This document shows positions 1 through 64,000 of a stretch of DNA of 64,000 bases, piece by piece. Position numbers and translations under genes: made by a program. Where the stretch lies: assembly GCA_965240325.2 (NCBI GenBank), contig OZ251247.1:62001-126000 (forward strand), read 5' to 3'. The stretch is from Rebecca billardiae RCC1528. Lineage: Eukaryota > Protista > Haptophyta. Below the pieces are notes generated by a model that saw only the letters and a list, made by a program, of their open reading frames with translations, searched no databases and had not been told where the DNA came from. How positions within the stretch are numbered: the first letter of the stretch is position 1; each line of letters opens with the position of its first letter.

Positions 1-335
1 AGAGCAACCGGCCGCGCGCTTACGCAAACTCGCCGCTCGGAGAGTCGCTGTGCGGCCGCCGCGTCGGCGCGTGCCATCTCGAGCTGCTCTCGAGGCGCAG
101 GAGGAGGAAGGCGGTGCTCAGCACCGCGAACGACTACGGCCATGCTCTCTCGCGAGGTCCGCCGCGCGGCCTTCGCCGCCGATCACGGCCTCTGAGGGCA
201 GTGGCCAAGGCGCGCGCCGGCAGCCATCGTCAGACTCTGCCGATTCAACTCTCGTGGAACATTCGTCCGCTGCGGCGAGTTTCGTTTCGCGGGAATCGCG
301 GCCTGATGAATATTCGGACGTTAGTCATTACGGTC

Positions 336-496
336 GCAGGTGGATCGCGCTCCCTCAAGGCCGCGCTCAAGCCATTCGATCGCGGTTCAGGCTATGCTCT
401 GCCACCAGCGCCGACTTCGTGTCGACGATCGGGCACTGCCGACGACGAATCAGGAGACCTGCGCCGTCCTACCTGTGTCGTTAAATCATAGAATGG
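336..496 (+). repeat. Dispersed repeat of about 160 bp; second copy at about 52486-52650
   Basis: gcaggtggatcgcgctcc...cctacctgtgtcgttaaatcatagaatg is near-identical at both places and similarity stops abruptly after agaatg. Confidence 0.9.
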
Positions 497-650
497 GTAT
501 AGGCCGCGCGAGTTGACGCCGCTTCGCACTACTACTTGGTCAGACGTCTATCTACACTCTACGGTCCCGGCACACCGAGCTCCCCCCCCCCCACCGCGCG
601 CTCGCCGGCGCGACCGAAGCGCGCGTGCTGCCCCTCGCCCACGCACGGCG

Positions 651-3583
651 ATGCTCCGCGGCTGGACCCTCCCTCGCCGCCTCGGCGCGGCCGGCGCGCC
701 CGGCGCCAAGCCGCGCGGCGCCGCCGTGAGCCCCGGCGGCGCGCTCGAGCCGGCGCCGGCGCCCGCGCCCGCGGCGGCGGACCGCTGGTCGGCGGCGGAC
801 GCGGACATCGCCGCGCACCTGGACATCCAGCCCGCCGCCTTCTCGCGCTGGGGCGTCTTCGCCGACCCCGCCGTCGAGGCCGCGTACGTGCGGCACGAGC
901 TGCGCGGCCGCTTTGCGCGCGCCGTCCCGCGCGTGATGTTTGTGTTCGTGGTGCTCACCGCAACGGTCGTGGTGCGCGAGGCGGCGCTGAGCCGCACGGT
1001 CCTCCGAGCCTCCTCGCTCTTCACGCTCACGCTCTGCGTCACCTGCGCCGCGCTCGGCGCGGGCGTGCCGCTCGCGCTGCGGCGCGGCGCGCCGATGGGC
1101 GCGGTGTCGGGCGCGTTCACGCTCGGCCTGTCGGCGATGAGCGCGGCCGGCCAGTTCTCGCACCCGTACCGCGCGGCGCTGCTCTCGGGCGACGCGTCCT
1201 TCCTCGCCGCCTCCGACGCCGCCGGCCTCTCCTGGTCCCAGGCCTCGCTCTACCTGCGCGCGCTCGCCTTCCTGATGACGGTCGGGCTCTTCACGCCGCT
1301 GCAGCCGCGCCAGTTTGCGGGCGCGGGCGTGGTGACGACGGCGGCGACGGTGGCGGCGCAGCTGGTCGCGCCGCTCCCGCCGAGCGGCGACGCGACGCGC
1401 GACACGCTCATCTCCGGCCTCATCCTCGCCCTCATCTTCGCCGCGCACGCGCGGCTCGTGCGCGCCGAGCGCACGCGCTACCACTTCCACCGCGCCGTGT
1501 ACGCGGCCGTGGTCGAGCGTCAGTCGCTCGAGCGGCAGGAGCACGAGCAGCGGCTGCGCGCGTCGCAGGCGGAGGCGGCGACGCAGGCGCGCGCGCGGCT
1601 CATCCGCGTCGTGATGCACGACCTGCGCTCGCCGCTCCTCTCCGTCGCCAGCATGGCCGAGACGCTCGCCGCGCGGCCGCTCGGCACGCGGCTCGGCGCG
1701 CCGCCGGTGCGGCGCGCGGTCGAGTCGATGTGCGCGTGCGCGCGGCTGATGGAGAACATCGTGAGCGACATGCTCGGTGCGGGGCGCGGCGCGGCGCGCG
1801 CTGCCGCCCGCGCCCGCGCCCGCGCTCACGCCCGCGCGCCTCGCCCCCCGCGCCGCGCCCGCCGCCCGCCGCGCGCGCCCCAGACTTTGAGCGCATCGAC
1901 AGCGGGCGTCTGCAGCTGGTGCACGGCAGCTTCTCCGCGCGGCAGCTGCTCGCCTCCTCGCTCGCCACCTTCGCGCCGCTCGCCGCGAAGAAGGGCGTCG
2001 CGCTCGAGTGCGCGCCGCTGCCGCCCGCGATGCGCCGCGCGCGGTACGTGGGCGACGTGCTGCGCCTCACGCAGTGCCTCAACAACGGCGTGTCCAACGC
2101 GATCAAGTTCACGAGCGCGGGCGGGCGCGTGCTGCTGCGCGCGGCGGAGGCGCCGCACCCGGACGAGTCCGGCTGGGCGCTCCTCGAGGTGGCGGTGGAG
2201 GACAGCGGCGCGGGCCTCTCGCCGTCCGAGCTCGAGACGCTGCGCACGCAGGGGCCCTTTGCGCAGGTGGGCGCGGGCCAGCTGCAGGGCAACGGCGGCA
2301 CGGGCCTCGGTCTGGACATCGTGCGCTCTGTGCTGCAGCTGCACCACGGCTCGCAGCTCGAGCTCAGCAGCGAGGGGAAGGGCAAGGGCACAAGCTTCGT
2401 GCTGCGCATCGCCTGCCCGCGCGCGCCGCCGTCCGGCGGCGCCGCCGCCGGGCGCGCGTCGTCCGAGCACTCGGGCACGGACGAGTGCTCGCACCAGGCG
2501 CACCAGGCGCACCAGCCGGGCAGCGCGCCCCACCTCCCACGCGCGCGCAGCACCGCGCGCAGCACCGCCCCCACCGCCGAGTCTGCGCCGCACGGCTCGG
2601 CGGCTGGCCGCGCCGAGGCGGCCGCCGCCGCGCTCGCCGCCGCCGGCTCGCGCCACCAGCGCTTTGCGCCGTGCGGCGGCGGTGGGGGCGCCTCGCTCGG
2701 CAGCGAGCACACCGCCGAGGAGGCGGCGGGCGCGGGCGAGGGCGAGGGCGAGGGGTGCGAGGGCGGTGCCCCCGCTGCGGTGCTCCGCTGCCTCCACGTC
2801 GAGGTGTGCGCACACCGCGCACACCGCGCACACCGCGCACTGCGCGCACGCGGCGCACGCGGCGCGCGCAGGCAGTAGCACGGCGCAGCACGCAGCCACG
2901 CCCCCGCGCGGCCTGCGCTTCACCCCACGGCCGCGCGCGCCCACGCGCCTCCCCCCCCCCGCAGGACGACCAGGTGCTGCGCTTCACGCTGGGCGCGCGC
3001 GTCTTCGAGCCCAGGGCCGCCCACTGCGACAGCGCGGAGGACGGGCGGCAGGCGCTCGAGCTCGTGCGGCAGCGCCCCGGCGAGTACGCGCTCATCCTGA
3101 TGGACAACCAGGTGTGTGCGGCGCTGTGTGTGTGTGCGTGTGTGCGGCGCTGTGTGCGTGTGCGTGCGTGCGCGCGCGCTGCGACCGGCCACTGCGCGGC
3201 GCGCGCAGTCACTCAGCCGCGCCACCGCGCGCCGCCCCGCCGCTGCTGCCCAGATGCCCAACATGGGAGGCTCGGAGGCGACGCGCGCGCTGCGCCAGCT
3301 CGGGTACGGCGGCGTGATCATCGGCATGACGGGCGACCCGTCCGGCTCGGCCGACCGCCATGCCTTCGAGGAGGCCGGCCTCGACGTGTGCGTCGACAAG
3401 ACCACGCAGGGCCTCGAGTACGTCGCCTCCGTGCTCGACGACATGATCCGCGCGGCGCACGAGCGCGCGCAGCGGGCGGGGCCGCTGGGCTCACAGGGCG
3501 CGGTCGAGGCAGACGGGCCCGCGGCGGCGGGCGGCAGCGACGCCGAGTCCGGCTGGGAGCTCGGCGCTGCCGTGGTCCTCTGA
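651..3583 (+). CDS. Membrane-bound hybrid sensor histidine kinase (TM region-HisKA-HATPase-receiver); exons 651-1776, 1884-2803, 2965-3111, 3254-3583
   Basis: GT-AG splicing joins about 6 hydrophobic helices, H-box VVMHDLRSPL, SDML|DFERIDSGRL, N-box LNNGVSNAIKFT, VEDSGAGLS, G-box GGTGLGLDIV, and receiver motifs CLHVE|DD, LILMDNQ|MP, IIGMTG, CVDK. Confidence 0.93.
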
Positions 3584-3598
3584 TAGCGCTATATAGCA

Positions 3599-3631
3599 GC
3601 ACTCACTCACTCACTCACTCACTCACTCACT
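3599..3631. repeat. (CACT)n microsatellite
   Basis: About 8 tandem units just after the kinase stop codon. Confidence 0.9.
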
Positions 3632-4445
3632 ACCTTGACTGCCCCCCAGCCCCGTTTTTGGCCGCACGATTGCGAATCTCAGAGTTACTTGGCCAGTCAA
3701 TGTTTAGAGTTTTGAAGAAGGCGAAAGACTATCTGGCGGCCGAAACGAGGGACGGCTGTCCCGATGGCGTTCCGGCCGCGAAGTCCGCCGGTGCCTTGCA
3801 CGAGGGCGGCCGATCAGTGGCGCCTAGCCCGGTCGTCCGCGCGGTTGTGTCAGCGCACGCGCCATGTGTGTGCCCCCCGCTGTCACGGCATGTTGTGCGC
3901 CAGCACCGTGGGAGCTCCTCGCCTGTTCCTGTCACTCACGGCTAAGCGACGGTGCAGAGATCTTCAGTCCGAGCCCGCGACTGCTGAACTTCTGTGATAC
4001 GTGTGCGAATCCTTGCAGAAAAGCACGCTCTGCTCCCGCAAATCTACCTGGCGAACGTGCGCTGGTGTCAATGCTTCACGCAGTGCACAAATGCCATGGC
4101 GAATCAGTCTTCCCTGCGTGTCACAGGCCTTGGCGTTTGCACATCGACAAGCTAACGGAGACCGGAGTCCCGACGAGCTGCGTATGGCTGTGGTCGCATG
4201 TAGTGTGGGCGTCGAACGCCGGAGAAGGTGGTGGCTGAAGGCGATAGAAGTATGCTCTCCCATCGGGTACAAGCCAGGCTTGGAAGACGTCTGCTTGCAT
4301 CACACACACAGCTTACGCCGACCCGTGCGACGTGAAGCGCATTGCGTTAATTTCTTGTGGGGCGAAACGAGTGTTCGCGAAAAAGGGAGGCTCTCGAAAA
4401 TCACGAAAGCAGTGCTCCCATTGGCCGAAACGAGTGAACCATGTC
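3631..4445 (+). mobile_element. Degenerate repeat or transposon remnant A, related to remnant B
   Basis: Lower GC with broken frames; 4338-4376 is an imperfect reverse complement of 7747-7783. Boundaries are approximate. Confidence 0.4.
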
Positions 4446-6343
4446 ACCCACATTTTGAGTAAAGTCCCATGAAAGACAATGAAAACTGAGCAGATTGGAA
4501 TCAGAGTCTGGCGAAAGCACTAATCATGTCAGCGAAGCAGAGGCCAAAGGCACACACGTCCAAAGCCCGAGATCCTGCAGGGAGGAGGCCGGGGGGCGAC
4601 GACGAGTCCGGCGTATCAGAGGAACACTTTTGCGCGATTTCGTCAGACGAGAGCGAGCGCTCACGCTTCCTCGATGGCGTTGAGTGCCGGTCGTTCATGA
4701 GCGTGGCGAAGGGAGCGTCCAACCCATGCTTATCTGCGCCCGGCTGTGTGGCCCTCTCCGTCTCGGTCACCTCTGCGCTGCACCACACCCTCTCCGCTGC
4801 CCGCTGCTGCAGGCTGACTGCGGCAGGCGGACTTGAGGACGCCGACGCCACAGGCCGACGAGGCGGCTGACCGTCAGCCACGACCACTATGTGGAGGCAC
4901 GTGCTGTGCCATCCGTGCCGCGTGCAGCGGCGGCTGGAGCGCGGAAATCGCAGCCCGCCACGGCCTCGCTGGTGGCAGCGCATGCGCTGCATGCGGCATC
5001 AGAACGGCGCAGGCCCGGCGCGCCGGCGCTGTCGGTCGCGCTCGCGCTCGCCACTCAAGCTGAAGCAGCGGCGCCGTGATCGGTGATGGAACGGTGTGCC
5101 TGCTGGCCATCTGCGCGCAAGGCGCGGGGCCCTCGTGCAGAGCATGTCGACAGGCCGACAGTCAAGTAGGCGGAGGGTGCTTACCCGGCTCGGCGGCGAG
5201 CCTCGCCCGCGACTGCGCACATGAGGAGCGCGCGTGCATATCCACGCCGCATTGATGGGCGGCAGCTGGAGTGGCGCAGCCACATTCTGCCGCAGCGCCG
5301 CCCCGCGCTTCCACGCTGGCAGACGCGGCTTCGAACCGCCTCCGTCGCCGCCTCCACCGCAGCATGATTGGGATCCGCCGGAGAAGAACGACCGTGTCGC
5401 GCGCGGCCAGACCGCCGTCATCGGCGCGCGGACGCGGACGGCGGCGGGGCCGCGGGTGTGACTCGCGGATGTATGCCGCCATCATGGTCTGTGACACTGC
5501 CTTCGGATGCCACGAGACCGAGTGCCGTCAATGACTGCGCGGGCCAAGGCCGCGGCTGGGCGACGCCTGCGCCGGCCACGCCGCCGCCGTCAGTCAGCTG
5601 TCCGACGACACCTGATCTGCGGTCGACGCCGGTCCCGCGGGCGCGGTGGCCTCGCCCTCGGACTTTTGACGAGCGCGACGGCTCGTTTTCTACGACATCA
5701 TCACATATACGCTACTTGCAGCATCAGCGCGGCCGTGGCGTCCCCGTGGCCGTCTACTGCGTCGTGCCGTCCGAGGCTGCTGACGATGACCTCTTTAGTC
5801 AGACCGTGCTGCCCGCGCCGTTGATATCGGCGGGTAGTCGGATGTCGTAAATCAAAGCGGTTGTCGATCGACACTGATGATCGAGTGCGTCCGGCCGTAA
5901 TTTTAGTCTCCGACGACTCCACCGAGTAAGTCTATAACAATAAGAATGTAGTTATGGCGGCTGTCCGAGTCCCCGGCCGCGTCGACGTAGTGACGAACTC
6001 CGACGCTGCATGATTGATCTACTCTGCTCGGATGCCAATCGTCGAATAAGCCTGGCAGTGTGAGTTACGTGGTGAGCGCCGCCAGCAGGCGTCGACTGAC
6101 GAGCCGCCAGCAGGCGTTGACTGACGAGCTGCGTACTACAGTATGACGAGACGATAGTAATCGTCAGTATAGCTGCTGATACTAGACACTGTGATGTGAT
6201 TATGATCCCGTCGCCGCCGCCCGCGCCGCTCGCCGGGAAGCGAAGCAAGTGCTCGATCACTCGATCAGCGTGGCGGAGAACCGCCTTACACTGCAGCAGA
6301 GTCACCGTATTTAGTCTGCTGCTGTCTGAATCTGATGCCATGC

Positions 6344-6429
6344 GAGGCACGCCGTGACGCCGCGGGCCGCCGCCGGTCGGCACGCGCGCCGGGTGAGGCA
6401 CGCCGTGACGCCGCGGGCCGCCGCCGGTC
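6344..6429 (+). repeat. Two direct copies of a 35-bp unit
   Basis: gaggcacgccgtgacgccgcgggccgccgccggtc at 6344 and 6395. Confidence 0.85.
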
Positions 6430-7689
6430 ACGGCACGGCGCGCCGAGGCACTCCGCGCCGGGTGCCCTGCCCCAGTACTACGTACTATTCACAACCGTAG
6501 GGCCGCAGGCGCTGATGAGCCTGTCAGGAATATAGACGACTATACGACTATGGCATGCATGGTGATTGAAACGGAAGATCGAAGCGACTCTGAGTGAGGA
6601 TCGAATCGGATGAGCCCGCTATTCTGGGTGCCTCAGCCGCGGCCGTCGCGCGGAGCCCGACGCCAGCGCACTACGTGGGCGCACGGATCTAAAAACCACT
6701 AGCTCGACACTGCACGGGAAAAGTGGCGGTACCCGGCGGCGCACAGACGCAGACTGCTATTATGATTATCAGAGCACGTTCTCACCGGGCAGCACTGCAC
6801 GAGAATAGTGCCGCGGCGCCGGGGTGCCTGGCGCGGCGCACAGACACTATGATCATCGGAGCACGTTCTCACCGGGCAGCACCGTGGGATGGCCGTTATC
6901 GCCCTAGTCTTGGCCACCCCGGACCTGTACAGCAGCAGCCACCGCAGCTTCTTCCGCGCCTCGCCTCGTCGTCGGTGTTGAATGTGACTCGCGGCCGGCG
7001 CGCTTGGCAATGATGGCGTCACCAGCCGCCTCCGCGCAGAAGTGGCTTCGGTCAAAGTACACCAGCCTTGGCATCAAGGCAATGGGCTCTGACGGTGCTC
7101 CCGACCTGACTGCACCGCCCATGCTGTCGAGCAGTGACTGCGGCTGCAGGGAGCACTGCAAGAAGAGGTAGGACTCGATGCCCGCCGTGCCCGACCCATC
7201 CATTTCCCGCTCGCGCGGGTTCTCGAGCGACGAGATGATCAGGGGCAGGGCGTGGCGGTGTTGATGGCCGCGCGAGAACGGGTTTATCACGAACCTGCAT
7301 GAGCTGACCACCGCATCTGTGGCTGCGGACACTCTGTTCGCTTCACGTGCTCCGCGCTGCGGAGCGTGGACTCCAACTGACCGGCCCCGCGCACGAGCAA
7401 TTTACCGCGCAGCACCCGCCGGTCTTGGGCAACGGTCAACGCCCGGCCGCGTCCATCACCTTACTGCTTGGCGCCATTCTGCCACGCCGTGTTCGGACCG
7501 CAGCCCGAGCTGTAGTAGCGAGCAGGTGTTCGACGGAAAGGCCAGGGCGCCACGGCTTCACCTCCCCGCTCGGTCGGAAGGCGGAGCTGGAGCTGGTCCT
7601 CGAACCGCGACGATGGGAAGATTGAAGAGTCCCTGCGGACCTCCCTATTACGGGAATCTTGCGCTCTCGAGCGCTATTGAAGGGTGTTA

Positions 7690-9700
7690 AAGCCTCAGCC
7701 AATCAGGGGCGGCGGCGCGGCCATGTTTTTTTCTCAACGCCTGCCAAACACTCGTTTCGGCCCACCTCAGATTAACGCAATGCCTCAAGCGTGACGGAAG
7801 CAACCCAAGGTGCGCGCAAGGCGTGAGGAGCAGGGTGATCTAACCTTACGCGGGCCTGCTCATCTAGCAGCGCACTCAGTAGATCGCCCCCGTCCTCAGG
7901 CGCACGATGACCACCGAATCGTGAATGTGTAGACGCTGACGCGTGCCAGCTTGCGGCGAGCAGCGACCGTGCCGCGGACTCGGGCCTCGCGCAAGAACAA
8001 GCAGGTTTTTTTGGCGCGGAGGACGCTAGCATGACCTGCACGTACAGCGGGGAGATTGTTTGCAAGGCGTGCCCTACATACAGCTCGCGTGCCCCTCACT
8101 AAATTAAGCACTCCTCAGCCGGCACCGGCGCCGCGTCGCCAGTCGTCCTACCCCAGCCCATGAGCCCATGCGAGGCCACCACCGGTCTACGATTACCTCG
8201 GCTGCAGCGCCCAGCCATCGAGGCGGCCTCCGGCTCGGCGAGCTGCTCGGCTGCGATCTTCGCGCTCTCTGACTCTGCTGCCACGCCCGCCGTGCTCACC
8301 GCCTTGACCATTGTGCGGTCCGCGCGCTGCTCCGCTGTGATCGCCGCCAGATCCTCACGCCGCGCCTGGGCCTCGGATGTGCCTGCGCGGCTGTTGGCGG
8401 CCGTGATGGCGCCAGTGGGCTCGGTGTCGCGCGCCTGCTCCGCGGTGAGCGTGACGTCCGTGCGCGCTCTTCGCTTCCGCACATCTGCTGCAGCCCCACT
8501 ATCCAGGTGTGCGCCTCGGCCGTGCACAGAGAACAGGCAGGGCCAATGAACCGGCCACTCGAGGCGGAACGCGAGAGATTCAAACCAGTAGTGCACCACC
8601 TTCTTCTTCAACAGGCCATCCTTGCCGAGCTGGGTCCATCCTCAGCGCCGTGGCCTTCTCGTGTGCCTTGAGTTGTGAAGAGCGCGCGGACGTCGCCCAG
8701 CGAGAGGTCGATGCGCTCGCGCACCCGGCACCGGTAAGAAACTAGCGGCAGGCATCGTGATGATTACCTTCAGCGTCTCGGCGTCGGAGAGAGGCGGCAC
8801 ACGCGACGGTGCGCGCTCCCCAACGGCTGCATGAGTGAATGCGGCGGTGGAAAGCATGCGCGCGGGAGTACCGCGGGGCCATCAGGGGGGCAGGTACGTA
8901 CGCGGGAACGCTACAGATGGAAGGTACATGTGTTTGGGACCGCGTCTGTGCACCGTCTGCGTGCGCGGAGCCTGCGCATCATCTGCAAGGGGAGCACCCT
9001 CCTCCATCTCGAGCGCATGAGCCAGCTTGAACGCGCTGGCACGCGTGCAACCTCGCGGTTTCAATGTCCGACGCCGGCGACCGATATGTCCGGGGACATC
9101 ATGGTGGTCACGCAGACTCGCTCGATCGGGCGTTCTCGACGCTCGTACGCGCTCTGTCGCGCCGAGGCGACGGTGGTGATGACCGTCCAGTCGTGCATCT
9201 CCGTCGCCGCCAGCCACTGAACAGCCCGACCCGGCCGCTCGGCGCGCGCGCTCGCGGCGCTCGAATTTATGGCGAAACTCGCGCTCACTCCACTTGAAAA
9301 CCCGTCGAGGCATTTTTTCGATTTTATTTTGGTGTGCTGGACCCCCTACCCTCAGATATCCCGCGCGGAGAACGTCAGCAGCCCAGCATCGCAGTCCGCG
9401 CCGCAGCCCCAACCCGACTCAGCTCCGCCCCTCGCCCACCACGAGACGGCGAGATACCGACGAAGTGGAACGGAGCGAGCATCTATTTCCTATTGGGGCT
9501 CGCGGGAGCCGATGTGATCATTTTTCATTGAGCGAAGCCCGAGCTGGCTTCCCATTGGACGGATTGGCGGCTGCGCTACTCCGCAAGGCGAAACACTTAC
9601 AGCGTCACATCCCGAAAATGCAAGTTTGGACAATAGAGTGAGGCACCCTCCTCCAATGAAATTGCTGAAAATCCCGACGAAACTTTACTCGCACGTGTGA
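7690..9700 (-). mobile_element. Degenerate repeat or transposon remnant B with frameshifted ORF pieces
   Basis: Minus-strand fragments (MPRRVFKWSEREF..., ...YTFTIRWSSCA, ...VTLEALR*) whose 3' end matches remnant A. No intact catalytic motif seen. Confidence 0.35.
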
Positions 9701-10851
9701 GTACGCCCGATCTCCGGGAGATGTGGCCATTTCCGCCCACTGGGGCCATTCAAGGTCGGTGTCAGCGCCCCAGCCGTCAGCCGACTGCCGATGTGACGGA
9801 CGCTGCAGTCCGGCGAGTGAAGAACTACGACGAGGGCTACGTACGCGGTTCATGAGTCTGGCGCGGGACGCCCCGCTCACGGTCTCACGCCCACGGATCA
9901 TCATCATCGTCAGTGACCCGTGACCGGCCGGCGATCTCGGCACGGATCTGCGACTCGGAGTAACGTGCGTGACGTGCCGTAGTCACTGGTCATTGTGATG
10001 CGCGGGCGGCTCTACGTGGCGCGAATCCTAGCTGGCACGGGCGTGCGCGTGATGACGCGAATACTCTTGTGCGCGGCGGGTTTGAGACTCCCATCACGGA
10101 TACCGCAGACTCTCAGCCAGCGCCACGTCCGCCAGTCCGAGTGGCACTGATGACTGAAACACCGGGGGCCGGCCGCTGATCGACCGTCCGTGAGCCCGCG
10201 TCCGGCTCTTGCGGACTTGCGGCGGTGCGGAGGAGGCGGGGCGCCTTGAGCGTCAGTAGCTCAGGGTCGCTCGGGCCGCAGCCCGCCGGGGACACGCGCG
10301 AAGCGCTGGCCGCCGCGCATGCGGATGTGCGCGCCGCGCGCCGCCTCATGGTGGCCCGACGCGCGCCGGCCGGCGAGGCGGGTGGTCGCCGCGTGGGCGG
10401 GGCGGACGGCGCACGCGCTGGCGAGGCGAGCGCGACGAGGCTGGGCAGGCTGCCTGCCCGCCGCCCCGCCACCGTCCGCCGCCGCCGCTGCTGCGCGCCC
10501 GTCGTCCTCGCCGCCGTCCGCATCGACGTTCGGTCGCGCGAGGCGGCTGCCATCATTCTCATTTGTCTCGGACTCTCGGGGTCGAATGTGCCCGTTCAAG
10601 ATGCTCTGCTGACAATCGATGCCGCCGATCGAAACCGACAACGATCTCCGGTTGGCTTCCTGGGCTCGAGATCGCCTCGCGTCAAACCGCGTGCACTGGA
10701 GCACGGCCGCCATTGGCCCACGCCGGCTCCGTTGAGGCGCAAGCTCGGCGCGCGAGATTGTCGCGTCCGCCGCGGCGAGATCATCAGTGGCCGCACACGC
10801 GCCGTGTGGCCCGCCTGCGCGCTCGCTCGCCTCACACTCCCCGCATCGAGC

Positions 10852-13067
10852 ATGCGCGCGCGCGCGCGCGCGGAGGGCGGCTCCGCGCGGTGCACGCTCA
10901 CCGACATCGACCCCGACGTCGTCGTGCGCGGCGTCTCCATCGCGCTCAGCGTCCACTCGCGCATGAGCGCCGAGCGGCGGCGCGAGCTGCCCAGGGGCAC
11001 GCCCGCGCCGCTGCCCGCGTTCGACGAGAGCGTGGGCAAGTCGCCGCTGCTCATCGACCGTGCGCGCCGCGCGTCGTGCGCGCGCACGCGCGCGAGGGCG
11101 CCGCGCCCGCCGGGCGAGCCTCGCGCGCGCGCCACCGCGCCGCGCGCGCGCCGCACGCCGCGCGCGCGCGCGCGCGCGCGCCGCCCGCCCACGCGCGCAC
11201 GCGCGTGCGCGTGCCCCCGCCGCGGGCGCCCGCAGGCGACGCGGGGTACTACACGCGCCCCGACCACCCGGCCGACGCGGCGGACGCGCGCCCCCTCGCC
11301 GACCGCCTCGAGCGCTTTGTGCGCCTCACCTACGACCGCGTGTGCACTGAGCCGGAGGTGCCGATCATCGCGCTGGTGCTGATCGAGCGGCTGGTGCGCG
11401 TGGTGGGCGTGGGCTTCGTGCGGAGGCAGAGCGTGCGCCCGCTCGTCGCGAGCGCCTTCGTCCTCGCGTGCAAGATCTGGTTCGACGACCTCACCCACAT
11501 CATCGACTTCTGCGAGCTCGTGTGCGGAGGCGACCGCACGTGGCTGCAGCGGCTGGCTACCTGTGAGCTCGAGCTGCTGAGCCACATCGGCTTCGACGTG
11601 ACGGTGCGCCCGCGCGCGTTCGCGACGTACTACTTCGCGATGCTCTCGTCCATCCGCGAGGAGCAGGGCCAGCCCGGCGGCGGCGGCGGCGGCGGCGCCT
11701 CGAAGGGCGGCGGCGTGTCCACCAAGGCGTCGGGCGCGCTGCCGGGCATGGGCGGAGGCCCTCCGCTGCCGCCTGGCGCAAAGTCGGCGAGCAAGGCGGT
11801 GTCGGGCGTGCACGAGTACCGCCCCGCCGCGCACACCGCGGCGGGGCGCGCCGAGGAGGGCGCGGCCAACGCCGCCGCCGCCGCCAGCCGCCGCGCCGTC
11901 TCCGGTGCGCGCGCGCCGCGCACCCCGCGCCGCCGGCCGCCGCACGCGCCGCCGCAGCCGCCGCCGTGACCGTGAGCGCGACCGCGCGCGCCGCCGCCGC
12001 CGCCGCCCGCAGGCACGTGGGAGTACTCCTCCACCGAGCTCAAGATGATGCAGCGCGTCTCCCTCGCCGCGTCGATCAACCAGAAGTCCGGCGAGGACGA
12101 GGAGGACGACTCGGGCGACGACGACGCGCCGCCCGCCGTGATTGCAATCTCGGGCGAGGAGGTTGAGCAACCCGAGGGCGGCGAGAAGCGGGCGCCCACG
12201 CTGGCGCTGCCGCCCGGCGCGGTGGTCGACGCGGAGACCACGCCGTCCGTCGCGCAGGTGCGCGCGCACGCCGCGCCGCGCCGCGCGCTGCGTGCGCGCC
12301 GCCGCCGCGCGCGCCGCTCACGCCGCCGCGCGCGCCCCGCGCGCCCCCTGTGCGCCCGCGGCGCGCGCGCAGCTGGCGGCCGCCGCGGCGGACGTCGCGG
12401 GCGGAGGGCCGCAGGCCAAGCGCAACGCGCGCGCGCAGGTGCGTGGCGCGCGCCGCCGCCGCCGCCCCGCGCCCCTCGCCGCCCCCGCGCGCGCCCCGCG
12501 CCCGCTCCTCCCGCCGCTGAGCCAGCGCGCTGTCCGTCCCCTGACCCCTCACCCCTGACCCCTGCTGCTGCCCGCTGCCGCTGCCGCTGCCGCTGCCGCT
12601 GCCGCTGCCGCTGCCGCTGCCGCTGCCGCTGCCGCTGCCGCTGCCGCTGCCGCTGCCGCTGCCGCTGCCGCTGCCGCTGCCGCTGCCGCTGCCGCTGCCG
12701 CTGCCGCTGCCGCTGCCGCTGCCGCTGCCGCTGCCGCTGCCGCTGCCGCTGCCGCTGCCGCTGCCGCTGCCGCTGCCGCTGCCGCTGCCGCTGCCGCTGC
12801 CGCTGCCGCTGCCGCTGCCGCTGCCGCTGCCGCTGCCGCTGCCGCTGCCGCTGCCGCTGCCGCTGCCGCTGCCGCTGCCGCTGCCGCTGCCGCTGCCGCT
12901 GCCGCTGCCGCTGCCGCTGCCGCTGCCGCTGCCGCTGCCGCTGCCGCGCGCGCGGTCCGCAGGCCAAGGCGATCAAGATGAAGAGTGCCGAGTGGGCGAG
13001 CGCGGGCAACCCCAAGCTGCACGAGCTCGCGCAGGTCGCCTTGCTCGAGGGCGCCAACGACGGATGA
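10852..13067 (+). CDS. Cyclin Y-like protein; exons 10852-11059, 11236-11904, 12013-12257, 12373-12438, 12963-13067
   Basis: Cyclin box EVPIIALVLIERL...LVASAFVLACKIWFDD...ELELLSHIGFDVTVRPRAFATYYF resembles CCNY (LASKVWDD...YAKYYF). All four introns are GT-AG and keep frame; the start codon is less certain. Confidence 0.82.
12572..12947. repeat. Perfect (GCCGCT)n array of about 62 units in the last cyclin intron
   Basis: Directly visible; lies between donor 12439 and acceptor 12962. Confidence 0.97.
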
Positions 13068-14091
13068 GCGCCACGCCGCGTGCGCGCTCGCATCGGCCGT
13101 GCCGGAGGGTGCGGGGCGCAGCGGGCACGGCGGCAGCGGGCACGGCGGCGCATGGCGGCGCGCATCGCTCGGCCGGCGGCTGCTGCCTCCGAGCGCCGCG
13201 CCACGGCCCATGCATGCGGCGCCCATCCACGCCGCGGGGCGCGGGCGGCCGGGGTGGCCGCAACGCCCCAGCCGCCCCCGCCGCGCGCCTCGCGCTCACC
13301 GATGGGGCTGTCCGGTGCGCCGAGGCCGCCGCCTGCCCCCCCCCCTCTCTCTCTCTGTGCGCGGAGTCTCGGGATTCTCAGGAGTCCGGACTGACTGGGC
13401 TGACTGGGCTCGGCGTCATCACCATCACCACCATCGCGATGCGCTCGATCGTCGCGGTCGACATCTGTGCGGAGTCGCGCGACCGAATTCGATCGGGCTG
13501 GGCAGCTTGCTCGGGCGGCACACGGCGGCATCGCGCGGACGGAATGCTCAAAGCTGAGAATTATTCCCGGCCGGCGGCGGTAGTCCGGGCTGCCAACTCC
13601 CGGCCGTGCCGGCTGGCCGCGCGGGCAGCGCGGTCGTGCCGGCACTGGGCCGCGGGGCCGGCATGTATACGACGCGCGCGGCGCTATTATTATTCGCTGC
13701 TGCTGTGTCATCACATTCCGAAATATCGGGCCGTCGTATGGCGGGCCCAGGTGCCGCCGGTCCCGGCGGCCCCGCGCGTCGGGCCGGCCGGTCCGATCGA
13801 CGCGGACCGACGCGGACACGGCCGCGCCGCCGCCGGGCGGGAAATAATATAATATATAATATATATATATATATTATTTATTTAATTGCGACAGCAGCAC
13901 TGCTGGCACGGCCCGCCGAACCCCCCCGCCCGCCGCCCGGCCCCGGGCATACTACTAGACAACTAGTCGCGTATCACATCTGACGACAGCCGATCGAACT
14001 TACTAGGGCCGCGCGGTCGCCCGAGAGTCTGACTCGGCTGAGGCGTGCCGGTGGTCGTGGAGTTCAGATGGCGCGATCGGCAGCTCCTAGC

Positions 14092-15582
14092 TCACCTGTG
14101 CTCGCGCGAGGCAGCCACGCGCGGCAGCGGCTCGACGCGCCCGAGCCCCCACGCAGGCGCGCCGTACACCAGACTGTGGCCGGCCATGCTCAGGCCGCGG
14201 CCGAGTGCTGCCGACTGCTCGCCGCACGAGTGCACGCTGCCATCAGCAGTGAGGTACAGCGCGTGCTGAGGGCCAAAGGCGACGCTCTGCACGCGGGCAC
14301 TGGCAAGGGCTGGAACGGGCACGGGCACGCACACACCCGACCGTGCGGCATCGGGTGGCTGGCCGAGCTGCCCAAAGTAGTTGTCGCCGAACGTGTGCAC
14401 GCCGCCGTCCGCGTCCACCACCGCGCTGCTCCTGTAGCCAGCGCACGCTCGCACAGCGTTGACGCCAGCCAGGGCCTCGATGCGCTTGGGCAGCAGCTGC
14501 AACGTCCGGTCACCGTGGCCGAGGCAGCCGACACGCCCCTCCCCAAACGCGTGCACGCCGCCGCCCGCGTCCGCCACCAGGCTGTGCGCAGCGCCCGCGC
14601 TCACGTGCACGGCGCGCACGCCCGCGAGCGCCTCGATGCGCCTCGGCGTGTGCTGATCCTGCCAGTCGCCGTGGCCGAGACGGCCGTCCGAGCCAGTGCC
14701 GCACGAGTAGACGGCGCCTTGCGCAGAAAGGATCAGCGTGTGGAAAGTACCCGCAGCCACCCCGCCCACGCGCACGCTGTCCAGCGCCTCGATGCGCGTC
14801 GGCTCCCACCGGTCCTCCGTGTCGCCGTGGCCGAGCTGGCCGTCGTCGTTGTAGCCCCAGCTGTAGGCGCACCCAGCTGCGGTGAGCGCGAGGCTGTGGC
14901 AGCGGCCAGCCGAGATGGCGATGATGGGCTCGGTCGCGGGTAGCTTGACGAGAGCGAATACTGAAACCTGCTCCGCCGTGCCTCCCAGCCCGAGCTGGCC
15001 GTACCTGTTGTTGCCGCAGCCGTACACGGCGCCGGCCTCGCTCAGCGCGAGCAGGTGCCAGGCGCCAGTGGCCACCGCGACCACGCGCACCGCACAGAGC
15101 GAGGCGGCGTGCGTCGGTACGCGCACGGACGACATGCTCGGGTGGCCAACCGCCGCGTGCGCTCGCCACTCGCCCGTCGGCTGCCTGGTGACCCCGCCCC
15201 GCACCTCCTCCTCGCCGCACGTGTGCAGCCCGCCCTCCGCGTCCACAAACGCGCTGACGCCCCCGCCTGCCGCGACGGGGGATGCATGCGCGTTCGCAAG
15301 TTCGAGCACGCGCTCGCGCACGAGCAGCTCCTCCGTCCACGTGCGCACGCCCGAGGGCAGCGCCGGTGGCAGCGCGCGCGCGTGCCCGCGCGCGCGCGCG
15401 CGCTCGCGCAGCGCGCGCTCGACCGGCGAGCGGCCGCCGGGCGCGCCGCGGAAGATGCGCGAGGCGGCGTTAGCCACGGCGAGGTCACGAGGCGGCAGGC
15501 GCGCCACGATGCGCTCGATCAGCTCCGGCGGCAGCTCGCGCAGCCCGGGCGACGTCGCCCCCGCCGCGTCGTCGGTGGCCAT
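14092..15582 (-). CDS. F-box-like + RCC1/BLIP-II repeat beta-propeller protein, copy 1, intronless
   Basis: N-terminal LRELPPELIERIVARLPPRDLA, then repeated G-x-N-x-x-GQLGHGD...P-x-RIEAL...SAG-x-x-HSL blades in one ORF. Confidence 0.92.
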   Translation of the reverse strand: MATDDAAGATSPGLRELPPELIERIVARLPPRDLAVANAASRIFRGAPGGRSPVERALRERARARGHARALPPALPSGVRTWTEELLVRERVLELANAHASPVAAGGGVSAFVDAEGGLHTCGEEEVRGGVTRQPTGEWRAHAAVGHPSMSSVRVPTHAASLCAVRVVAVATGAWHLLALSEAGAVYGCGNNRYGQLGLGGTAEQVSVFALVKLPATEPIIAISAGRCHSLALTAAGCAYSWGYNDDGQLGHGDTEDRWEPTRIEALDSVRVGGVAAGTFHTLILSAQGAVYSCGTGSDGRLGHGDWQDQHTPRRIEALAGVRAVHVSAGAAHSLVADAGGGVHAFGEGRVGCLGHGDRTLQLLPKRIEALAGVNAVRACAGYRSSAVVDADGGVHTFGDNYFGQLGQPPDAARSGVCVPVPVPALASARVQSVAFGPQHALYLTADGSVHSCGEQSAALGRGLSMAGHSLVYGAPAWGLGRVEPLPRVAASREHR

Positions 15583-15641
15583 CGTAGTCGTCCACTGACG
15601 ATGCTCATCACGACCCGCCAGTCTGATCACCCGGAGCCCGC

Positions 15642-17128
15642 CACTGGGCGCAGGAATTTCGGGTGGGGATTTTCTTTTCCGAATATGTTGGTGATGCCGT
15701 CAGAGCACCACCAACCTCTGCCGCTGGCGGCTGCGCTGACAGCGCGCTGGGCGGCGCTGGAGGGGCGAGATGGGCGCCGACTGCGCGCCCTCCTGCGGTA
15801 GTTGCGTGCCCGCGAAGGCGGTGCGCGTGGTTGAGCGCGGCTGAAGAGCAGCCATTTGCGTCGTTCCACCGCTCGCCGTTCGGAATCACTGCATCCGCCG
15901 CGCCTCAGGCCATCGCGTGCGCCGCACCAACAAGGAAGTTGTGTGCATTCCTCGGCTGACTGCACGCGTGCCGCGAGCAGCGGCGTCGGCGTCCGGCACT
16001 TGGTTGCACTGGGCAATGTCCAGGTAGTTTATGCACGCGGCATCGCTCGTCACAGTACGCTGCCTGGCATACGCATCTGCACGGGTCACACAGCCGTCAA
16101 AAGGCATGATCGAGCATCACGCAGCGGTTGGCATCGACCTACGGCGAGGGTCGTGTGAGCATGCAAAGCACTGACATGCGCCCTTCTGGATAGTGATGTA
16201 GTGAGTACATTCCCGCGTGAAAGGAGCGCGCGCCATTCAGGCACCGGAAGCGGCGTCGGGGCTGGATGCTCACGTCTTAGGCAGGCTGATGCTGCCTTCC
16301 GGCTGCACGGGTGCGTCTATCAAGGCTGACCGTGTGTGCACGATGCGCACCGTCAAGTTCGACACGAACGTCCAGACGTGAGCTACTGCTTGACAAGGTA
16401 GTATACACACATTCATACACGCGCCATGTCATCCGAGGAGGCACATACACGCAGGCCATCATGGGCCTCGTTCAGGTATATTCTGCATCAGCACGCATGC
16501 ATGCACGTACTAGCTCGGGCCAAGATTGACGTCGGAGCACGAGTCAGGGAGTTCAATGCCGGGGCAGAGCTGGACAGCGGTCACGTGTGTGGCCACTCCG
16601 CGCGAGCGCACATGCTCCGCGTCACCGCATATCAGCATGGCGTGCGCTGCAACGTCATCGTCGGGCCAGAGCGCTTGTTCGACCAATCGGCTCGCATGAA
16701 TGATGCAATCAGCACACCTGAACGCAGCTGTTCGGACCCGCGCTCATGCGCGGCGGCGCAAGGTAGCGCAGTGCGTACAGCGTAGGCCTCGCCGCGCGGA
16801 AGCGCATGCTCTGTGTGTGTCTCGCCTCGCATGGCGCACGCGGGCGAGGCTGGCCGTGTGGCGGTGTGCACAGACAAGTGCTGGCCCGAGGCAAGTACAG
16901 CCGAATGCGATGCGCGGCGCGAAGCGGCGAATGGCACTTCAGCACGACTGCCCAGCCTAGCTCGCCGGCTCTGCGCTCGCGGGATCGTCCACACGCACGG
17001 GAGCGCGGCGCCGTCGCCCGCTCGCCCGAGACGCGCGCGTCCGCCGCGCAGCGCGCGGCTGAATAAATGCAAGGCGGAAATAAAAAGCGCGCCGATTTTC
17101 TCCGACCCTGGGTGCCGTGTCCCCAGTG
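15642..17128 (+). mobile_element. Non-autonomous element of about 1.49 kb with CACTGGG...CCCAGTG ends, copy 1
   Basis: Near-identical inverted copy at 55891-57384; short terminal inverted repeats; no convincing ORF; 59 bp upstream of the ATG of F-box-RCC1 copy 1. Confidence 0.85.
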
Positions 17129-17273
17129 GTGTATAAAAGGGGATTTTTAAAAGTATTGGTGGTAAATCCGGATCGATTGTACAGTCAAACCGTCGTAGTC
17201 GCGCAGCGCCACTCTGAACTCGTCACTGCTCGCCGCTCGGCACACTCCTCATTCAGTACTATACGTAATTACC

Positions 17274-17327
17274 CGGGCGTCAATCTCGCCTGCCTTAGCT
17301 GTGTGCGTCTCTTGTTCTAAGTAAACT
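17274..17327. repeat. Motif of about 50 bp shared with 49280-49335 and 63881-63926
   Basis: gggcgtcaatctcgcctgccttagctgtgtgcgtctcttgttctaagtaaact; two of the three copies lie 5' of minus-strand F-box-RCC1 genes. Confidence 0.8.
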
Positions 17328-17835
17328 ACTGCATCATAGAGCGTATGCTGATCGCAATAATATATATGAATCATGATATAGATGCTGATGCGCGCTATAT
17401 GTACCACGCGCTCGCTCGCGCCGTGTCATCAGCGCGGCTCGCGCGGTCGGCGCGCGGAGTGACGACGCCTGACGAGTGACGGCGCGGGCGGCACGCGGCG
17501 ATTCAGACTCATCTGAGAAATCCATCGCTCGCGCAGCGCATGAAGACAGAGCTGGCACCGCACGGGTCACGGCTCGTGACGCGCCGCGCGGGCGCGTCAT
17601 CTGCGCACGCACGGCTCCAGCCAGCCGCCGGCCGCCAGCCACGACGCGCCGCCTGGCGCGTGGCCTTGATGGTCGAGAAGGCGGCGGCTGCGGCTGCGGC
17701 TGCCGCCGCTGCCGCTGCTGCAGCGCGCGCGCGCGCCGGCCCGGCGGGGCGCTCGGCCGGCAGCGCGGCGCGGCCGCCGCCGCGGCCTTGCGGCGTGCCC
17801 TGCGCCCCGCGTGCGTGCGTGCGTGCGCGCGCGCC

Positions 17836-19305
17836 TCACTCCTTGAGCAGCGCGTCGATGTCGCCCTCGAGCACGTCTGCGAACGCCTTGAGGAAGGCGG
17901 CGCTGTCTGCGCCGTAGATGTGCCGGTGGTCGGCGGTCACGGTGACCGTCATCTTCTTGAGCACGCCGATGTTGCCGTTGGGCAGCGCGGAGACGACGGG
18001 GAGCGAGGCGCCGATCGCCATGATCGCGCCCGTGCCGGGCGGCAGGATCGCGCCGAAGCTGGACACGCCCATCATGCCCAGGTTGGACAGCGTGAACGTG
18101 CCGCTGGAGTACTCGTCCGGGCTGAGCGCCTTTGAGCGCGCGCGCGTCACCAGGTCCGCCCACGCGCGCGAGAGGCTGTACAGGTCGGTCTGGTCGGCGG
18201 CCTGCAGCGTGGGCGTGATCAGCCCGCCGTCCGGCATCGCCACGGCGACGGCGACGTTGATCGACGCCGGCTGCTCGATCCCGTCGGGCAGCACGTACTT
18301 TGCGTTCAGGACGGGCACCTGACGCAGCGCCAGCGCCGCCGCCTTTGCGAGCAGCGCGGTCGTGGTGACGCCCTTGGGCTTGAGCTGCGCGTACAGCGCG
18401 TCCAGCTTGTCCGTGCAGATGGAGCGCGAGGTCTGGAAGGTGGGCACGGACAGCGACCACTGCGCGCACGCACACACACAGGGGGGGGGGGGGGAGGGGA
18501 GCTGAGCTGAGCTGGGGCGCGTGGCCGCAAGGCCAGCCGCACACACACGCACACGCACCGGCGCGCGCACGCACGCACGCACGCACACACGCAAGCACGC
18601 ACGCACAGCAGCGCGCACGCGCACCTCCATGTTCTTGACGACGGCCTTCTGCAGCCCAGACATGGGCGTCACGCCCGCGGACACGGCGGGGGGCGCGGCC
18701 GCGCCGCCCTCCTTCTTCGAGCCGCCGCCCTTTGCCGCGCCGCCGCCGCCCGCCGGCGCGGGCGGCGGCGGCAGCTTGGCCGCCTTCTCCTCCGCGGCGG
18801 TGGGCTGCCCCAGCGCCTTGCGCACGTCATCGGCGGTGATGCGGCCGCCCAGCCCACTGCCCGCCACGCTGCCGAGGTCGACGCCGCCCGACTGCGCGAG
18901 CTTCTTGGCGAGGGGCGAGGCCAGGCCCTTCAGGTCGGACACGTACCCCAACGGCTGCGGCAGAGGCGCGCAAAGGCAGCGGCAGCGCGGCAGCGCGGCA
19001 GCGCGCGGCGGGGGCGGGGGCGCGCGCGCGCGGCTGAGCCGCTGCGCGCGCGCGCGGCCAGCGGCGCTCCACCGCGCGCCCGGCGCTGTGCGCGCGGGTG
19101 TGCGCGCTGTGCGCACCTTGGGCGCGGCCGCGGCCGCGGGCTTGGCGCCGCCGCCCGCCGCGGCGGCCTTGACGTCGTCCGCCGTGATCGCCCCGCCCGG
19201 CCCCGAGCCGCCCACGCTGCCAATGTCCACGCCGAGCTCCTCCGCCAGCTTGCGCGCAAACGGAGAGGCCGAGACGCGGCCCCCGGCCGAGGGGGCGGCC
19301 GCGGG

Positions 19306-19336
<31 letters not shown>

Positions 19337-21043
19337 GGGGCGGCGGGCGCGGCGGCGGGCGTGGCCGCGAGCGCGGCGCACTGGTTGCCGCTGCCCACCG
19401 CCTTTGCGTACGCCTGCACCGCCGGGATGTCCGCCTCAGACTTGGCGAGGAAGGCGACGGCGGCGCCCACCGGCGCGCTCTCGCCCTCGGGCGTCACGAT
19501 CGCTGCGGCGGTTACACGCCGTTACAAGCCGTTACGCACGCACACACGCGCACGCACGCACACACGCGGGGTGCACACGCGCGCGGGCGCACGCAGGCGC
19601 GCGCGGGTCGCGGTGGGGTCGAGGCCGGGTGAGCCGGCGCACCGCGCGTGCACGCCCTCTCTCTCTCACGCGCGCGCAGCCGCCCAGCCGCCCATCCGCC
19701 CCGCCACCCGCCACCCGCCCCGCGCCAACACGGCGGCAGCGCGCGAGCGCGCCCCGGCTGGGCGCCGCCGCGCCGCGCGCCGTGTGTGCGGCCGTGCCGC
19801 TGCCGCTGCCGCGCGCGGTGCGGCCTTGCCGCCGTGCGCCGCTGGGGCGCCGTGTGTCCGCGTGTGCGTGTGTGCGCGCGTGCGCGCGTGCGTGCCGCGG
19901 CGCACCCGCGACGAATCCATCCTCGAAGGACTCGACGTCCATGTCCGCCTTGTCCGACTCGACGACCAGCAGCGTCTCGCCCGACTCCACCTTCTCACCG
20001 ACGCCCTTCGCCCACTGCGTGATCCGCCCCTCCGTCATCGTGCTCGAGAGCGCGGGCATGCACACGTCCACCACGCCCGCGGGCGGCTCGGGCGCGGACG
20101 CGGCGGCGGCGGCGGGCGGCGCGGAGGGCGCGGCGGCGGGCGGGGCGGCGGCGGCGGCGGCGCCGCCGCCGCTCGCGACGGCCGCCTGGACCTTGGGGAT
20201 GTCGTCAGCGCTGCGCACGCGCGCCGCGCGCCGCGCGCCGCGCGTCAGCCGCGACGCCGCGCGGTACGCCGCGCTGCCGCGTCGCGCGCCGTGCCGCGCC
20301 GCGGTGTGCGGTGCGCGTGCGTGCGCGTGCGTGCGTGCGCGCGCGTGCGTGCGCGTGCGTGCGTGCGCGTGCGTGCGCGTGCGCTCACGAGGCAGCGAGG
20401 TAGCCGACAGGCGCGCCCACCGGCGCGCTCTCGCCCTCGGGCGTGACGATCGCTGCACGCCGCGCGCGCACGCGCACGCACACCCACACGGCAGGGCGGG
20501 CGCGAGCACCGCGCGTGAGCGCGTGCAGCCGGGCGCGCGGCCGGCCGGCGCGCCGCGGCCGGCGCAGCGCCGAGGGTTAGGCGCGGCGCGGCGCGGCGCA
20601 GCGCACCTGCGAGGTAGCCGTCCTCGAAGGACTCGACGTCCATGTCCGCCTTGTCCGACTCGACGACGAGCAGCGTCTCGCCCGACTCCACCTTGTCGCC
20701 CACGGCCTTCACCTGCCGCGCGCCGCGCGCCGCGCGCCGCCGCCGCCGGCTGTGAGCGCGCGCGCGCCGCCACGCGGCCGAGCGCGCGCGCGCGCGCGCG
20801 CACCCACTGCGTGATGCGGCCCTCGGTCATGGTGGACGAGAGCGCGGGCATCGCAATCTCCGTCCCGCCGTCGACCATCGACACGCGCGCCACGCCCGCG
20901 CGGCGCGTCGCCGCCCAGGGCGCGGCGGCGGCGCGGCGGGTGGCAAACGCGCTCGGCCCGAGCCGCAGCGCCGCGCACGGCTCGGGCGTCAGCATGGCGG
21001 CGGCGGCGAGCGCGCCGAGCGCGAGAGAGCTCGGGGTGTGCAT
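17836..21043 (-). CDS. DLAT: Dihydrolipoamide acetyltransferase (pyruvate dehydrogenase E2), plastid type, spliced
   Basis: Signal-like N-terminus MHTPSSLALGALAAAAML; two lipoyl domains (MPALSSTMTEG...VVESDKADMDVESF); two subunit-binding motifs (ASPFARKLAEELGVD, ASPLAKKLAQSGGVD); catalytic TFTLSNLGM and TADHRHIYGAD; GT-AG introns. Confidence 0.95.
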
Positions 21044-21237
21044 GGCGGTGCGCTGCGTGCGGCTGCTGCCGCGCCGCGCCTCACGCGCTCGCGTGCCCGT
21101 CGCGCGGCGAGAGTGTGGGTGCCGCACCGCGCCGCGAGATTGCGCCGCGCTGCTCGGTAATGACGTCGGAGGGGGCGCCGCCTGCGCAGTCCGGGCGGGC
21201 GCGTGGGCGGCCGAGAGTCCGGGGCGGCGTTCGCACG

Positions 21238-23240
21238 ATGGCGGCGCGGCTGACTCGGGTGCTTGGCTTTGCGCACGGCCCGATGGCGTGCGTCCCGACC
21301 GGAATGGCGCGGCGCCGCACCGCCCTCGCGCTCGGCGCGGCAGTGCTCGGCGGCGCGGCGTGCGCGGCGGCGCGCGCGCGCGGAGCCGACGCGCCCGCGC
21401 CCGCGCCGCCGCCCGCCGCCGCCGCCGCCGCCGCCGCGCTCGGCGCGCTCGGCGCGCGCGCGGGCGACGCGCTCGCGTGGGCGGCCGAGCGCGCCGCGGC
21501 CGCGCCGCCCGCCGCCGCGGCGGGCGCGGCGGTGCTGCTCGGCCTGGCGCTGGCGTACTGGGCGCTGTGGCCGCGCACGCCCGCGCTCTCCCTCCGCGGC
21601 AAGCACGTGCTCATCACCGGCGGCTCCACGGGCATCGGGTACGCGCTGGCGGCCGAGGCGGTGGCGCGCGGCGCGCGCGTGTCGCTGGTGGCGCGCACCG
21701 AGGCGAAGCTGGCGGCGGCGGCGCTCGAGCTGGAGAAGAGCGCGCGGCCCGCGCCGGACGGCACGCCCCCGCCCCGCCCCGTCGCGGCGTGGATGTCCGC
21801 GGACGTCACCGACCCCGCCGCCACGCAGGCCGCCGTGTCCGCGCTCGTGCGCGCGGTGGGACCTGTGGACGTCCTCGTCACGGCGGCGGGGGCGGCGGTG
21901 GTGCGCGCGGAGAGGGGGGGCGCGCGCCGCGCCGCGCCGTGCGGGGCGGTGCCGCGGTGCGCTGCGCGGCGCACCGCGCACCGCACGCCGGCGGTGTGAG
22001 GGCGGCCGCCCGCCCTCACCCTCGCCCTCGCCCCGCCGCCGCGCTGCCACCAGCACCACGCGCCCGCGCCCGCGCGCGCACGCGCCCTCGCCGCGCGCCG
22101 CGCACCGCCGCCCGACCCGAGGGCGCACGCCGTCCCCGCCACCGCCCACCCCCCTCCCCGCCCCGCAGCCGGGCTACTTCCTCGAGCAGCCGCCCTCCGT
22201 CTTCCGCGCGGCCATGGCGCTCAACTACCTGGGCACTGTGCACGCGCTGCAGGCGGCGCTGCCGTGCATGCTGCCGCAGCAGGGGCGGGGGCAGCAGCGG
22301 AGGGCGGTGCTCGTCTCGTCGGCGGCGTCCGCCATCGGCTTCCTCGGGTGAGACGCCGCGCGTCGGCGCGGCGGCGCGTGCCGTGTGCAGCGCGCGCGCG
22401 CGCTGCGGCTGCGAGCGCGCGCTGAGCCGCCCAGCCGCGCGCGCGCGCTCGGTGCGTCCGCTCGGTGCGTCCGCTCGGTGCGTCCGCTCGGTGCGTCCGC
22501 TCGGTGCGTCCGCTCGGTGTGTCCGCCCTCTGCGCGCGCCCCCCGCCCCGCTCCCGCCTGCCCCCAGCTACGCCTCGTACGCGCCGACCAAGTACGCCGT
22601 GCGCGGGCTGGCCGACTGCCTGCGCAACGAGCTGAGCGGCGTGCCCGGCCTGAGCGTGCACCTGTGCTGCCCGCCCGACACGGCCACGCCCGGCTTTGAG
22701 GCGGAGGAGGGCTCCAAGCCGGTGGAGAACAAGGCCATGTTCCCGCTCACCCTGCACCAGCCGGGCGCGGTGGTGCGCGCGGGGGGAGGGGGGCGCACGC
22801 GCGCGCGCGGGCCGCGGCGCGCACCCTTCGCCCCCGCCCTCGTCACCCTGCCTCCCCCCCTTCCCCTTCCCCTTGGGATTCCCCCTGGGATTCCCCTTGG
22901 GATTCCCCCTTGGGATTCCCCCTGGGATTCCCCCTGGGATTCCCCTTGGGATTCCCCCTGGCGCCCACTGCAGGCGCGGTGCGTGTGGGGGTCTCTGTGC
23001 GCCAGGGGCGCGCCGTACCAGCTGCCCTCGCCCGACCTCGTCAACGACCTGCTGCTGCGCTCCGTCGCGGGCGCCACCCCGCGCGCGCTGCCCCTGCTCG
23101 ACGCGGCGCTGTCCCCGCTGCTGCTGCTGCTCGAGGCGGCGGTGTGCCTGTGGATGGACCGCGTGGCGCGGCCGTACGGACGAAGGGCGGCGGAGGGCGC
23201 GCGCGCGGCGCAGGCGCCCAAGGGCGGCGGCACGCGCTGA
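21238..23240 (+). CDS. KDSR: SDR, 3-ketodihydrosphingosine reductase-like (KDSR/TSC10), spliced; in-frame alternative ATG at 21304
   Basis: TM segment then GKHVLITGGSTGIG, PGYFLEQ, NYLGTV, LVSS, catalytic YAPTKYAVRGLAD and the family-typical PPDTATPGFEAE..KP. Confidence 0.85.
22446..22525. repeat. Intronic 13-bp tandem repeat (CGCTCGGTGCGTC)n
   Basis: About 6 units in a KDSR intron. Confidence 0.85.
22870..22961. repeat. Intronic 12-13-bp tandem repeat GGGATTCCCC(C/T)T
   Basis: About 7 units in the last KDSR intron. Confidence 0.85.
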
Positions 23241-23951
23241 GCGCGCGTGCCGCGAGCGCGGCCCTGCGGGCGGGGTGGCGCGCGCGCGGCCTGCGGCGCG
23301 CGCCACCCGGGGCAGCGCGGTGGGCCTGGCCGAGGCGGCCTCGCGCGAGCGGCGCTGCGCGGGCGGCGCTCCTGCGCGCAGCGCCGCCCCGCGGCCGCCG
23401 AGCGGCACGCGGCGAGTTGCGCCACCGGCCGCCGGCCCCACGCCCACAGCGGCGGGCGTACGCCCGCAGCGGGCAGCCAGCGGGGCGGCACTCTGGGCGA
23501 GTGGCGGCGCGCGGGCTGCAGGCGGGCTGTGCCGGCGCGGCGGTGCGCTCGGCCTCGCAGCTCGCTCGGGACGAGTCCGGCCGGGCGCTCAGGGCCGCGC
23601 ATCGCGGCATATCGATCCTCAGACCATGAACGGCTGCCACCGCTGACGTGACGAGACCGTTATCGTCACGACGGATGACAGATATATATGGCGGCGCATT
23701 ATAATCGATGCACGCACTGACGATGGGTCGCAGCCGGCGCATATGCGCGTACGGCGTAGCCTCGCGTGCGCGAGTCACGGATGGCCCGGCGGCTGCCTGA
23801 CGATGTGATCAGCAGCGCACGACGTGCGCAACTGCTGACGACACTGATGATGCGTCTGCGGCATCATCAGAGTCGTGCGCGACTCGCTGACAACTTGGCT
23901 TTGTCGCGTCCGCGCGCGCCCTTACAGTACGCACTGTATACTGTGTATGTA

Positions 23952-24578
23952 TGGAGCGCTCGTTGGAACTCTCTTGACGCCGCCGGTTATTATTATTTTG
24001 CGCCCGCGCGGCGAGGGCGACGACGGGCGTACACGGGGCCTGCGGCGGCGGGAAGCGCGCGGGCGCGGCCGAGAACGGCACGGTCCGGACGCCTCTTGCC
24101 AGCCGCGGACGCGCACCGCGCCTCCTCCTCGCACGCTGCTAACTTGATCCGGGTTAAACGGTGGTTTTGCTGCCGACCAGCTCAAGTTCCACGGCTGGTC
24201 AAGGTTCGGCTTGCGACCTCGCCGCTGGTGCTTGCAAGAAGGTACACGAGTTGGTCGAACTCCCACGCACCCGCTCTGCGCTCGTCGACGCCCTCTGAAG
24301 GTGACTTGGGGTGCATGCGGGGCAGTGGAATGCAGTGGTTCGGCGTTGCCTCTCAGTCGTCCAGCGCGTAGGCCATGTAGCGCGGGTGTGGTGCACGCAT
24401 GGCCCGGTAATTCGGTCGCGGCAGCTCTGTCTGGGCTGCCCAAAGCCTGCCGCACCGCGAAGCGAGCGCTCAGGAGCGTGTGCCGACCGTGTCAGCCCCG
24501 CCGAGATGGGGCACTTCGCTGGAAATGCGGTGTCAAGTTCCACCCCCGCTCAAGTTCCAAGTTCCAACGAGCGCTCCA
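23952..24578. mobile_element. MITE-like element of about 630 bp with 19-bp perfect TIRs flanked by TA
   Basis: TA|tggagcgctcgttggaact ... agttccaacgagcgctcca|TA, with extra caagttcca motifs at about 24183, 24534 and 24551. Confidence 0.8.
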
Positions 24579-24674
24579 TACGGTAATCCATATTGCGCTT
24601 TCGCCGGTAGTCGCCCACCGTCGCCCACAGTGCCAAGGCGCGCGAACTCGCCCACCGCTCGGGCCGTGGACGCG

Positions 24675-26138
24675 ATGGCGACGCCGCCGCCGCTGCCGCC
24701 ATGCGACGCAGTGACGGGCGTGCGCCTGGGGGACCTGCAACCCGAGCTGCTTGGGCGCGTCGCCGCCTTCCTCGCGGTGCCCGACCTCGCCAGCCTGAAC
24801 GCCACGGCGCGCCTCTTCCACGCCGCGCCGCCCGGCGGGTGCTCGCCGGTCGAGCGCGCGCTGCGCGAGCGCGCGCGCGCGCGCGGGCACGAGCGCGCGC
24901 TGCCGGCGACGCTGCCCGCGGGCGTGTGCAGCTGGGCGGATGAGCTGCTTGCGCGCGAGTGCGTGCTCGAGCTCGCGCACGCGCATTCGCCTCCGGTCGC
25001 GGCTGGCCACGGCTTCAGCGCGTTTGTGGACGCGGAGGGCGGGCTGCACACGTGCGGCGAGGAGGAGGTGCTGAACGCGCGCGGCTGGGCGTATCGAGCG
25101 TGCGCGGCCGCTGGCCACCCAGGGCTGCACGTGGCGTGCACGCCGACGCGCGTCGCCTCGCTCAGCGGTGTGCGCGTGGTCGCGGTGGCCGCTGGGGACC
25201 ACCTGCTCGCGCTGAGCGACGCCGGCGCCGTGTACGGCTGCGGCAAGAACCGCTTCGGCCAGCTGGGGCTGGGGGACACGGAGGAGCGGTGTACATTCGC
25301 GCCGGTCGACGCATTGCGGGGTGACGCCGTCATTGGCATCGCGGCGGGTATTCGGCACAGCCTCGCGCTCACCGCCGCTGGGTGCGCGTACAGCTGGGGT
25401 GACAACCGCAGCGGCCAGCTCGGCCACGGCGACAAGAAGGAGCGGCGGGCGCCGACGCGCATCGAGGCGCTGGACGGCGTGCGCGTGGGCGGCTTAGCCG
25501 GGGGTGAATGCCACACGCTACTGCTCTCGGCGCACGGAGCCGTCTACTCGTGCGGCCACGGCCGCCACGGCCAGCTCGGCCACGGCGACCAGGAGGATCA
25601 GCTCACGCCCACACGCGCCGAGGCGCTCGCGGGCGTGCGCGCCGTGCACGTGAGCGCGGGCATCAGGCACAGCCTGGTGGTGGGCAGCGACGGGGGGCTG
25701 CGTGCGAGCGGCCTGCGCCTGGCCGACCAGCGCATTTATGCATTCGTGCGCATCGAGGCATTGGCGGGTGTGCGCGCCGTTCGCGCGTGCGCCGGCTCTG
25801 GCAGCAGCGCGGTGGTGGGCGCGGACGGCAGCGTGCACACGTTCGGGGACAACAGCAACGGCGTGCTCGGGCACGAGGTGGGGACGGGCGAGCACGTGGA
25901 GACAGTGGACGCCCCCACGCGCGTGCTGGCCCTCGCCAGCGCCCGTGTGCGCAGCGTCGCATGCACCCTTCAGCACTCGCTGTTTGTGAGTGCGGACGGC
26001 AGCGTGCACTCGTGCGGCTTGCAGTCGGCAGCGCTCGGCCGCGGCATGAGCATGGCTGCCGCGGAGCACCCAGTGCCTGCCCACGGGATCGGACGCGTCG
26101 AGCCGCTGCCGCGCGTGGCCGGCGTGCCAGGGGCGTGA
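24675..26138 (+). CDS. F-box-like + RCC1 repeat protein, copy 2, intronless
   Basis: LGDLQPELLGRVAAFLAVPDLA followed by RCC1 blades; one blade is shortened (GLRASGLRLADQRIYAF). Confidence 0.92.
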   Translation: MATPPPLPPCDAVTGVRLGDLQPELLGRVAAFLAVPDLASLNATARLFHAAPPGGCSPVERALRERARARGHERALPATLPAGVCSWADELLARECVLELAHAHSPPVAAGHGFSAFVDAEGGLHTCGEEEVLNARGWAYRACAAAGHPGLHVACTPTRVASLSGVRVVAVAAGDHLLALSDAGAVYGCGKNRFGQLGLGDTEERCTFAPVDALRGDAVIGIAAGIRHSLALTAAGCAYSWGDNRSGQLGHGDKKERRAPTRIEALDGVRVGGLAGGECHTLLLSAHGAVYSCGHGRHGQLGHGDQEDQLTPTRAEALAGVRAVHVSAGIRHSLVVGSDGGLRASGLRLADQRIYAFVRIEALAGVRAVRACAGSGSSAVVGADGSVHTFGDNSNGVLGHEVGTGEHVETVDAPTRVLALASARVRSVACTLQHSLFVSADGSVHSCGLQSAALGRGMSMAAAEHPVPAHGIGRVEPLPRVAGVPGA

Positions 26139-26526
26139 CCGCCGCGGGCTGATTGGGTCGGGCGGTCGACGCGCCCCACGGTCCGGCTCGCAAGGTCATC
26201 AGCTGCTGATTCGATAGATTGGCGGATTGACCGCCGTGATGGTGCCCTGCTGCACTGCATGCACGGGGATCAGTACTGTTCAAAACCAGTTTCCAGGTCT
26301 CTCTTCGGATCCAGAGCGTGCGATGAAGGATGGCGCGGCAACCTGCCACCGTGAGCCTTACGCACGTTAAAACAAATAAACTGTACGTACAGTGAGTACT
26401 TGTAGTACAATACTACCGTATACGACTGTACAAGGCCCTCGCCGAGTTGCCGCTGTGCATCCGGGCCTCCTAAGGTCGTCGTCGGCACAGCCTCACCGCC
26501 ACCCACCCGCCCGCCGTCCGACGACG

Positions 26527-28029
26527 ATGGTGACGACGCGCGCACGCGGCGCGACGGGCGTGCGGCTGGCGGATCTGCAACCCGAGTTGCTGGGGCGTAT
26601 CGCGACCTTCCTCGCGCTGCCCGACCTCGCCGCCGCCAACGCCACGGCGCGCCTCTTCCACGCCGCGCCGCCGGGCGGCCGCTCGGCCGTCGAGCACGCG
26701 CTGCGCGAGCGGGCGCGCACGCGCGGGCACACGCACGCACTGCCGATGACGCTGCCCGTGGGCGTGGTTAGCTGGATGATGGAGCTGTTTGCGCGCGAGT
26801 GCGTGCTCGCGCTCGCGCGCGCGCATGCCTCCCCGGTCTCGGCAGGCGATGGCTTCAGCGCGCTTGTGGACGCGGAGGGCGGGCTGCACACGTGCGGCGA
26901 GGAGGCGGTGGAGGCCGAGGACGGGTGGCCGAGGGTTGAGTATCGAGCGCGCGTGGCTTCTGGCCACCCGAAGATGCCGGCGGTGCGCGTGCCGACGCAC
27001 GTCGCCTCGCTCAGTGGTGTGCGCGTGGTCGCGGTGGCCGCTGGATTAGGGTTACGGGAGGCCCACCTGCTCGCGCTGAGCGACGCCGGCGCCGTGTACG
27101 GCTGCGGCTGCAACGAGTGCGGCCAGCTCGGGCTGGGGGACACGGAGGAGCGGCGGGACTTCGCGCGGATCGATCGCCTACGTGCTGCTTGTGTCGTGGG
27201 CATCTCGGCCGGTGACCAGCACAGCCTCGCGCTCACCGCCGCTGGGTGCGCGTACAGCTGGGGCTGGAACGTCTGCGGCCAGCTCGGCCACGGCGACAAG
27301 AAGGATCGTTGGGAGCCGACGCGCATCGAGGCTCTGGACGGCGTGCGCGTGGGTGGCGTTGCTGCGGGCTGTTTCCACACGCTGTTCGTGTCTGCGCCTG
27401 GCGCCATCTACTCGTGCGGCGCTGGCAACTTTGGCCGTCTCGGCCACGGTGACGAGCGGGATCAGCACACGCCGCAGCGCATCGAGGCGCTCGCGGGCGT
27501 GCGCGCCGTGCACGTGAGCGCGGGCGGGGAGCACAGCCTGGTGGTGGACAGCGACGGGGCGGTGCACTCGTTCGGATTCCATTGGCAAGACCAGCTCGGC
27601 CACGGAGACGAGCACGAGCAGCTCACGCCGAGGCGGATCGACTCCCTCGCGGGTGTGCGCATCGTGCGCGCGTGTGCAGGCACAGAGAGCAGCGCGGCGC
27701 TGGGTGCTGACGGCAGCGCGCACGTGTTCGGGAGCGGTGGGTGGGACCAGCTCGGGCTGGTGGCGGCTGAGAGCCAGATGGTGCTCAGCAGTCCCACGCG
27801 CGTGCTAGGTCTCGACGGCGCCAACGTGTCGGCCTGCGCGCTCGGCCCCCGCCACTTGCTCTTCGCCACACAGGCGGGTGCCGTGTACGCGTGCGGAGAG
27901 AAGTCAGCCGCGCTCGGCCTCGGGCTGAGCACAGGGGACGATGATGACTATGACGATGACGGGCCGCAGCTCGAGCGCGTCGCGCGGCTGCCATACGTGC
28001 GGGTGCGCGCAGCACCCCACGCGGGCTAG
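26527..28029 (+). CDS. F-box-like + RCC1 repeat protein, copy 3, intronless, tandem to copy 2
   Basis: LADLQPELLGRIATFLALPDLA followed by RCC1 blades and an acidic tail DDDDYDDD. Confidence 0.92.
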   Translation: MVTTRARGATGVRLADLQPELLGRIATFLALPDLAAANATARLFHAAPPGGRSAVEHALRERARTRGHTHALPMTLPVGVVSWMMELFARECVLALARAHASPVSAGDGFSALVDAEGGLHTCGEEAVEAEDGWPRVEYRARVASGHPKMPAVRVPTHVASLSGVRVVAVAAGLGLREAHLLALSDAGAVYGCGCNECGQLGLGDTEERRDFARIDRLRAACVVGISAGDQHSLALTAAGCAYSWGWNVCGQLGHGDKKDRWEPTRIEALDGVRVGGVAAGCFHTLFVSAPGAIYSCGAGNFGRLGHGDERDQHTPQRIEALAGVRAVHVSAGGEHSLVVDSDGAVHSFGFHWQDQLGHGDEHEQLTPRRIDSLAGVRIVRACAGTESSAALGADGSAHVFGSGGWDQLGLVAAESQMVLSSPTRVLGLDGANVSACALGPRHLLFATQAGAVYACGEKSAALGLGLSTGDDDDYDDDGPQLERVARLPYVRVRAAPHAG

Positions 28030-29564
28030 CGCGCCAGTGCGCCCGCCGAGCTTCGCGGACTCGCGCTCCGAGCAGCAGGCCTCAGGCAGCGGCCATCATC
28101 GTCATCGGCATCGTCAGTCCGCGCGCCATCACACGATGACCGGGCAGCAGAGCCGGTGCGGCGGTCGGCGACGTCCGACTCTCACGGCTGGCTGGCTGTG
28201 AGTCTGTGCGCGCAGCGAGCCGTGCGCGAGCGGAGGTGCGGCGCCGTGACGCCAAGCCGGCCCGGGCAGCCCTCGCCGCGTTGAGCGCGCGCGCGCGCGC
28301 ACGGCCCAAAGCAGGCGACGGTGCGCGCGCCACGGCGCCAGTCGCGCGCCGTTGCCAGGACGACTAGTTAACGCGCCGGCAATCAGACTCAGAGCACGTA
28401 CACTCGACCCCGGACCCGTGCCGGACCCGCGCGCGACGAGCATAACGGACCGCCCGCGCCCTAACCTGCTGCCGATCAGACGACGATGGCGCGACTACGT
28501 ATGTGTCAGACGAGCGACGACGCGCGATTTTATTATTCTTTTATTTCGATCGATCGTCGTCGATCTGCTACTTTACATATTATTATTGCGCGAGCGCGAG
28601 GCGGCGGCGATTATATTATATTTTATTCATCGTTGATTTTATTTCAGACATTTACTTTTTCTTGATCTTTTCCCCGGGCACTACAAGGGGCGCGGACCGA
28701 CTGTACGGCCTGACCGCCATACTATCTACGACTCACCAGTCTGCTCATCAGTAGTCATACAGATGGAGATCGGAGGTTTCGTCATGGCATCATCGCGGCG
28801 CGCGCACGCGGAGCATGCGGATGGGCGTGCGCGCGGCCGCGGGCTGAGACAGAGGCGCGGCGCCGCGAGGCGCCAAGCCGGCCCGGGCAGCCCGGCGCGC
28901 TGCGCGCGCACGCCGCGAAGGCGAAGCTGCGCGCGACGCGGCCGCGTCGGGCGAGCGCCGAGTCAGCCCGGCCGCGCTGCCGCTGCTCAGAGCGGCAGCG
29001 GTGCTGAAGGCTCGCGCCGAGTGAGGGCGCCGTCTGACTGAGGTGAGGAGGCAAGCGTGCATGGAGGCATGCGTGCATGGAGGCCTGCGTGCATGCTTGC
29101 GCTGGCTGCGGGGTGGGGCTGAGAGGAGGCGTGAACAAAAGGAAGGAGAAGAGGAAGGTTCCAGGAAGTGTCCGACTGAAGGAGGTCTCGTGGATGGTTG
29201 GGAGCGAGCGGCTTACGCTCGGCTCCGGGCGGCGCGGGGCGCTGCGTGCGGCCGGGGTGTTCCCGCCGGCCCGCGCGCTGGGCGCACGCCCGCGCCGCCG
29301 TGCGCCGCGCGCTCGCAGCTGCGCGCCGCAGGGGGGGGGCGGGCTCGGCGGCCCGCGCGCCCCACCGCGGCGCCATCGGCTGCTGCTGCTGCGCGGCGCC
29401 GTCTGGCTCTGCGTCGTCGTCGTCTATGTGTTGCTCTGCGTGCGCGCGCGTGCGTGCGTGCGTGTGCACGGCGCACGCGGGGCGGCGGGCGCCGTCTGTA
29501 CAGTGTGCTGGGCCGCACGCGCGGCGCGCGCGGCGCGGCGGCCGGCGGCGGTCGGCGGCGGCGG

Positions 29565-32500
29565 TCATGGCTGCTGCCGGCCCGCGCCCGCGCCCGCGCC
29601 GCCGCCGCCGGCGGACGCGGCGACGGGCGTGGCGGTGGGCGCGGCGGCGCCGGTGCGCGCGCGCTTGCTCAGGTGCGCCACGCCCTCCGCGCCGCCGCCC
29701 TCCGCGCCGCCGCCCGCGCCCGCGCCGGCCGGCGCGGGCGCCGTGTGTGCGGGCGGCGTGCTGCCGTGGAGCAACACGGCGGAGCGGCCGCCGGTGCCGC
29801 CGCTGTCGCCGCCGCTGCCGCCGCCGCTGTCGCCGCCCGAGCCGCCGCCCGAGTTGTCCGAGGGCGCGGGCATCGCCGGCTGCTGCGGCGGCGGCGGGCC
29901 GGCGCAGTGCCGGTGCGACGCGTGCGCCTTGGCGCACGGCGCGCAGCCGCCGCACCCGCCGCAGCCCGGCGCGGGCGCGGCGCCGCCCGCCGAGGAGCCG
30001 TGGCGCCCGCCGCCCGTCTCGCCGCGCGCGGAGACGGAGCCGTCGCCGCAGGTGGTGGAGACGCAGCCGCCTCGCTGCGCGCCGTCGCGGTGGGCGTGGG
30101 CGTGGTGGTGCGGGCGCGAGTCCGGGTGGGGCGAGTCCGGGTGCGCGGCACGCCGGCGGCCGCCGCCGCCAGCGGGGGCGCGGCGGTGGTGGCGGTGCGC
30201 GCGGGGGCGCAGCTGGCACGGCGGTCAGCGGGGGCTCGCGCGAGGCGAGGCGAGGCGCGCGCGCGCGTGCGGCGCGGGGAGGGTCGCGCGGGGCCGCGGG
30301 CGGGCGGCGCGCGGCGCGCACCCCTGCCACTGCGGCCGCGCTGAGCAGCGCGAGCGCGCCGCCGCCGCCGTCCGCGCACGCGCACGCGCTCGCCGCGGCC
30401 GCGGCGGCGCCGGCCGCGCCGCTGCCGCCGCCCGCCGAGCCGACGGCGGAGGAGGCGGCGCCGCCGCGCGCGGGGCCCCAGCCGCCGGGCGAGGAGGGCG
30501 TGGCGTGCGCGAAGAGGTGCGCCGACTCGACCGCCGAGCGCCGCCCGCCGCCCGAGCCGCCCGAGCCGCCGCCGCCCGAGCCGCCGCCGCTGCCGCCGCC
30601 GCTGCCGCCGCCGCTGCCGCCGGCAGACGGCGCGCCGCGCGCGCCCGCGGCCGCGCGCGCGAGCGCGCGCGCGGCGGCGGCGCCGCCGTCGGGGTCGATG
30701 GCGGCGCGCGCGCGGCGCTCGGCGTCGGTCGCGCCGCCGCCCGCCGCGCCCTCCGCGCCCTCCGCGCCGCCGCCGCCGCCGAGCGCGCCGCCCGGCCCGC
30801 CGCCGTCCGCCGCCGCGCGCGCCGCGCCGTCGCGGCCGCCGAAGGGCGCCACCGTCACGCGCTGCACGCCGAGGTGCGCGGCGCGGTGCGCGGGGTGGGG
30901 CTGCGCGTGCGCGCCGCCCCCGCCGGCTGCTGCTGCTGCCGCCACCGCGCGGCGGTGGTGGCGGTGCGCGCTCGCGTCGCCCTCGCGCGCCGCGCGGTGC
31001 GAGTGGCCGTGCGCCGACTGCGCGCCGCCGCCCGCGCCGCGCGCAGACGGCGGCGCGGCCGCCGCCATCGCGGGCGCGCCGCAGCGCGTGCGCTGCGCGC
31101 GCGGGCGCGGGGGGGCGGGGCGCGTGGCGGCGGCGGAGGGCGCGCGGCGGTCAGCGCGCGGCGGCGCGGTGGCGCGGCGCTGCTGCCGCCGCAGCCGCGG
31201 GGCGGGCGCGCGCAGGGCGGGGGCGCGGCCGCACCTTGGCGCCACACGCAGGGCCCGCGCCCGCCGGCTGCGGCTGCGGCGGCGGCTGCGGCTGCGGCGG
31301 CTGCTCGCCCGGCGGCGGCGGCGGCGGCATCGCGCCGTCGGCGGCGGTGGCGCCGGCCGCGGCGCGCGCGGCGGCGCCGGCTGCACCGCCGGCGGCGGCG
31401 GCGGCTGCGCGCGCGTCGGCGGCGGCGGGCGCGGCGGCGCCGAGCGGCGGCGCGCCCGCCGCGCCCGCGCCCGCGCCGCCGCGCGCCGCCGCTCCCGGCC
31501 GCGCGCGCGGCGGCGTGCCCGCGCCGTGGCCGCCGCCGTTGCCGTTGCCGCCGCTGCCTGAGCCGCCGCCCGAGCCGCCGCCGTTCCCATCCGAGCCCGT
31601 CGGCGCCGAGCCGGACTCGTACGCGGTGAGCGGCGGCGGCAGCAGCGGGCCACCGCCGCCGCCGCCGCCCTGCCCCTGCTGCCCGCCGCCGCCGCCGGCT
31701 GCGCCGCCGCCGCCCACGTCCATGGCGCCCGCGCCCGCGGCGGCGCCGTCGTCCGCGCCGCCGCCCGCGCCGCCCGCGTCCGCGCCCGCCGCCGCCGTGC
31801 CGATCGTCGAGCGCGGCCCGCACGGCCGCGCGGGCTGCGCCGAGCGCGGCGGCGGCGGATAGCCGAACGCACACGCCGCGTGCGTCGCCGCGGCCGCGGC
31901 GGCGGTGCGCCTCCGCACCGCGTCGGCGACGGCGGCGGCCTCTGCGGCGTAGCGCTGCGTGTGCGCCGCGAGCTCCTGCGGGTTGGGGCGCGGTGTGCGG
32001 TGTGCGTGCGCGTGTGTGGGTGTGGGTTAGGGTTAGGGTTAGGGCGCGGTGTGCGGTGTGCGTGTGTGGGGGCCGGCGGCGCGCCCACACGCCAGCGCGG
32101 CTGGCGTGTGCGCGCGGCGGCGCACACGCACACGCGCACGCGCACGCGCACGCGCACGCACCTGCTGCGTGAGCGGCGGCGAGAGCGGCGCGTCAGCAAG
32201 CGTCGGGCTGGGCGCGCGCGCCACCCCCTCGCCCGCGCGCCCCTCGGCGCCGTCGAGCCGCCGCCCGCCGTCAGCGCGCGCCCCGCCGCCGCCACCATGG
32301 CGGTGGTGGTGGCGGTGGGCGGCGCGGCCCGCGCCGCCGTCCGCGCCGCCGCCGCCGCCGCCGCCGCCGTGCGGCGCGGCGTGCGCGTCGGCGCCGAGAG
32401 CGGCCGCGTCCGCGCGCGCCGCGCGCGGGCGCACGCCGCCGCCCGGCGCGTGCGCAGCGTCCGGGTCGGCGTCGGCGTCCGTCTCCATCGGGTCGTCCGC

Positions 32501-34438
32501 ATGGGCGCACGCGCCATGGCCGCCCCCGCGCTCGGCGGCGGCGGCGCCGCCGCCGCCGCCCGCCGCCGCCAGCACGGCATGGCGGCGCGCCGCCGCGTCC
32601 GCCTCGGCCGCGAGCAGCCGCGCGCGCGCCGACGCGTGCGCGCGCTCGGTCGCGTCCTGCGCGCGCACACGCAGCGCGCACACGCACGCGGCGGGTGTGG
32701 CGGTGCGCGCGGCCGCAGGGGCGGGCGTGCGACTGCTGCTGAGCCGACGACGCGCGCGCGCGCTCGCGCGCGGCAGCCCCAGCCCCAGCCCCGCAGCCAC
32801 AGACACAGAGCCACGTGTCACAGGCACAGGCACACACAGGGAGAGCGACGGACGGACACACACACGCGCGAGCGAGCGAACGCCCGCGCCGCCCGCGCCC
32901 CGCGCCCGCCCGCACGCACCTGCGCCGCCGCGTCCGCAGCCACGCGCCACTCCCGCCGCTGCGCCGCGCAGACGAGCTTCATCGCCAGCAGGTCGGAGTG
33001 GCGCTGCTGCGCGGACACGTCGAGCACGTCGTCGGCGGCGTCGGGCGCGGACGGGTGCGCGGCGCAGCCGTGCGCGCCGTCGTGCGCGCCGCCGCGCTCG
33101 CACCCGCCGTGCGCGCGCGCCGCGTCCGCGCCGTGCGCGGCGAGCGCGCACGCGGCGTGCGCGCCGCCGCCCGCGCCGCCGAGCGCGCCGCCGCCGAGCG
33201 CGCCGCCCGCCGCGCCGCCGCCGCCGCCGCCGCCCGCGGCGCGCGCCTCGGCCGCGCGCGCGGCGAGCGCCTCGACCGCGGCGGCCGCGCCCGCGCGCGC
33301 CGCGTACACACGGCCCACCGCCTCGGCGCGCTGCGCCAGCCCCGCCGCCGCCGCCGCCGCCGTCAGGTGCCCCAGCTCGACCGGCGCGCCGTCGGCGCCG
33401 CCGCCGCCGCCGCCGCCCTCGGCCACCTCGTCGAGCGCGGCCGTCTCGGCGGCGCGCGCCGTGCGCGTGGCGATGGAGGCGGAGAGCCTTGCGATCTGCG
33501 CGTCGATCTGCTGCATGAACTCGGGCGCGATCGGGTGCGGCGCGTTGATGAGCCCGCCCAGCAGCCCCAGCTGCGACTCGAAGGCGGAGCTCGAGTTGCG
33601 GATGGCCGCCTCGAGCGCCAGGACCTTGTCGGTGAGCGAGTGCACGCGCAGCCGCAGCATCGAGACCGAGCACGCCGACTGCGGCGGGGCGGGGCCGGGG
33701 CCGGGCGGCAGCGGCTGCTGCGGCTGCGGCTGCGGCTGCGGCTGCGGCTGCGGCTGCGGCTGCGGCTGCGGCTGCGGCGGCGGGTCGGTCGAGCCGCCCG
33801 AGCCGCGCGCGGACGCGTCGGCGCCGCCGTCGCCAGAGCCGGCGGCGCCGCCGCCGCGCTCGGCCGAGCCCGCGCCGCCCGGCGCGGACGGCGGCGCGGC
33901 GGCCGAGCCGCCGCGCTCGGCGCTGCCGCTGCCGCCGCGCGCGCCGCCGCTGCCGCCGCGCCCGCGCCCGCTGCCGCTGCCGCTGCCGCCCTGCGGCTGC
34001 CCGCCGCTCGCCGCGCCGCTGCCGCCCGCGCCGCCCGCCGTGGCGCCGCTGCCGCCCGCGCCCGCTGCAGCGCCCGCCGCGTGGTGGTGCTGCGAGGAGG
34101 AGCGCTTGATCTCGCCCAGCTGCTCGCGGCAGCCGCGCGCAAACAGCGCGTGCGAAAACTCGACCGACGTGGGCGTGGACGCGTGCACCACTTTGTAAAA
34201 GCCGTAGAAGTGCAGCTGCCGCACGAACGAGCGGAAGTTGGAGTGCTTGAAGTACGCCGGGAGCACCTCCGCCGAGAAGGCCGCCGTGTCGCGCACCGCA
34301 AAGCCCTGCCCGCAGCTCCGCCAGCAGACCAGCGAGTCCGTCTGTGGCGAGCTCACAATCTCGTACAGCTTGAGCAGAAAGGGCGGCGTGCGCGCCAGCG
34401 CCATCTGCAGAGACGCGCTCGCGGCGGCAGAGGCGGCC

Positions 34439-34477
<39 letters not shown>

Positions 34478-35299
34478 GGCGCGGGGTCGGCGGCCGCAGC
34501 GCCGGCACCGGCGGCAGCGTCGGCCGCGGGCGGCTGCGCCGCCGCCGCCGAGGCGGGCCAGCCGCCGCCGCCGCCGCCGCCGCCGCCGCGGCTCGCCTCG
34601 GCGGCGCGCGCGCGCTGCGCCGCGGCCGCCGCCGTCTCCGCCGCCGCCATCGCCGCGGCCGCGTGCGCGAGCTGCTGCGCGTGCAGCGTGCTCGCAGCGG
34701 CGGCGGTGGAGGCCGGGGCGGCCGCAGACACGCCGCCGCCCAGCGCGCCCGCCGCCGCGTGCGCCGTGAGCTGCGCAAGGCTGAGGGGGCCGGGCGGCGG
34801 GTGCGGCTGCGGCTGCGGCTGCCCGCCGGCGGCGACGGCTGCGGCCGCCGCGGCGAGCGACGCGCACGCCTGCTGCTGCTGCTGCTGCGCCGGCTGCAGC
34901 GCGCACGGCGCCATCTGGCCGCCCGCCCCCCCGCACTGCGCCGGCAGCGCCTGCGCCGACGACAGCCCCTGCGGCGGCGCGCCCGCGCAGAGGTGGTGCG
35001 CGAGCTGCGCGGCGCACGCGCCCACGCCGCCCAGCTGCGCCGGCGGCGCGCCCGCGCCGAGCAGCGGCAGCGCGGGCGGCTGCGCGTGGTGGTGCGAGCA
35101 CGTCGCGCACCGCACCGGGTGGCCCGCCGCCGCGGCTGAGAGCGCTCCCGCCATCAGCGGCGCCGCGCAGCCCGCGCAGAGCGCGCAGCCGCCCGCGTGC
35201 GCGGACGGCCCCGGCGGCGGCGGCGGCGGCGGCAGCGCCGGCGCGGCGTGGAAGGGCTGCTGGTGCGGGTGGGGCGGCGGCGGCAGCAGCTGGTGCTGG

Positions 35300-35362
<63 letters not shown>

Positions 35363-36672
35363 GGCTGGCCCAGCGGCGCGTGGTGGTGCGCCGCCGCCGG
35401 CCCGAGCTGCGCCGCGTGCTGCTGCCCCAGCTGGTGGTGCGCGTACGCCGAGTGGCCCGCACCCGCGGCGCCTGCGTGCGAGTTGGGCGGCGCCAGGCCC
35501 ATCCGCGGCTGCTGCTGCGCCGGCGGCGGCTGCGGCTGCGAGGGCGGAGGCTGCTGGCCGTACCCAGCGGCCGCGTAGTGCTGCGCGGCGGCGAGCTGCT
35601 GCGCCTGCTGCTGCAGCAGCAGCTGCAGCTGCTGCTGCTGCTGCTGCTGCTGCTGCGCCTGCTGCTGCTGCTGCGCCTGCGCCTGCTGCTGCGCGCCATA
35701 CCCGGCCGTGTGCGCCGGGCCGGCGCCCGCCGACGCGGCGGGGTGCACGACCGCTGTGGGCGGCACCATCGGCAGCAGCAGCGGCGGCGGCGCGCACGAG
35801 AGCTGCATCGGCGCCGCGCCGGCGCACGCCGCGGCCGAGACGCCGCCGCCGCCGCCGCCGCCAGCTGGTTCGGGGTGCCACAGGGGCGGCGGCCACTCGA
35901 GCTGCATCGGGGCGGAGCCCGTGCCCGCGCCCGGCGGCGGCGCCGCCGAGCCGTAGGGCGGCGCCCGGCCGTACGGGTAGCCGCCGTGCGCGGGCGCAGC
36001 CGACGGCGGCGGCTGCTGCTGTGCGTGCTGCGGCGGCGGCGGCGGCGGCGGCGCCGCCGAGTAGAGCTGCTGCTGGTGCTGCTGCTGCTGCTGCGGCTGC
36101 TGCTGCTGCTGCTGCGGCTGCTGCTGCGACGGCGGCTGCTGCTGCTGGGGCGGCGGCGGCAGCGCGGGCTGCGGCGGCGCGGGCGGCGCGCAGGCGCGCG
36201 CCCAGCAGCCCGACGGCTCGCGCTCGATCTCCATCGCGACGGAGCCCGCGCCGGCGTACAGCGCAGCACACGCGCCGGCCGCGTGCGGCGGCGGCGGCGG
36301 CTGCGACGCCGGCCACGGCGCGCCGGGCAGGACGGCGGCGGCGGGCGCGTCGAGGCCGAGCGTGGCGAGGCGCTCGTTGAGCGCGACGCTGCCGCCCCCC
36401 TCGCGCCCTGCCGCGCTCGCGTGCCGCGCGCCCGCGCGCGCGGCGTCGGGCGCGCCGACGGGCGCGTCGGCGCCGCCGGCCGCGCCGGGATGCCACGCGC
36501 CGCCGCCGGCCGCGGAGGCGGCGGCGGCGAGGTCGGTGGCCGCGTGCGAATCAGCGCGTAATGGTGGTCCCCTCGCGCCGCCCGGCGCCTCGGCCGGCGG
36601 CGACTCTCCTCTCGCCGCCGCGCCCGAGGGCGCGGCGGCCGCGTCGTGGGGTGGTGGTGGGCCGCGCCACAT
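29565..36672 (-). CDS. Very large HSF-type DNA-binding-domain transcription factor, about 5 exons
   Basis: HSF domain PPFLLKLYEIVS...LPAYFKHSNFRSFVRQLHFYGFYK...EFSHALFARG...IKR at about 34100-34392, then heptad-like LRLRVHSLTDKVLALEAAI. GT-AG introns at about 32919-32658, 32161-31977, 31235-31093 and 30321-30213 give one frame to a stop at 29565. The 3' exons are less certain. Confidence 0.8.
35286..35362 (-). repeat. Coding (CAG)n polyglutamine tract in the HSF gene
   Basis: About 20 consecutive ctg on the + strand; more Q-rich tracts at about 35600-35690 and 36065-36150. Confidence 0.9.
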
Positions 36673-39075
36673 GCGGCAAAAAAGCAATGTTGCTTGCCCT
36701 CGCCCCCACGCCAGGGCTGCAGCGGGGCGGCCAGAGGAGTTCCCTCGTGAGTGGCGAGAAAGAACCGCGGGGTGCCGGTGCTTCGCCGCGATTGGCCGGC
36801 GATATTCGCCAGCCCGACGAATTCGTACCAACTCATCAAGGCGATGCCAAACGCGCCAATCGGATCGCCGCTCATTTGAGCGCCGCCCAATGGGCTTCGA
36901 GCACCGCCCGAGTTCCGCAGGGCGGCCAAATTTCGCGAGAGCGAAGTCGATCGGCGCTCGCTTCGTCGAGCTCGGAGCCCCCAAGGGAAAACCCTCGAAC
37001 CAGCCCGCGTGGAACCGAACCTGCCGGCCGAAGTTTCGAACACCGCCGACGCCGCCGGGTATCTGAACCCTCGCGCGCTGCGCAGGTAAGCAGGGGGGTC
37101 ATAGTGGCCGCGGCGTGACGGGTATTTTACCTGCGACTTAACCCGGCGCGCGCGCTGGGTGGCCGCGCCGGACGACGATGGGGGCGGCGCGGCCGCGCTC
37201 GCGCGCCCCGGGTGTCAAGGCGCGCGCGCGCCCGCTGCCCGGCGGCGGGCGCGGCGCGGCCGCGGGATCGCGCGCGCCGCCGCGCGGACTCTGCCGGCTG
37301 AGCGGACGGCGGCATGCGGCCAGGCGCGCTCCGCTCCCGCGGGGCGTCGGACCGAAGTCTGACGGACGCGGAGGGCGCGGCCGTCGGCGGCGGGCGTGGT
37401 CGCGGCTGCGCGCGAGCACGCGGGCACCACTCGCGCGCGGTGCCAAGGGAGGGCTGTGGATGCGTAGCCCCACCCCGCGTCCGTGCGCCAAGCGCCCACC
37501 AAGCCACGCCCCTCGCGCCCACCGCTGCCGCGCGCGCCGCGTCGTGAGTCCGCGACCGGCGTGCTAATGGCGATCGGACTGTGACACGCATTCCGTCAGA
37601 CGTGGGGGATGCGTCCGCATCGCGGCGCGGCGCGGCGCGAAGGGCGCACGCGACGGGCGAGGGCAGTGAGTACGCGGCCGCAGCCACGGCCACGCACCGC
37701 GCCGACCAGCTCGCGCCGAGTGACGCGGGGCTCTCCGCCTCGCGCGCGGTGCCACGGCCGCCATGCTTCTAGGTGAACGCTTAAGGCGCGCCGGGGAGGC
37801 GGTGGAGAAGCGGAGTAATACGCAGGTAAGCGTGAGATCGCTGATGGTCTTCTGCCCGTACTCAGGCTTTTCAAATTCCACATAGCTATCGTCATCAAGC
37901 GAAAACAACGATTGAAATTGGCTCCCTTCGGTAAGTAGTGAAAGTATCCTCATCGCTCTCCCTGCCGTGATGGTTTGGAGCGATGAAAGCCTCGGCTCGC
38001 AAACCACACTGACCAATTATATGATTTAAACACTGACCGAACAGCACCGGTTTACCCATTCTATGATTTAACGACACCGTTTTAAACCTACTGCGCATGT
38101 AATTACCAGCTACTCGTTGGGCGACGTACTCCGGAGCAGAATTCCAGCTTCATGATCAATTCAATGTTGGAACAGCGTAAATAATGCGCGCCAAATCTAC
38201 CCCGCGTGTGCCGTCAGGCGCGGAACTTGCCGGGCAGCAGCACGATCCACGTCGATGGCGTCCGCGACGGTGCACGCACAGCAGTGTCGGGCGCGGCGGG
38301 ACACGGCAGGCCGCGCTTCGGCGGCTGCGCGCGGCGCGCCGCGCAGCTTTCACGCGCGCCGCTCTGCCGCGCACCCGCGCGCCCGCCAAGTCGCGCCACC
38401 CGTGCAGGCCCGCGGCCGCCGGCCGGCGGGTGCGTCCCGGGCCCCGGCTGCGGCGCCGCCGCGGCGCGCGAGTCCCAGCCGCGGTCGGCACCGCGTCGCC
38501 GGCCTGCTCGCCCGCCGGTCGCAGCGCGCCGGTGACGCTCGGAACGCCCCAGCCGGCCGTAGGCCACGCTGACGCGGCCAGACAGCGCAGTCGGCCGCCA
38601 TCGCCGACACGCGTCGCGGGCCGCGCCCGCCATGGCTGGCGCCGTGCCGGTGCCGCGCACTCAGCGTGCGCTCGTCAGGCCGTGATGCGGCCGATCAGAC
38701 GCATATCTGTCGGGCTGCCAGTCTTGTCAGCTGGCTGCCGGTCGAGTGACGACGAAGCCCAGCACTCCCCGACCGCGACCGCCTCTCCGGAGGCGGTATC
38801 CGGACTACGACCACCGCCCGGCAGTCCGCCGCACTGAGTCCGCGGGCCGGGGGCGCGGCCCGCCGCGGGGCCCCCGCCGGACTGAGAGTCAGACTACGGG
38901 TCAGCCCCGCTACAGAAAAACGTAGTACTACCGTAGCAGCAGGTTTCATTCCCGAGCGGGCGCCATCAAAGTTGCGCGCAGCGCGGAGCTCCGCCAATAA
39001 CCCGCCCCTAAAATCTGCTGCACGCCGCCACCGGCACACGTTGGCACTGCGCTGCTAGGCTTCCTGGGCCCTGGC

Positions 39076-39937
39076 TCAGCGGCTCAGGCCGGGCGCCTGC
39101 CGCATCAGCGACGACGTCGACGCGGACGACACGGCTGGCGGCGGCGGCGCTGCTGGCGCCTCGCCGCCGCCGCCGTCGCCGCCGCCGCCGAGGTAGCGCT
39201 TGCACACGTACCGCTGCGGGTGTCCCTCGCACGGCAGCTGCACCCACTGCGCGCTCGCACCCTCGAGGGCGGCGCAGTCGGCGCGCGCGCGCGGCTGCGC
39301 GGGCGGCGCGCCCGCCGGCTGCGCGGCGCCGTCGGCCGGGTGGGCGCGCCGCCAGTTGGCGTACGCGCTGCCCTTGAGCCGGCCGTCCGCCCACGCCCAC
39401 CCGCCTCCGCCTGCCCCCGCCCCCCGCCCCTCCTGCGCCGGCTGCCGGAACAGCCCCAGCAGCAGCAGCCCCCCGCTGGGCCCCAGCAGGCAGCCGTGCA
39501 GCCGACCCTCCGCGCCGTCGCCCACAGAGCTCAGCACCGCAGAGCTCGGCAGCGCGGCGGTGGCGGCGGTGGCGGCGGCGGTGGCGTTGCGCCGCGGGTG
39601 CAGCGCGGCGCACGCGGCCGCGGCGGCGCGCGGCGCGAGCGGCGGCCCCCGCTCCGCCGTGCCATCCCCGCGCAGGCCGTACGCCGCGCGCCCGCCCGGC
39701 CCCGTGTAGACGTGCCAGCCGTGCGCGTCCAGGGGGAGGGAGCGGAGGAGGCGCGCGCACTGGCGGCACTCGCGCAGCCCCGCGGCGCTGAGCGCGAGGC
39801 AGACGCCCAGCGCCACGCACAGCCAGCACGCGTACGCGCAGCCCCAGACCAGCAGCCGCCGCGGCCGCGGCCGCAGCCGGCCGAGCAGCGCGCGCGCGCG
39901 CCGCGCGCCGCGCCGCCGCCCGCTGCCGCTGGGCGCC

Positions 39938-39981
<44 letters not shown>

Positions 39982-42394
39982 CTCCGGAGCGACGCGCGCG
40001 GCACGGCCGGCGACGGCGTGCGGCGGCATGCCCGACGGCGCCACCGCCTCGCTCGCGCGCGGGCCCCGCCGCGCGCGGCCGCCGTCCGGCCCGTCCGCCG
40101 CTGCCGCCGGCGCTGACGCTGCCACCACCGCCGCCGCCGCCGCCGCCGGGCGCGTCACTGCAGACACAGCCGCCTCTGCGGTGCAGCCGCCGAGCGCATC
40201 CGCGCCGGCGGCGGCGGCGGTGGTGGTGGCATCGTCGGCGCGATGGATGCCGCAGCCCGCGCCCACCGCGCCCGCCGCGCCCGCCGCGCCGGCGGCAGCG
40301 GCGGCTGCGCTCGGCGCGGCGCCCGCGGCGCTGTCGGCGGCGGCGCCGTCGGCGTCGCCGCCGCCCGCGCGCGGCGCGCCCTCCGCCAGCGATCGCAGCG
40401 TGCGCCTCAGCGCGGCGTTGAACGCGCCCCGCTCGGCGTGGCCGCTCGTCACCTCGACGCACGCCAGCAGCCACTGCCGGTCCGCCTCCGAGTAGCACCG
40501 CGCGCCTTCCACGTCGAACCCCTCCACACTCGCCAGCTCAAAGTCCGGGAGCAGCACGGCCTCTGTGGGGCGGCCGCCTCCGCCCACGTACGCGTGGGCG
40601 ACGAGCTCGACGACGCACCAGAGGCGCTGCGCGAGGGTGGGGCCGAGCAGCAGCAGCAGACGCTCGCAGCCCGCGAGGTACACGGGCAGCCGCGCCACGT
40701 CGCAGCCCGCCTCGTCGTCGCACCCCGCCACGTCGCAGCCCGCCTCGTCGTCGGCCGCGCGCTCGGCCGCCGGCTGCGCGCCGGCTGCCGCGCGCCCCTG
40801 CCGCCCCTGCCGCCCCTGCCGCGCCTGCGCGCGCGGGCCGGGCAGCAGGCAGCACCTGCACAGCACCGCCACAGCCACAGCCGGGGGGGCGAGGGGCGAG
40901 GGGGGGGGTGAGCGGGGCCAGCCTCCCGCGCGGGTGCGGGCGGTGCAGCGTGTGTGCGGCAGCAGCAGCGCAGCAGCAGCGCAGCAGCCCCCGTCGATCC
41001 AGAGCACAGGGCTAGGGGTAGGGGTAGGGGTACGGGTAGGGGTAGGGGTAGGGCGTGCAGCGGCAGCGCAGCACCTGTCGATCCAGAGCAGAGGCTCCCG
41101 CCCGTGCTGCGCCACGAACCGAGCGCGCCACGCGCTCAGCGCGGCCCACTTGTGCGACGGCTCGTCCAGGCTCGAGTGCGTCACAAAGGCTGCGCGCACG
41201 CACGCACGCACACACGCACACACGCACGCACGCATACACGCACGCACACACGCACACGCACGCACGCACGCCAGCGGGGCGGGAGGGCAGCAGGGCAGCA
41301 GGGCGGGTGTGTCGGGGGTGTCGGCTGGGCGGCGGGCGGCGGGGCCAGCCGTGCCCGAGCGCGCGCGCACCGTCGATCTCGCCCAGCTCGGCGTGCCGCG
41401 TGCACGCGTACAGCGCCGCCTCCGCCGCGCGCCCCGCCGCGTGCGGCAGCGCCCCTAGGGGCTCGAAGGCGGAGGGCGGCAGGCGGTCGAAGCGGACCGC
41501 GCGCAGGCTGCGCTGCGCGGCGCGCACGAGGGCGTCGACGTCGCGCGCGCCGAGGAGGGTGCCCACGCCGGCGGCGGAGGCGACGTCGGCGCCGCGCGAG
41601 ACGAGGCAGCCGAGCACGCGCGCGCGCACGCGCGGCAGCAGGCAGCCGAGCGCGAGCGCGAGCGCACCGGCCGCGCGCACAAACCACACGCTGGCGAGCT
41701 GTGCGGCGGAGGGGAAGGCGGGCGCCTGCAGGCGGAGGAGGAGCAGGTTGTGCAGCGTGTTGAGCACGACCACGAGGTACACGCAGCCCACGCCGTCCCA
41801 CAGCAGCTCGAGCACGCCGCGCATCGACACGCGCCGCTCCGCCGGCGCGCGGCGCGGCGCAACGCCGAGCGCCGCCGCCAGCGCGCGCAGCCACACGGCG
41901 GAGAGGGCGGTGAGGGCGCAGAGCGGGGCGAGCTGCAGCGCGAGGAAGACGGCGGCGAGGGCGCCGGGGCACGTGTCCAGCCGCGCCCCGCCCAGCCGCG
42001 CCGCCCACGGCCGCGCCAGCAGGTTCGCCACCGCGAGCGCCGGCCCCGCCAGCGCGAGCGCGAGGGTGACGGCACTCACCGTGGCCGTGTCGGCGGGGCG
42101 CAGCGCGAGGAGGAGGGCGGGGAGGGCGAGCATGCCGCACGTGGTGGCGGCGGAGAGGTCGGAGCCGAACGCCTCGCTCCGCCGCCCGAAGAGCGCGCCC
42201 AGCGTGTACGCCAGCCCCGCGCACAGCAGCGCTCCGCCCACGAGCAGCGGAGGCGCCGTCGTGCGCAGCCGCTCGCGCCGCCCCGCCGCCTGGGCGTCGA
42301 GCAGGCGCTGGCGCAGGAGCGCGAGCTGGACGGCGCGCGGGAGCTCGTACGCCTTGTCCGCCTCGCCGTCCGCCGGTCGCGGCGTGGAGGACAT
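39076..42394 (-). CDS. Multi-pass membrane protein: about 6 TM, TIR-like domain, TM, C-type lectin domain; exons 42394-41371, 41189-41075, 40855-39076
   Basis: Splicing gives D|AFVTHS...LLWIDR|CCL...LPVYLAGCERLLLLLGPTLAQRLWCVVEL, then a helix LLVWGCAYACWLCVALGVCLAL, then lectin motifs AAAAC, LLLLGL, WAWADG, YANW, DCAAL, WVQLPC, YVCK. Confidence 0.8.
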
Positions 42395-43857
42395 CGAGCT
42401 CGCGCGCGCGTGCGCGCTACGCGAGGCGACTCGCACTCGTCGGGCTCGAGCGGCTGAGGGCCGTGCGAGCGGTGGGCGACCCCCCTCCAATCTGTAAATC
42501 TGTACATCCGGTCCGGGCGCCGTCTTTCTTTCTTGCCGAAGTCTTCCAGCAACCCGATGCGGTATTCATCACTTATTAGGACTTTTAGCGAATCCGTTCA
42601 CTATGATACTCGCTTGCTCAGCTCATCATTCGTCAATCGTCACGCCTCGGTAGTAATTAATCATCACGCTCCGGCCGCCAGCCGGCCAGCCGGGGAAGAC
42701 ACGTCGCGGCGGAGGGCCGACCGCCTGGACCGGTGCGGCGCGAAGTGCACACCGACCCGTCCGCGGCGTGCGCTGCCCACGGCGCCCGGGACAGCCCGGC
42801 CCACACTGCGAGAGGCGCGCCAGCGCAGCCCCTGGCTGGAGACGCGCCCGGATGGGCGCTGGCCACGTGCCCCGAGCCCGCCGTGCGCAAGGCAGCTGCC
42901 GCCGCCACCGGCCGCCCAGCAGGCAGGCAGCACGCGCGCACGCGGCCCGATGCGCGCGCATCACGGCGCCTGGCAGCTGCCCACGCGGCCCGCAGCGCAC
43001 GCGCTCGCTCCGTGCGGTCAGCCGCGGTGCGCGCCCGCCCCGCGGGCCGCAGCGCCTCGACGCGCCTCGGTGCCGCTCCGTCCGCGCGCCCTCGGAGCGG
43101 CAGCTGCCCTCGCGTGGCCGAGCGCACGCGCAGCGCTGCAGTGGCCAGCAGCCTGCGCGCGCGCGTGCGCGTGTGTGGCGCCGGCTGAAGCAGCCGGAAG
43201 GAGGCGGAGGGCGGCGGCGGGCGTGAGCGCGCGCGCAGTGCTGGCACGCCTGAGCCACCGGCAGCCGCGCGCGCCCGAGAGTCCCCCGCCGGACGCCCGT
43301 CCTCCTCCGCCACCGCCTCCGCGCCGCACGCGCCTGCAGGGCACACGCTGCCGGCGCGCCGCAACCGGGTGCGCGGCACGCGCTGAGGGAAGCGAGCCCG
43401 CACGAGGCGGCGCGGGCGGACGCACGCGAAGGCGGTTGCACGCGCACGCGCACGAGCAGCTCGTCCAGTACGGTGTGCATGCCAGCGGGCTGCGCCGTCG
43501 GCTGCGCGCGCGCGTGCCCCCCGCGCGCGCGCGCGCTCGCGTCGCGCGTCGCTCGACCGCCGAGCGGCCGCTGGGCGGCGCGCGGCGGAGGGGGTGCACG
43601 GTGGCGATGGCAGCGGCGAGGAACGCGCAGCCGCGGGGGTGACGCGAGGATGCGCTCGATCCCCTCGGGCGGGAAGCTCCAACGCCGTCGCGGCCGTCCC
43701 AGCGGCGGGGCGCCATGGGAAGTCGGCCATGGTTGTCCGGTGCCGCAAGCATCCCGGAAAGTCCGGCTGATCCCCCGGACTCGCCCCCATCGAGGGCACG
43801 TCGCAGCTCCCGCGTCTGTGGCTGCTCCGAGTGGCGCGCCCCCCCGCTGGCGGCACC

Positions 43858-45264
43858 ATGTCTCAGTTCGCGTCGGAGGTGAAGCTCTTCGGCAAGTGGT
43901 CGTTCGAGGACGTGGAGATCCGCGACATCTCGCTGGAGGACTACATCGCCGTCAAGCCCAAGTACGCGCAGTACCTCCCGCACTCCGCCGGCCGCTGGCA
44001 GAAGAAGCGCTTCCGCAAGGCGTACTGCCCCGTCGTCGAGCGCCTCACCTGCGTACGCGCACGGCGCGCGAGCGGGGCGCGCGGGGCGCGCGGGGCGGAG
44101 CGTGGGCGAGGGGTGGCACGAGGCGAGTCGGTCGGTCTGGCGAGCACGCCGCTCCGTCGGCGCCGCGCGCGTGGGAGGCGCGACGCTCGACGGCGCGCGG
44201 CCGCACGGCGCGCTCGGGGGGCGGCGCGGCGCGCGGGCGCTCACGCCTGCGCCCGTGCTCGCGCGCGCGCCGCGCGACGCGTCGCAGGCGTTGATGCGGT
44301 ACGGGCGGAACAACGGCAAGAAGCTGATGGCCATCCGCATCGTCAAGCACTCGTTTGAGATCATCCACCTGCTGACTGACCAGAACCCGGTGCAGGTGCG
44401 GAGCACTGCGGAGCAGCGCACGTGTGTGTGTGTGTGTGTGCGCGCCGTGCTGTGGCTGCAGGGTGGGGGCGTGGAACACGTGTGTGTGCCACGCGCGTGT
44501 GCGGGGCAGAGGCACGCACGGGCAGGATCGGCACGCACGCACGCTCGCACGCGGACAGACGCACGCGGGCGGGCACTCGGCGCACGCGCGCGGCCGGCGG
44601 GCGGCCTGGCGGTGGGGGCGTGCCGTGCGCGGGCCGTGCGCACCGCCACACGGCCACACGGACAGGGCCGCAACCGGCGCGCCGAGGGCGGTGCACGCGC
44701 CGAGGCGTCGGGGCGGCGCGTGCGGCATCCGCGCCCCGCGGTGCACGCGCGGCCGGACCGCTGGGCGCTCTGCAGCGGCAGCGGCGGGGGCGGGTGCGCA
44801 CGGGAGCGGCGCGGCGGAGGGCTGGGCGGCGGAGGGCGCTGGGGCGGCGTGCGCGGCGCACGGCCGCGGGCGGGGCGTGCGGTCGTGCCGCGCATGCACG
44901 TGCCCTTTGCGGCGGCAGCGCGCGCGCCGAGCCTGACGCCCGCCCCCGCCCCCGCCGTGCCCTCCCGCGCCCCTCCCAGGTCCTCGTCGATGCCGTCATC
45001 AACTGCGGCCCGCGCGAGGACAGCACGCGCGTGGGCGGCGGCGGCGCCGTGCGGCGGCAGGCGTGCGACGTGTCGCCGCTGCGCCGCGTCAACCAGGCGA
45101 TCTTCCTCATCGCGACGGGCGCGCGCGAGGCGGCGTTCCGCAACATTAAGACGATCGCGGAGTGCCTGGCCGACGAGGTCGTGAACGCGGCCAAGGGCTC
45201 GTCCAACTCGTACGCCATCAAGAAGAAGGACGAGATCGAGCGTGTTGCCAAGAGCAACCGCTGA
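43858..45264 (+). CDS. RPS5: 40S ribosomal protein S5 (uS7); exons 43858-44052, 44288-44395, 44980-45264
   Basis: [14 protein letters not shown]...[15 protein letters not shown]...GRNNGKKL...GPREDSTR...[26 protein letters not shown]. Confidence 0.98.
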
Positions 45265-45998
45265 GCGCTCAGCCGCCTGCTGGGCGGCACCTGGGCGGCA
45301 CGCGGCGGCGCGCTCGGAGCGGCACGGGGCGGGCCGTGCCGTGTGGCCGGCGGTGCACGGGGCGGCCGTCGCTGGCGCTCGCGCCGTGGGAGCCTCGTCG
45401 GCCGCCGTCAGCCGTCGCACGGCTCGGTGCAGCTGCCAGCTGGGAGCGGCGCCGGTGCGACGGCGGCGGACGCCCGCCGTTTTGGAGTCGTCGCGTCAGC
45501 CGGTCGGTGTCGGACTCGGATGGCGCTGTGGACTGAACCGCGTCGCTCGCGCATGCACGCTGAGAAGGCGGCAGCGTGGGTAAACGGATGGGGCAGCGTG
45601 CATATATTAGTATAGCGTCAGATGACGACGAGTGACTCTGCGGCGTCGTCGTCCGCACTGACCACTCCGCGGGCGCGGTTACCACTACTCACTTACCTGC
45701 CGCGACCGCGAGCCGGACAGTCACATCGGAGTAGCTGAGCGGCGGCTGCCGCGCTGGGCCGAGCGACTACTACGGGCCTGCTGACATCGCATCGACGCGC
45801 ATCGGCACGCGCGGCCGACCGACCTGCAGACCTGCTGTCTGTAGGCGAGGCTCCACGCGCAGCATCGTCCATCAGTCGACGTAACCGGAGCCCCAGGTCC
45901 AGGACACGACACACGTCCGGCATCGCGGAGCGTGGCCAAGCGCCATCTGGCAGCGCCGCCGCGAGCCATCGGCCCGTCGCCGAGCGCGCGCGATGCCA

Positions 45999-47468
45999 TC
46001 AGCAGACAAGCGCACGCCACGCCGTCTCGACGCGCGCGGGCGTGTCAATCCGCTGGGTGGGCTCGTCTCGCTCGGCCTCGCTCATGCCGAGGCCGAGCGC
46101 AGCCGACCGCTTGCCGCACGCGTGCACGCTGCCGTCCGCACTCACAAACAGCGAGTGGGAGTCGCCCATGGCACAGCGCACCACACGGAGAAGAGCGAGG
46201 GCAGCCACGCGCGACGGGACGGCATGCCTCATCTCTTCGGACCCCAGCCCGAGCTGGCCGTACCAGTTGACCCCAAACGTGTGCACGCTGCCGTCCGCGC
46301 CCAGCACCGCGCTGCTGTCAAAGCCAGCGCACGCGCGCACGGCGCGCACAGCGGCGAGCGCCTCAATGCGCCTCGGCGTGGGCTGCTCAGGCGTGTCTGC
46401 GTGCCCGAGCGAGCCATCCTCATCATACCCGAACGAGTACACCGCCCCCTCGCTGTCCACCACCAGGCTGTGGACTTGGCCCGCGCTCACGTGCACGGCG
46501 CGCACGCCCGCGAGCGCCTCGATGCGCTGCGGCGTGAGCTGACGCCGATGGTCGCCGTGGCCGAGCTGGCCAAGCTGACCATGGCCGCACGAGTAGACGG
46601 CGCCGTGCGCAGATAGAAGCAGCGTGTGCGCCTCACCAGCTGCCATCCCGCCCACGCGCACACCGTCCAGCGCCTCGATGCGCGTCGGCTCCCACCGGTC
46701 CTTCGTGTCGCCGTGGCCGAGCTGGCCGCAGCCGTTGCGGCCCCAGCTGTACGCGCACCCAGCGGCGGTGAGCGTGAGGCTGTGACGCCTTCCAGCGGCG
46801 ATCGCCAGAACCACGACACCGACCAGCGCCGCGACGGGCTCGAACTCGCGACAGTCCTCCGTGTCCCCCAGCCCCAGCTGGCCCCAGCCGTTCTCGCCGC
46901 AGCCGTACACAGCGCCGGCGTCGCTCAGCGCGAGCAGGTGGTCATGGCCTGCGGCCACAGCGACCACGCGCACCGCGCTGAGGGAGGCGACGCGCGTCGG
47001 CACACGTAGTCCCCGCGCGCCCGCGTGGCCGCTAGCGACGGACGCTCGATACTCCCCCGTCGGTTGCCTGGTGTGCTCGTCCCACTCCTCCTCCTCGCCG
47101 CACGTGTGCAGCCCGCCCTCCGCGTCCACAAACGCGCTGAAGCCCTCGCCGACCGCCGCCGAAGATGCGTGCTCGCGTGCGAGCTCGATCACGCGCTCGC
47201 GCACGAAAAGCTCCTCCGTCCACGTACACGAAGCCGCGGGCTGCGTCTCGGGCAACGCGCGCTCGTGCCCGCGCGCGCGCGCGCGCTCGCGCAGCGCGCG
47301 CTCGACCGGCGAGCAGCCGCCGGGCGGCGCGGCGTGGAAGAGGCGCGCGGTGGCGTTCAGGCTGGCGAGGTCGCGCGGCGGCAGGAGCGAGATGATGCGG
47401 TCGAGCACCTCGGACGGCAGGTCGACGAGCGCGAGACGACGCGCGTGCGAGTGTGCTGCGTTGGCCAT
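45999..47468 (-). CDS. F-box-like + RCC1 repeat protein, copy 4, intronless
   Basis: LVDLPSEVLDRIISLLPPRDLASL followed by RCC1 blades. Confidence 0.92.
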   Translation of the reverse strand: MANAAHSHARRLALVDLPSEVLDRIISLLPPRDLASLNATARLFHAAPPGGCSPVERALRERARARGHERALPETQPAASCTWTEELFVRERVIELAREHASSAAVGEGFSAFVDAEGGLHTCGEEEEWDEHTRQPTGEYRASVASGHAGARGLRVPTRVASLSAVRVVAVAAGHDHLLALSDAGAVYGCGENGWGQLGLGDTEDCREFEPVAALVGVVVLAIAAGRRHSLTLTAAGCAYSWGRNGCGQLGHGDTKDRWEPTRIEALDGVRVGGMAAGEAHTLLLSAHGAVYSCGHGQLGQLGHGDHRRQLTPQRIEALAGVRAVHVSAGQVHSLVVDSEGAVYSFGYDEDGSLGHADTPEQPTPRRIEALAAVRAVRACAGFDSSAVLGADGSVHTFGVNWYGQLGLGSEEMRHAVPSRVAALALLRVVRCAMGDSHSLFVSADGSVHACGKRSAALGLGMSEAERDEPTQRIDTPARVETAWRALVC

Positions 47469-47804
47469 CGCTCTCCGCCAGCCAGTACGGTGAGAGCGCG
47501 TGAGCGTCGGCGCCGGCGCGCCGCGGCCGCGCTCCGCAGTCTCCCGAGTCGCACAGCCTGACAGCCACCGCCGTTGTACAACGGTGATGACAGTTGGCGT
47601 CTGCCTGTTCTGCAAGTTCTGCTAGCTTAGTCTTATTGCTACTGTTAATTCGCCGCGATCTGATGCTCGCGACTAGTAATAAGTAGTACAGCTGCGCATC
47701 AGCCTCTGCCCGCCGCTGGCCGACCGCGCACTCACGGCTCCGTCATCGCAACACTCGTCACTGATGCAACGCGGAGCAGTTGGACGCCGGCAGAGGGTGC
47801 TGCG

Positions 47805-49265
47805 TCAGCATACGCGAGCACGCCACGCCGCCTCGACGCGCGCGGGCGTGTCAATCCGCTGGGTGGGCTCGTCTCGCTCGGCCGCGCTCATGCCGAGGCC
47901 GAGCGCAGCCGATCGCTCACCGCACGCGTACACGCTGCCGTCCGCACTCACAAACAGCGAGTGGGAGTCGCCCATGGCACAGCGCACCACGCGTGCGGGG
48001 GCGAGGGCGCTGACTTGCGTCGGAGCCAGATGCTCGCGCTGCCGGCACCCCAGCCCGAGCTGGCCAAACTTGTTGTTCCCGAACGTGTGCACGCTGCCGT
48101 CCGCGCCCAGCACCGCGCTGCTGTCAAAGCCAGCACACGCGCGCACTGCGCGCACACCAGCGAGCGCCTCGACGCGGCATGGCGTGGACCACCTGCCACG
48201 GTCGTCGTGGCCGAGCTGGCCGTCTAAGCCACGTCCAAACGAGTGCAAGCCGCCCTCCGCGTCCACCACCAGGCTGTGCAGCGTGCCCGCACTCACGTGC
48301 ACGGCGCGCACGCCGTCCAGCGCCTCGATGCGCCTCGGCGTGTGCTGATCCTGCTCGTCGCCGTGGCCGAGACGGCCGTCCGAGCCAGTGCCGCACGAGT
48401 AGACGGCGCCTTGCACAGATAGAAACAGCGAGTGCATCAAGCCCCCGGATGCGCCGCCCGTGCGCACGCCGTCCAGCGCCTCGATGCGCGTCGGCTCCCA
48501 CCGGTCCTCCGTGTCGCCGTGGCCGAGCTGGCCGCTGACATTGTAGCCCCAGCTGTACGCACCGCCCGCGGCGGTGAGCGCCAGGCTGTGGTAGTTGCCG
48601 GCCGAGATGCCGACGGCGGGCTCACTCACGGGTAGCTCGACAAAAACGAATGCGCGCCGCTCCTCCGTGTTGCCCAGCCCCAGCTGGCCGGAGCCGTTGT
48701 AGCCGCAGCCGTACACGGCGCCGGCATCGCTCAGCGCGAGCAGGTGGCAGTTGCCAGCGGCCACCGCGACCACGCGCACCGCACTGAGGGAGACGACGTG
48801 CGTCGGCACACGCACTACATGCACGTCCGTGTGGCCGATGGCCTCGTGCACTCGGAACTCGCCCGTCGGCTCCCTGGTGTCCTCGTCCTCCTCCTCCTCC
48901 TCGCCGCACGTGTGCAGCCCGCCCTCCGCGTCCACAAACGCGCTGAAGCAGTCGCGTGCGGCGACGACTGCGGCGTGCACGCATGCGAGCTCGAGAAGGT
49001 ACTCGCGCACGAACAGCTCCTCCGTCCACGTGCGCACGCCCGAAGGCAGCGACGCCGGCAGCGCGCGCTCGTGCCCGCGCGCGCGCGCGCACTTGCGCAG
49101 CGCGCGCTCGACCGGTGAGCAACCGCCGGGCGGCGCGGCGTGGAAGAGGCGCGCGGTGGCGTTCAGGCTGGCGAGGTCACGAGGCGGCAGGAGCGAGATG
49201 ATGCAGTCAAGCACCTCTGACGGCAGGTCGACGAGCGCGCGCGTCGGTTGTGCGGTGTCGCCCAT
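47805..49265 (-). CDS. F-box-like + RCC1 repeat protein, copy 5, intronless, tandem to copy 4
   Basis: LVDLPSEVLDCIISLLPPRDLASL followed by RCC1 blades; upstream 49361-49500 is similar to 47563-47685 upstream of copy 4. Confidence 0.92.
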   Translation of the reverse strand: MGDTAQPTRALVDLPSEVLDCIISLLPPRDLASLNATARLFHAAPPGGCSPVERALRKCARARGHERALPASLPSGVRTWTEELFVREYLLELACVHAAVVAARDCFSAFVDAEGGLHTCGEEEEEDEDTREPTGEFRVHEAIGHTDVHVVRVPTHVVSLSAVRVVAVAAGNCHLLALSDAGAVYGCGYNGSGQLGLGNTEERRAFVFVELPVSEPAVGISAGNYHSLALTAAGGAYSWGYNVSGQLGHGDTEDRWEPTRIEALDGVRTGGASGGLMHSLFLSVQGAVYSCGTGSDGRLGHGDEQDQHTPRRIEALDGVRAVHVSAGTLHSLVVDAEGGLHSFGRGLDGQLGHDDRGRWSTPCRVEALAGVRAVRACAGFDSSAVLGADGSVHTFGNNKFGQLGLGCRQREHLAPTQVSALAPARVVRCAMGDSHSLFVSADGSVYACGERSAALGLGMSAAERDEPTQRIDTPARVEAAWRARVC

Positions 49266-49559
49266 CTTGTCAGTCCATAGGGCGTCAATCTCGCCTGCCT
49301 GAGCTGTGTGCGTCTCTTATTCTTAGTAAACTGTATCCCGCGGTCCCCCGCACAGGTGCAGCCACCGTTGTACAACAGTGTCAGTGACAGTTGGCGTCTG
49401 CCTGTTCTGCGGTCGTTCTGCTACCGTGTAGCAGCTTACCATACTGTAGTCTTGCTGTCAATTCGCCGCGGTCTGATGCTCGTGACTAACAGTAATGAGT
49501 ATTACAGCGTGCCGGGACGACGGCGTACTCTGAGCAGCAGAGACGCGCGCGACAATCCG

Positions 49560-50260
49560 GGCGACGATAGCAGTACAGGTCGCTGCTTCAACTTTCGGAC
49601 CCGATTGCTGTTCACTTTTTGTGCACGATGGCGGCGGCGCCCCCGGGGGTCTGCGGCGCTTGAGATCGCGTCTGGCGGCAACCCCAGGGTGTGCCTGAGG
49701 TACAACCCAGCGGCTATGTACCATTTAGACGACTTTGTTCAACTACCATGTGCCCCACGGACGCCACGAGGTCCACGACGGGGCCGCCGACGGCATGCTT
49801 CAACTTTCGGACCCGCGGGCTCTCAGCGCGCGCGCCGAGTCAGAGCCGCTGCCTGGTGAGCCGTGTGAGTCGGGCTTACGGCATCATGCATTCTAGACAT
49901 TACATACATGCAGTAGACCACCTCAGGACCGGACGAACATGCTCACTCAGCTTCCGCGCCAGCCCCAGGCGGCAGCTGCGGCTGCGCCGCCGCGGGCACC
50001 GTCGACCACTTTCGGACCGCATGCTCTCAGCACGCACGCGGAGTCTGCTAGCAGCTGCGGCCGGGTAGGCCATTCGAGTCGGGCTGAGGGCATCATACAT
50101 TCCAGACATCACGTGCGTGTAGCAGCCAACCTCAGGGGCAGGTAAGCATGCTCACTAGGCGACTGTCGATGTCAGCTCCAGACCCTGCGTCGCGGGCACC
50201 GTCCGGCGTTCGCCGTCGACCTCGACCGGGTGAACTTTCGGACCGCGGGCCAGCACGCGC
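49560..50260. repeat. Degenerate tandem array with a period of about 210 bp, about 4 units
   Basis: actttcggacc recurs at about 49592, 49803, 50009 and 50235; 49871-49950 aligns with 50080-50160. Confidence 0.65.
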
Positions 50261-50826
50261 ACGCGTTGCCTCCGCCTCCTTCTGCGCAGTTCGCGCGGCC
50301 TTCTTCTGGTTGAATTCCCGCAACGACCACGAGTCATTCTGGCCATTGAGCCGCATGTTGTCCGGCTTCGGCGCGGCGACCTCTACGGCGGGCACAGGAA
50401 GGATACCGAGCTGGTCGGCGAGCTCAGCCGCGTCGAACCTCACCGCCTCAGCCTAGCGCACGTCAACAAGTTCGGCCTCGTGCTGCTCACGCAGGCGCGC
50501 GAGCTTGGCGGCCTGGCGTGCCGACTACTGCTTGGCAAGCTCAACGTTGGCGCGGAAGGCTGGAGCAATCTTCCAGCGCATCCCCGCCGGCGTGGCTGTG
50601 AACACACTGGCAACTTCGATGATGCGAGCGCGCCAGAGGGCTCGTTGTCGTCGGCCGAGCACGCAGCCGCGCGCCCCAACACCACCGCATGGCAGCCGCC
50701 CTCTCAACTACCACGCGATATATCTCGTGGGTCTCCACCTTCGCCTCAACCGAGTACGGCTTTACGCCCTTAGCCGCCTTCATCGAGGCGCTTGCGCTGG
50801 GCCCGGCCGGCGCGCACAGCGTAAGC

Positions 50827-51562
50827 GCGGACGTACCGATCAGCGCAGCGCCTGAGCTGCGAGCGGCCGAGGACGATGCCAGCAGGCACCGCGACCCGAC
50901 TGGTGACGTATACTGACGGGCACGTCACCCCACGCGCCGACAGGCCGCTCAGCCCCGCCGCGGCGCGCCCGCCACGCACCCGCCGATGAGCGAGCCACTG
51001 TCGCCATCCATCGCCCGGGTCCGTGCGCCGCCACCTGGAGCTTCGGAGCCGCTCGCAGCCTCGCCGTCGCCGATCAGCTTCGCGACGCTCTGCACGATCG
51101 CGTCCATGCTCTGCTGCTGGTGCGGCAGGAGGCCGACGGTCGCCATGCGCGGCGGCAGCAGCGCGTCCTCCTCGTCGAGCAGGCCGTCGGCGCCGCCGTC
51201 GTCGTCGTCATTGTCGCCGCTCGCCGCGCGCTGCGCGTCCGAGCGCGCGCCCGAGCGCACGCCCGCCGTGCCGTACCCGCTCGGCGCCGGCACGGCCTCC
51301 AAGGCGGCGGCGATGTACACGGCCAAGTACCTGTGCAAGGAGACGCTCGATCTGTGCGCCTGCGGACGTACCGATCAGCGCAGCGCCTGAGCTGCGAGCG
51401 GCCGAGGACGATGTCGATGCCAGCAGGCACCGCGACCCGACCGTGGTGACGTATACTGACGGGCACGTCACCCCACGCGCCGACAGGCCGCTCAGCCCCG
51501 CCGCGGCGCGCCCGCCACGCACCCGCCGATGAGCGAGCCACTGTCGCCATCGCCCGGGTCCG
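50827..51562 (+). repeat. Pair of direct repeats of about 195 bp (50827-51023 and 51362-51562)
   Basis: gcggacgtaccgatcagcgcagcgcctgag...cgcccgggtccg occurs twice with a few small indels. Confidence 0.9.
51268..51363 (+). pseudogene. Possible Helitron-type Rep fragment
   Basis: PYPLGAGTASKAAAMYTAKYLCKE resembles the two-tyrosine YxxKYxxK motif of Helitron Rep; the HUH motif and helicase are not seen. Confidence 0.4.
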
Positions 51563-51652
51563 AAAAACGAAGCAGTCCGAAAAACGAAGCAGCGACCTGT
51601 AGTAGTAGTAGCCTGGAGTGGTATAGCCCCAGCATGGCCACGTAGACCGAGG

Positions 51653-52411
51653 ATGCCCAGCGTCGCCACGAACACCGAGCCCGAGGGGACTTTCCCCGGC
51701 GAGCTGCGCTTCTCCGACCGCGCACTGTGTGACGGATCGAAGCGCACCGCCGCGGATGGCCTCTCGCGCTGGTGGACCATCACGCTTGCGGATGGCACGC
51801 GGCTGACGCACTCCATCGCCAGGACGGCCACGCAGGAGGCTGGCCCTGCTTCTCCACAGGGAAAAACCGCCGGCCCCCGCCGGCGGCGCAAGGGAGGTCG
51901 TGGCGTGCCTCCTACTGCTCCCCCGCGGACCGCCCAGCACGCAGCGCGCACGCCGGCCTCGCCGGTGCGCCCGCCCGCCGCGCAGGGCTTGGACGCTGAG
52001 GCGCTGCAGGCGAACGACGAGCAGCAGCACTCTCAGAAGCGGAAGAAGAAGCCCCGGCGTGGGAAGCGCGGGCAACGGCGCGACGCCGAGGGCCGACGGA
52101 TTCGTTCTCCATCGAGCCGTCGCTCCTCGACGCGCCGCGCCGTCAAGGAACGCCAGGCGCGCAAGGCGGCGCGCCTGGCACCGACCGCTGCACCCACGCC
52201 AGTCCCTGCTGCCCCGCTCCACGAGGACCGAGACTCGCCCCCGGGCGACGACTTGGACGACGAGGAGCTGCCGCAGCAGCGGACGAAGCGCACCCTGGAC
52301 GACGCCGCAGCGCCAGCCGCCGCCAGCCAGCCAGCTGGCTCGAGCGGCAGGCGCGTACGCGACCGCTCGGGGAGCACGGGGCAGGCTCGACCAGCTGCTA
52401 CCAGCGGCTGA
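51653..52411 (+). CDS. Hypothetical 252-aa ORF in a repeat block, basic with NLS-like stretches
   Basis: ATG-initiated and protein-like (SRWWTITLADGTRLTHSI, QKRKKKPRRGKR); no family recognised. Confidence 0.3.
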   Translation: MPSVATNTEPEGTFPGELRFSDRALCDGSKRTAADGLSRWWTITLADGTRLTHSIARTATQEAGPASPQGKTAGPRRRRKGGRGVPPTAPPRTAQHAARTPASPVRPPAAQGLDAEALQANDEQQHSQKRKKKPRRGKRGQRRDAEGRRIRSPSSRRSSTRRAVKERQARKAARLAPTAAPTPVPAAPLHEDRDSPPGDDLDDEELPQQRTKRTLDDAAAPAAASQPAGSSGRRVRDRSGSTGQARPAATSG

Positions 52412-52650
52412 GACTGCCAGCTGACATCCGGACCTGCACCATCGCCCTCGCTCGGGGCACAGCAGGGCCATGCGAGCCGCGCAGCGCAGGTGGATCGCGC
52501 TCCAGCAGCTCAAGGCCGCGCTCAAGCTTTACGATCGCGGTGCAGGCTATGCTCTGCCACCAACGCCGACTTCGTGTCGACGATCGGGCACTGCCGCCGA
52601 CGAATCAGGAGACCCGCGTCGTCCTACCTGTGTCGTTAAATCATAGAATG

Positions 52651-54587
52651 AGCCTGGTCCAAACGCACTGGAGCACTTTCGGGGATTTTATCGCCAAATG
52701 AATGCGGGCCCCTAGGCACGCGCTCACACCCGGAAACAGCGTAGCAAATGGGCCCAGCCCGGGCGGAGCAAAAGTCTCGGCCTAAAAATCGCATCCGCGG
52801 CCCGTCGTGAGCGTGCGCGCGCGCGCCGCGGACAACTACGGACACATAGAGAATCGTCAGTCTGAATGTGGGTAAGTAATTAGCCGAAATGAGCCCAAAC
52901 GCACGAACTTACTTATTGGCGTACGTCGAGGCGAGCATGAACCTTGGTACAGGCCATTAGGATGGGCTCTGGTCTGTGCGCAAGTGGCCGTACTCAACTA
53001 CTGCAAGATCGACTATATTACCCATTTTACCCGCATATTATGGGCAATGTACCCGCATAAATATGCGTTCTGAGTCTGTATAATTAAATGCCACTATGTC
53101 GTTACATATTCGCCATAGGTGGGTAGCTGTCCCAGGCTGCACGATTAGTGCGGCGCCCGGGGTGCAGTGGTCGGACGAGGCTCCGCCTGGCCTTCCGCGC
53201 ACTCCTGCAGACAAGAAGAGGGCCGGACTCCCACCCGGCCAGGCGTGCGGCAGTCGGTCAGGTGCTGGACCTGGTCTGGAGACCATCTCCTGCGTGGCGA
53301 CTGGCCGATATGCGGCACAACGCGCGCCGCCGTGAGCCACACGGCAGGTTCGCAACGGATCCGGATCGCGTGTCCATGGCGGCGTGCATCGAGTCATTCA
53401 AGCTGTCAAGTCGCGTGCCACGCCCGCCCTTTCACTTGGGGCATCAGCACTGCCTACAACGACGCCATGTGCGTCCTTAGACGAGGCATAATCGCGGTTC
53501 TAGCTGCTCGTCCAAGGGTCAGATCGCACGTCTTTGCTCGCCCGACAGCCTCAACGGCGGACTGATGTGATCCGCGGGTGACGATGCGACCGCTTCGAGT
53601 GCGCCTACGGCCACCACCGGGGTGGGGATCGTTCATGGGCACCCTCCGCGTGCCATGACATGCTCTGGCCGTGCGTGGTGACTTGACCCACCGCGCGTAA
53701 ACGGGGAAGACACCTGAGCACGTGCTTCCGAGCCACCCGAATGGCACAATGTGCCACCCATGGACACCAAACACCTGCCAGAGCGCGAGCCTTGCGTGCT
53801 GGAGTAGCCGTACGACACCATGGAAGACGTATGAGCGCTCTCAACCATCTTCAAGCGACGACTCCGTCGACTCTGCCTCGCAGACCGCGGTACGATCCTC
53901 GACCTTGTGCTCGCAGCAAAGGCCATGACGGTAAAGCAGCACCCAGGGGATGGGAGTCAGCCGGCAGCCACTACACTGCGACTGTACACACCCAGCCCCG
54001 CAAGGCGAGCCATCCTGATCGCCCCCAGCCCGTCATACAGCTCCACGAGAAGCACAAATCGACTGCCGCCGCTCTGGACGACCCATGCGCAAACGTGACG
54101 GGACTGGCCGGATGAAGCGTTGGCAATGCGCAGCGCGCCCAACGCTGGTGGTGGCATCGAGTACATGCTAGGGGTAGGCGGTGCCCCATGCGAGCCGTCG
54201 CGTGCCGCGCATATTCCCGGAGGTGCCCCTTCTCGAAGGCGCAGCGCAGCCCAGCAGCTGAGCGTTCGACGCGCGCCGTCGGGCGAGAAGTCGACCTGGC
54301 GACGGACCGCGGGCGGCGGAAGCAACGCAGACATGTCGCTCAAGATGTGCACGCACACCGCCGGGGCACCCGAACGATGTGTCCAGCACTACACCTGACA
54401 CGAGGCGGCGCAGTCGTCCAGTCGAGGCTCTCGAGCCCCAGTCCGACCTTCGTCGCGGCGAGCCGTCGGACGCCCGGTGGCGATTTTTTGACGAGCGCGA
54501 CGAGCGACGAGAAAAATCGGGAGAAATGAGGCGCCCAAAATCCGAAAAAAGGCTTTTTCAGTGGCGAAAATCGGGATGGACCAGGCT
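52651..54587. mobile_element. Element of about 1.9 kb with 11-bp TIRs AGCCTGGTCCA
   Basis: agcctggtcca at 52651-52661 and tggaccaggct at 54577-54587; starts exactly where the dispersed repeat ends; no clear target-site duplication. Confidence 0.55.
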
Positions 54588-54628
54588 AGTAGTAGACGAC
54601 GAAAGATGCTGCTGCTGCAGCATATATA

Positions 54629-54765
<137 letters not shown>

Positions 54766-55466
54766 ACGACGTGGCAGCATCGGACAAGCGTCAGGCTCAG
54801 AGTGCAACAGACGCATAGAATGCGTCCGCGCCTTCCGACCAGGTCAGACAGTGCGCCACCCGCAGCCCTGCCCCCCTACGGGAGCGGGGCCGGGATGGAG
54901 CACCGCCTCGGCCTGGGGCACACGGCGCGGCGACGGCAGATGCCGCCGCGGCCGAGCGCCTTCCGGAGCACTTGGATGAGGGTGAGGTCGTAGTCGATGT
55001 CGCCGCCCGCCGACCTAGCGGCGAGCAGCTCCGGCAAGCGGCAGCCGCGGCTGTCGCCCCCGTGCGCCCGCGTGGGCGCCTGGATGAGGATGAGGTCGTA
55101 GTGCGCGTCGCCGCGCGCCGGCCAAGCGGCGCGCAGCTGCAGAAGAGGGGCTTGGAGTGAGTGAGCGCGCCGCCTAGCGCGCTCTGGGCGATGAAGCAGA
55201 TGAGGTGGTAGTCGATGTCGCAGCCCGGCCCGCCGGCGGGCTGCTGCAGATGCAGTGCTTGATGCTGGGGAACCTGGCCCCTGGGCTCGTCACACCCCGC
55301 ACCCCCTGCCCCACCTAGGGTCGGGAGCGAGGCGGGCACGGTGGCGGAGGCCGGGCGCCAAGGGCCAGATGGGTGCAGCGGCGTCCACCTGCTGCATCGC
55401 CCCCCGAGGCGATGCAGCCGGCGGCCGGCTGGAGAAAGAGGGTGCCAGTGCCTATCCCGGACCCGC

Positions 55467-55686
<220 letters not shown>

Positions 55687-55890
55687 CTTGAAAACTGACA
55701 GGCGGGCTGCGCGGCGACGCAAAAAGAACCGCTCACGTGAACTGCATAGGGCTCATTTTTTGATCGCCTAAGGTGCACTTACCTGCGCCAATATTCAGCT
55801 GGGAAGCGTGCGAATCTCGGACGATAGGCGCCGAAGCCGGAGATCCGCAAGCTCCAGCAAAGGGATTTCGGGAGTGGACCCTTTCACTAC

Positions 55891-57384
55891 CACTGGGGAC
55901 ACGGCACCCAGGGTCGGAGAAATCAGAAAATCGGCGCGCTTTTTATTTCCGCCTTGCATTTATTCAGCCGCGCGCTGCGCGGCGGACGCGCGCGTCTCGG
56001 GCGAGCGGGCGACGGCGCCGCGCTCCCGTGCGTGTGGACGATCCCGCGAGCGCAGAGCCGGCGAGCTAGGCTGGGCAGTCGTGCTGAAGTGCCATTCGCC
56101 GCTTCGCGCCGCACATCGCATTCGGCTGTACTTGCCTCGGGCCAGCACTTGTCTGTGCACACCGCCACACGGCCAGCCTCGCCCGCGTGCGCCATGCGAG
56201 GCGAGACACACACGGAGCATGCGCTTCCGCGCGGCGAGGCCTACGCTGTACGCACTGCGCTACCTTGCGCCGCCGCGCATGAGCGCGGGTCCGAACAGCT
56301 GCGTTCAGGTGTGCTGATTGCATCATTCATACGAGCCGATTGGTCGAACAAGCGCTCTGGCCCGACGATGACGTTGCAGCGCACGCCATGCTGATATGCG
56401 GTGACGCGGAGCATGTGCGCTCGCGCGGAGTGGCCACACACGTGACCGCTGTCCAGCTCTGCCCCGGCATTGAACTCCCTGACTCGTGCTCCGACGTCAA
56501 TCTTGGCCCGAGCTAGTACGTGCATGCATGCGTGCTGATGCAGAACATACCTGAACGAGGCCCATGATGGCCTGCGTGTATGTGCCTCCTCGGATGACAC
56601 GGCGCGTGTATGAATGTGTGTATACTACCTTGTCAAGCAGTAGCTCACGTTTGGACGTTCGTGTCGAACTTGACGGTGCGCATCGTGCACACACGGTCAG
56701 CCTTGATAGACACACCCGTGCAGCCGGAAGGCAGCATCAGCCTGCCTAAGACGTGAGCATCCAGCCCCGACGCCGCTTCCGGTGCCTGAATGGCGCGCGC
56801 TCCTTTCACGCGGGAATGTGCTCACTACATCACTATCCAGAAGGGCGCATGTCAGTGCTTTGCATGCTCACACGACCCTCGCCGTAGGTCGATGCCAACC
56901 GGCTGCGTGATGCTCGATCATGCCTTTTGACGGCTGTGTGACCCGTGCAGATGCGTATGCCAGGCAGCGTACTGTGACGAGCGATGCCGCGTGCATAAAC
57001 TACCTGGACATTGCCCAGTGCAACCAAGTGCCGGAAGCCGACGCCGCTGCTCGCGGCACGCGTGCAGTCAGCCGAGGAATGCACACAACTTCCTTGTTGG
57101 TGCGGCGCACGCGATGGCCTGAGGCGCGGCGGATGCAGTGATTCCGAACGGCGAGCGGTGGAACGACGCAAATGGCTGCTCTTCAGCCGCGCTCAACCAC
57201 GCGCACCGCCTTCGCGGGCACGCAACTACCGCAGGAGGGCGCGCAGTCGGCGCCCATCTCGCCCCTCCAGCGCCGCCCAGCGCGCTTCAGCGCAGCCGCC
57301 AGCGGCAGAGGTTGGTGGTGCTCTGACGGCATCACCAACATATTCGGAAAAGAAAATCCCCACCCGAAATTCCTGCGCCCAGTG
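55891..57384 (-). mobile_element. CACTG-ended element of about 1.49 kb, copy 2, inverted and nested
   Basis: Reverse complement of 15642-17128 with scattered substitutions and small indels. Confidence 0.85.
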
Positions 57385-57687
57385 GCCGCGTGGGTCTTCG
57401 TTGGAGGACGGAGGCGGCGCTTTTTGCCCTTCGCCCGTCCGCCGCCACCGTTGTACTGGGCCGCACGAAACGCGTCCGTCGCCGCGTTGACCTGCAGTGG
57501 GCGCGCGCTGCATGGGCTGCGGCAGAACAGCATCACGCGCGACGCTGCCCTGCGAACGTTCTCCCTTCCCACCGCCTGCGGGTCTCGAAGGGTTGGTCGC
57601 GGCGGCGTGCAACCGCGAATGGTCGCGGAAGCAGACCGGTCTCGCCCGTCATTGGCGGCGGTAGCAGGTCAATAGGGAGAAGTGCAG

Positions 57688-58910
57688 AGTGAGAGATATA
57701 GGGAGTCGATCCGCTGTGGGACGTGGGTGAGCGTAGCCCTGATTACCGCGCGATCCTTCGCGCCAGCTTGGGCCCACACGTCTGTGCAGAGAGCAGACGA
57801 CCATCCGCAGAACCGCGGGCTCGGATTCAATGACGGCGCCGCGGGCTTGAGAGCGTGCACGCCTTTGGTGCGCGACAAATCTACGGGTGGATGCGATCCA
57901 GGTGGCTCAATGTGCGCCAGGTAAGGCTGCATTCGCCTGTAGCGGTCACGCCTGCAGTGCTCCCTGTCGCTCATCACGCGCGTGCGCACTCCCCGCTGAT
58001 CAGTCGGATCTGATCGGCTTCCCTCCCTTGTCCGCAACGGGTGGCGCGCATGGCTTTGAGACGCTGAGACGGTGCGCGTGCATAGTGAGAGATATAGGGG
58101 GGCGATCCGCTGTGGAACGTGGGCGAGCGTAGCTATGATTACCACGCGATCATTCGCGCCAGTATGGGCCCACACGTCTGTGCAGAGAGCTGACGACCAG
58201 TGCATGATCACTTCCGCGGCCGATTCGCGGGAACCGGCGCGGACTGACAGGGCGCCGGGCTTGAGAGCGTGCACGCCTTTGGTGCGCGACAATTCTACGG
58301 ATGGATACGCTTCTGGTGGCGCAATGCGTGCCAAGGAATGGCTGCATACGCATGTAGTGGTCACGCCTGCAGTCCACAGTGTCGCTCGTCATTGATCGGC
58401 TGCTTGGCGCCCTTGAGTCCGCAACGGGTGGCGCGCGGCTGCGCGCATGGCTTTGAGACGCTGAGACGTCGTCAAGGAGGAGCGCGCGTGCGGCGAAGGC
58501 AAGCGTAGTACTGTTCTGCAGCTCAAGCAGCCCCAACGCGCTCTCGCCAGTACGCGCCTGCGCGTCTGCGCAGACGGGCGGAAAGCTCAGACCGCCGGCT
58601 GAGAGAGGGAGCGCGCAAGCCCTCGTGCCACTGCGAGTGAATGCGTCGGCGGACTTCGGGGGGATACCCACCATGCGCCCACGAAGAGCTACATTCACGG
58701 ACATGGCAGTTGCGACGCCGACTCACAGTGTCGCGCATCATGCGCGCGCACGCTTGCACGATACCGACACACCCAAAAGCCATGACCGGGCGCGCGGGAC
58801 CCGCGCGCACGGCTTCCAGACTCGGAGACTGTGTCAAGGAGGAGCACTTGCGGGGCAGGCTGAAGCATAGTGCTGATCTGCCGCAGCCCAGGCAGCACAC
58901 GCCCGCAGCA
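57688..58910. repeat. Diverged tandem units of about 370-400 bp
   Basis: agtgagagatataggg...gctttgagacgctgagacg at 57688-58072 and 58084-58468; gtcaaggaggagc recurs at about 58471 and 58833. Confidence 0.75.
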
Positions 58911-59339
58911 GGGCAACGGAACGGCTGCACGACCTCACGCGATGCGTGGCCCAGCCCCGCCCCCCGGCGGGGGGGCGAGTGCGGAACCAGTGTACCCTCG
59001 CTTGTTCGGAGAGGCGCGCCCGCTTTGGCCGACGAGCGCAGCTTGCGAAAGTGACCGGGCCCCTTGTTCTTCGTAGTAGAGCAGTTGCAGATGATTGGAT
59101 GCCGGGAGGGAATGATAGCAAATGGCTGACCAATCAGACAGCGCCATTGCGCCTACCCGCATTACTTGCCTCGCCGGAATCTTGAGTAAATCGATTTGGC
59201 CCTTTTGATTGGTTGTCTCCGCAATAGGCTTCTTTTTCGCATATGGCTGCTGACTTATGGAGATTCCAGGGCAGAGGCTTGCTTTTCAAGTAGGAGAACC
59301 TCTTGAGATGCCACGAAGCCCCTGCGCCCTTTTTCAAGG

Positions 59340-59563
<224 letters not shown>

Positions 59564-59729
59564 GACGTGGTATGCAACGGCGGGCAGGCGTCAGAGTCAG
59601 CAAGCTGCAGCGGCAGATCGAGCAGCATATATATATATATATTATGCGCGCGCTGAGCAACCGTCGTCAATATCATCATATCCACAGTAAAGAAATCGAT
59701 TTTCGGCGTTACCGTAACCCGTCCGCACT

Positions 59730-61665
59730 TGTTGTGCAGTTGGTTTTGGTGGGTCTGGCGCGAAGCTCACAAGGGGTCCGCAATGTACTGGAGACGCAAG
59801 CGCTGTGCAAATCCAGCCGCAGAATCCGGAGCAGCAGGACTCGGAGCCCAGAGCTCAGCGAATATCGCCCCAAGCAGCAGGCACGAGGTTGCCGCAAATG
59901 GCGGCACGCAGCGCCGCAGCAGCAAAGGGCATTCATTAACAGCTCTCTCGGCCCACGGCCGCCGCACCGAGCGCTGCCAGGCGCTCGTGCATTGCTCAGA
60001 CCCTCTCGCGCGGCGAGGGAGGCTCCCAAAGGCCCGCAGGCCTTCGTCATCGCGCACGTGTCAAGAGCTCCGCTTGAGCCTTGCCCAGGACTCGCAAACG
60101 TCCTCCATCGTCCTCCGGCCAGCGGCCGTCGAGGCTGCTCGGCTCCACTGTCCTCCGGCCAGTGGCTGCCGAGGCTGCTCTGCTCCACCGTCCTCCGGCC
60201 CGCGGCCGTCGAGGCTGCTCTGCCACCGTCCTCCGGCCCGCGGCCGTCGAGGCTGCTCTGCTCCACCGTCCTCCGGCCCACGGCCGTCGAGGCTGCTCTG
60301 CTCCACCGTCCTCCGGCCCGCGGCCGTCGAGGCTGCTCTGCCCCACCGTCCTCCGGCCTGCGGCAGTCGAGGCTGCTCTGCTCCACCGTCCTCCGGCCCG
60401 CGGCCGTCGAGGCTGCTCTGCTCCACCGTCCTCCGGCCCGCGGCCGTCGAGGCTGCTCTGCTCCACCGTCCTCCGGCCTGCGGCCGTCGAGGCTGCTCTT
60501 TGCGGCCCGCCGGGCCCTAGAACCCGGCCCGCAAGAGCTCCGCCTGAGCCTTGCCCAGGACTTGCAAACGTCCTCCACCGTCCTCCGGCCAGCAGGCCGT
60601 CGAGTCAAAGGCTTAGCACGCCGCAGGCGCCGCTTATGCCCGCAGGCAGCAGCCCGAGGCAACACCGAACACAGCAGGCATGTGTGACTTCCTGCTAAGC
60701 ATCACAGTATGCACTAGCAGTACTACTCGGAAGGTGCATTCATCAGCCGCCCAATAAGGCATAAGCGGATCATCATCCTGCATATCGTTATGCAGAAGGG
60801 GTGGATGCCCAGCGCCGGTGCGGAGTCCCATGGCTGTCCGTCCGGCGCTCGCCGTGCAGAGGCAGCTCCGCCGAGCAGCAAGGCGCATCAACGGCGGCAT
60901 CAAGCCAGCCGTGCTGCAGCAGGCAGATTCACTTGGCACTGCAGCATACGGGCAAGGCGGCAGAGCCTGCCTCGCTAATTAGGCCAACAGGCCGCTGGAG
61001 ACCAGCAGGCCTGCACCGCCGCTCACTTGCTGGAACCTGGGTATACAGGGCCGCTACCGGTTGCTATCAGCGCACTGGCCCGCAGCAGGCCGTAGGCCGC
61101 AGCAGAGGCCGCTCAACGCCTGCCTCGTCGTCAAAGGGCAGCAAAGCAATCGAAAAGCGACCACCGCCACTGTGCGCATCATGCAGTTGGGATACGGATT
61201 ACGGTCCCCGACCCTACAAGCACAGCCACCGGCGACGCCCTGTGGAACGATTGGGAACGTCAGCGCGGCAAACACGTCGCAGCCGCAAGTACCCTGGTGG
61301 CACAGTGGGCTGCAACCACTCGGGCCTCCACTTGGAGGTATCCCAACTGTCGTCGACGTCGCCGATCTGGTGACTGCGTAGCAGTGGGCATAACATACTA
61401 CATCATATTACATTGGCATTGCTGATCATGCGGCGAACAAGGAACAAGGACCGCTTGTGTTGTGCAGTTGGTTTTGGTGGGTCTGGCGCGAAGCTCACAA
61501 GGGGTCCGCAATGTACTGGAGACGCAAGCGCTGTGCAAATCCAGCCGCAGAATCCGGAGCAGCAGGACTCGGAGCCCAGAGCTCAGCGAATATCGCCCCA
61601 AGCAGCAGGCACGAGGTTGCCGCAAATGGCGGCACGCAGCGCCGCAGCAGCAAAGGGCATTCATT
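59730..61665 (+). mobile_element. LTR/TRIM-like unit with apparently identical 208-bp direct repeats (59730-59937, 61458-61665)
   Basis: Repeats start TGTTGTG and end CATTCATT; no target-site duplication, primer-binding site or gag/pol motif found. Confidence 0.55.
60102..60500. repeat. 40-bp minisatellite of about 10 units
   Basis: ctccaccgtcctccggcccgcggccgtcgaggctgctctg repeated head-to-tail; a 46-bp leader recurs at 60062 and 60532. Confidence 0.93.
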
Positions 61666-64000
61666 GTGGCAAATCTTCCCACCCACCCACCCTGACTACC
61701 AGGCAAGCAGCTGAGGTTGCTCACCACTGGCCCCAGCAGGAGCTGACACCAGTGCCGGCTATGCACTACCACAGCAAGGGTGGCTCTCTCACTGCCAGCA
61801 GGCAGTCGACACAGGGCACTGGTTGGACGCAGGAGGCAGCTCACTCCCAGATGCCGATGGCGCAAGTGTGTGCTTGAGCACTTCCGCCCAGTGGGGATGC
61901 GCTGGAATTTTTTTCATGCCCCGTTCGCGGCACTTCGCGCCGCCACAGTGGAGAAAGATCGGGCCGGAAGCCGTTTGAGCATGGTCGGTCGTGCGCACGC
62001 CCATTCGAATCGATGGCGCGCTCCGAGCGGCGGGCGTGCGCGCATGACTGCCGCGAGGGGGGCTGCGAGGCGTCGGCCGGCTTGCCAAGGCGGTTCCCTG
62101 GGGCGGCGTCACCCTCCCCCGCCCCTCCTCGCCCACCCTCGCCCCACGGGCGGCCACACGTGACCTGTTAAGATGAGGTCACGGGGGCCGCGCGGCACGC
62201 GCGCGGAGAGGCGAGGAAGTGGTGTTTCGCGGAAAAACGCAACGTCGCATTGTGCTCAACCCATGTGGGCACCCGCTCCACAAGTTTGCGGTACGCCAAA
62301 CCGCACACAGCGGCCTGAGCAGCTCCCAGACTGACTTTCGCTCTTGAAGCCTGTTTTGGGGCCAGATCTTGGTGTGGATGTAGCGCGGCGAGGAGGCGCC
62401 GGGCGCGCGCCCGAGCTGCGTGCTGCCACTCGTCATGACCCATAGACATCGTCCGTCGCGAACGACCCGGCTCGCCTCGACCTCTCCGACCCGCCGGGCA
62501 GCCACGACCGAGCGCGCAGCCAACGGTGTCCAAACAGAGGCTTCTCAGACCGCGTGGGATGGGCATAGGCGCGAGAGAGGGCGCCCAGCGCGCTCTTGAG
62601 ATGCACAGGAGCACGCACTGATGCGTATGGAACCATCCCATCACGATCGCCCCGACCTGGCGCGCCCTATCTGGCCCGTCAGGCTGCCCGCGCCGCCGCC
62701 GCCGCGCCACGCCGCCGCCCAGGGGCGCCGCCGCACCGCGGGCACATGGGTAAGTCCGTATTCAACAAATACAGAATTTCCGGTGCGGCCCTCTTTTGGG
62801 CGGCAAGGTCGGTCTGGTCGACACCTGCCGCGCGGCATGGGCCACGGCGCGGCGAGGTGGCGGCTGGCGCACCGCGGCGTGGGCGGGATGGCTCGAGGAC
62901 ACCACCGCCCCGCCTCCCACGCCGCGCCGTGCGCGTGCGCCGTGCTCTCGTCGCGTACCGATTTTCCTGCGGCGAGCGACGTCCAACAGCGCGACCATGC
63001 CATCGCGCGACGAGGTGCGTTCAGCTCGGCGATTTGTCGTATTTGTTGAATACATGCGGGTACGAATCGACCGCAAGGAGCGGCAAGGACGCCCTCGACG
63101 CACACGTCGAGAGCCACGCGCGCGGCGTGGACTGGCACGCGACGCGGAGATGGCGGGCGCGGTGCCGCGGGCGCGCGACTGGTCTAGAACATCCCAATGA
63201 AGCACGGGACGGCGCTGCGCGCCTGTGCTCGCCGCCATCTCCTCGCAGGCGAAAATATCTGTGCACCCTTCTGTGTGGCTAGTCGACCGGCCGGCACGCG
63301 GCACGCGAGCAGTGTGTGTGGGGAGGAGTGTGACATGGCAGGCTGTGGCGAGGTGGATGGCCGTGCAGGTATACGCTAGGAAGGGCCGCTCCCGCGCTCG
63401 CGCGGTGCCTCGCGCACGCCTCGTCGAGGACGAGCGTGTTTGAATGGCTCCGGAGCCAAGGCTTACGATCGCTCGTTGATGGGCAGCGCGCGACACGTGC
63501 ACACGACGAAGGTGACGACCAGGCACTCCGGCGAGGGCGGCTGTGCTGGTAGCAGACTGCATTCGGAGTAAGATGCGCCATCTTACGCGCCGCTTCGCCT
63601 CGCTGCATCGCCGCACTGAGCAGCAGGGCTCCACGCTCACGAATGGCTCACCACGAGCTACGTGACCGCGGCCAGCCGCGTGCCAACCCGGCGAGGCAGA
63701 GAGGGGCGGAGGGATGGGGAGGCTGGGTGGGATGTTGCAGTCCCATGCCCGGGGCACTCGCCAGGCGCCTGCGCGACCACCGTAGCGTCGTCTGTGCGCT
63801 CGTGCGGCCCGCGCGAGAAATTCCCCGAAAATCGGCTCGTGTCGGACGGGTTACGGTAACGATAATCCCGTTTTTGTTCACTCGCCTGCCTGAGCTGTGT
63901 GCGTCTCTTATTCTTAGTAAACTGTAGTGTCAATGAATCATCGTCGTGCGCGCGCATCAGCCTCTGCTCCGTCTGGCAGCTCACGCTGCGCTCGGGCTGA

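Follow-up and report, generated by a model that had tools for sequence, protein, structure and literature searches.

An array of RCC1 propeller proteins with F-box-like N termini that vary at fixed positions of one predicted propeller face

RESULTS

Five F-box/RCC1 genes and a relic within 35 kb

Inspection of the open reading frames and their translations revealed five intact, intronless F-box/RCC1 genes in the region from 14092 to 49265 of the window, the whole stretch of 64,000 nt analysed here (Table 1). They code for proteins of 486 to 500 aa with pairwise identities of 60 to 74%, and all have the same layout, in which an F-box-like N terminus is joined through a helical linker to an RCC1 propeller of seven blades. 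The two members of the g4/g5 pair are 83% identical at the nucleotide level, and this identity is limited to the coding sequences. A self-blastn search uncovered a relic with ~78% nucleotide identity to the 5' parts of g1 to g5, and three-frame translation showed the pieces of the module to be scattered over different frames. The 35 kb hold four genes in two tandem pairs, a fifth gene that stands alone and the relic; no further full copy of the family was found by tblastn across the window. The stretch is very GC rich, and most of its long open reading frames are artefacts of the high GC content. When ten long neighbouring frames were compared with Pfam, the sole match was HisKA at 513-3317.

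Table 1. Positions of the F-box/RCC1 genes, their parts and the relic in the window
Feature	Position	Strand	Description
g1	14092..15582	-	Intact F-box/RCC1 gene, 496 aa (ORF and translation)
g1, propeller	14188-15285	-	
g1, linker	15286-15441	-	
g1, F-box-like	15442-15546	-	
g2	24675..26138	+	F-box/RCC1 gene, open frame, 487 aa
g2, F-box-like	24723-24827	+	LQ replaces LP
g2, blade 5	about 25710-25770	+	In-frame 21-nt deletion and degenerate 3-4 loop
g3	26527..28029	+	F-box/RCC1 gene, 500 aa, tandem with g2
g3, F-box-like	26563-26667	+	
g3, propeller	26827-27930	+	
Relic	43438..43679	-	Sixth, partial, decayed copy (N-terminal F-box/linker module)
g4	45999..47468	-	F-box/RCC1 gene, 489 aa, copy used for AF2 model
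g4, propeller	46080-47168	-	
g4, hypervariable face codons	46101..47147	-	E108 G109, H175 D176, E192 G194 W195, R227 R228, R244 G246 C247, E279 A280, H296 Q298 L299, Q331 V332, Y348 E350 D351, F383 D384, V400 W402 Y403, D436 S437, K453
g4, linker	47169-47327	-	
g4, F-box-like	47328-47432	-	
g5	47805..49265	-	F-box/RCC1 gene, 486 aa, tandem with g4
g5, propeller	47886-48974	-	
g5, F-box-like	49134-49238	-	

Variability is concentrated at fixed loop positions

A sequence-only reading of this DNA had listed residues that change from copy to copy within a common scaffold, and the five translations bear this list out. YGCG is followed by NNRY, KNRF, CNEC, ENGW and YNGS, and YSWG is followed by YNDD, DNRS, WNVC, RNGC and YNVS; the pair within the first AG-xx-HSL is RC, IR, DQ, RR or NY, and that within the later SAG-xx-H is AA, IR, GE, QV or TL. 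The flanking codons were said to be nearly identical, and indeed, the context GTG TAC GGC TGC GGC nnn AAC nnn nnn GGC CAG CT is the same in all five copies, with the nnn codons differing at 2 to 3 bases between copies. For a quantitative comparison, 35 loop columns (seven GxxH and seven GxNxxG) were set from the RCC1 motif alone. Four or five different residues among the five copies were present at 23 of these 35 columns versus 31 of the remaining 331 columns of the propeller (Fisher p = 1.7e-13). When the blades were phased, variability peaked exactly at the AG-xx-H and G-x-N-x-x-G offsets, with a weaker peak just after GHGD, and both loop types were variable in every blade of the seven-bladed propeller. 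The face codons given for g4 in Table 1 have equivalents that were located in the other four genes too. Further variable regions are the N-terminal tail, an insertion in blade 1, part of blade 2 and the C terminus. Constraint at the nucleotide level on the loop flanks was considered but rejected, as synonymous diversity was only mildly lowered there (0.16 versus 0.23 and 0.22 versus 0.26).

The variable loops map to one face of the predicted propeller

PF00415 (RCC1) matched all five copies in 4 to 6 stretches with E-values of 1e-54 to 1e-70 (2.6e-65 for g1), and PF25390 matched all five with 209 to 263 bits (cut-off, 150). The AF2 model of g4 (pLDDT 93.4, pTM 0.92) has seven times four strands according to DSSP, and a Foldseek search with this model matched UVR8, HERC1/2, RPGR and RCC1 at a probability of 1.00, with UVR8 as the top fold match (target TM 0.94). 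According to DSSP on the same model, the hypervariable positions are all located in strand 1-2 turns or at the starts of strand 3-4 loops, that is, in alternate loops of the beta-meander. The AG-xx-H pair is aligned to W-R of the UVR8 GWRHT motif (W233/R234) and the G-x-N-x-x-G positions are aligned to W94/D96, which are all dimer-interface residues of UVR8 (PMC5091643). Since the variable positions lie in alternate loops and align with this interface, strand topology predicts that both loop types are on one face of the propeller, in agreement with the earlier proposal that they are equivalents of the GWRHT-type interface.

Selection on the loops of the five copies

The same reading had proposed that the loops diversify under selection. 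Under standard models this was the case: loop dN (0.72 to 1.37) exceeded scaffold dS (0.31 to 0.41) in all 10 pairs, with a ratio of 2 to 4.5, and a codon model for the five copies gave an omega_loops of 2.46 versus an omega_rest of 0.30 (LRT 28.7). For the core blades, omega was 15 to 18 whichever of the 15 topologies and two codon-frequency models was used. M2a was preferred over M1a (LRT 98.7), with 10 of the 20 selected sites within the 35 predefined columns, and fourfold sites were unsaturated (0.21 observed versus 0.58 expected). An omega above 1 in the window, however, assumes that loop codons share the synonymous rate of the scaffold, and single-tree codon models make an assumption that is broken by recombination. 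When the loops were given a synonymous rate of their own, omega was 0.51 and not significantly different from 1 (LRT 1.75), and the free-multiplier fit favoured 4-fold faster loops. Since the excess vanishes with a separate rate, the five copies alone do not allow positive selection to be told apart from loops that are older or change faster. Loop pairs with the same residue used different codons ~2 times as often as scaffold pairs, which fits older or faster-mutating loops. Moreover, significant runs of agreement were shared in 5 of the 10 pairs, including non-adjacent copies, and these mosaic tracts indicate gene conversion between copies.

An independent set of metagenomic paralogues

At least 212 related stretches were found in metagenome contigs, from which 80 loci, nearly all from two data sets, with 41 distinct ORFs were kept. 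One DNA sequencing run yielded only short contigs that were 85 to 95% alike to the family and were read as paralogous scaffold pieces. The near-identical loci L003 and L004 were tried as a recent allele pair, but they represent a single gene whose 5' end is mosaic or chimeric. The family has expanded in a lineage-specific manner, forming tandem arrays in which genes arise and decay, and g1 to g5 are members of this large family, which is lineage-specific and probably haptophyte.

For replication, 21 metagenomic paralogues were used as an independent sister set to the window copies. Each predefined loop column had 7 to 13 different residues in this set versus a median of 2 elsewhere; omega_loops was 10 (LRT 693), and 24 of the 29 sites found with M2a were predefined loop columns and none was in the F-box. 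With a separate synonymous rate for the loops, omega was still 5.5 (LRT 86). Diversifying selection is, thus, seen in the window under standard models but, with the loop rate set free, only in the metagenomic sister set. When synonymous rates were allowed to differ from site to site in a FUBAR-like grid, only 13 sites were supported in the large set; this grid is far less sensitive because the two rates are inseparable at fully variable codons.

The main competitor of positive selection is concerted evolution, in which conversion and purifying selection homogenise the scaffold, and the diverged loop codons escape conversion and drift nearly unconstrained. If the loops escape while the scaffold is homogenised, they would only look faster than synonymous sites. 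The mosaic runs are consistent with this, as are the star-like tree with paralogues that are all about equally diverged, the conservative window model (omega_loops 0.5 to 1, rate multiplier 2.4 to 4x) and the raised synonymous divergence at loop codons. Furthermore, GC3 in the metagenomic set was 0.63 at loop codons versus 0.84 gene-wide, as expected if GC-biased conversion skips the loops. The omega of 5.5 obtained with a free loop rate in the 21-copy set argues against it, and so does the composition of the loops, which is far from neutral: aromatic (14 to 19%) and acidic (18 to 24%) residues are ~10-fold enriched over the neutral expectation of about 2% each, whereas G, A, P and R make up 23 to 33% instead of the 68 to 77% expected under neutrality. 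Also, a conversion tract, being tens of bases long, would as a rule take loops of 2 to 3 codons along. We consider it unlikely that concerted evolution produced the pattern without positive selection.

The N-terminal module resembles an F-box

Taken singly, three of the five window proteins matched the Pfam F-box-like entry with 17.5 to 23.5 bits (17.5 for g1, 23.5 for g4), below the cut-off of 24.3; g2 and g3, which carry LQ where the F-box motif has LP, gave no Pfam F-box match. At the family level, PF12937 was matched by 22 of 38 members and PF00646 by 7. A profile of the N terminus searched against all PDB sequences gave 16 matches, all of which were F-box proteins, with FBXO31 as the best (E = 5e-4). 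The model of the N terminus (pLDDT 85) has helices at residues 10-19, 22-31 and 33-36, as in the three-helix F-box fold, and almost all of the ~25 best Foldseek matches were F-box chains from Skp1 complexes, among them Fbw7, FBXO31, Cdc4 and Fbs1, although with weak single E-values (0.09 to 3). Family Pfam matches, PDB profile search and fold search, thus, support homology of the N terminus to F-boxes and are in line with the initial description of the proteins as F-box-like modules joined to RCC1 propellers; docking to SKP1 is putative.

The subthreshold single scores, the two copies without a match, the LQ in g2 and g3, the weak E-values of the fold search and a dN/dS of about 0.7, indicating that F-box and linker are not strongly constrained, would also be expected if the diversified propellers were not SCF adaptors at all but plain binding, scaffolding or regulatory modules whose F-box-like helices do not bind SKP1. 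Three independent searches, however, gave essentially only F-box proteins, the plan of F-box, helical linker and propeller matches that of Fbw7 and Cdc4, whose F-box and linker were aligned to the N-terminal model over ~90 columns (query TM 0.53 to 0.56), and the N-terminal module is conserved in 218 sequence clusters. We, therefore, give little credence to a function outside SCF complexes.

DISCUSSION

The F-box/RCC1 proteins are likely a target-recognition repertoire. With a probability of roughly 0.6, we regard them as SCF-type target receptors that combine a fixed RCC1 scaffold with a selected, diverse face and bind a different ligand per paralogue. Of this reading, the architecture, the variability on one predicted face, the excess of non-synonymous change there, the non-neutral residues and the mosaic exchange were observed, and SKP1 binding, ubiquitination and the nature of the ligands are inferred. 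The N terminus, with its F-box and helical linker, would attach the protein to SKP1 of an SCF ubiquitin ligase, and targets would be bound by one face of the seven-bladed RCC1-like propeller. Nearly every copy has its own residues on this face: each strand 1-2 turn (AG-xx-H) contributes two variable positions, the beginning of each strand 3-4 loop (G-x-N-x-x-G) contributes three, and some positions after GHGD vary as well, with the remaining blade kept constant. Purifying selection together with gene conversion would maintain the scaffold, and the face residues would be under selection for diversity. With a constant scaffold and a face selected for diversity, the paralogues would each bind a ligand of their own and direct it to ubiquitination. 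That a diversity-generating or hypermutation-like mechanism raised the mutation rate of the loop codons and created the variability without selection is highly improbable: the loop codons do have raised synonymous divergence, their rate multiplier exceeds 1 in both data sets and the borders between invariant flanks and variable codons are very sharp, all of which would fit, but the vicinity of the genes showed neither a template repeat nor a reverse transcriptase (Pfam on neighbouring ORFs, self-blastn), the substitutions are of all kinds and often at all three codon positions, the variation is germline and between paralogues, the loop composition is selected and not mutational, and we know of no eukaryotic precedent for codon-precise targeting of mutations.

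What the receptors might recognise is a matter of speculation. Haptophytes could encode in their germline tens to hundreds of SCF receptors with a paratope-like face, shuffled in their blades by conversion, that serve intracellular innate immunity by sending giant-virus proteins to the proteasome, but we consider such an antiviral role doubtful. The hosts belong to the ecologically dominant algae of the sea, little is known of how they defend themselves against giant viruses, and the F-box/RCC1 family is a concrete and testable candidate for a recognition repertoire. A viral origin of the family itself was also considered and rejected; two pattern scans of viral contigs gave no relative, which is weak evidence since the method is of low sensitivity.

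Diversified F-box receptor families are already known from plants and nematodes. S-locus F-box genes are a plant example of such adaptively evolving families, and Thomas reportedly described lineage-specific, adaptively evolving F-box receptor families in 2006. The nematode and plant families have in common with the family of g1 to g5 large expansions as well as tandem arrays, a variable domain for protein binding that comes after the F-box, a site-specific excess of replacements in this domain and a proposed role in recognition of foreign or non-self proteins. The binding domain, however, is FTH/FBA, kelch or LRR there and an RCC1 propeller here, and the periodic variability, with about 5 to 8 fixed positions per blade, and the GC-rich algal host set the g1 to g5 family apart. 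A literature search found no publication describing a hypervariable F-box/RCC1 family; no such family is mentioned in the genome papers on Diacronema and Phaeocystis, and the Fugacium paper gives F-box and RCC1 only as separately expanded families. Several further literature matches proved to be strain numbers of a culture collection, such as RCC1871, and are unrelated to the RCC1 protein. Within the searchable literature, a near-constant RCC1 propeller scaffold with a strictly periodic hypervariable face appears to be new. As a natural "library" of a fixed scaffold with about 35 to 50 randomised positions, the family shows RCC1 sites that tolerate any residue, which is useful for binder engineering.

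Arabidopsis UVR8 (PDB 4D9S, 4DNW) is the best sequence match of the propeller (E = 7e-69, 30% identity), and the variable positions fall on the Trp/Arg of GWRHT and the W94/D96 interface residues. However, no window copy has W-R at the positions aligned to the GWRHT triad (W233, W285, W337). Since the triad is absent and the positions that correspond to it vary most, the g1 to g5 proteins are not UV-B receptors; moreover, UVR8 is without an F-box, whereas the g1 to g5 proteins are F-box-like. The overall plan of F-box, helical linker and propeller is shared with Fbw7, Cdc4 and beta-TrCP, in which the substrate is bound on one propeller face, but these have WD40 propellers and are encoded by single conserved genes, whereas the proteins described here have RCC1-type propellers and form a diversified family. 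The same two-domain plan of F-box and RCC1 repeats is found in animal FBXO24, a cluster of which was among the nearest named clusters in a feature search (score 0.94); in vertebrates, FBXO24 is encoded by a single-copy gene for which no hypervariability has been reported, and its likeness to g1 to g5 is one of architecture.

A probable F-box joined to an RCC1-type propeller

A sequence-only reading had described g1 to g5, five paralogous genes in the window, as F-box-RCC1 genes with hypervariable residues on one propeller face. The encoded proteins (486 to 500 codons) are 60 to 74% identical to each other, and all five had very strong matches to the Pfam models for RCC1. An AlphaFold2 model of g4, computed with 38 family members as input (pLDDT 93.4, pTM 0.92), has five helices followed by seven four-stranded blades. 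The best solved match of its propeller was the UV-B receptor UVR8 (target TM 0.94, 30% identity), followed by the propellers of HERC1/2, RPGR and RCC1. The N terminus scored just below the Pfam F-box-like threshold in three copies and gave no match in the other two, but at the family level PF12937 was matched by 22 and PF00646 by 7 of 38 relatives. Moreover, an 86-position N-terminal profile matched 16 of all PDB sequences, every one an F-box protein (FBXO31, FBXW7, FBXO22, FBH1, cyclin F, FBXL2/5, Legionella AnkB, Skp2 and FBXO3/4), and a separate N-terminal model (pLDDT 85) resembled F-box chains from Skp1 complexes, with ~90 columns for Fbw7 and Cdc4. The family-level evidence for an F-box is thus consistent despite the sub-threshold scores of single copies, and together the Pfam, PDB-profile and fold matches give a protein plan of probable F-box, helical linker and RCC1-type propeller. 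In architecture, FBXO24 and Fbw7/Cdc4 come closest; the latter have the same order of F-box, linker and propeller, but the propeller of g1 to g5 is of the RCC1 type instead.

Variable loop columns on one propeller face

The motif strings quoted in the earlier reading are all exact in g1 to g5, and so is the nucleotide context: GTG TAC GGC TGC GGC nnn AAC nnn nnn GGC CAG CT is the same in all five genes, with two or three bases differing among the copies in the nnn codons of this otherwise invariant stretch. From the RCC1 repeat motif alone, we set 35 test columns, two per G-xx-H pair and three per G-x-N-x-x-G triplet in seven blades. Four or five different residues were present among the five copies in 23 of these 35 columns, compared to 31 of 331 other propeller columns (p=1.7e-13). 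Blade-phased variability peaked at exactly these two offsets, with a weaker maximum after GHGD. Further variation lies at both protein ends (N-terminal tail and C terminus), in the insertion of blade 1 and in part of blade 2.

Every second loop of a continuous antiparallel meander points to the same side. In the g4 model, each G-xx-H pair forms the turn between strands 1 and 2 of a blade and each G-x-N-x-x-G triplet the start of the strand 3-4 loop; since these are alternate loops, strand topology would place both variable sets on one predicted face, in line with the original claim. Loops 2-3 and 4-1' on the opposite face are conserved. The proposed equivalence to the GWRHT loop of UVR8 was borne out by a phmmer alignment, in which the G-xx-H pair stands opposite W233/R234 and the G-x-N-x-x-G loop opposite WGWGDFG, including W94 and D96. 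All four UVR8 residues belong to the dimer interface (PMC5091643).

Selection on the loops

Scaffold dS among g1 to g5 is moderate (0.31 to 0.41) and unsaturated, with fourfold third positions differing in 0.21 of pairs versus 0.58 expected at saturation. Loop dN was 0.72 to 1.37, 2.0 to 4.5 times scaffold dS in all 10 pairs. With our own codon-model implementation, omega was 2.46 at the 35 columns and 0.30 elsewhere (likelihood ratio test [LRT] against 1, 28.7), and core-blade omega was 15 to 18 in all 15 possible topologies under two codon-frequency models. M2a was favored over M1a (LRT 98.7), and 10 of its 20 selected sites fell within the predefined columns. However, loops that are older, having escaped homogenization, or mutate faster fit the five copies equally well without positive selection: when loop columns were given their own synonymous-rate multiplier, loops 2.4 to 4 times faster with an omega of 0.5 to 1 fit as well (LRT 1.75), and same-residue pairs used different codons twice as often in loops as in the scaffold. 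Therefore, the five copies cannot separate the two explanations.

By database search, we found metagenomic relatives that share the N-terminal module as well as the propeller (37 to 52% identity to g4); most of the closest named Atlas clusters come from haptophytes and carry an F-box protein label. Among 1.84 billion representatives at 50% identity, the N-terminal profile matched 218 clusters (E<=1e-10). JGI metagenome contigs scanned with a tight subgroup as the seed contained at least 212 related stretches. The 80 loci kept, nearly all from two data sets, gave 41 distinct ORFs and a sister set of 21 full-length paralogues (61 to 79% identity, star-like tree), whose scaffold is almost invariant even from blade to blade (AGxxHSLALTADGAVWSWGxGxxGxLGHGDxQxQLLPKKVEA). 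Each of the 32 predefined columns had 7 to 13 different residues, whereas the median of the other columns was 2. Omega at these columns was 10 (LRT 693), and M2a selected 29 sites, 24 of them predefined loop columns and none in the F-box. Since the columns had been chosen beforehand on window data, this is a genuine replication. With a free loop synonymous rate, omega was still 5.5 (LRT 86). Thus, a signal of the diversifying selection proposed earlier is seen in g1 to g5 under standard codon models, is lost there with a free loop rate and is kept in the sister set. Neutral drift is argued against by loop composition in both sets (aromatic residues 14 to 19% and acidic residues 18 to 24%, versus ~2% each expected; G/A/P/R 23 to 33% versus 68 to 77%).

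Agreement runs were longer than permutations allow in 5 of 10 window pairs, non-adjacent copies included, which supports a presumed exchange of segments between copies. In the sister set (loci L003-L082, e.g., L005, L008 and L016), GC3 was 0.63 at hypervariable codons and 0.84 gene-wide, and dS was 0.14 in the F-box/linker, half that of the propeller scaffold (0.29). These values hint that GC-biased conversion may work on the scaffold and bypass loop codons.

A putative receptor repertoire

The best-supported reading of g1 to g5 is a repertoire of putative SCF substrate receptors with a diversified ligand face, whose scaffold would be held by gene conversion and purifying selection. Candidate ligands are viral proteins, mating or self/non-self factors, or many endogenous substrates; low-sensitivity pattern scans of viral contigs found no viral relatives of the family. 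Adaptively diversified F-box receptor families, the kind to which we assign g1 to g5, are already known. Our literature search found no paper describing a hypervariable F-box/RCC1 family, and the RCC1-propeller version therefore appears to be a novel variant.

Gene turnover and neighborhood

Positions of features in the window
Feature	Position	Strand	Description
g1	14092-15582	-	complete intronless ORF
g2	24675-26138	+	complete intronless ORF
g2 blade 5	25710-25770		in-frame 21-nt deletion and degenerate loop
g3	26527-28029	+	complete intronless ORF
g4	45999-47468	-	complete intronless ORF
g5	47805-49265	-	complete intronless ORF
F-box/linker relic	43438-43679	-	N-terminal, ~240 nt
Inverted repeat	15640-17130; 55889-57386		1.5 kb
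Acyltransferase-like gene	17836-19497	-	dihydrolipoamide type
Microsatellites	55467-55683; 59342-59562		long, (TA)n type
Repetitive stretches	12448-12960; 30200-34700; 39850-40400		GC rich
ORF	513-3317	+	HisKA match

No sixth full-length copy was found in the window by tblastn. g2/g3 and g4/g5 are tandem pairs, and window self-comparison showed that similarity between copies ends at the CDS borders. It also revealed, between two gene clusters, the relic, which is ~78% identical to g1 to g5 in nucleotides, frameshifted and readable only over several frames, and thus speaks for gene death among the family members. Blade 5 of g2, where deletion and divergence turned the GxxxxGQLGHGD loop into SGLRLADQRIYAFV, may be decaying despite the open frame.

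Overall G+C is ~72% (55 to 88% across the window), and GC3 of g1 to g5 is 0.86 to 0.89. This G+C content and the haptophyte affinity of the metagenomic relatives would suit a Pavlovales-like alga; Diacronema lutheri, for example, has a G+C content of 73.25% (PMC8379373). The inverted repeat, whose copies are 98.8% identical and lack a convincing ORF, may be a non-autonomous mobile element; one copy begins 58 nt upstream of the g1 start codon. The acyltransferase-like gene combines repeats of the lipoyl-binding/E3-binding type with a catalytic domain at the C terminus, and its stop-free reading crosses apparent introns, unlike the F-box/RCC1 genes. The microsatellites (IYIYIY in one frame) lie in the lower-GC right part. 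The repetitive stretches (G+C up to 88%, mutual cross-matches of 73 to 80%) have long ORFs in all frames, which gave no Pfam match and are probably artefacts. The ORF with a HisKA phospho-acceptor domain match (E=7.5e-8) is a possible histidine kinase.

What the first reader, a model, noticed from the sequence alone, without database searches (positions are those of the whole stretch)
39076..42394. Receptor-like membrane protein joining a TIR-like domain to a C-type lectin domain
Seen: after removing two GT-AG introns, one frame encodes six hydrophobic helices, then DAFVTHS...WIDRCC...LPVYLAGCERLLLLLGPTLAQRLWCVVEL, a seventh helix, and a C-type lectin motif set (WAWADG, YANW, DC, W..LPC, YVCK). 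Established: TIR domains start with a DxFxSHS strand and carry WCxxEL, whose Glu is catalytic in NADase TIRs such as SARM1, plant TNLs and Thoeris ThsB; that Glu codon is intact at 40606-40608. Inference: with the N-terminus cytosolic, six helices leave the TIR-like domain inside and the seventh puts the lectin outside. That would be a glycan-sensing receptor with the reverse domain order of Toll-like receptors. I know of no description of this fusion, and the ORF track hides it because it spans frames.
Basis: partly seen in the sequence, partly recalled or inferred. Interest (0 to 1): 0.9.

Follow-up and report, generated by a model that had tools for sequence, protein, structure and literature searches.

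The report
Algal membrane protein joining TIR and lectin-fold domains
A gene of a very GC-rich haptophyte-like alga encodes a membrane protein with six helices, an intracellular TIR-type domain, a seventh helix and an outside C-type-lectin-fold domain; the layout is real and recurs in relatives, but the lectin-fold domain lacks the usual sugar-binding residues and the function is untested.

Summary
A three-exon gene on the minus strand (42394..39076, 972 aa) encodes six conserved hydrophobic helices, a TIR-superfamily domain, a seventh helix and a C-type lectin-like domain (CTLD).

- **TIR domain:** the AlphaFold core has pLDDT above 90. Nearly all of the best 34 structural matches are TIR domains (Z up to 9.1). 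The Glu of WCxxE (E463, codon 40608-40606) aligns with the catalytic Glu of plant TIRs and is invariant in 101 aligned family members.
- **CTLD:** it is below threshold in Pfam, but its model matches only CTLDs (top 50 Foldseek hits). All four canonical cysteines are present.
- **Relatives:** one protein (P0003) carries the whole layout in a single uninterrupted ORF. A Pavlovales transcript carries TIR-TM-CTLD.
- **Wider family:** the gene belongs to an unannotated family of membrane TIR-like proteins, with 1418 representative clusters, mostly from marine protists.

The EPN/QPD and WND calcium/sugar-binding residues are absent, so glycan sensing is not predicted. No RNA evidence for this gene could be obtained. 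NADase activity is inferred only.

First readers of this scan noted the same layout at seven other places in this genome; those notes are unchecked. I found no paper describing the fusion.

The parts
41371..42394 (-). Exon 1 (ATG at 42394-42392; aa 1-341 plus one base). It holds the N-terminal cytosolic tail, six hydrophobic helices and the juxtamembrane region leading into the TIR-like domain.
   Evidence: Homologous to the N-terminal region of P0003 (blastp aa 26-535, 33.5% identity, E 3e-51). GC3 is 0.97.
41633..42247 (-). Six hydrophobic segments: aa 50-70, 80-98, 103-128, 141-169, 197-222 and 233-254.
   Evidence: Hydropathy of the protein itself. The same six peaks appear in family-averaged hydropathy over 57 homologues. 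Arg/Lys are concentrated in the N-tail, loops 2 and 4, and after helix 6 (23.4 per sequence, against 4.6 in loops 1, 3 and 5), which fits N-in/C-in. No Pfam or Atlas match.
41190..41370 (-). Intron 1 (GT..AG, 181 nt), rich in CACGCA-type simple repeats. It splits the codon of Ala342 in EID|AFVTHS.
   Evidence: No codon periodicity (GC by position 0.75/0.80/0.77). An orthologue contig (L004) has an interruption at the same position.
41075..41189 (-). Exon 2 (115 nt): strand A, helix A and strand B of the TIR-like domain (AFVTHSSLDEPSHKW...REPLLWIDR).
   Evidence: Matches family members at query residues 1-42. pLDDT 95-98 in the model.
40856..41074 (-). Intron 2 (GT..AG, 219 nt, in frame, no stop). 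It is flanked by the 10-nt direct repeat CAGGTGCTGC. It holds a degenerate second copy of CTCTGGATCGAC and a (GGGGTA)n run on the plus strand.
   Evidence: Its removal restores WIDRCCLL, as in the orthologue's WIDKCCLL, which is contiguous in L004. Nothing in the family aligns to its translation. Modelled as disordered.
39076..40855 (-). Exon 3, including the stop at 39078-39076. It carries the rest of the TIR-like domain, an Ala/Gly-rich linker, helix 7, the CTLD and a tail, all in one open frame.
   Evidence: GC3 is 0.92-0.96.
40381..41383 (-). TIR-superfamily domain (aa ~338-538, interrupted by both introns). The family-invariant residues P374, W377, D379, P437, R457, W459, C460 and E463 are all present.
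   Evidence: AlphaFold model with a 101-sequence alignment; core pLDDT above 90. VIA-align: RPPT-TIR Z 9.1, RUN1 9.0, ThsB 8.0, SARM1 7.8; nearly all of the top 34 entries are TIR domains. Family profile against PDB sequences: 8 of 9 hits are TIR proteins. Invariant columns.
40606..40608 (-). GAG codon of Glu463 in RLWCVVEL.
   Evidence: The profile alignment places it on the Glu of SNC1's WCLNEL. It is invariant in the 101-sequence alignment.
40693..40848 (-). Low-complexity expansion of about 50 aa in the loop after strand B (QGR x3 and a duplicated DDEAGCDVA). The family normally has about 15 residues here, with CIDQ.
   Evidence: pLDDT below 50. The orthologue P0001 has only about 20 residues here.
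39859..40380 (-). Ala/Gly-rich linker (aa 539-712), probably disordered. It ends in an Arg-rich stretch just before helix 7.
39766..39858 (-). Seventh hydrophobic helix (aa 713-743), followed by the juxtamembrane CxxC (C743, C746).
   Evidence: Hydropathy 2.18. 10 Arg/Lys in the 22 residues before it and 3 in the 22 after. The CxxC is shared with P0089 and P0007 (alignment) and with P0003 (sequence).
39199..39726 (-). C-type lectin-like domain (aa ~757-932) with three low-complexity insertions. The four canonical Cys are present. The EPN/QPD and WND positions are not conserved.
   Evidence: Pfam Lectin_C E 0.034, 15.3 bits against a cut-off of 22.6. Atlas: 94 of 100 nearest clusters are Lectin_C. 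PDB sequence search: mannose receptor E 0.004. hhalign against relatives' CTLDs: probability 85%, E 6.7e-6. Model pLDDT 71.7. All top 50 Foldseek hits are CTLDs, probability 1.00, target TM-score 0.57-0.75 for single-domain chains.

Best explanation
**What is shown.** This is an intact three-exon gene for a polytopic membrane protein of a Pavlovales-like haptophyte. The layout is:
- a cytosolic N-terminus
- six conserved transmembrane helices
- a cytosolic TIR-superfamily domain that keeps every family-invariant residue, including the Glu at the catalytic position of NAD-cleaving TIRs
- a disordered linker
- a seventh helix
- an extracytosolic C-type lectin-like domain held by two disulfides

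The gene belongs to a small branch, marked by the extra helix and CTLD, of a very large and unannotated protist family of six-helix TIR-like proteins.

**What is inferred.** The protein probably works as a surface sensor-effector. A ligand binds the CTLD. The ligand is probably not a Ca2+-dependent sugar ligand, because those residues are missing. Binding clusters the protein, the cytosolic TIR domains self-associate, and the TIR cleaves NAD+ to make a signal or deplete NAD. The outcome would be a defence, self/non-self or cell-death response. The conserved six-helix module may drive oligomerisation or act as the downstream membrane effector.
For: **Gene model**
- Splice sites, reading frame and GC3 support the exon-intron structure.
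- Splicing intron 2 restores colinearity with the orthologue.

**Family**
- 1418 representatives at E<=1e-3.
- Among 110 relatives, 21 hit TIR_2, 4 hit HET and 4 hit Lectin_C.

**TIR fold**
- Searches show the fold.
- The Glu aligns with the plant TIR catalytic Glu and is invariant.

**CTLD fold**
-.

**Topology**
- Six conserved helices with a positive-inside pattern.
- An Arg-rich cytosolic flank before helix 7.
- Disulfide-bonded CTLDs are extracytosolic (established knowledge).

**Same layout in relatives**
- P0003 carries it in one uninterrupted 2169-nt ORF on three contigs.
- The P0089 cluster holds an MMETSP transcript and a Pavlovales sp. CCMP2436 protein.
- All CTLD-bearing members cluster in one group of the TIR-domain tree. 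The tree needs 2 changes, the shuffled mean is 6.9, and 0 of 500 shuffles are as low (quick tree).

**Enzymatic TIRs in algae**
- A 2026 preprint reports a group of TIRs from distant eukaryotes, haptophytes among them, with a highly conserved active-site Glu. It also reports cADPR-isomer production by a green-algal TIR.
Against: - No RNA or read evidence exists for this gene.
- The window's own domains fail Pfam thresholds: no TIR hit, and Lectin_C at 15 bits against 22.6.
- The protein departs from the family at near-invariant positions: W to S in SHSW, the Q of CIDQ is lost, and Y to L in GPTY.
- It carries a ~50-aa low-complexity insertion in the loop after strand B. The equivalent loop in known TIRs (the BB loop) matters for assembly and catalysis, so activity could be impaired.
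- The CTLD lacks Ca2+/sugar ligands.
- The closest orthologue contig (L004) ends its ORF 19 residues after helix 7, with no CTLD in the 70 nt that remain. P0017 and P0103 in the same branch also lack a CTLD. The ectodomain is therefore dispensable or often lost.
- NADase activity, ligand, localisation and the immune role are all untested.
Confidence: 0.6

Rival explanations
1. The architecture is the same, but the TIR-like domain is a non-enzymatic assembly or scaffold module, as in animal TLR/MyD88 signalling. Alternatively it is a HET-like death-inducing module acting by another mechanism. The conserved Glu would then serve structure or binding.
For: Four of 110 relatives also touch Pfam HET. 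An Atlas neighbour cluster is named as a heterokaryon-incompatibility domain. The enzymatic activity of HET domains is stated as not yet established (PMC10197012). The protein has a large insertion in the loop after strand B and has lost three near-invariant residues.
Against: The Glu, and the Trp four residues before it, are invariant over 101 diverse members. That is the pattern expected for a catalytic site. The best structural matches are the enzymatic plant, SARM1, ThsB and SPARTA TIRs.
Confidence: 0.2
2. The protein is not a defence receptor. It would instead be an adhesion, mating or self-recognition protein, or a sensor of an abiotic or matrix ligand. The CTLD would be a generic protein-binding fold and the six-helix module would be the functional core, for example a channel or transporter regulated by the TIR-like domain.
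For: The CTLD lacks the sugar-binding residues. The six-helix module is the part shared by most family members, while the CTLD occurs in only 4 of 150 top representatives. The neighbouring genes (an HSF-type DNA-binding gene and F-box-RCC1 genes) give no defence context.
Against: Nothing is known about the six-helix module. In every lineage studied, TIR-superfamily domains with the conserved Glu act in immunity or cell death (established knowledge). First readers reported several paralogues in this genome (unchecked), and such multiplicity is typical of recognition families.
Confidence: 0.15
3. The gene model is an artefact of a 72-79% GC sequence in which long ORFs occur in every frame, or the locus is a decaying pseudogene with low-complexity expansions.
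For: ORFs of 300-500 aa occur in other frames over the same DNA. There are long Ala/Gly runs, three disordered insertions in the CTLD and a recent 219-nt insertion inside the TIR domain. No transcript evidence exists. The two word-index searches found no match for the window's TIR or CTLD part.
Against: Three homologous modules (N-terminal helices, TIR, TM7-CxxC-CTLD) lie colinear in the order seen in P0003. There are no stops or frameshifts. GC3 is 0.95-0.97 in exons against about 0.8 in introns. All invariant family residues and all four CTLD cysteines are kept.
Confidence: 0.05

Closest known systems
Enzymatic TIR domains (plant TNL/TIR-only such as RUN1, RPP1, SNC1; SARM1; bacterial ThsB and TIR-APAZ)
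   Same: The fold is the same: Z 7.8-9.1 over 107-132 aligned residues for these matches. The W-x3-E motif on helix C has the Glu aligned to the catalytic Glu. The strand-A motif is of the D-x-F-x-S type.
   Different: The window's protein gives no Pfam TIR/TIR_2 hit. The family has its own signature (DAFxSHSW, WxDKxCIDQ, LPVFLxGC, GPTYxxRLWCxxE). The domain is anchored between membrane helices. The protein carries a ~50-aa insertion after strand B. Enzymatic activity is untested.
Fungal HET domain (Pfam PF06985)
   Same: HET is a remote TIR relative. From memory, its motif blocks (WIDxxCIxQ; W-x3-E) are similar. Four of 110 relatives give weak HET hits. The literature treats HET as a TIR-related cell-death domain (PMC10197012).
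   Different: HET hits are weaker and rarer than TIR_2 hits (best E 0.0065 against 2.4e-5). HET proteins are soluble or NLR-linked fungal proteins. They are not polytopic membrane proteins with an ectodomain.
Toll-like receptors / IL-1 receptors
   Same: Both have an extracellular recognition domain, a single helix next to it, and a cytosolic TIR-fold domain. Signalling is presumed to occur by induced TIR association.
   Different: There is no LRR or Ig ectodomain. The order is reversed: TIR is N-terminal to the helix and the ectodomain is C-terminal. Six additional N-terminal helices are present. The TIR resembles the enzymatic class rather than the adaptor class. The layout evolved independently.
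Animal C-type lectin receptors (mannose receptor, langerin, CD23, mincle, ASGPR)
   Same: The CTLD fold is shared (top 50 Foldseek hits). Also shared are the four canonical cysteines and the WIGL-like, WxWxDG and YxNW motifs, together with a membrane-anchored ectodomain.
   Different: There is no EPN/QPD plus WND Ca2+/sugar site. The cytosolic output is a TIR-type domain rather than ITAM/hemITAM or endocytic motifs. Low-complexity insertions are present.
Plant TIR-lectin chimeras (TIR fused to the PP2/Nictaba lectin domain, e.g. AtPP2-A family)
   Same: A TIR domain and a lectin-type domain occur in one polypeptide. The term 'TIR-lectin' is used in the plant literature.
   Different: Those are soluble cytosolic proteins with a Nictaba-type lectin, not a CTLD. 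They have no membrane helices, and both domains lie in the same compartment.

Membership tests
TIR superfamily | Flavodoxin-like alpha/beta fold with the TIR strand and helix order | tested here: met
   AlphaFold model with core pLDDT above 90. Nearly all of the 34 best VIA-align entries are TIR domains, Z 7.1-9.1. The Foldseek top ranks are also plant TIRs, but with weak E-values (0.09-1) because of the disordered insert.
TIR superfamily | Match to Pfam TIR (PF01582) or TIR_2 (PF13676) at the curated threshold | tested here: not met
   The window's protein gives no hit at E<=10. Among 110 relatives, 21 hit TIR_2 at E<=0.01, best 2.4e-5. The family profile against PDB sequences finds TIR proteins only weakly (E 0.03-1). 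This is a divergent branch, not canonical TIR_2.
TIR superfamily (NADase class) | Conserved catalytic Glu on helix C | tested here: met
   E463 (40608-40606) aligns with the Glu of WCLNEL in SNC1. It is invariant in 101 sequences.
TIR superfamily (NADase class) | NAD+ cleavage activity | not testable with these tools
   Needs a biochemical assay.
C-type lectin-like domain (CTLD) | CTLD double-loop fold | tested here: met
   Model pLDDT 71.7, pTM 0.70. All top 50 Foldseek PDB hits are CTLDs, probability 1.00, E from 2.8e-4.
C-type lectin-like domain (CTLD) | Four canonical cysteines forming two disulfides | tested here: met
   C795 (helix 1), C907 (DC), C922 (LPC) and C931 (YVCK) sit in the columns of the relatives' cysteines.
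C-type lectin-like domain (CTLD) | Pfam Lectin_C (PF00059) at the curated threshold | tested here: not met
   13-15.3 bits against a cut-off of 22.6, covering only profile positions 53-107. hhalign to relatives' CTLDs gives probability 85%, E 6.7e-6. P0003's CTLD passes at 7.9e-15.
Ca2+-dependent carbohydrate-binding C-type lectins | EPN or QPD triplet plus the WND motif that ligate Ca2+ and sugar | tested here: not met
   The long-loop region reads HPA / QPA / QPR, and strand 4 reads WVQ. This was judged from sequence alignment only.
Toll-like receptors | LRR ectodomain, one helix, C-terminal TIR | tested here: not met
   No LRR hit. The order is six helices, TIR, helix, CTLD.
Fungal HET domain | Match to Pfam HET (PF06985) | tested here: not met
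   The window's protein gives no hit. Only 4 of 110 relatives hit, best E 0.0065.

The most novel reading that the evidence does not exclude
Marine protists, above all haptophytes, hold a very large and so far unnamed class of membrane-embedded enzymatic TIR proteins (six helices plus TIR). In the Pavlovales branch this module has acquired an extra helix and an outward-facing CTLD. The result would be a cell-surface receptor whose direct output is TIR NADase activity. It would be a Toll-like logic that evolved independently, with reversed domain order and an enzymatic rather than adaptor TIR.
Probability: 0.35. Interest if true: 0.8.

Novelty: new variant of a known kind. Interest (0 to 1): 0.6.

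Why it matters
TIR domains are the shared currency of immunity in bacteria, plants and animals, yet almost nothing is known about them in the algae that dominate ocean productivity and are controlled by viruses.

This locus and its relatives offer a concrete and testable candidate. The extracellular recognition fold is wired through the membrane to a TIR domain of the enzymatic type. The locus also points to a family of more than a thousand sequence clusters, with a conserved six-helix module, that current domain libraries do not name.

If the TIR is an active NADase, the protein would be a direct surface-to-NAD signalling receptor. It would also be an independent invention of the Toll-like layout.

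Tried and rejected
**Searches that gave nothing useful**
- Word-index protein searches with the window's TIR part and CTLD part found nothing. The candidate lists were probably swamped by low-complexity words. The exhaustive HMMER search then found the family.
- Pfam on the window's pieces gave no TIR hit and only a sub-threshold Lectin_C hit.
- The Atlas search of the six-helix region gave no credible relative (best 0.71).

**Read evidence**
- The first run search listed none.
- The second listed only runs holding 5-8% of the sampled words, from unrelated metagenomes. I read these as probable simple-repeat or conserved-part matches; this was not tested.
- After that call I sent no reference spanning those places to any search tool. 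Local scripts still handled the whole coding sequence for composition and for a local domain extraction and tree.

**Gene-model alternatives**
- I considered a longer intron 2 reaching to the LPVYL region, because family members align only to residues 1-42 and ~160-268 of the unspliced query. I rejected it. No in-phase acceptor fits. The extra ~35 residues are repeats (QGR x3, DDEAGCDVA x2).
- I looked for an introner family behind intron 2. No other copy occurs in the window.

**Tree and literature**
- The careful maximum-likelihood tree did not finish, so only the quick tree is reported.
- Literature searches for the fusion under several names found only plant TIR-PP2 lectins.
Full report
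**1. What is in the sequence**

The window is 71.5% G+C. The gene lies on the minus strand. Reading the three minus-strand frames and joining them at GT..AG sites gives this model:

| Feature | Coordinates |
|---|---|
| Exon 1 | 42394..41371 |
| Intron 1 | 41370..41190 |
| Exon 2 | 41189..41075 |
| Intron 2 | 41074..40856 |
| Exon 3 | 40855..39079 |
| Stop codon | 39078-39076 |

The product is 972 aa.

Hydropathy shows six segments between aa 50 and 254 and one at aa 713-743. In DNA this rich in G+C, long ORFs occur in all frames, so an open frame alone proves nothing. Two further lines of evidence support the model:
- Third-position G+C is 0.95-0.97 in the three structured parts. It is flat (0.75-0.82) in both introns.
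- Homology supports each part (sections 2 to 5).

**2. The central domain belongs to a very large family and is a TIR-superfamily fold**

An exhaustive HMMER search with the by-reference ORF 41190..40381 (exon 2, intron 2 and the start of exon 3) found 1418 representative proteins at E<=1e-3 and 535 at E<=1e-10. They align to query residues 1-42 (exon 2) and ~160-268 (exon 3 from ARLPVYL). Nothing aligns to the translated intron.

The family consensus is DAFxSHSWHDD..KW..L..W...F....GREP..WxDKxCIDQ..I...L.CLPVFLxGC..LLVLxGPTYLxRLWCxxELF.

The window's protein keeps all eight invariant residues: P374, W377, D379, P437, R457, W459, C460 and E463. It departs at a few near-invariant ones:
- W to S in SHSW
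- loss of the Q of CIDQ
- Y to L in GPTY

The window's protein gives no Pfam TIR hit. Of 110 relatives, 21 hit TIR_2 (best 2.4e-5) and 4 hit HET.

A profile of 101 family domains searched against PDB sequences returns nine weak hits, eight of them TIR proteins. The SNC1 alignment places the family's RlWCvvEl on SNC1's STWCLNEL, so E463 sits on the plant catalytic Glu.

An AlphaFold model built with that alignment has pLDDT above 90 over the core (residues 1-40 and 165-270 of the query). The intron-encoded and low-complexity parts are disordered. Foldseek ranks plant TIRs first, but weakly, because of the 120-residue disordered insert. VIA-align, which trims such stretches, gives the following:

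| Match | Z |
|---|---|
| RPPT-TIR | 9.1 |
| RPP1, RUN1 | 9.0 |
| ThsB | 8.0 |
| SARM1 | 7.8 |
| MyD88 | 7.8 |

Nearly all of the first 34 entries are TIR domains. The aligner's own notes say that Z around 8 alone can be a common arrangement. Here the uniformity of the hits, the profile hits and the motif alignment agree. I conclude that this is a divergent TIR-superfamily domain lying between TIR_2 and fungal HET. The literature already treats HET as a remote TIR relative (PMC10197012).

**3. The splice sites**

The best hit, P0001, is 67% identical and reads ...REPLLWIDKCCLLAPEAGDERASDDVLRLPVYVAGC.... The splice therefore restores colinearity.

The contig that encodes P0001 (L004, 69% G+C) has an interruption at exactly the position of intron 1 (EID|AFVTHS). 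It has no interruption at the position of intron 2.

Intron 2 has three notable features:
- It is flanked by the 10-nt direct repeat CAGGTGCTGC.
- It contains a degenerate second copy of the exon sequence CTCTGGATCGAC.
- It contains a (GGGGTA)n run.

It looks like a recent, lineage-specific insertion that is removed as an intron. One caveat applies: I do not know whether L004 is genomic DNA or unspliced RNA.

Compared with the orthologue, this protein also has about 35 extra low-complexity residues after WIDRCCLL, in the loop after strand B.

**4. The C-terminal domain is a CTLD**

Sequence evidence:
- Pfam Lectin_C is sub-threshold (E 0.034, 15.3 bits against 22.6).
- Of the 100 nearest Atlas clusters, 94 are Lectin_C.
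- The best PDB sequence matches are mannose-receptor and asialoglycoprotein-receptor CTLDs (E 0.004-1.5).
- hhalign against the CTLDs of relatives gives probability 85%, E 6.7e-6.

The alignment shows the CTLD landmarks:
- AAYGL in the column of the relatives' conserved YR[LF] motif (the invariant Tyr)
- the helix-1 Cys
- LLLGL in the WIGL position
- WAWADG, YANW, DC, W..LPC and YVCK
- a juxtamembrane CxxC, shared in the alignment with P0089 and P0007 and seen in P0003's sequence

The AlphaFold model (six-sequence alignment) reaches pLDDT 71.7 and pTM 0.70. All 50 best Foldseek PDB matches are CTLDs at probability 1.00, with target TM-scores of 0.57-0.75 for the single-domain chains.

The Ca2+/sugar-binding signature is absent. 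The long loop has HPA, QPA and QPR where EPN or QPD would be, and strand 4 reads WVQ instead of WND. The fold is shown. Lectin activity is not predicted.

**5. One protein, and the topology**

The second half of the TIR domain, helix 7 and the CTLD lie in one uninterrupted exon-3 frame.

Relatives have the same layout:
- P0003 (722 aa) has the complete layout: six helices, TIR, helix and a Lectin_C domain at 7.9e-15.
- P0003 is encoded by a single uninterrupted 2169-nt ORF on three independent contigs.
- The window's protein aligns with P0003 over aa 26-535 at E 3e-51. Exon 1 is therefore part of the same protein.
- P0007 and P0040 also carry the helix and CTLD.
- The P0089 cluster holds an MMETSP transcript, a protein of Pavlovales sp. 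CCMP2436 and a longer member with part of the helix region.

In a quick ML tree of 148 TIR domains, all CTLD-bearing members and the orthologue fall in one group of nine (SH-aLRT 85). The tree needs 2 changes, against a shuffled mean of 6.9, with 0 of 500 shuffles as low. One origin of the extension is therefore plausible.

Family-averaged hydropathy over 57 relatives shows the same six peaks. Arg/Lys counts per sequence are as follows:

| Region | Arg/Lys per sequence |
|---|---|
| N-tail | 7.9 |
| Loop 1 | 1.3 |
| Loop 2 | 0.8 |
| Loop 3 | 2.2 |
| Loop 4 | 3.3 |
| Loop 5 | 1.1 |
| After helix 6 | 11.4 |

This is the positive-inside pattern of an N-in, C-in six-helix bundle. Helix 7 has 10 Arg/Lys in the 22 residues before it and 3 in the 22 after. 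So the TIR domain is cytosolic and the CTLD is outside or luminal, as its disulfides require.

**6. What remains uncertain**

- No reads could be laid on the gene, so transcription and splicing here are inferred.
- The orthologue contig stops 19 residues after helix 7 and ends 70 nt later. Two members of the same branch, P0017 and P0103, have the helix but no CTLD. The ectodomain is therefore variable.
- The six-helix module matches nothing known.
The G+C content matches the 73.25% reported for Diacronema lutheri (PMC8379373), and the named relatives are Pavlovales. This fits a Pavlovales origin but does not show it.

**7. Mechanism and comparison**

The best-supported reading is a surface sensor-effector in three steps:
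1. A ligand binds the CTLD.
2. Binding clusters the protein.
3. The cytosolic TIR domains assemble and cleave NAD+.

Only the architecture is shown. The rest is inferred from how enzymatic TIRs work in plants, bacteria and SARM1. A 2026 preprint also reports a group of TIRs from distant eukaryotes, haptophytes among them, in which the active-site Glu is highly conserved, and it shows 3'cADPR production by a green-algal TIR.

The protein works like a Toll-like receptor in logic but fails its membership test. It has no LRR, the domain order is reversed, and six extra helices are present. Plant 'TIR-lectin' proteins (TIR plus PP2/Nictaba) are soluble and unrelated in their lectin part.

I found no paper describing a TIR-CTLD membrane protein. 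The search covers open-access text only.

First readers of this scan flagged the same layout at seven other places in this genome. I could not check those notes. If they are right, the gene belongs to a paralogous family, as recognition receptors often do.

**8. Verdict**

This is a new variant of known kinds (TIR-domain receptors, CTLD receptors). It is a doorway to a large unnamed protist family. Interest 0.6.

Noticed in passing
window 40856-41074 (minus strand): Intron 2 is flanked by the 10-nt direct repeat CAGGTGCTGC. It carries a degenerate second copy of the upstream exon sequence CTCTGGATCGAC and a (GGGGTA)n run. It is absent from the orthologue contig L004, which does keep the intron 1 position. 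This looks like a recent intron gain by insertion or tandem duplication. No other copy occurs in the window.
   Followed up: partly
window 41190-41370; similar stretches near 3110-3180, 17725-17835, 18460-18625, 19535-19895, 20290-20385, 29437-29467, 32120-32160, 44531-44573: Intron 1 is built of CACGCA-type simple repeats. Similar repeats recur at many places in the window (blastn). They may mark other introns or intergenic DNA of this genome.
   Followed up: no
proteins P0004, P0006, P0017, P0171 and 57 others; window 41633-42247: The N-terminal six-helix module is conserved across most members of the TIR-like family, with a shared (L)PxD motif after helix 2 and an AAxxAxLxG...FR motif before the TIR. 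It has no Pfam family and no Atlas neighbour. It is an unnamed membrane domain.
   Followed up: partly
protein P0002 (1110 aa, ENA contig): One relative carries two complete tandem copies of the six-helix plus TIR-like module in a single polypeptide.
   Followed up: no
protein P0152 (701 aa, JGI): This protein has a protein kinase domain, one helix and two CTLDs. It is a receptor-kinase-like protein using the same ectodomain fold, found through P0003's CTLD.
   Followed up: no
window 32821-36984 (minus strand): A long ORF holds an HSF-type DNA-binding domain (Pfam E 5.9e-26). It is the next recognisable gene downstream of the finding.
   Followed up: no
window 46002-47615 and 47808-49265 (minus strand): Two tandem genes each have an F-box-like domain plus RCC1 repeats (Pfam E about 1e-77). 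These are the genes of the other first-reader note on this window.
   Followed up: partly
window about 12573-12812: A 12-nt piece of intron 2 matches at every 6 nt across this stretch, and the printed list was cut off there (blastn-short). This indicates a hexanucleotide tandem array of at least about 240 nt.
   Followed up: no
locus L004 1700-1839: The orthologue's ORF ends 19 residues after helix 7 (..RDCHGAQLPDG, then a stop), with only the first Cys of the CxxC. AT-richer sequence follows and the contig ends. Either the CTLD was lost in that species or an intron lies there.
   Followed up: no
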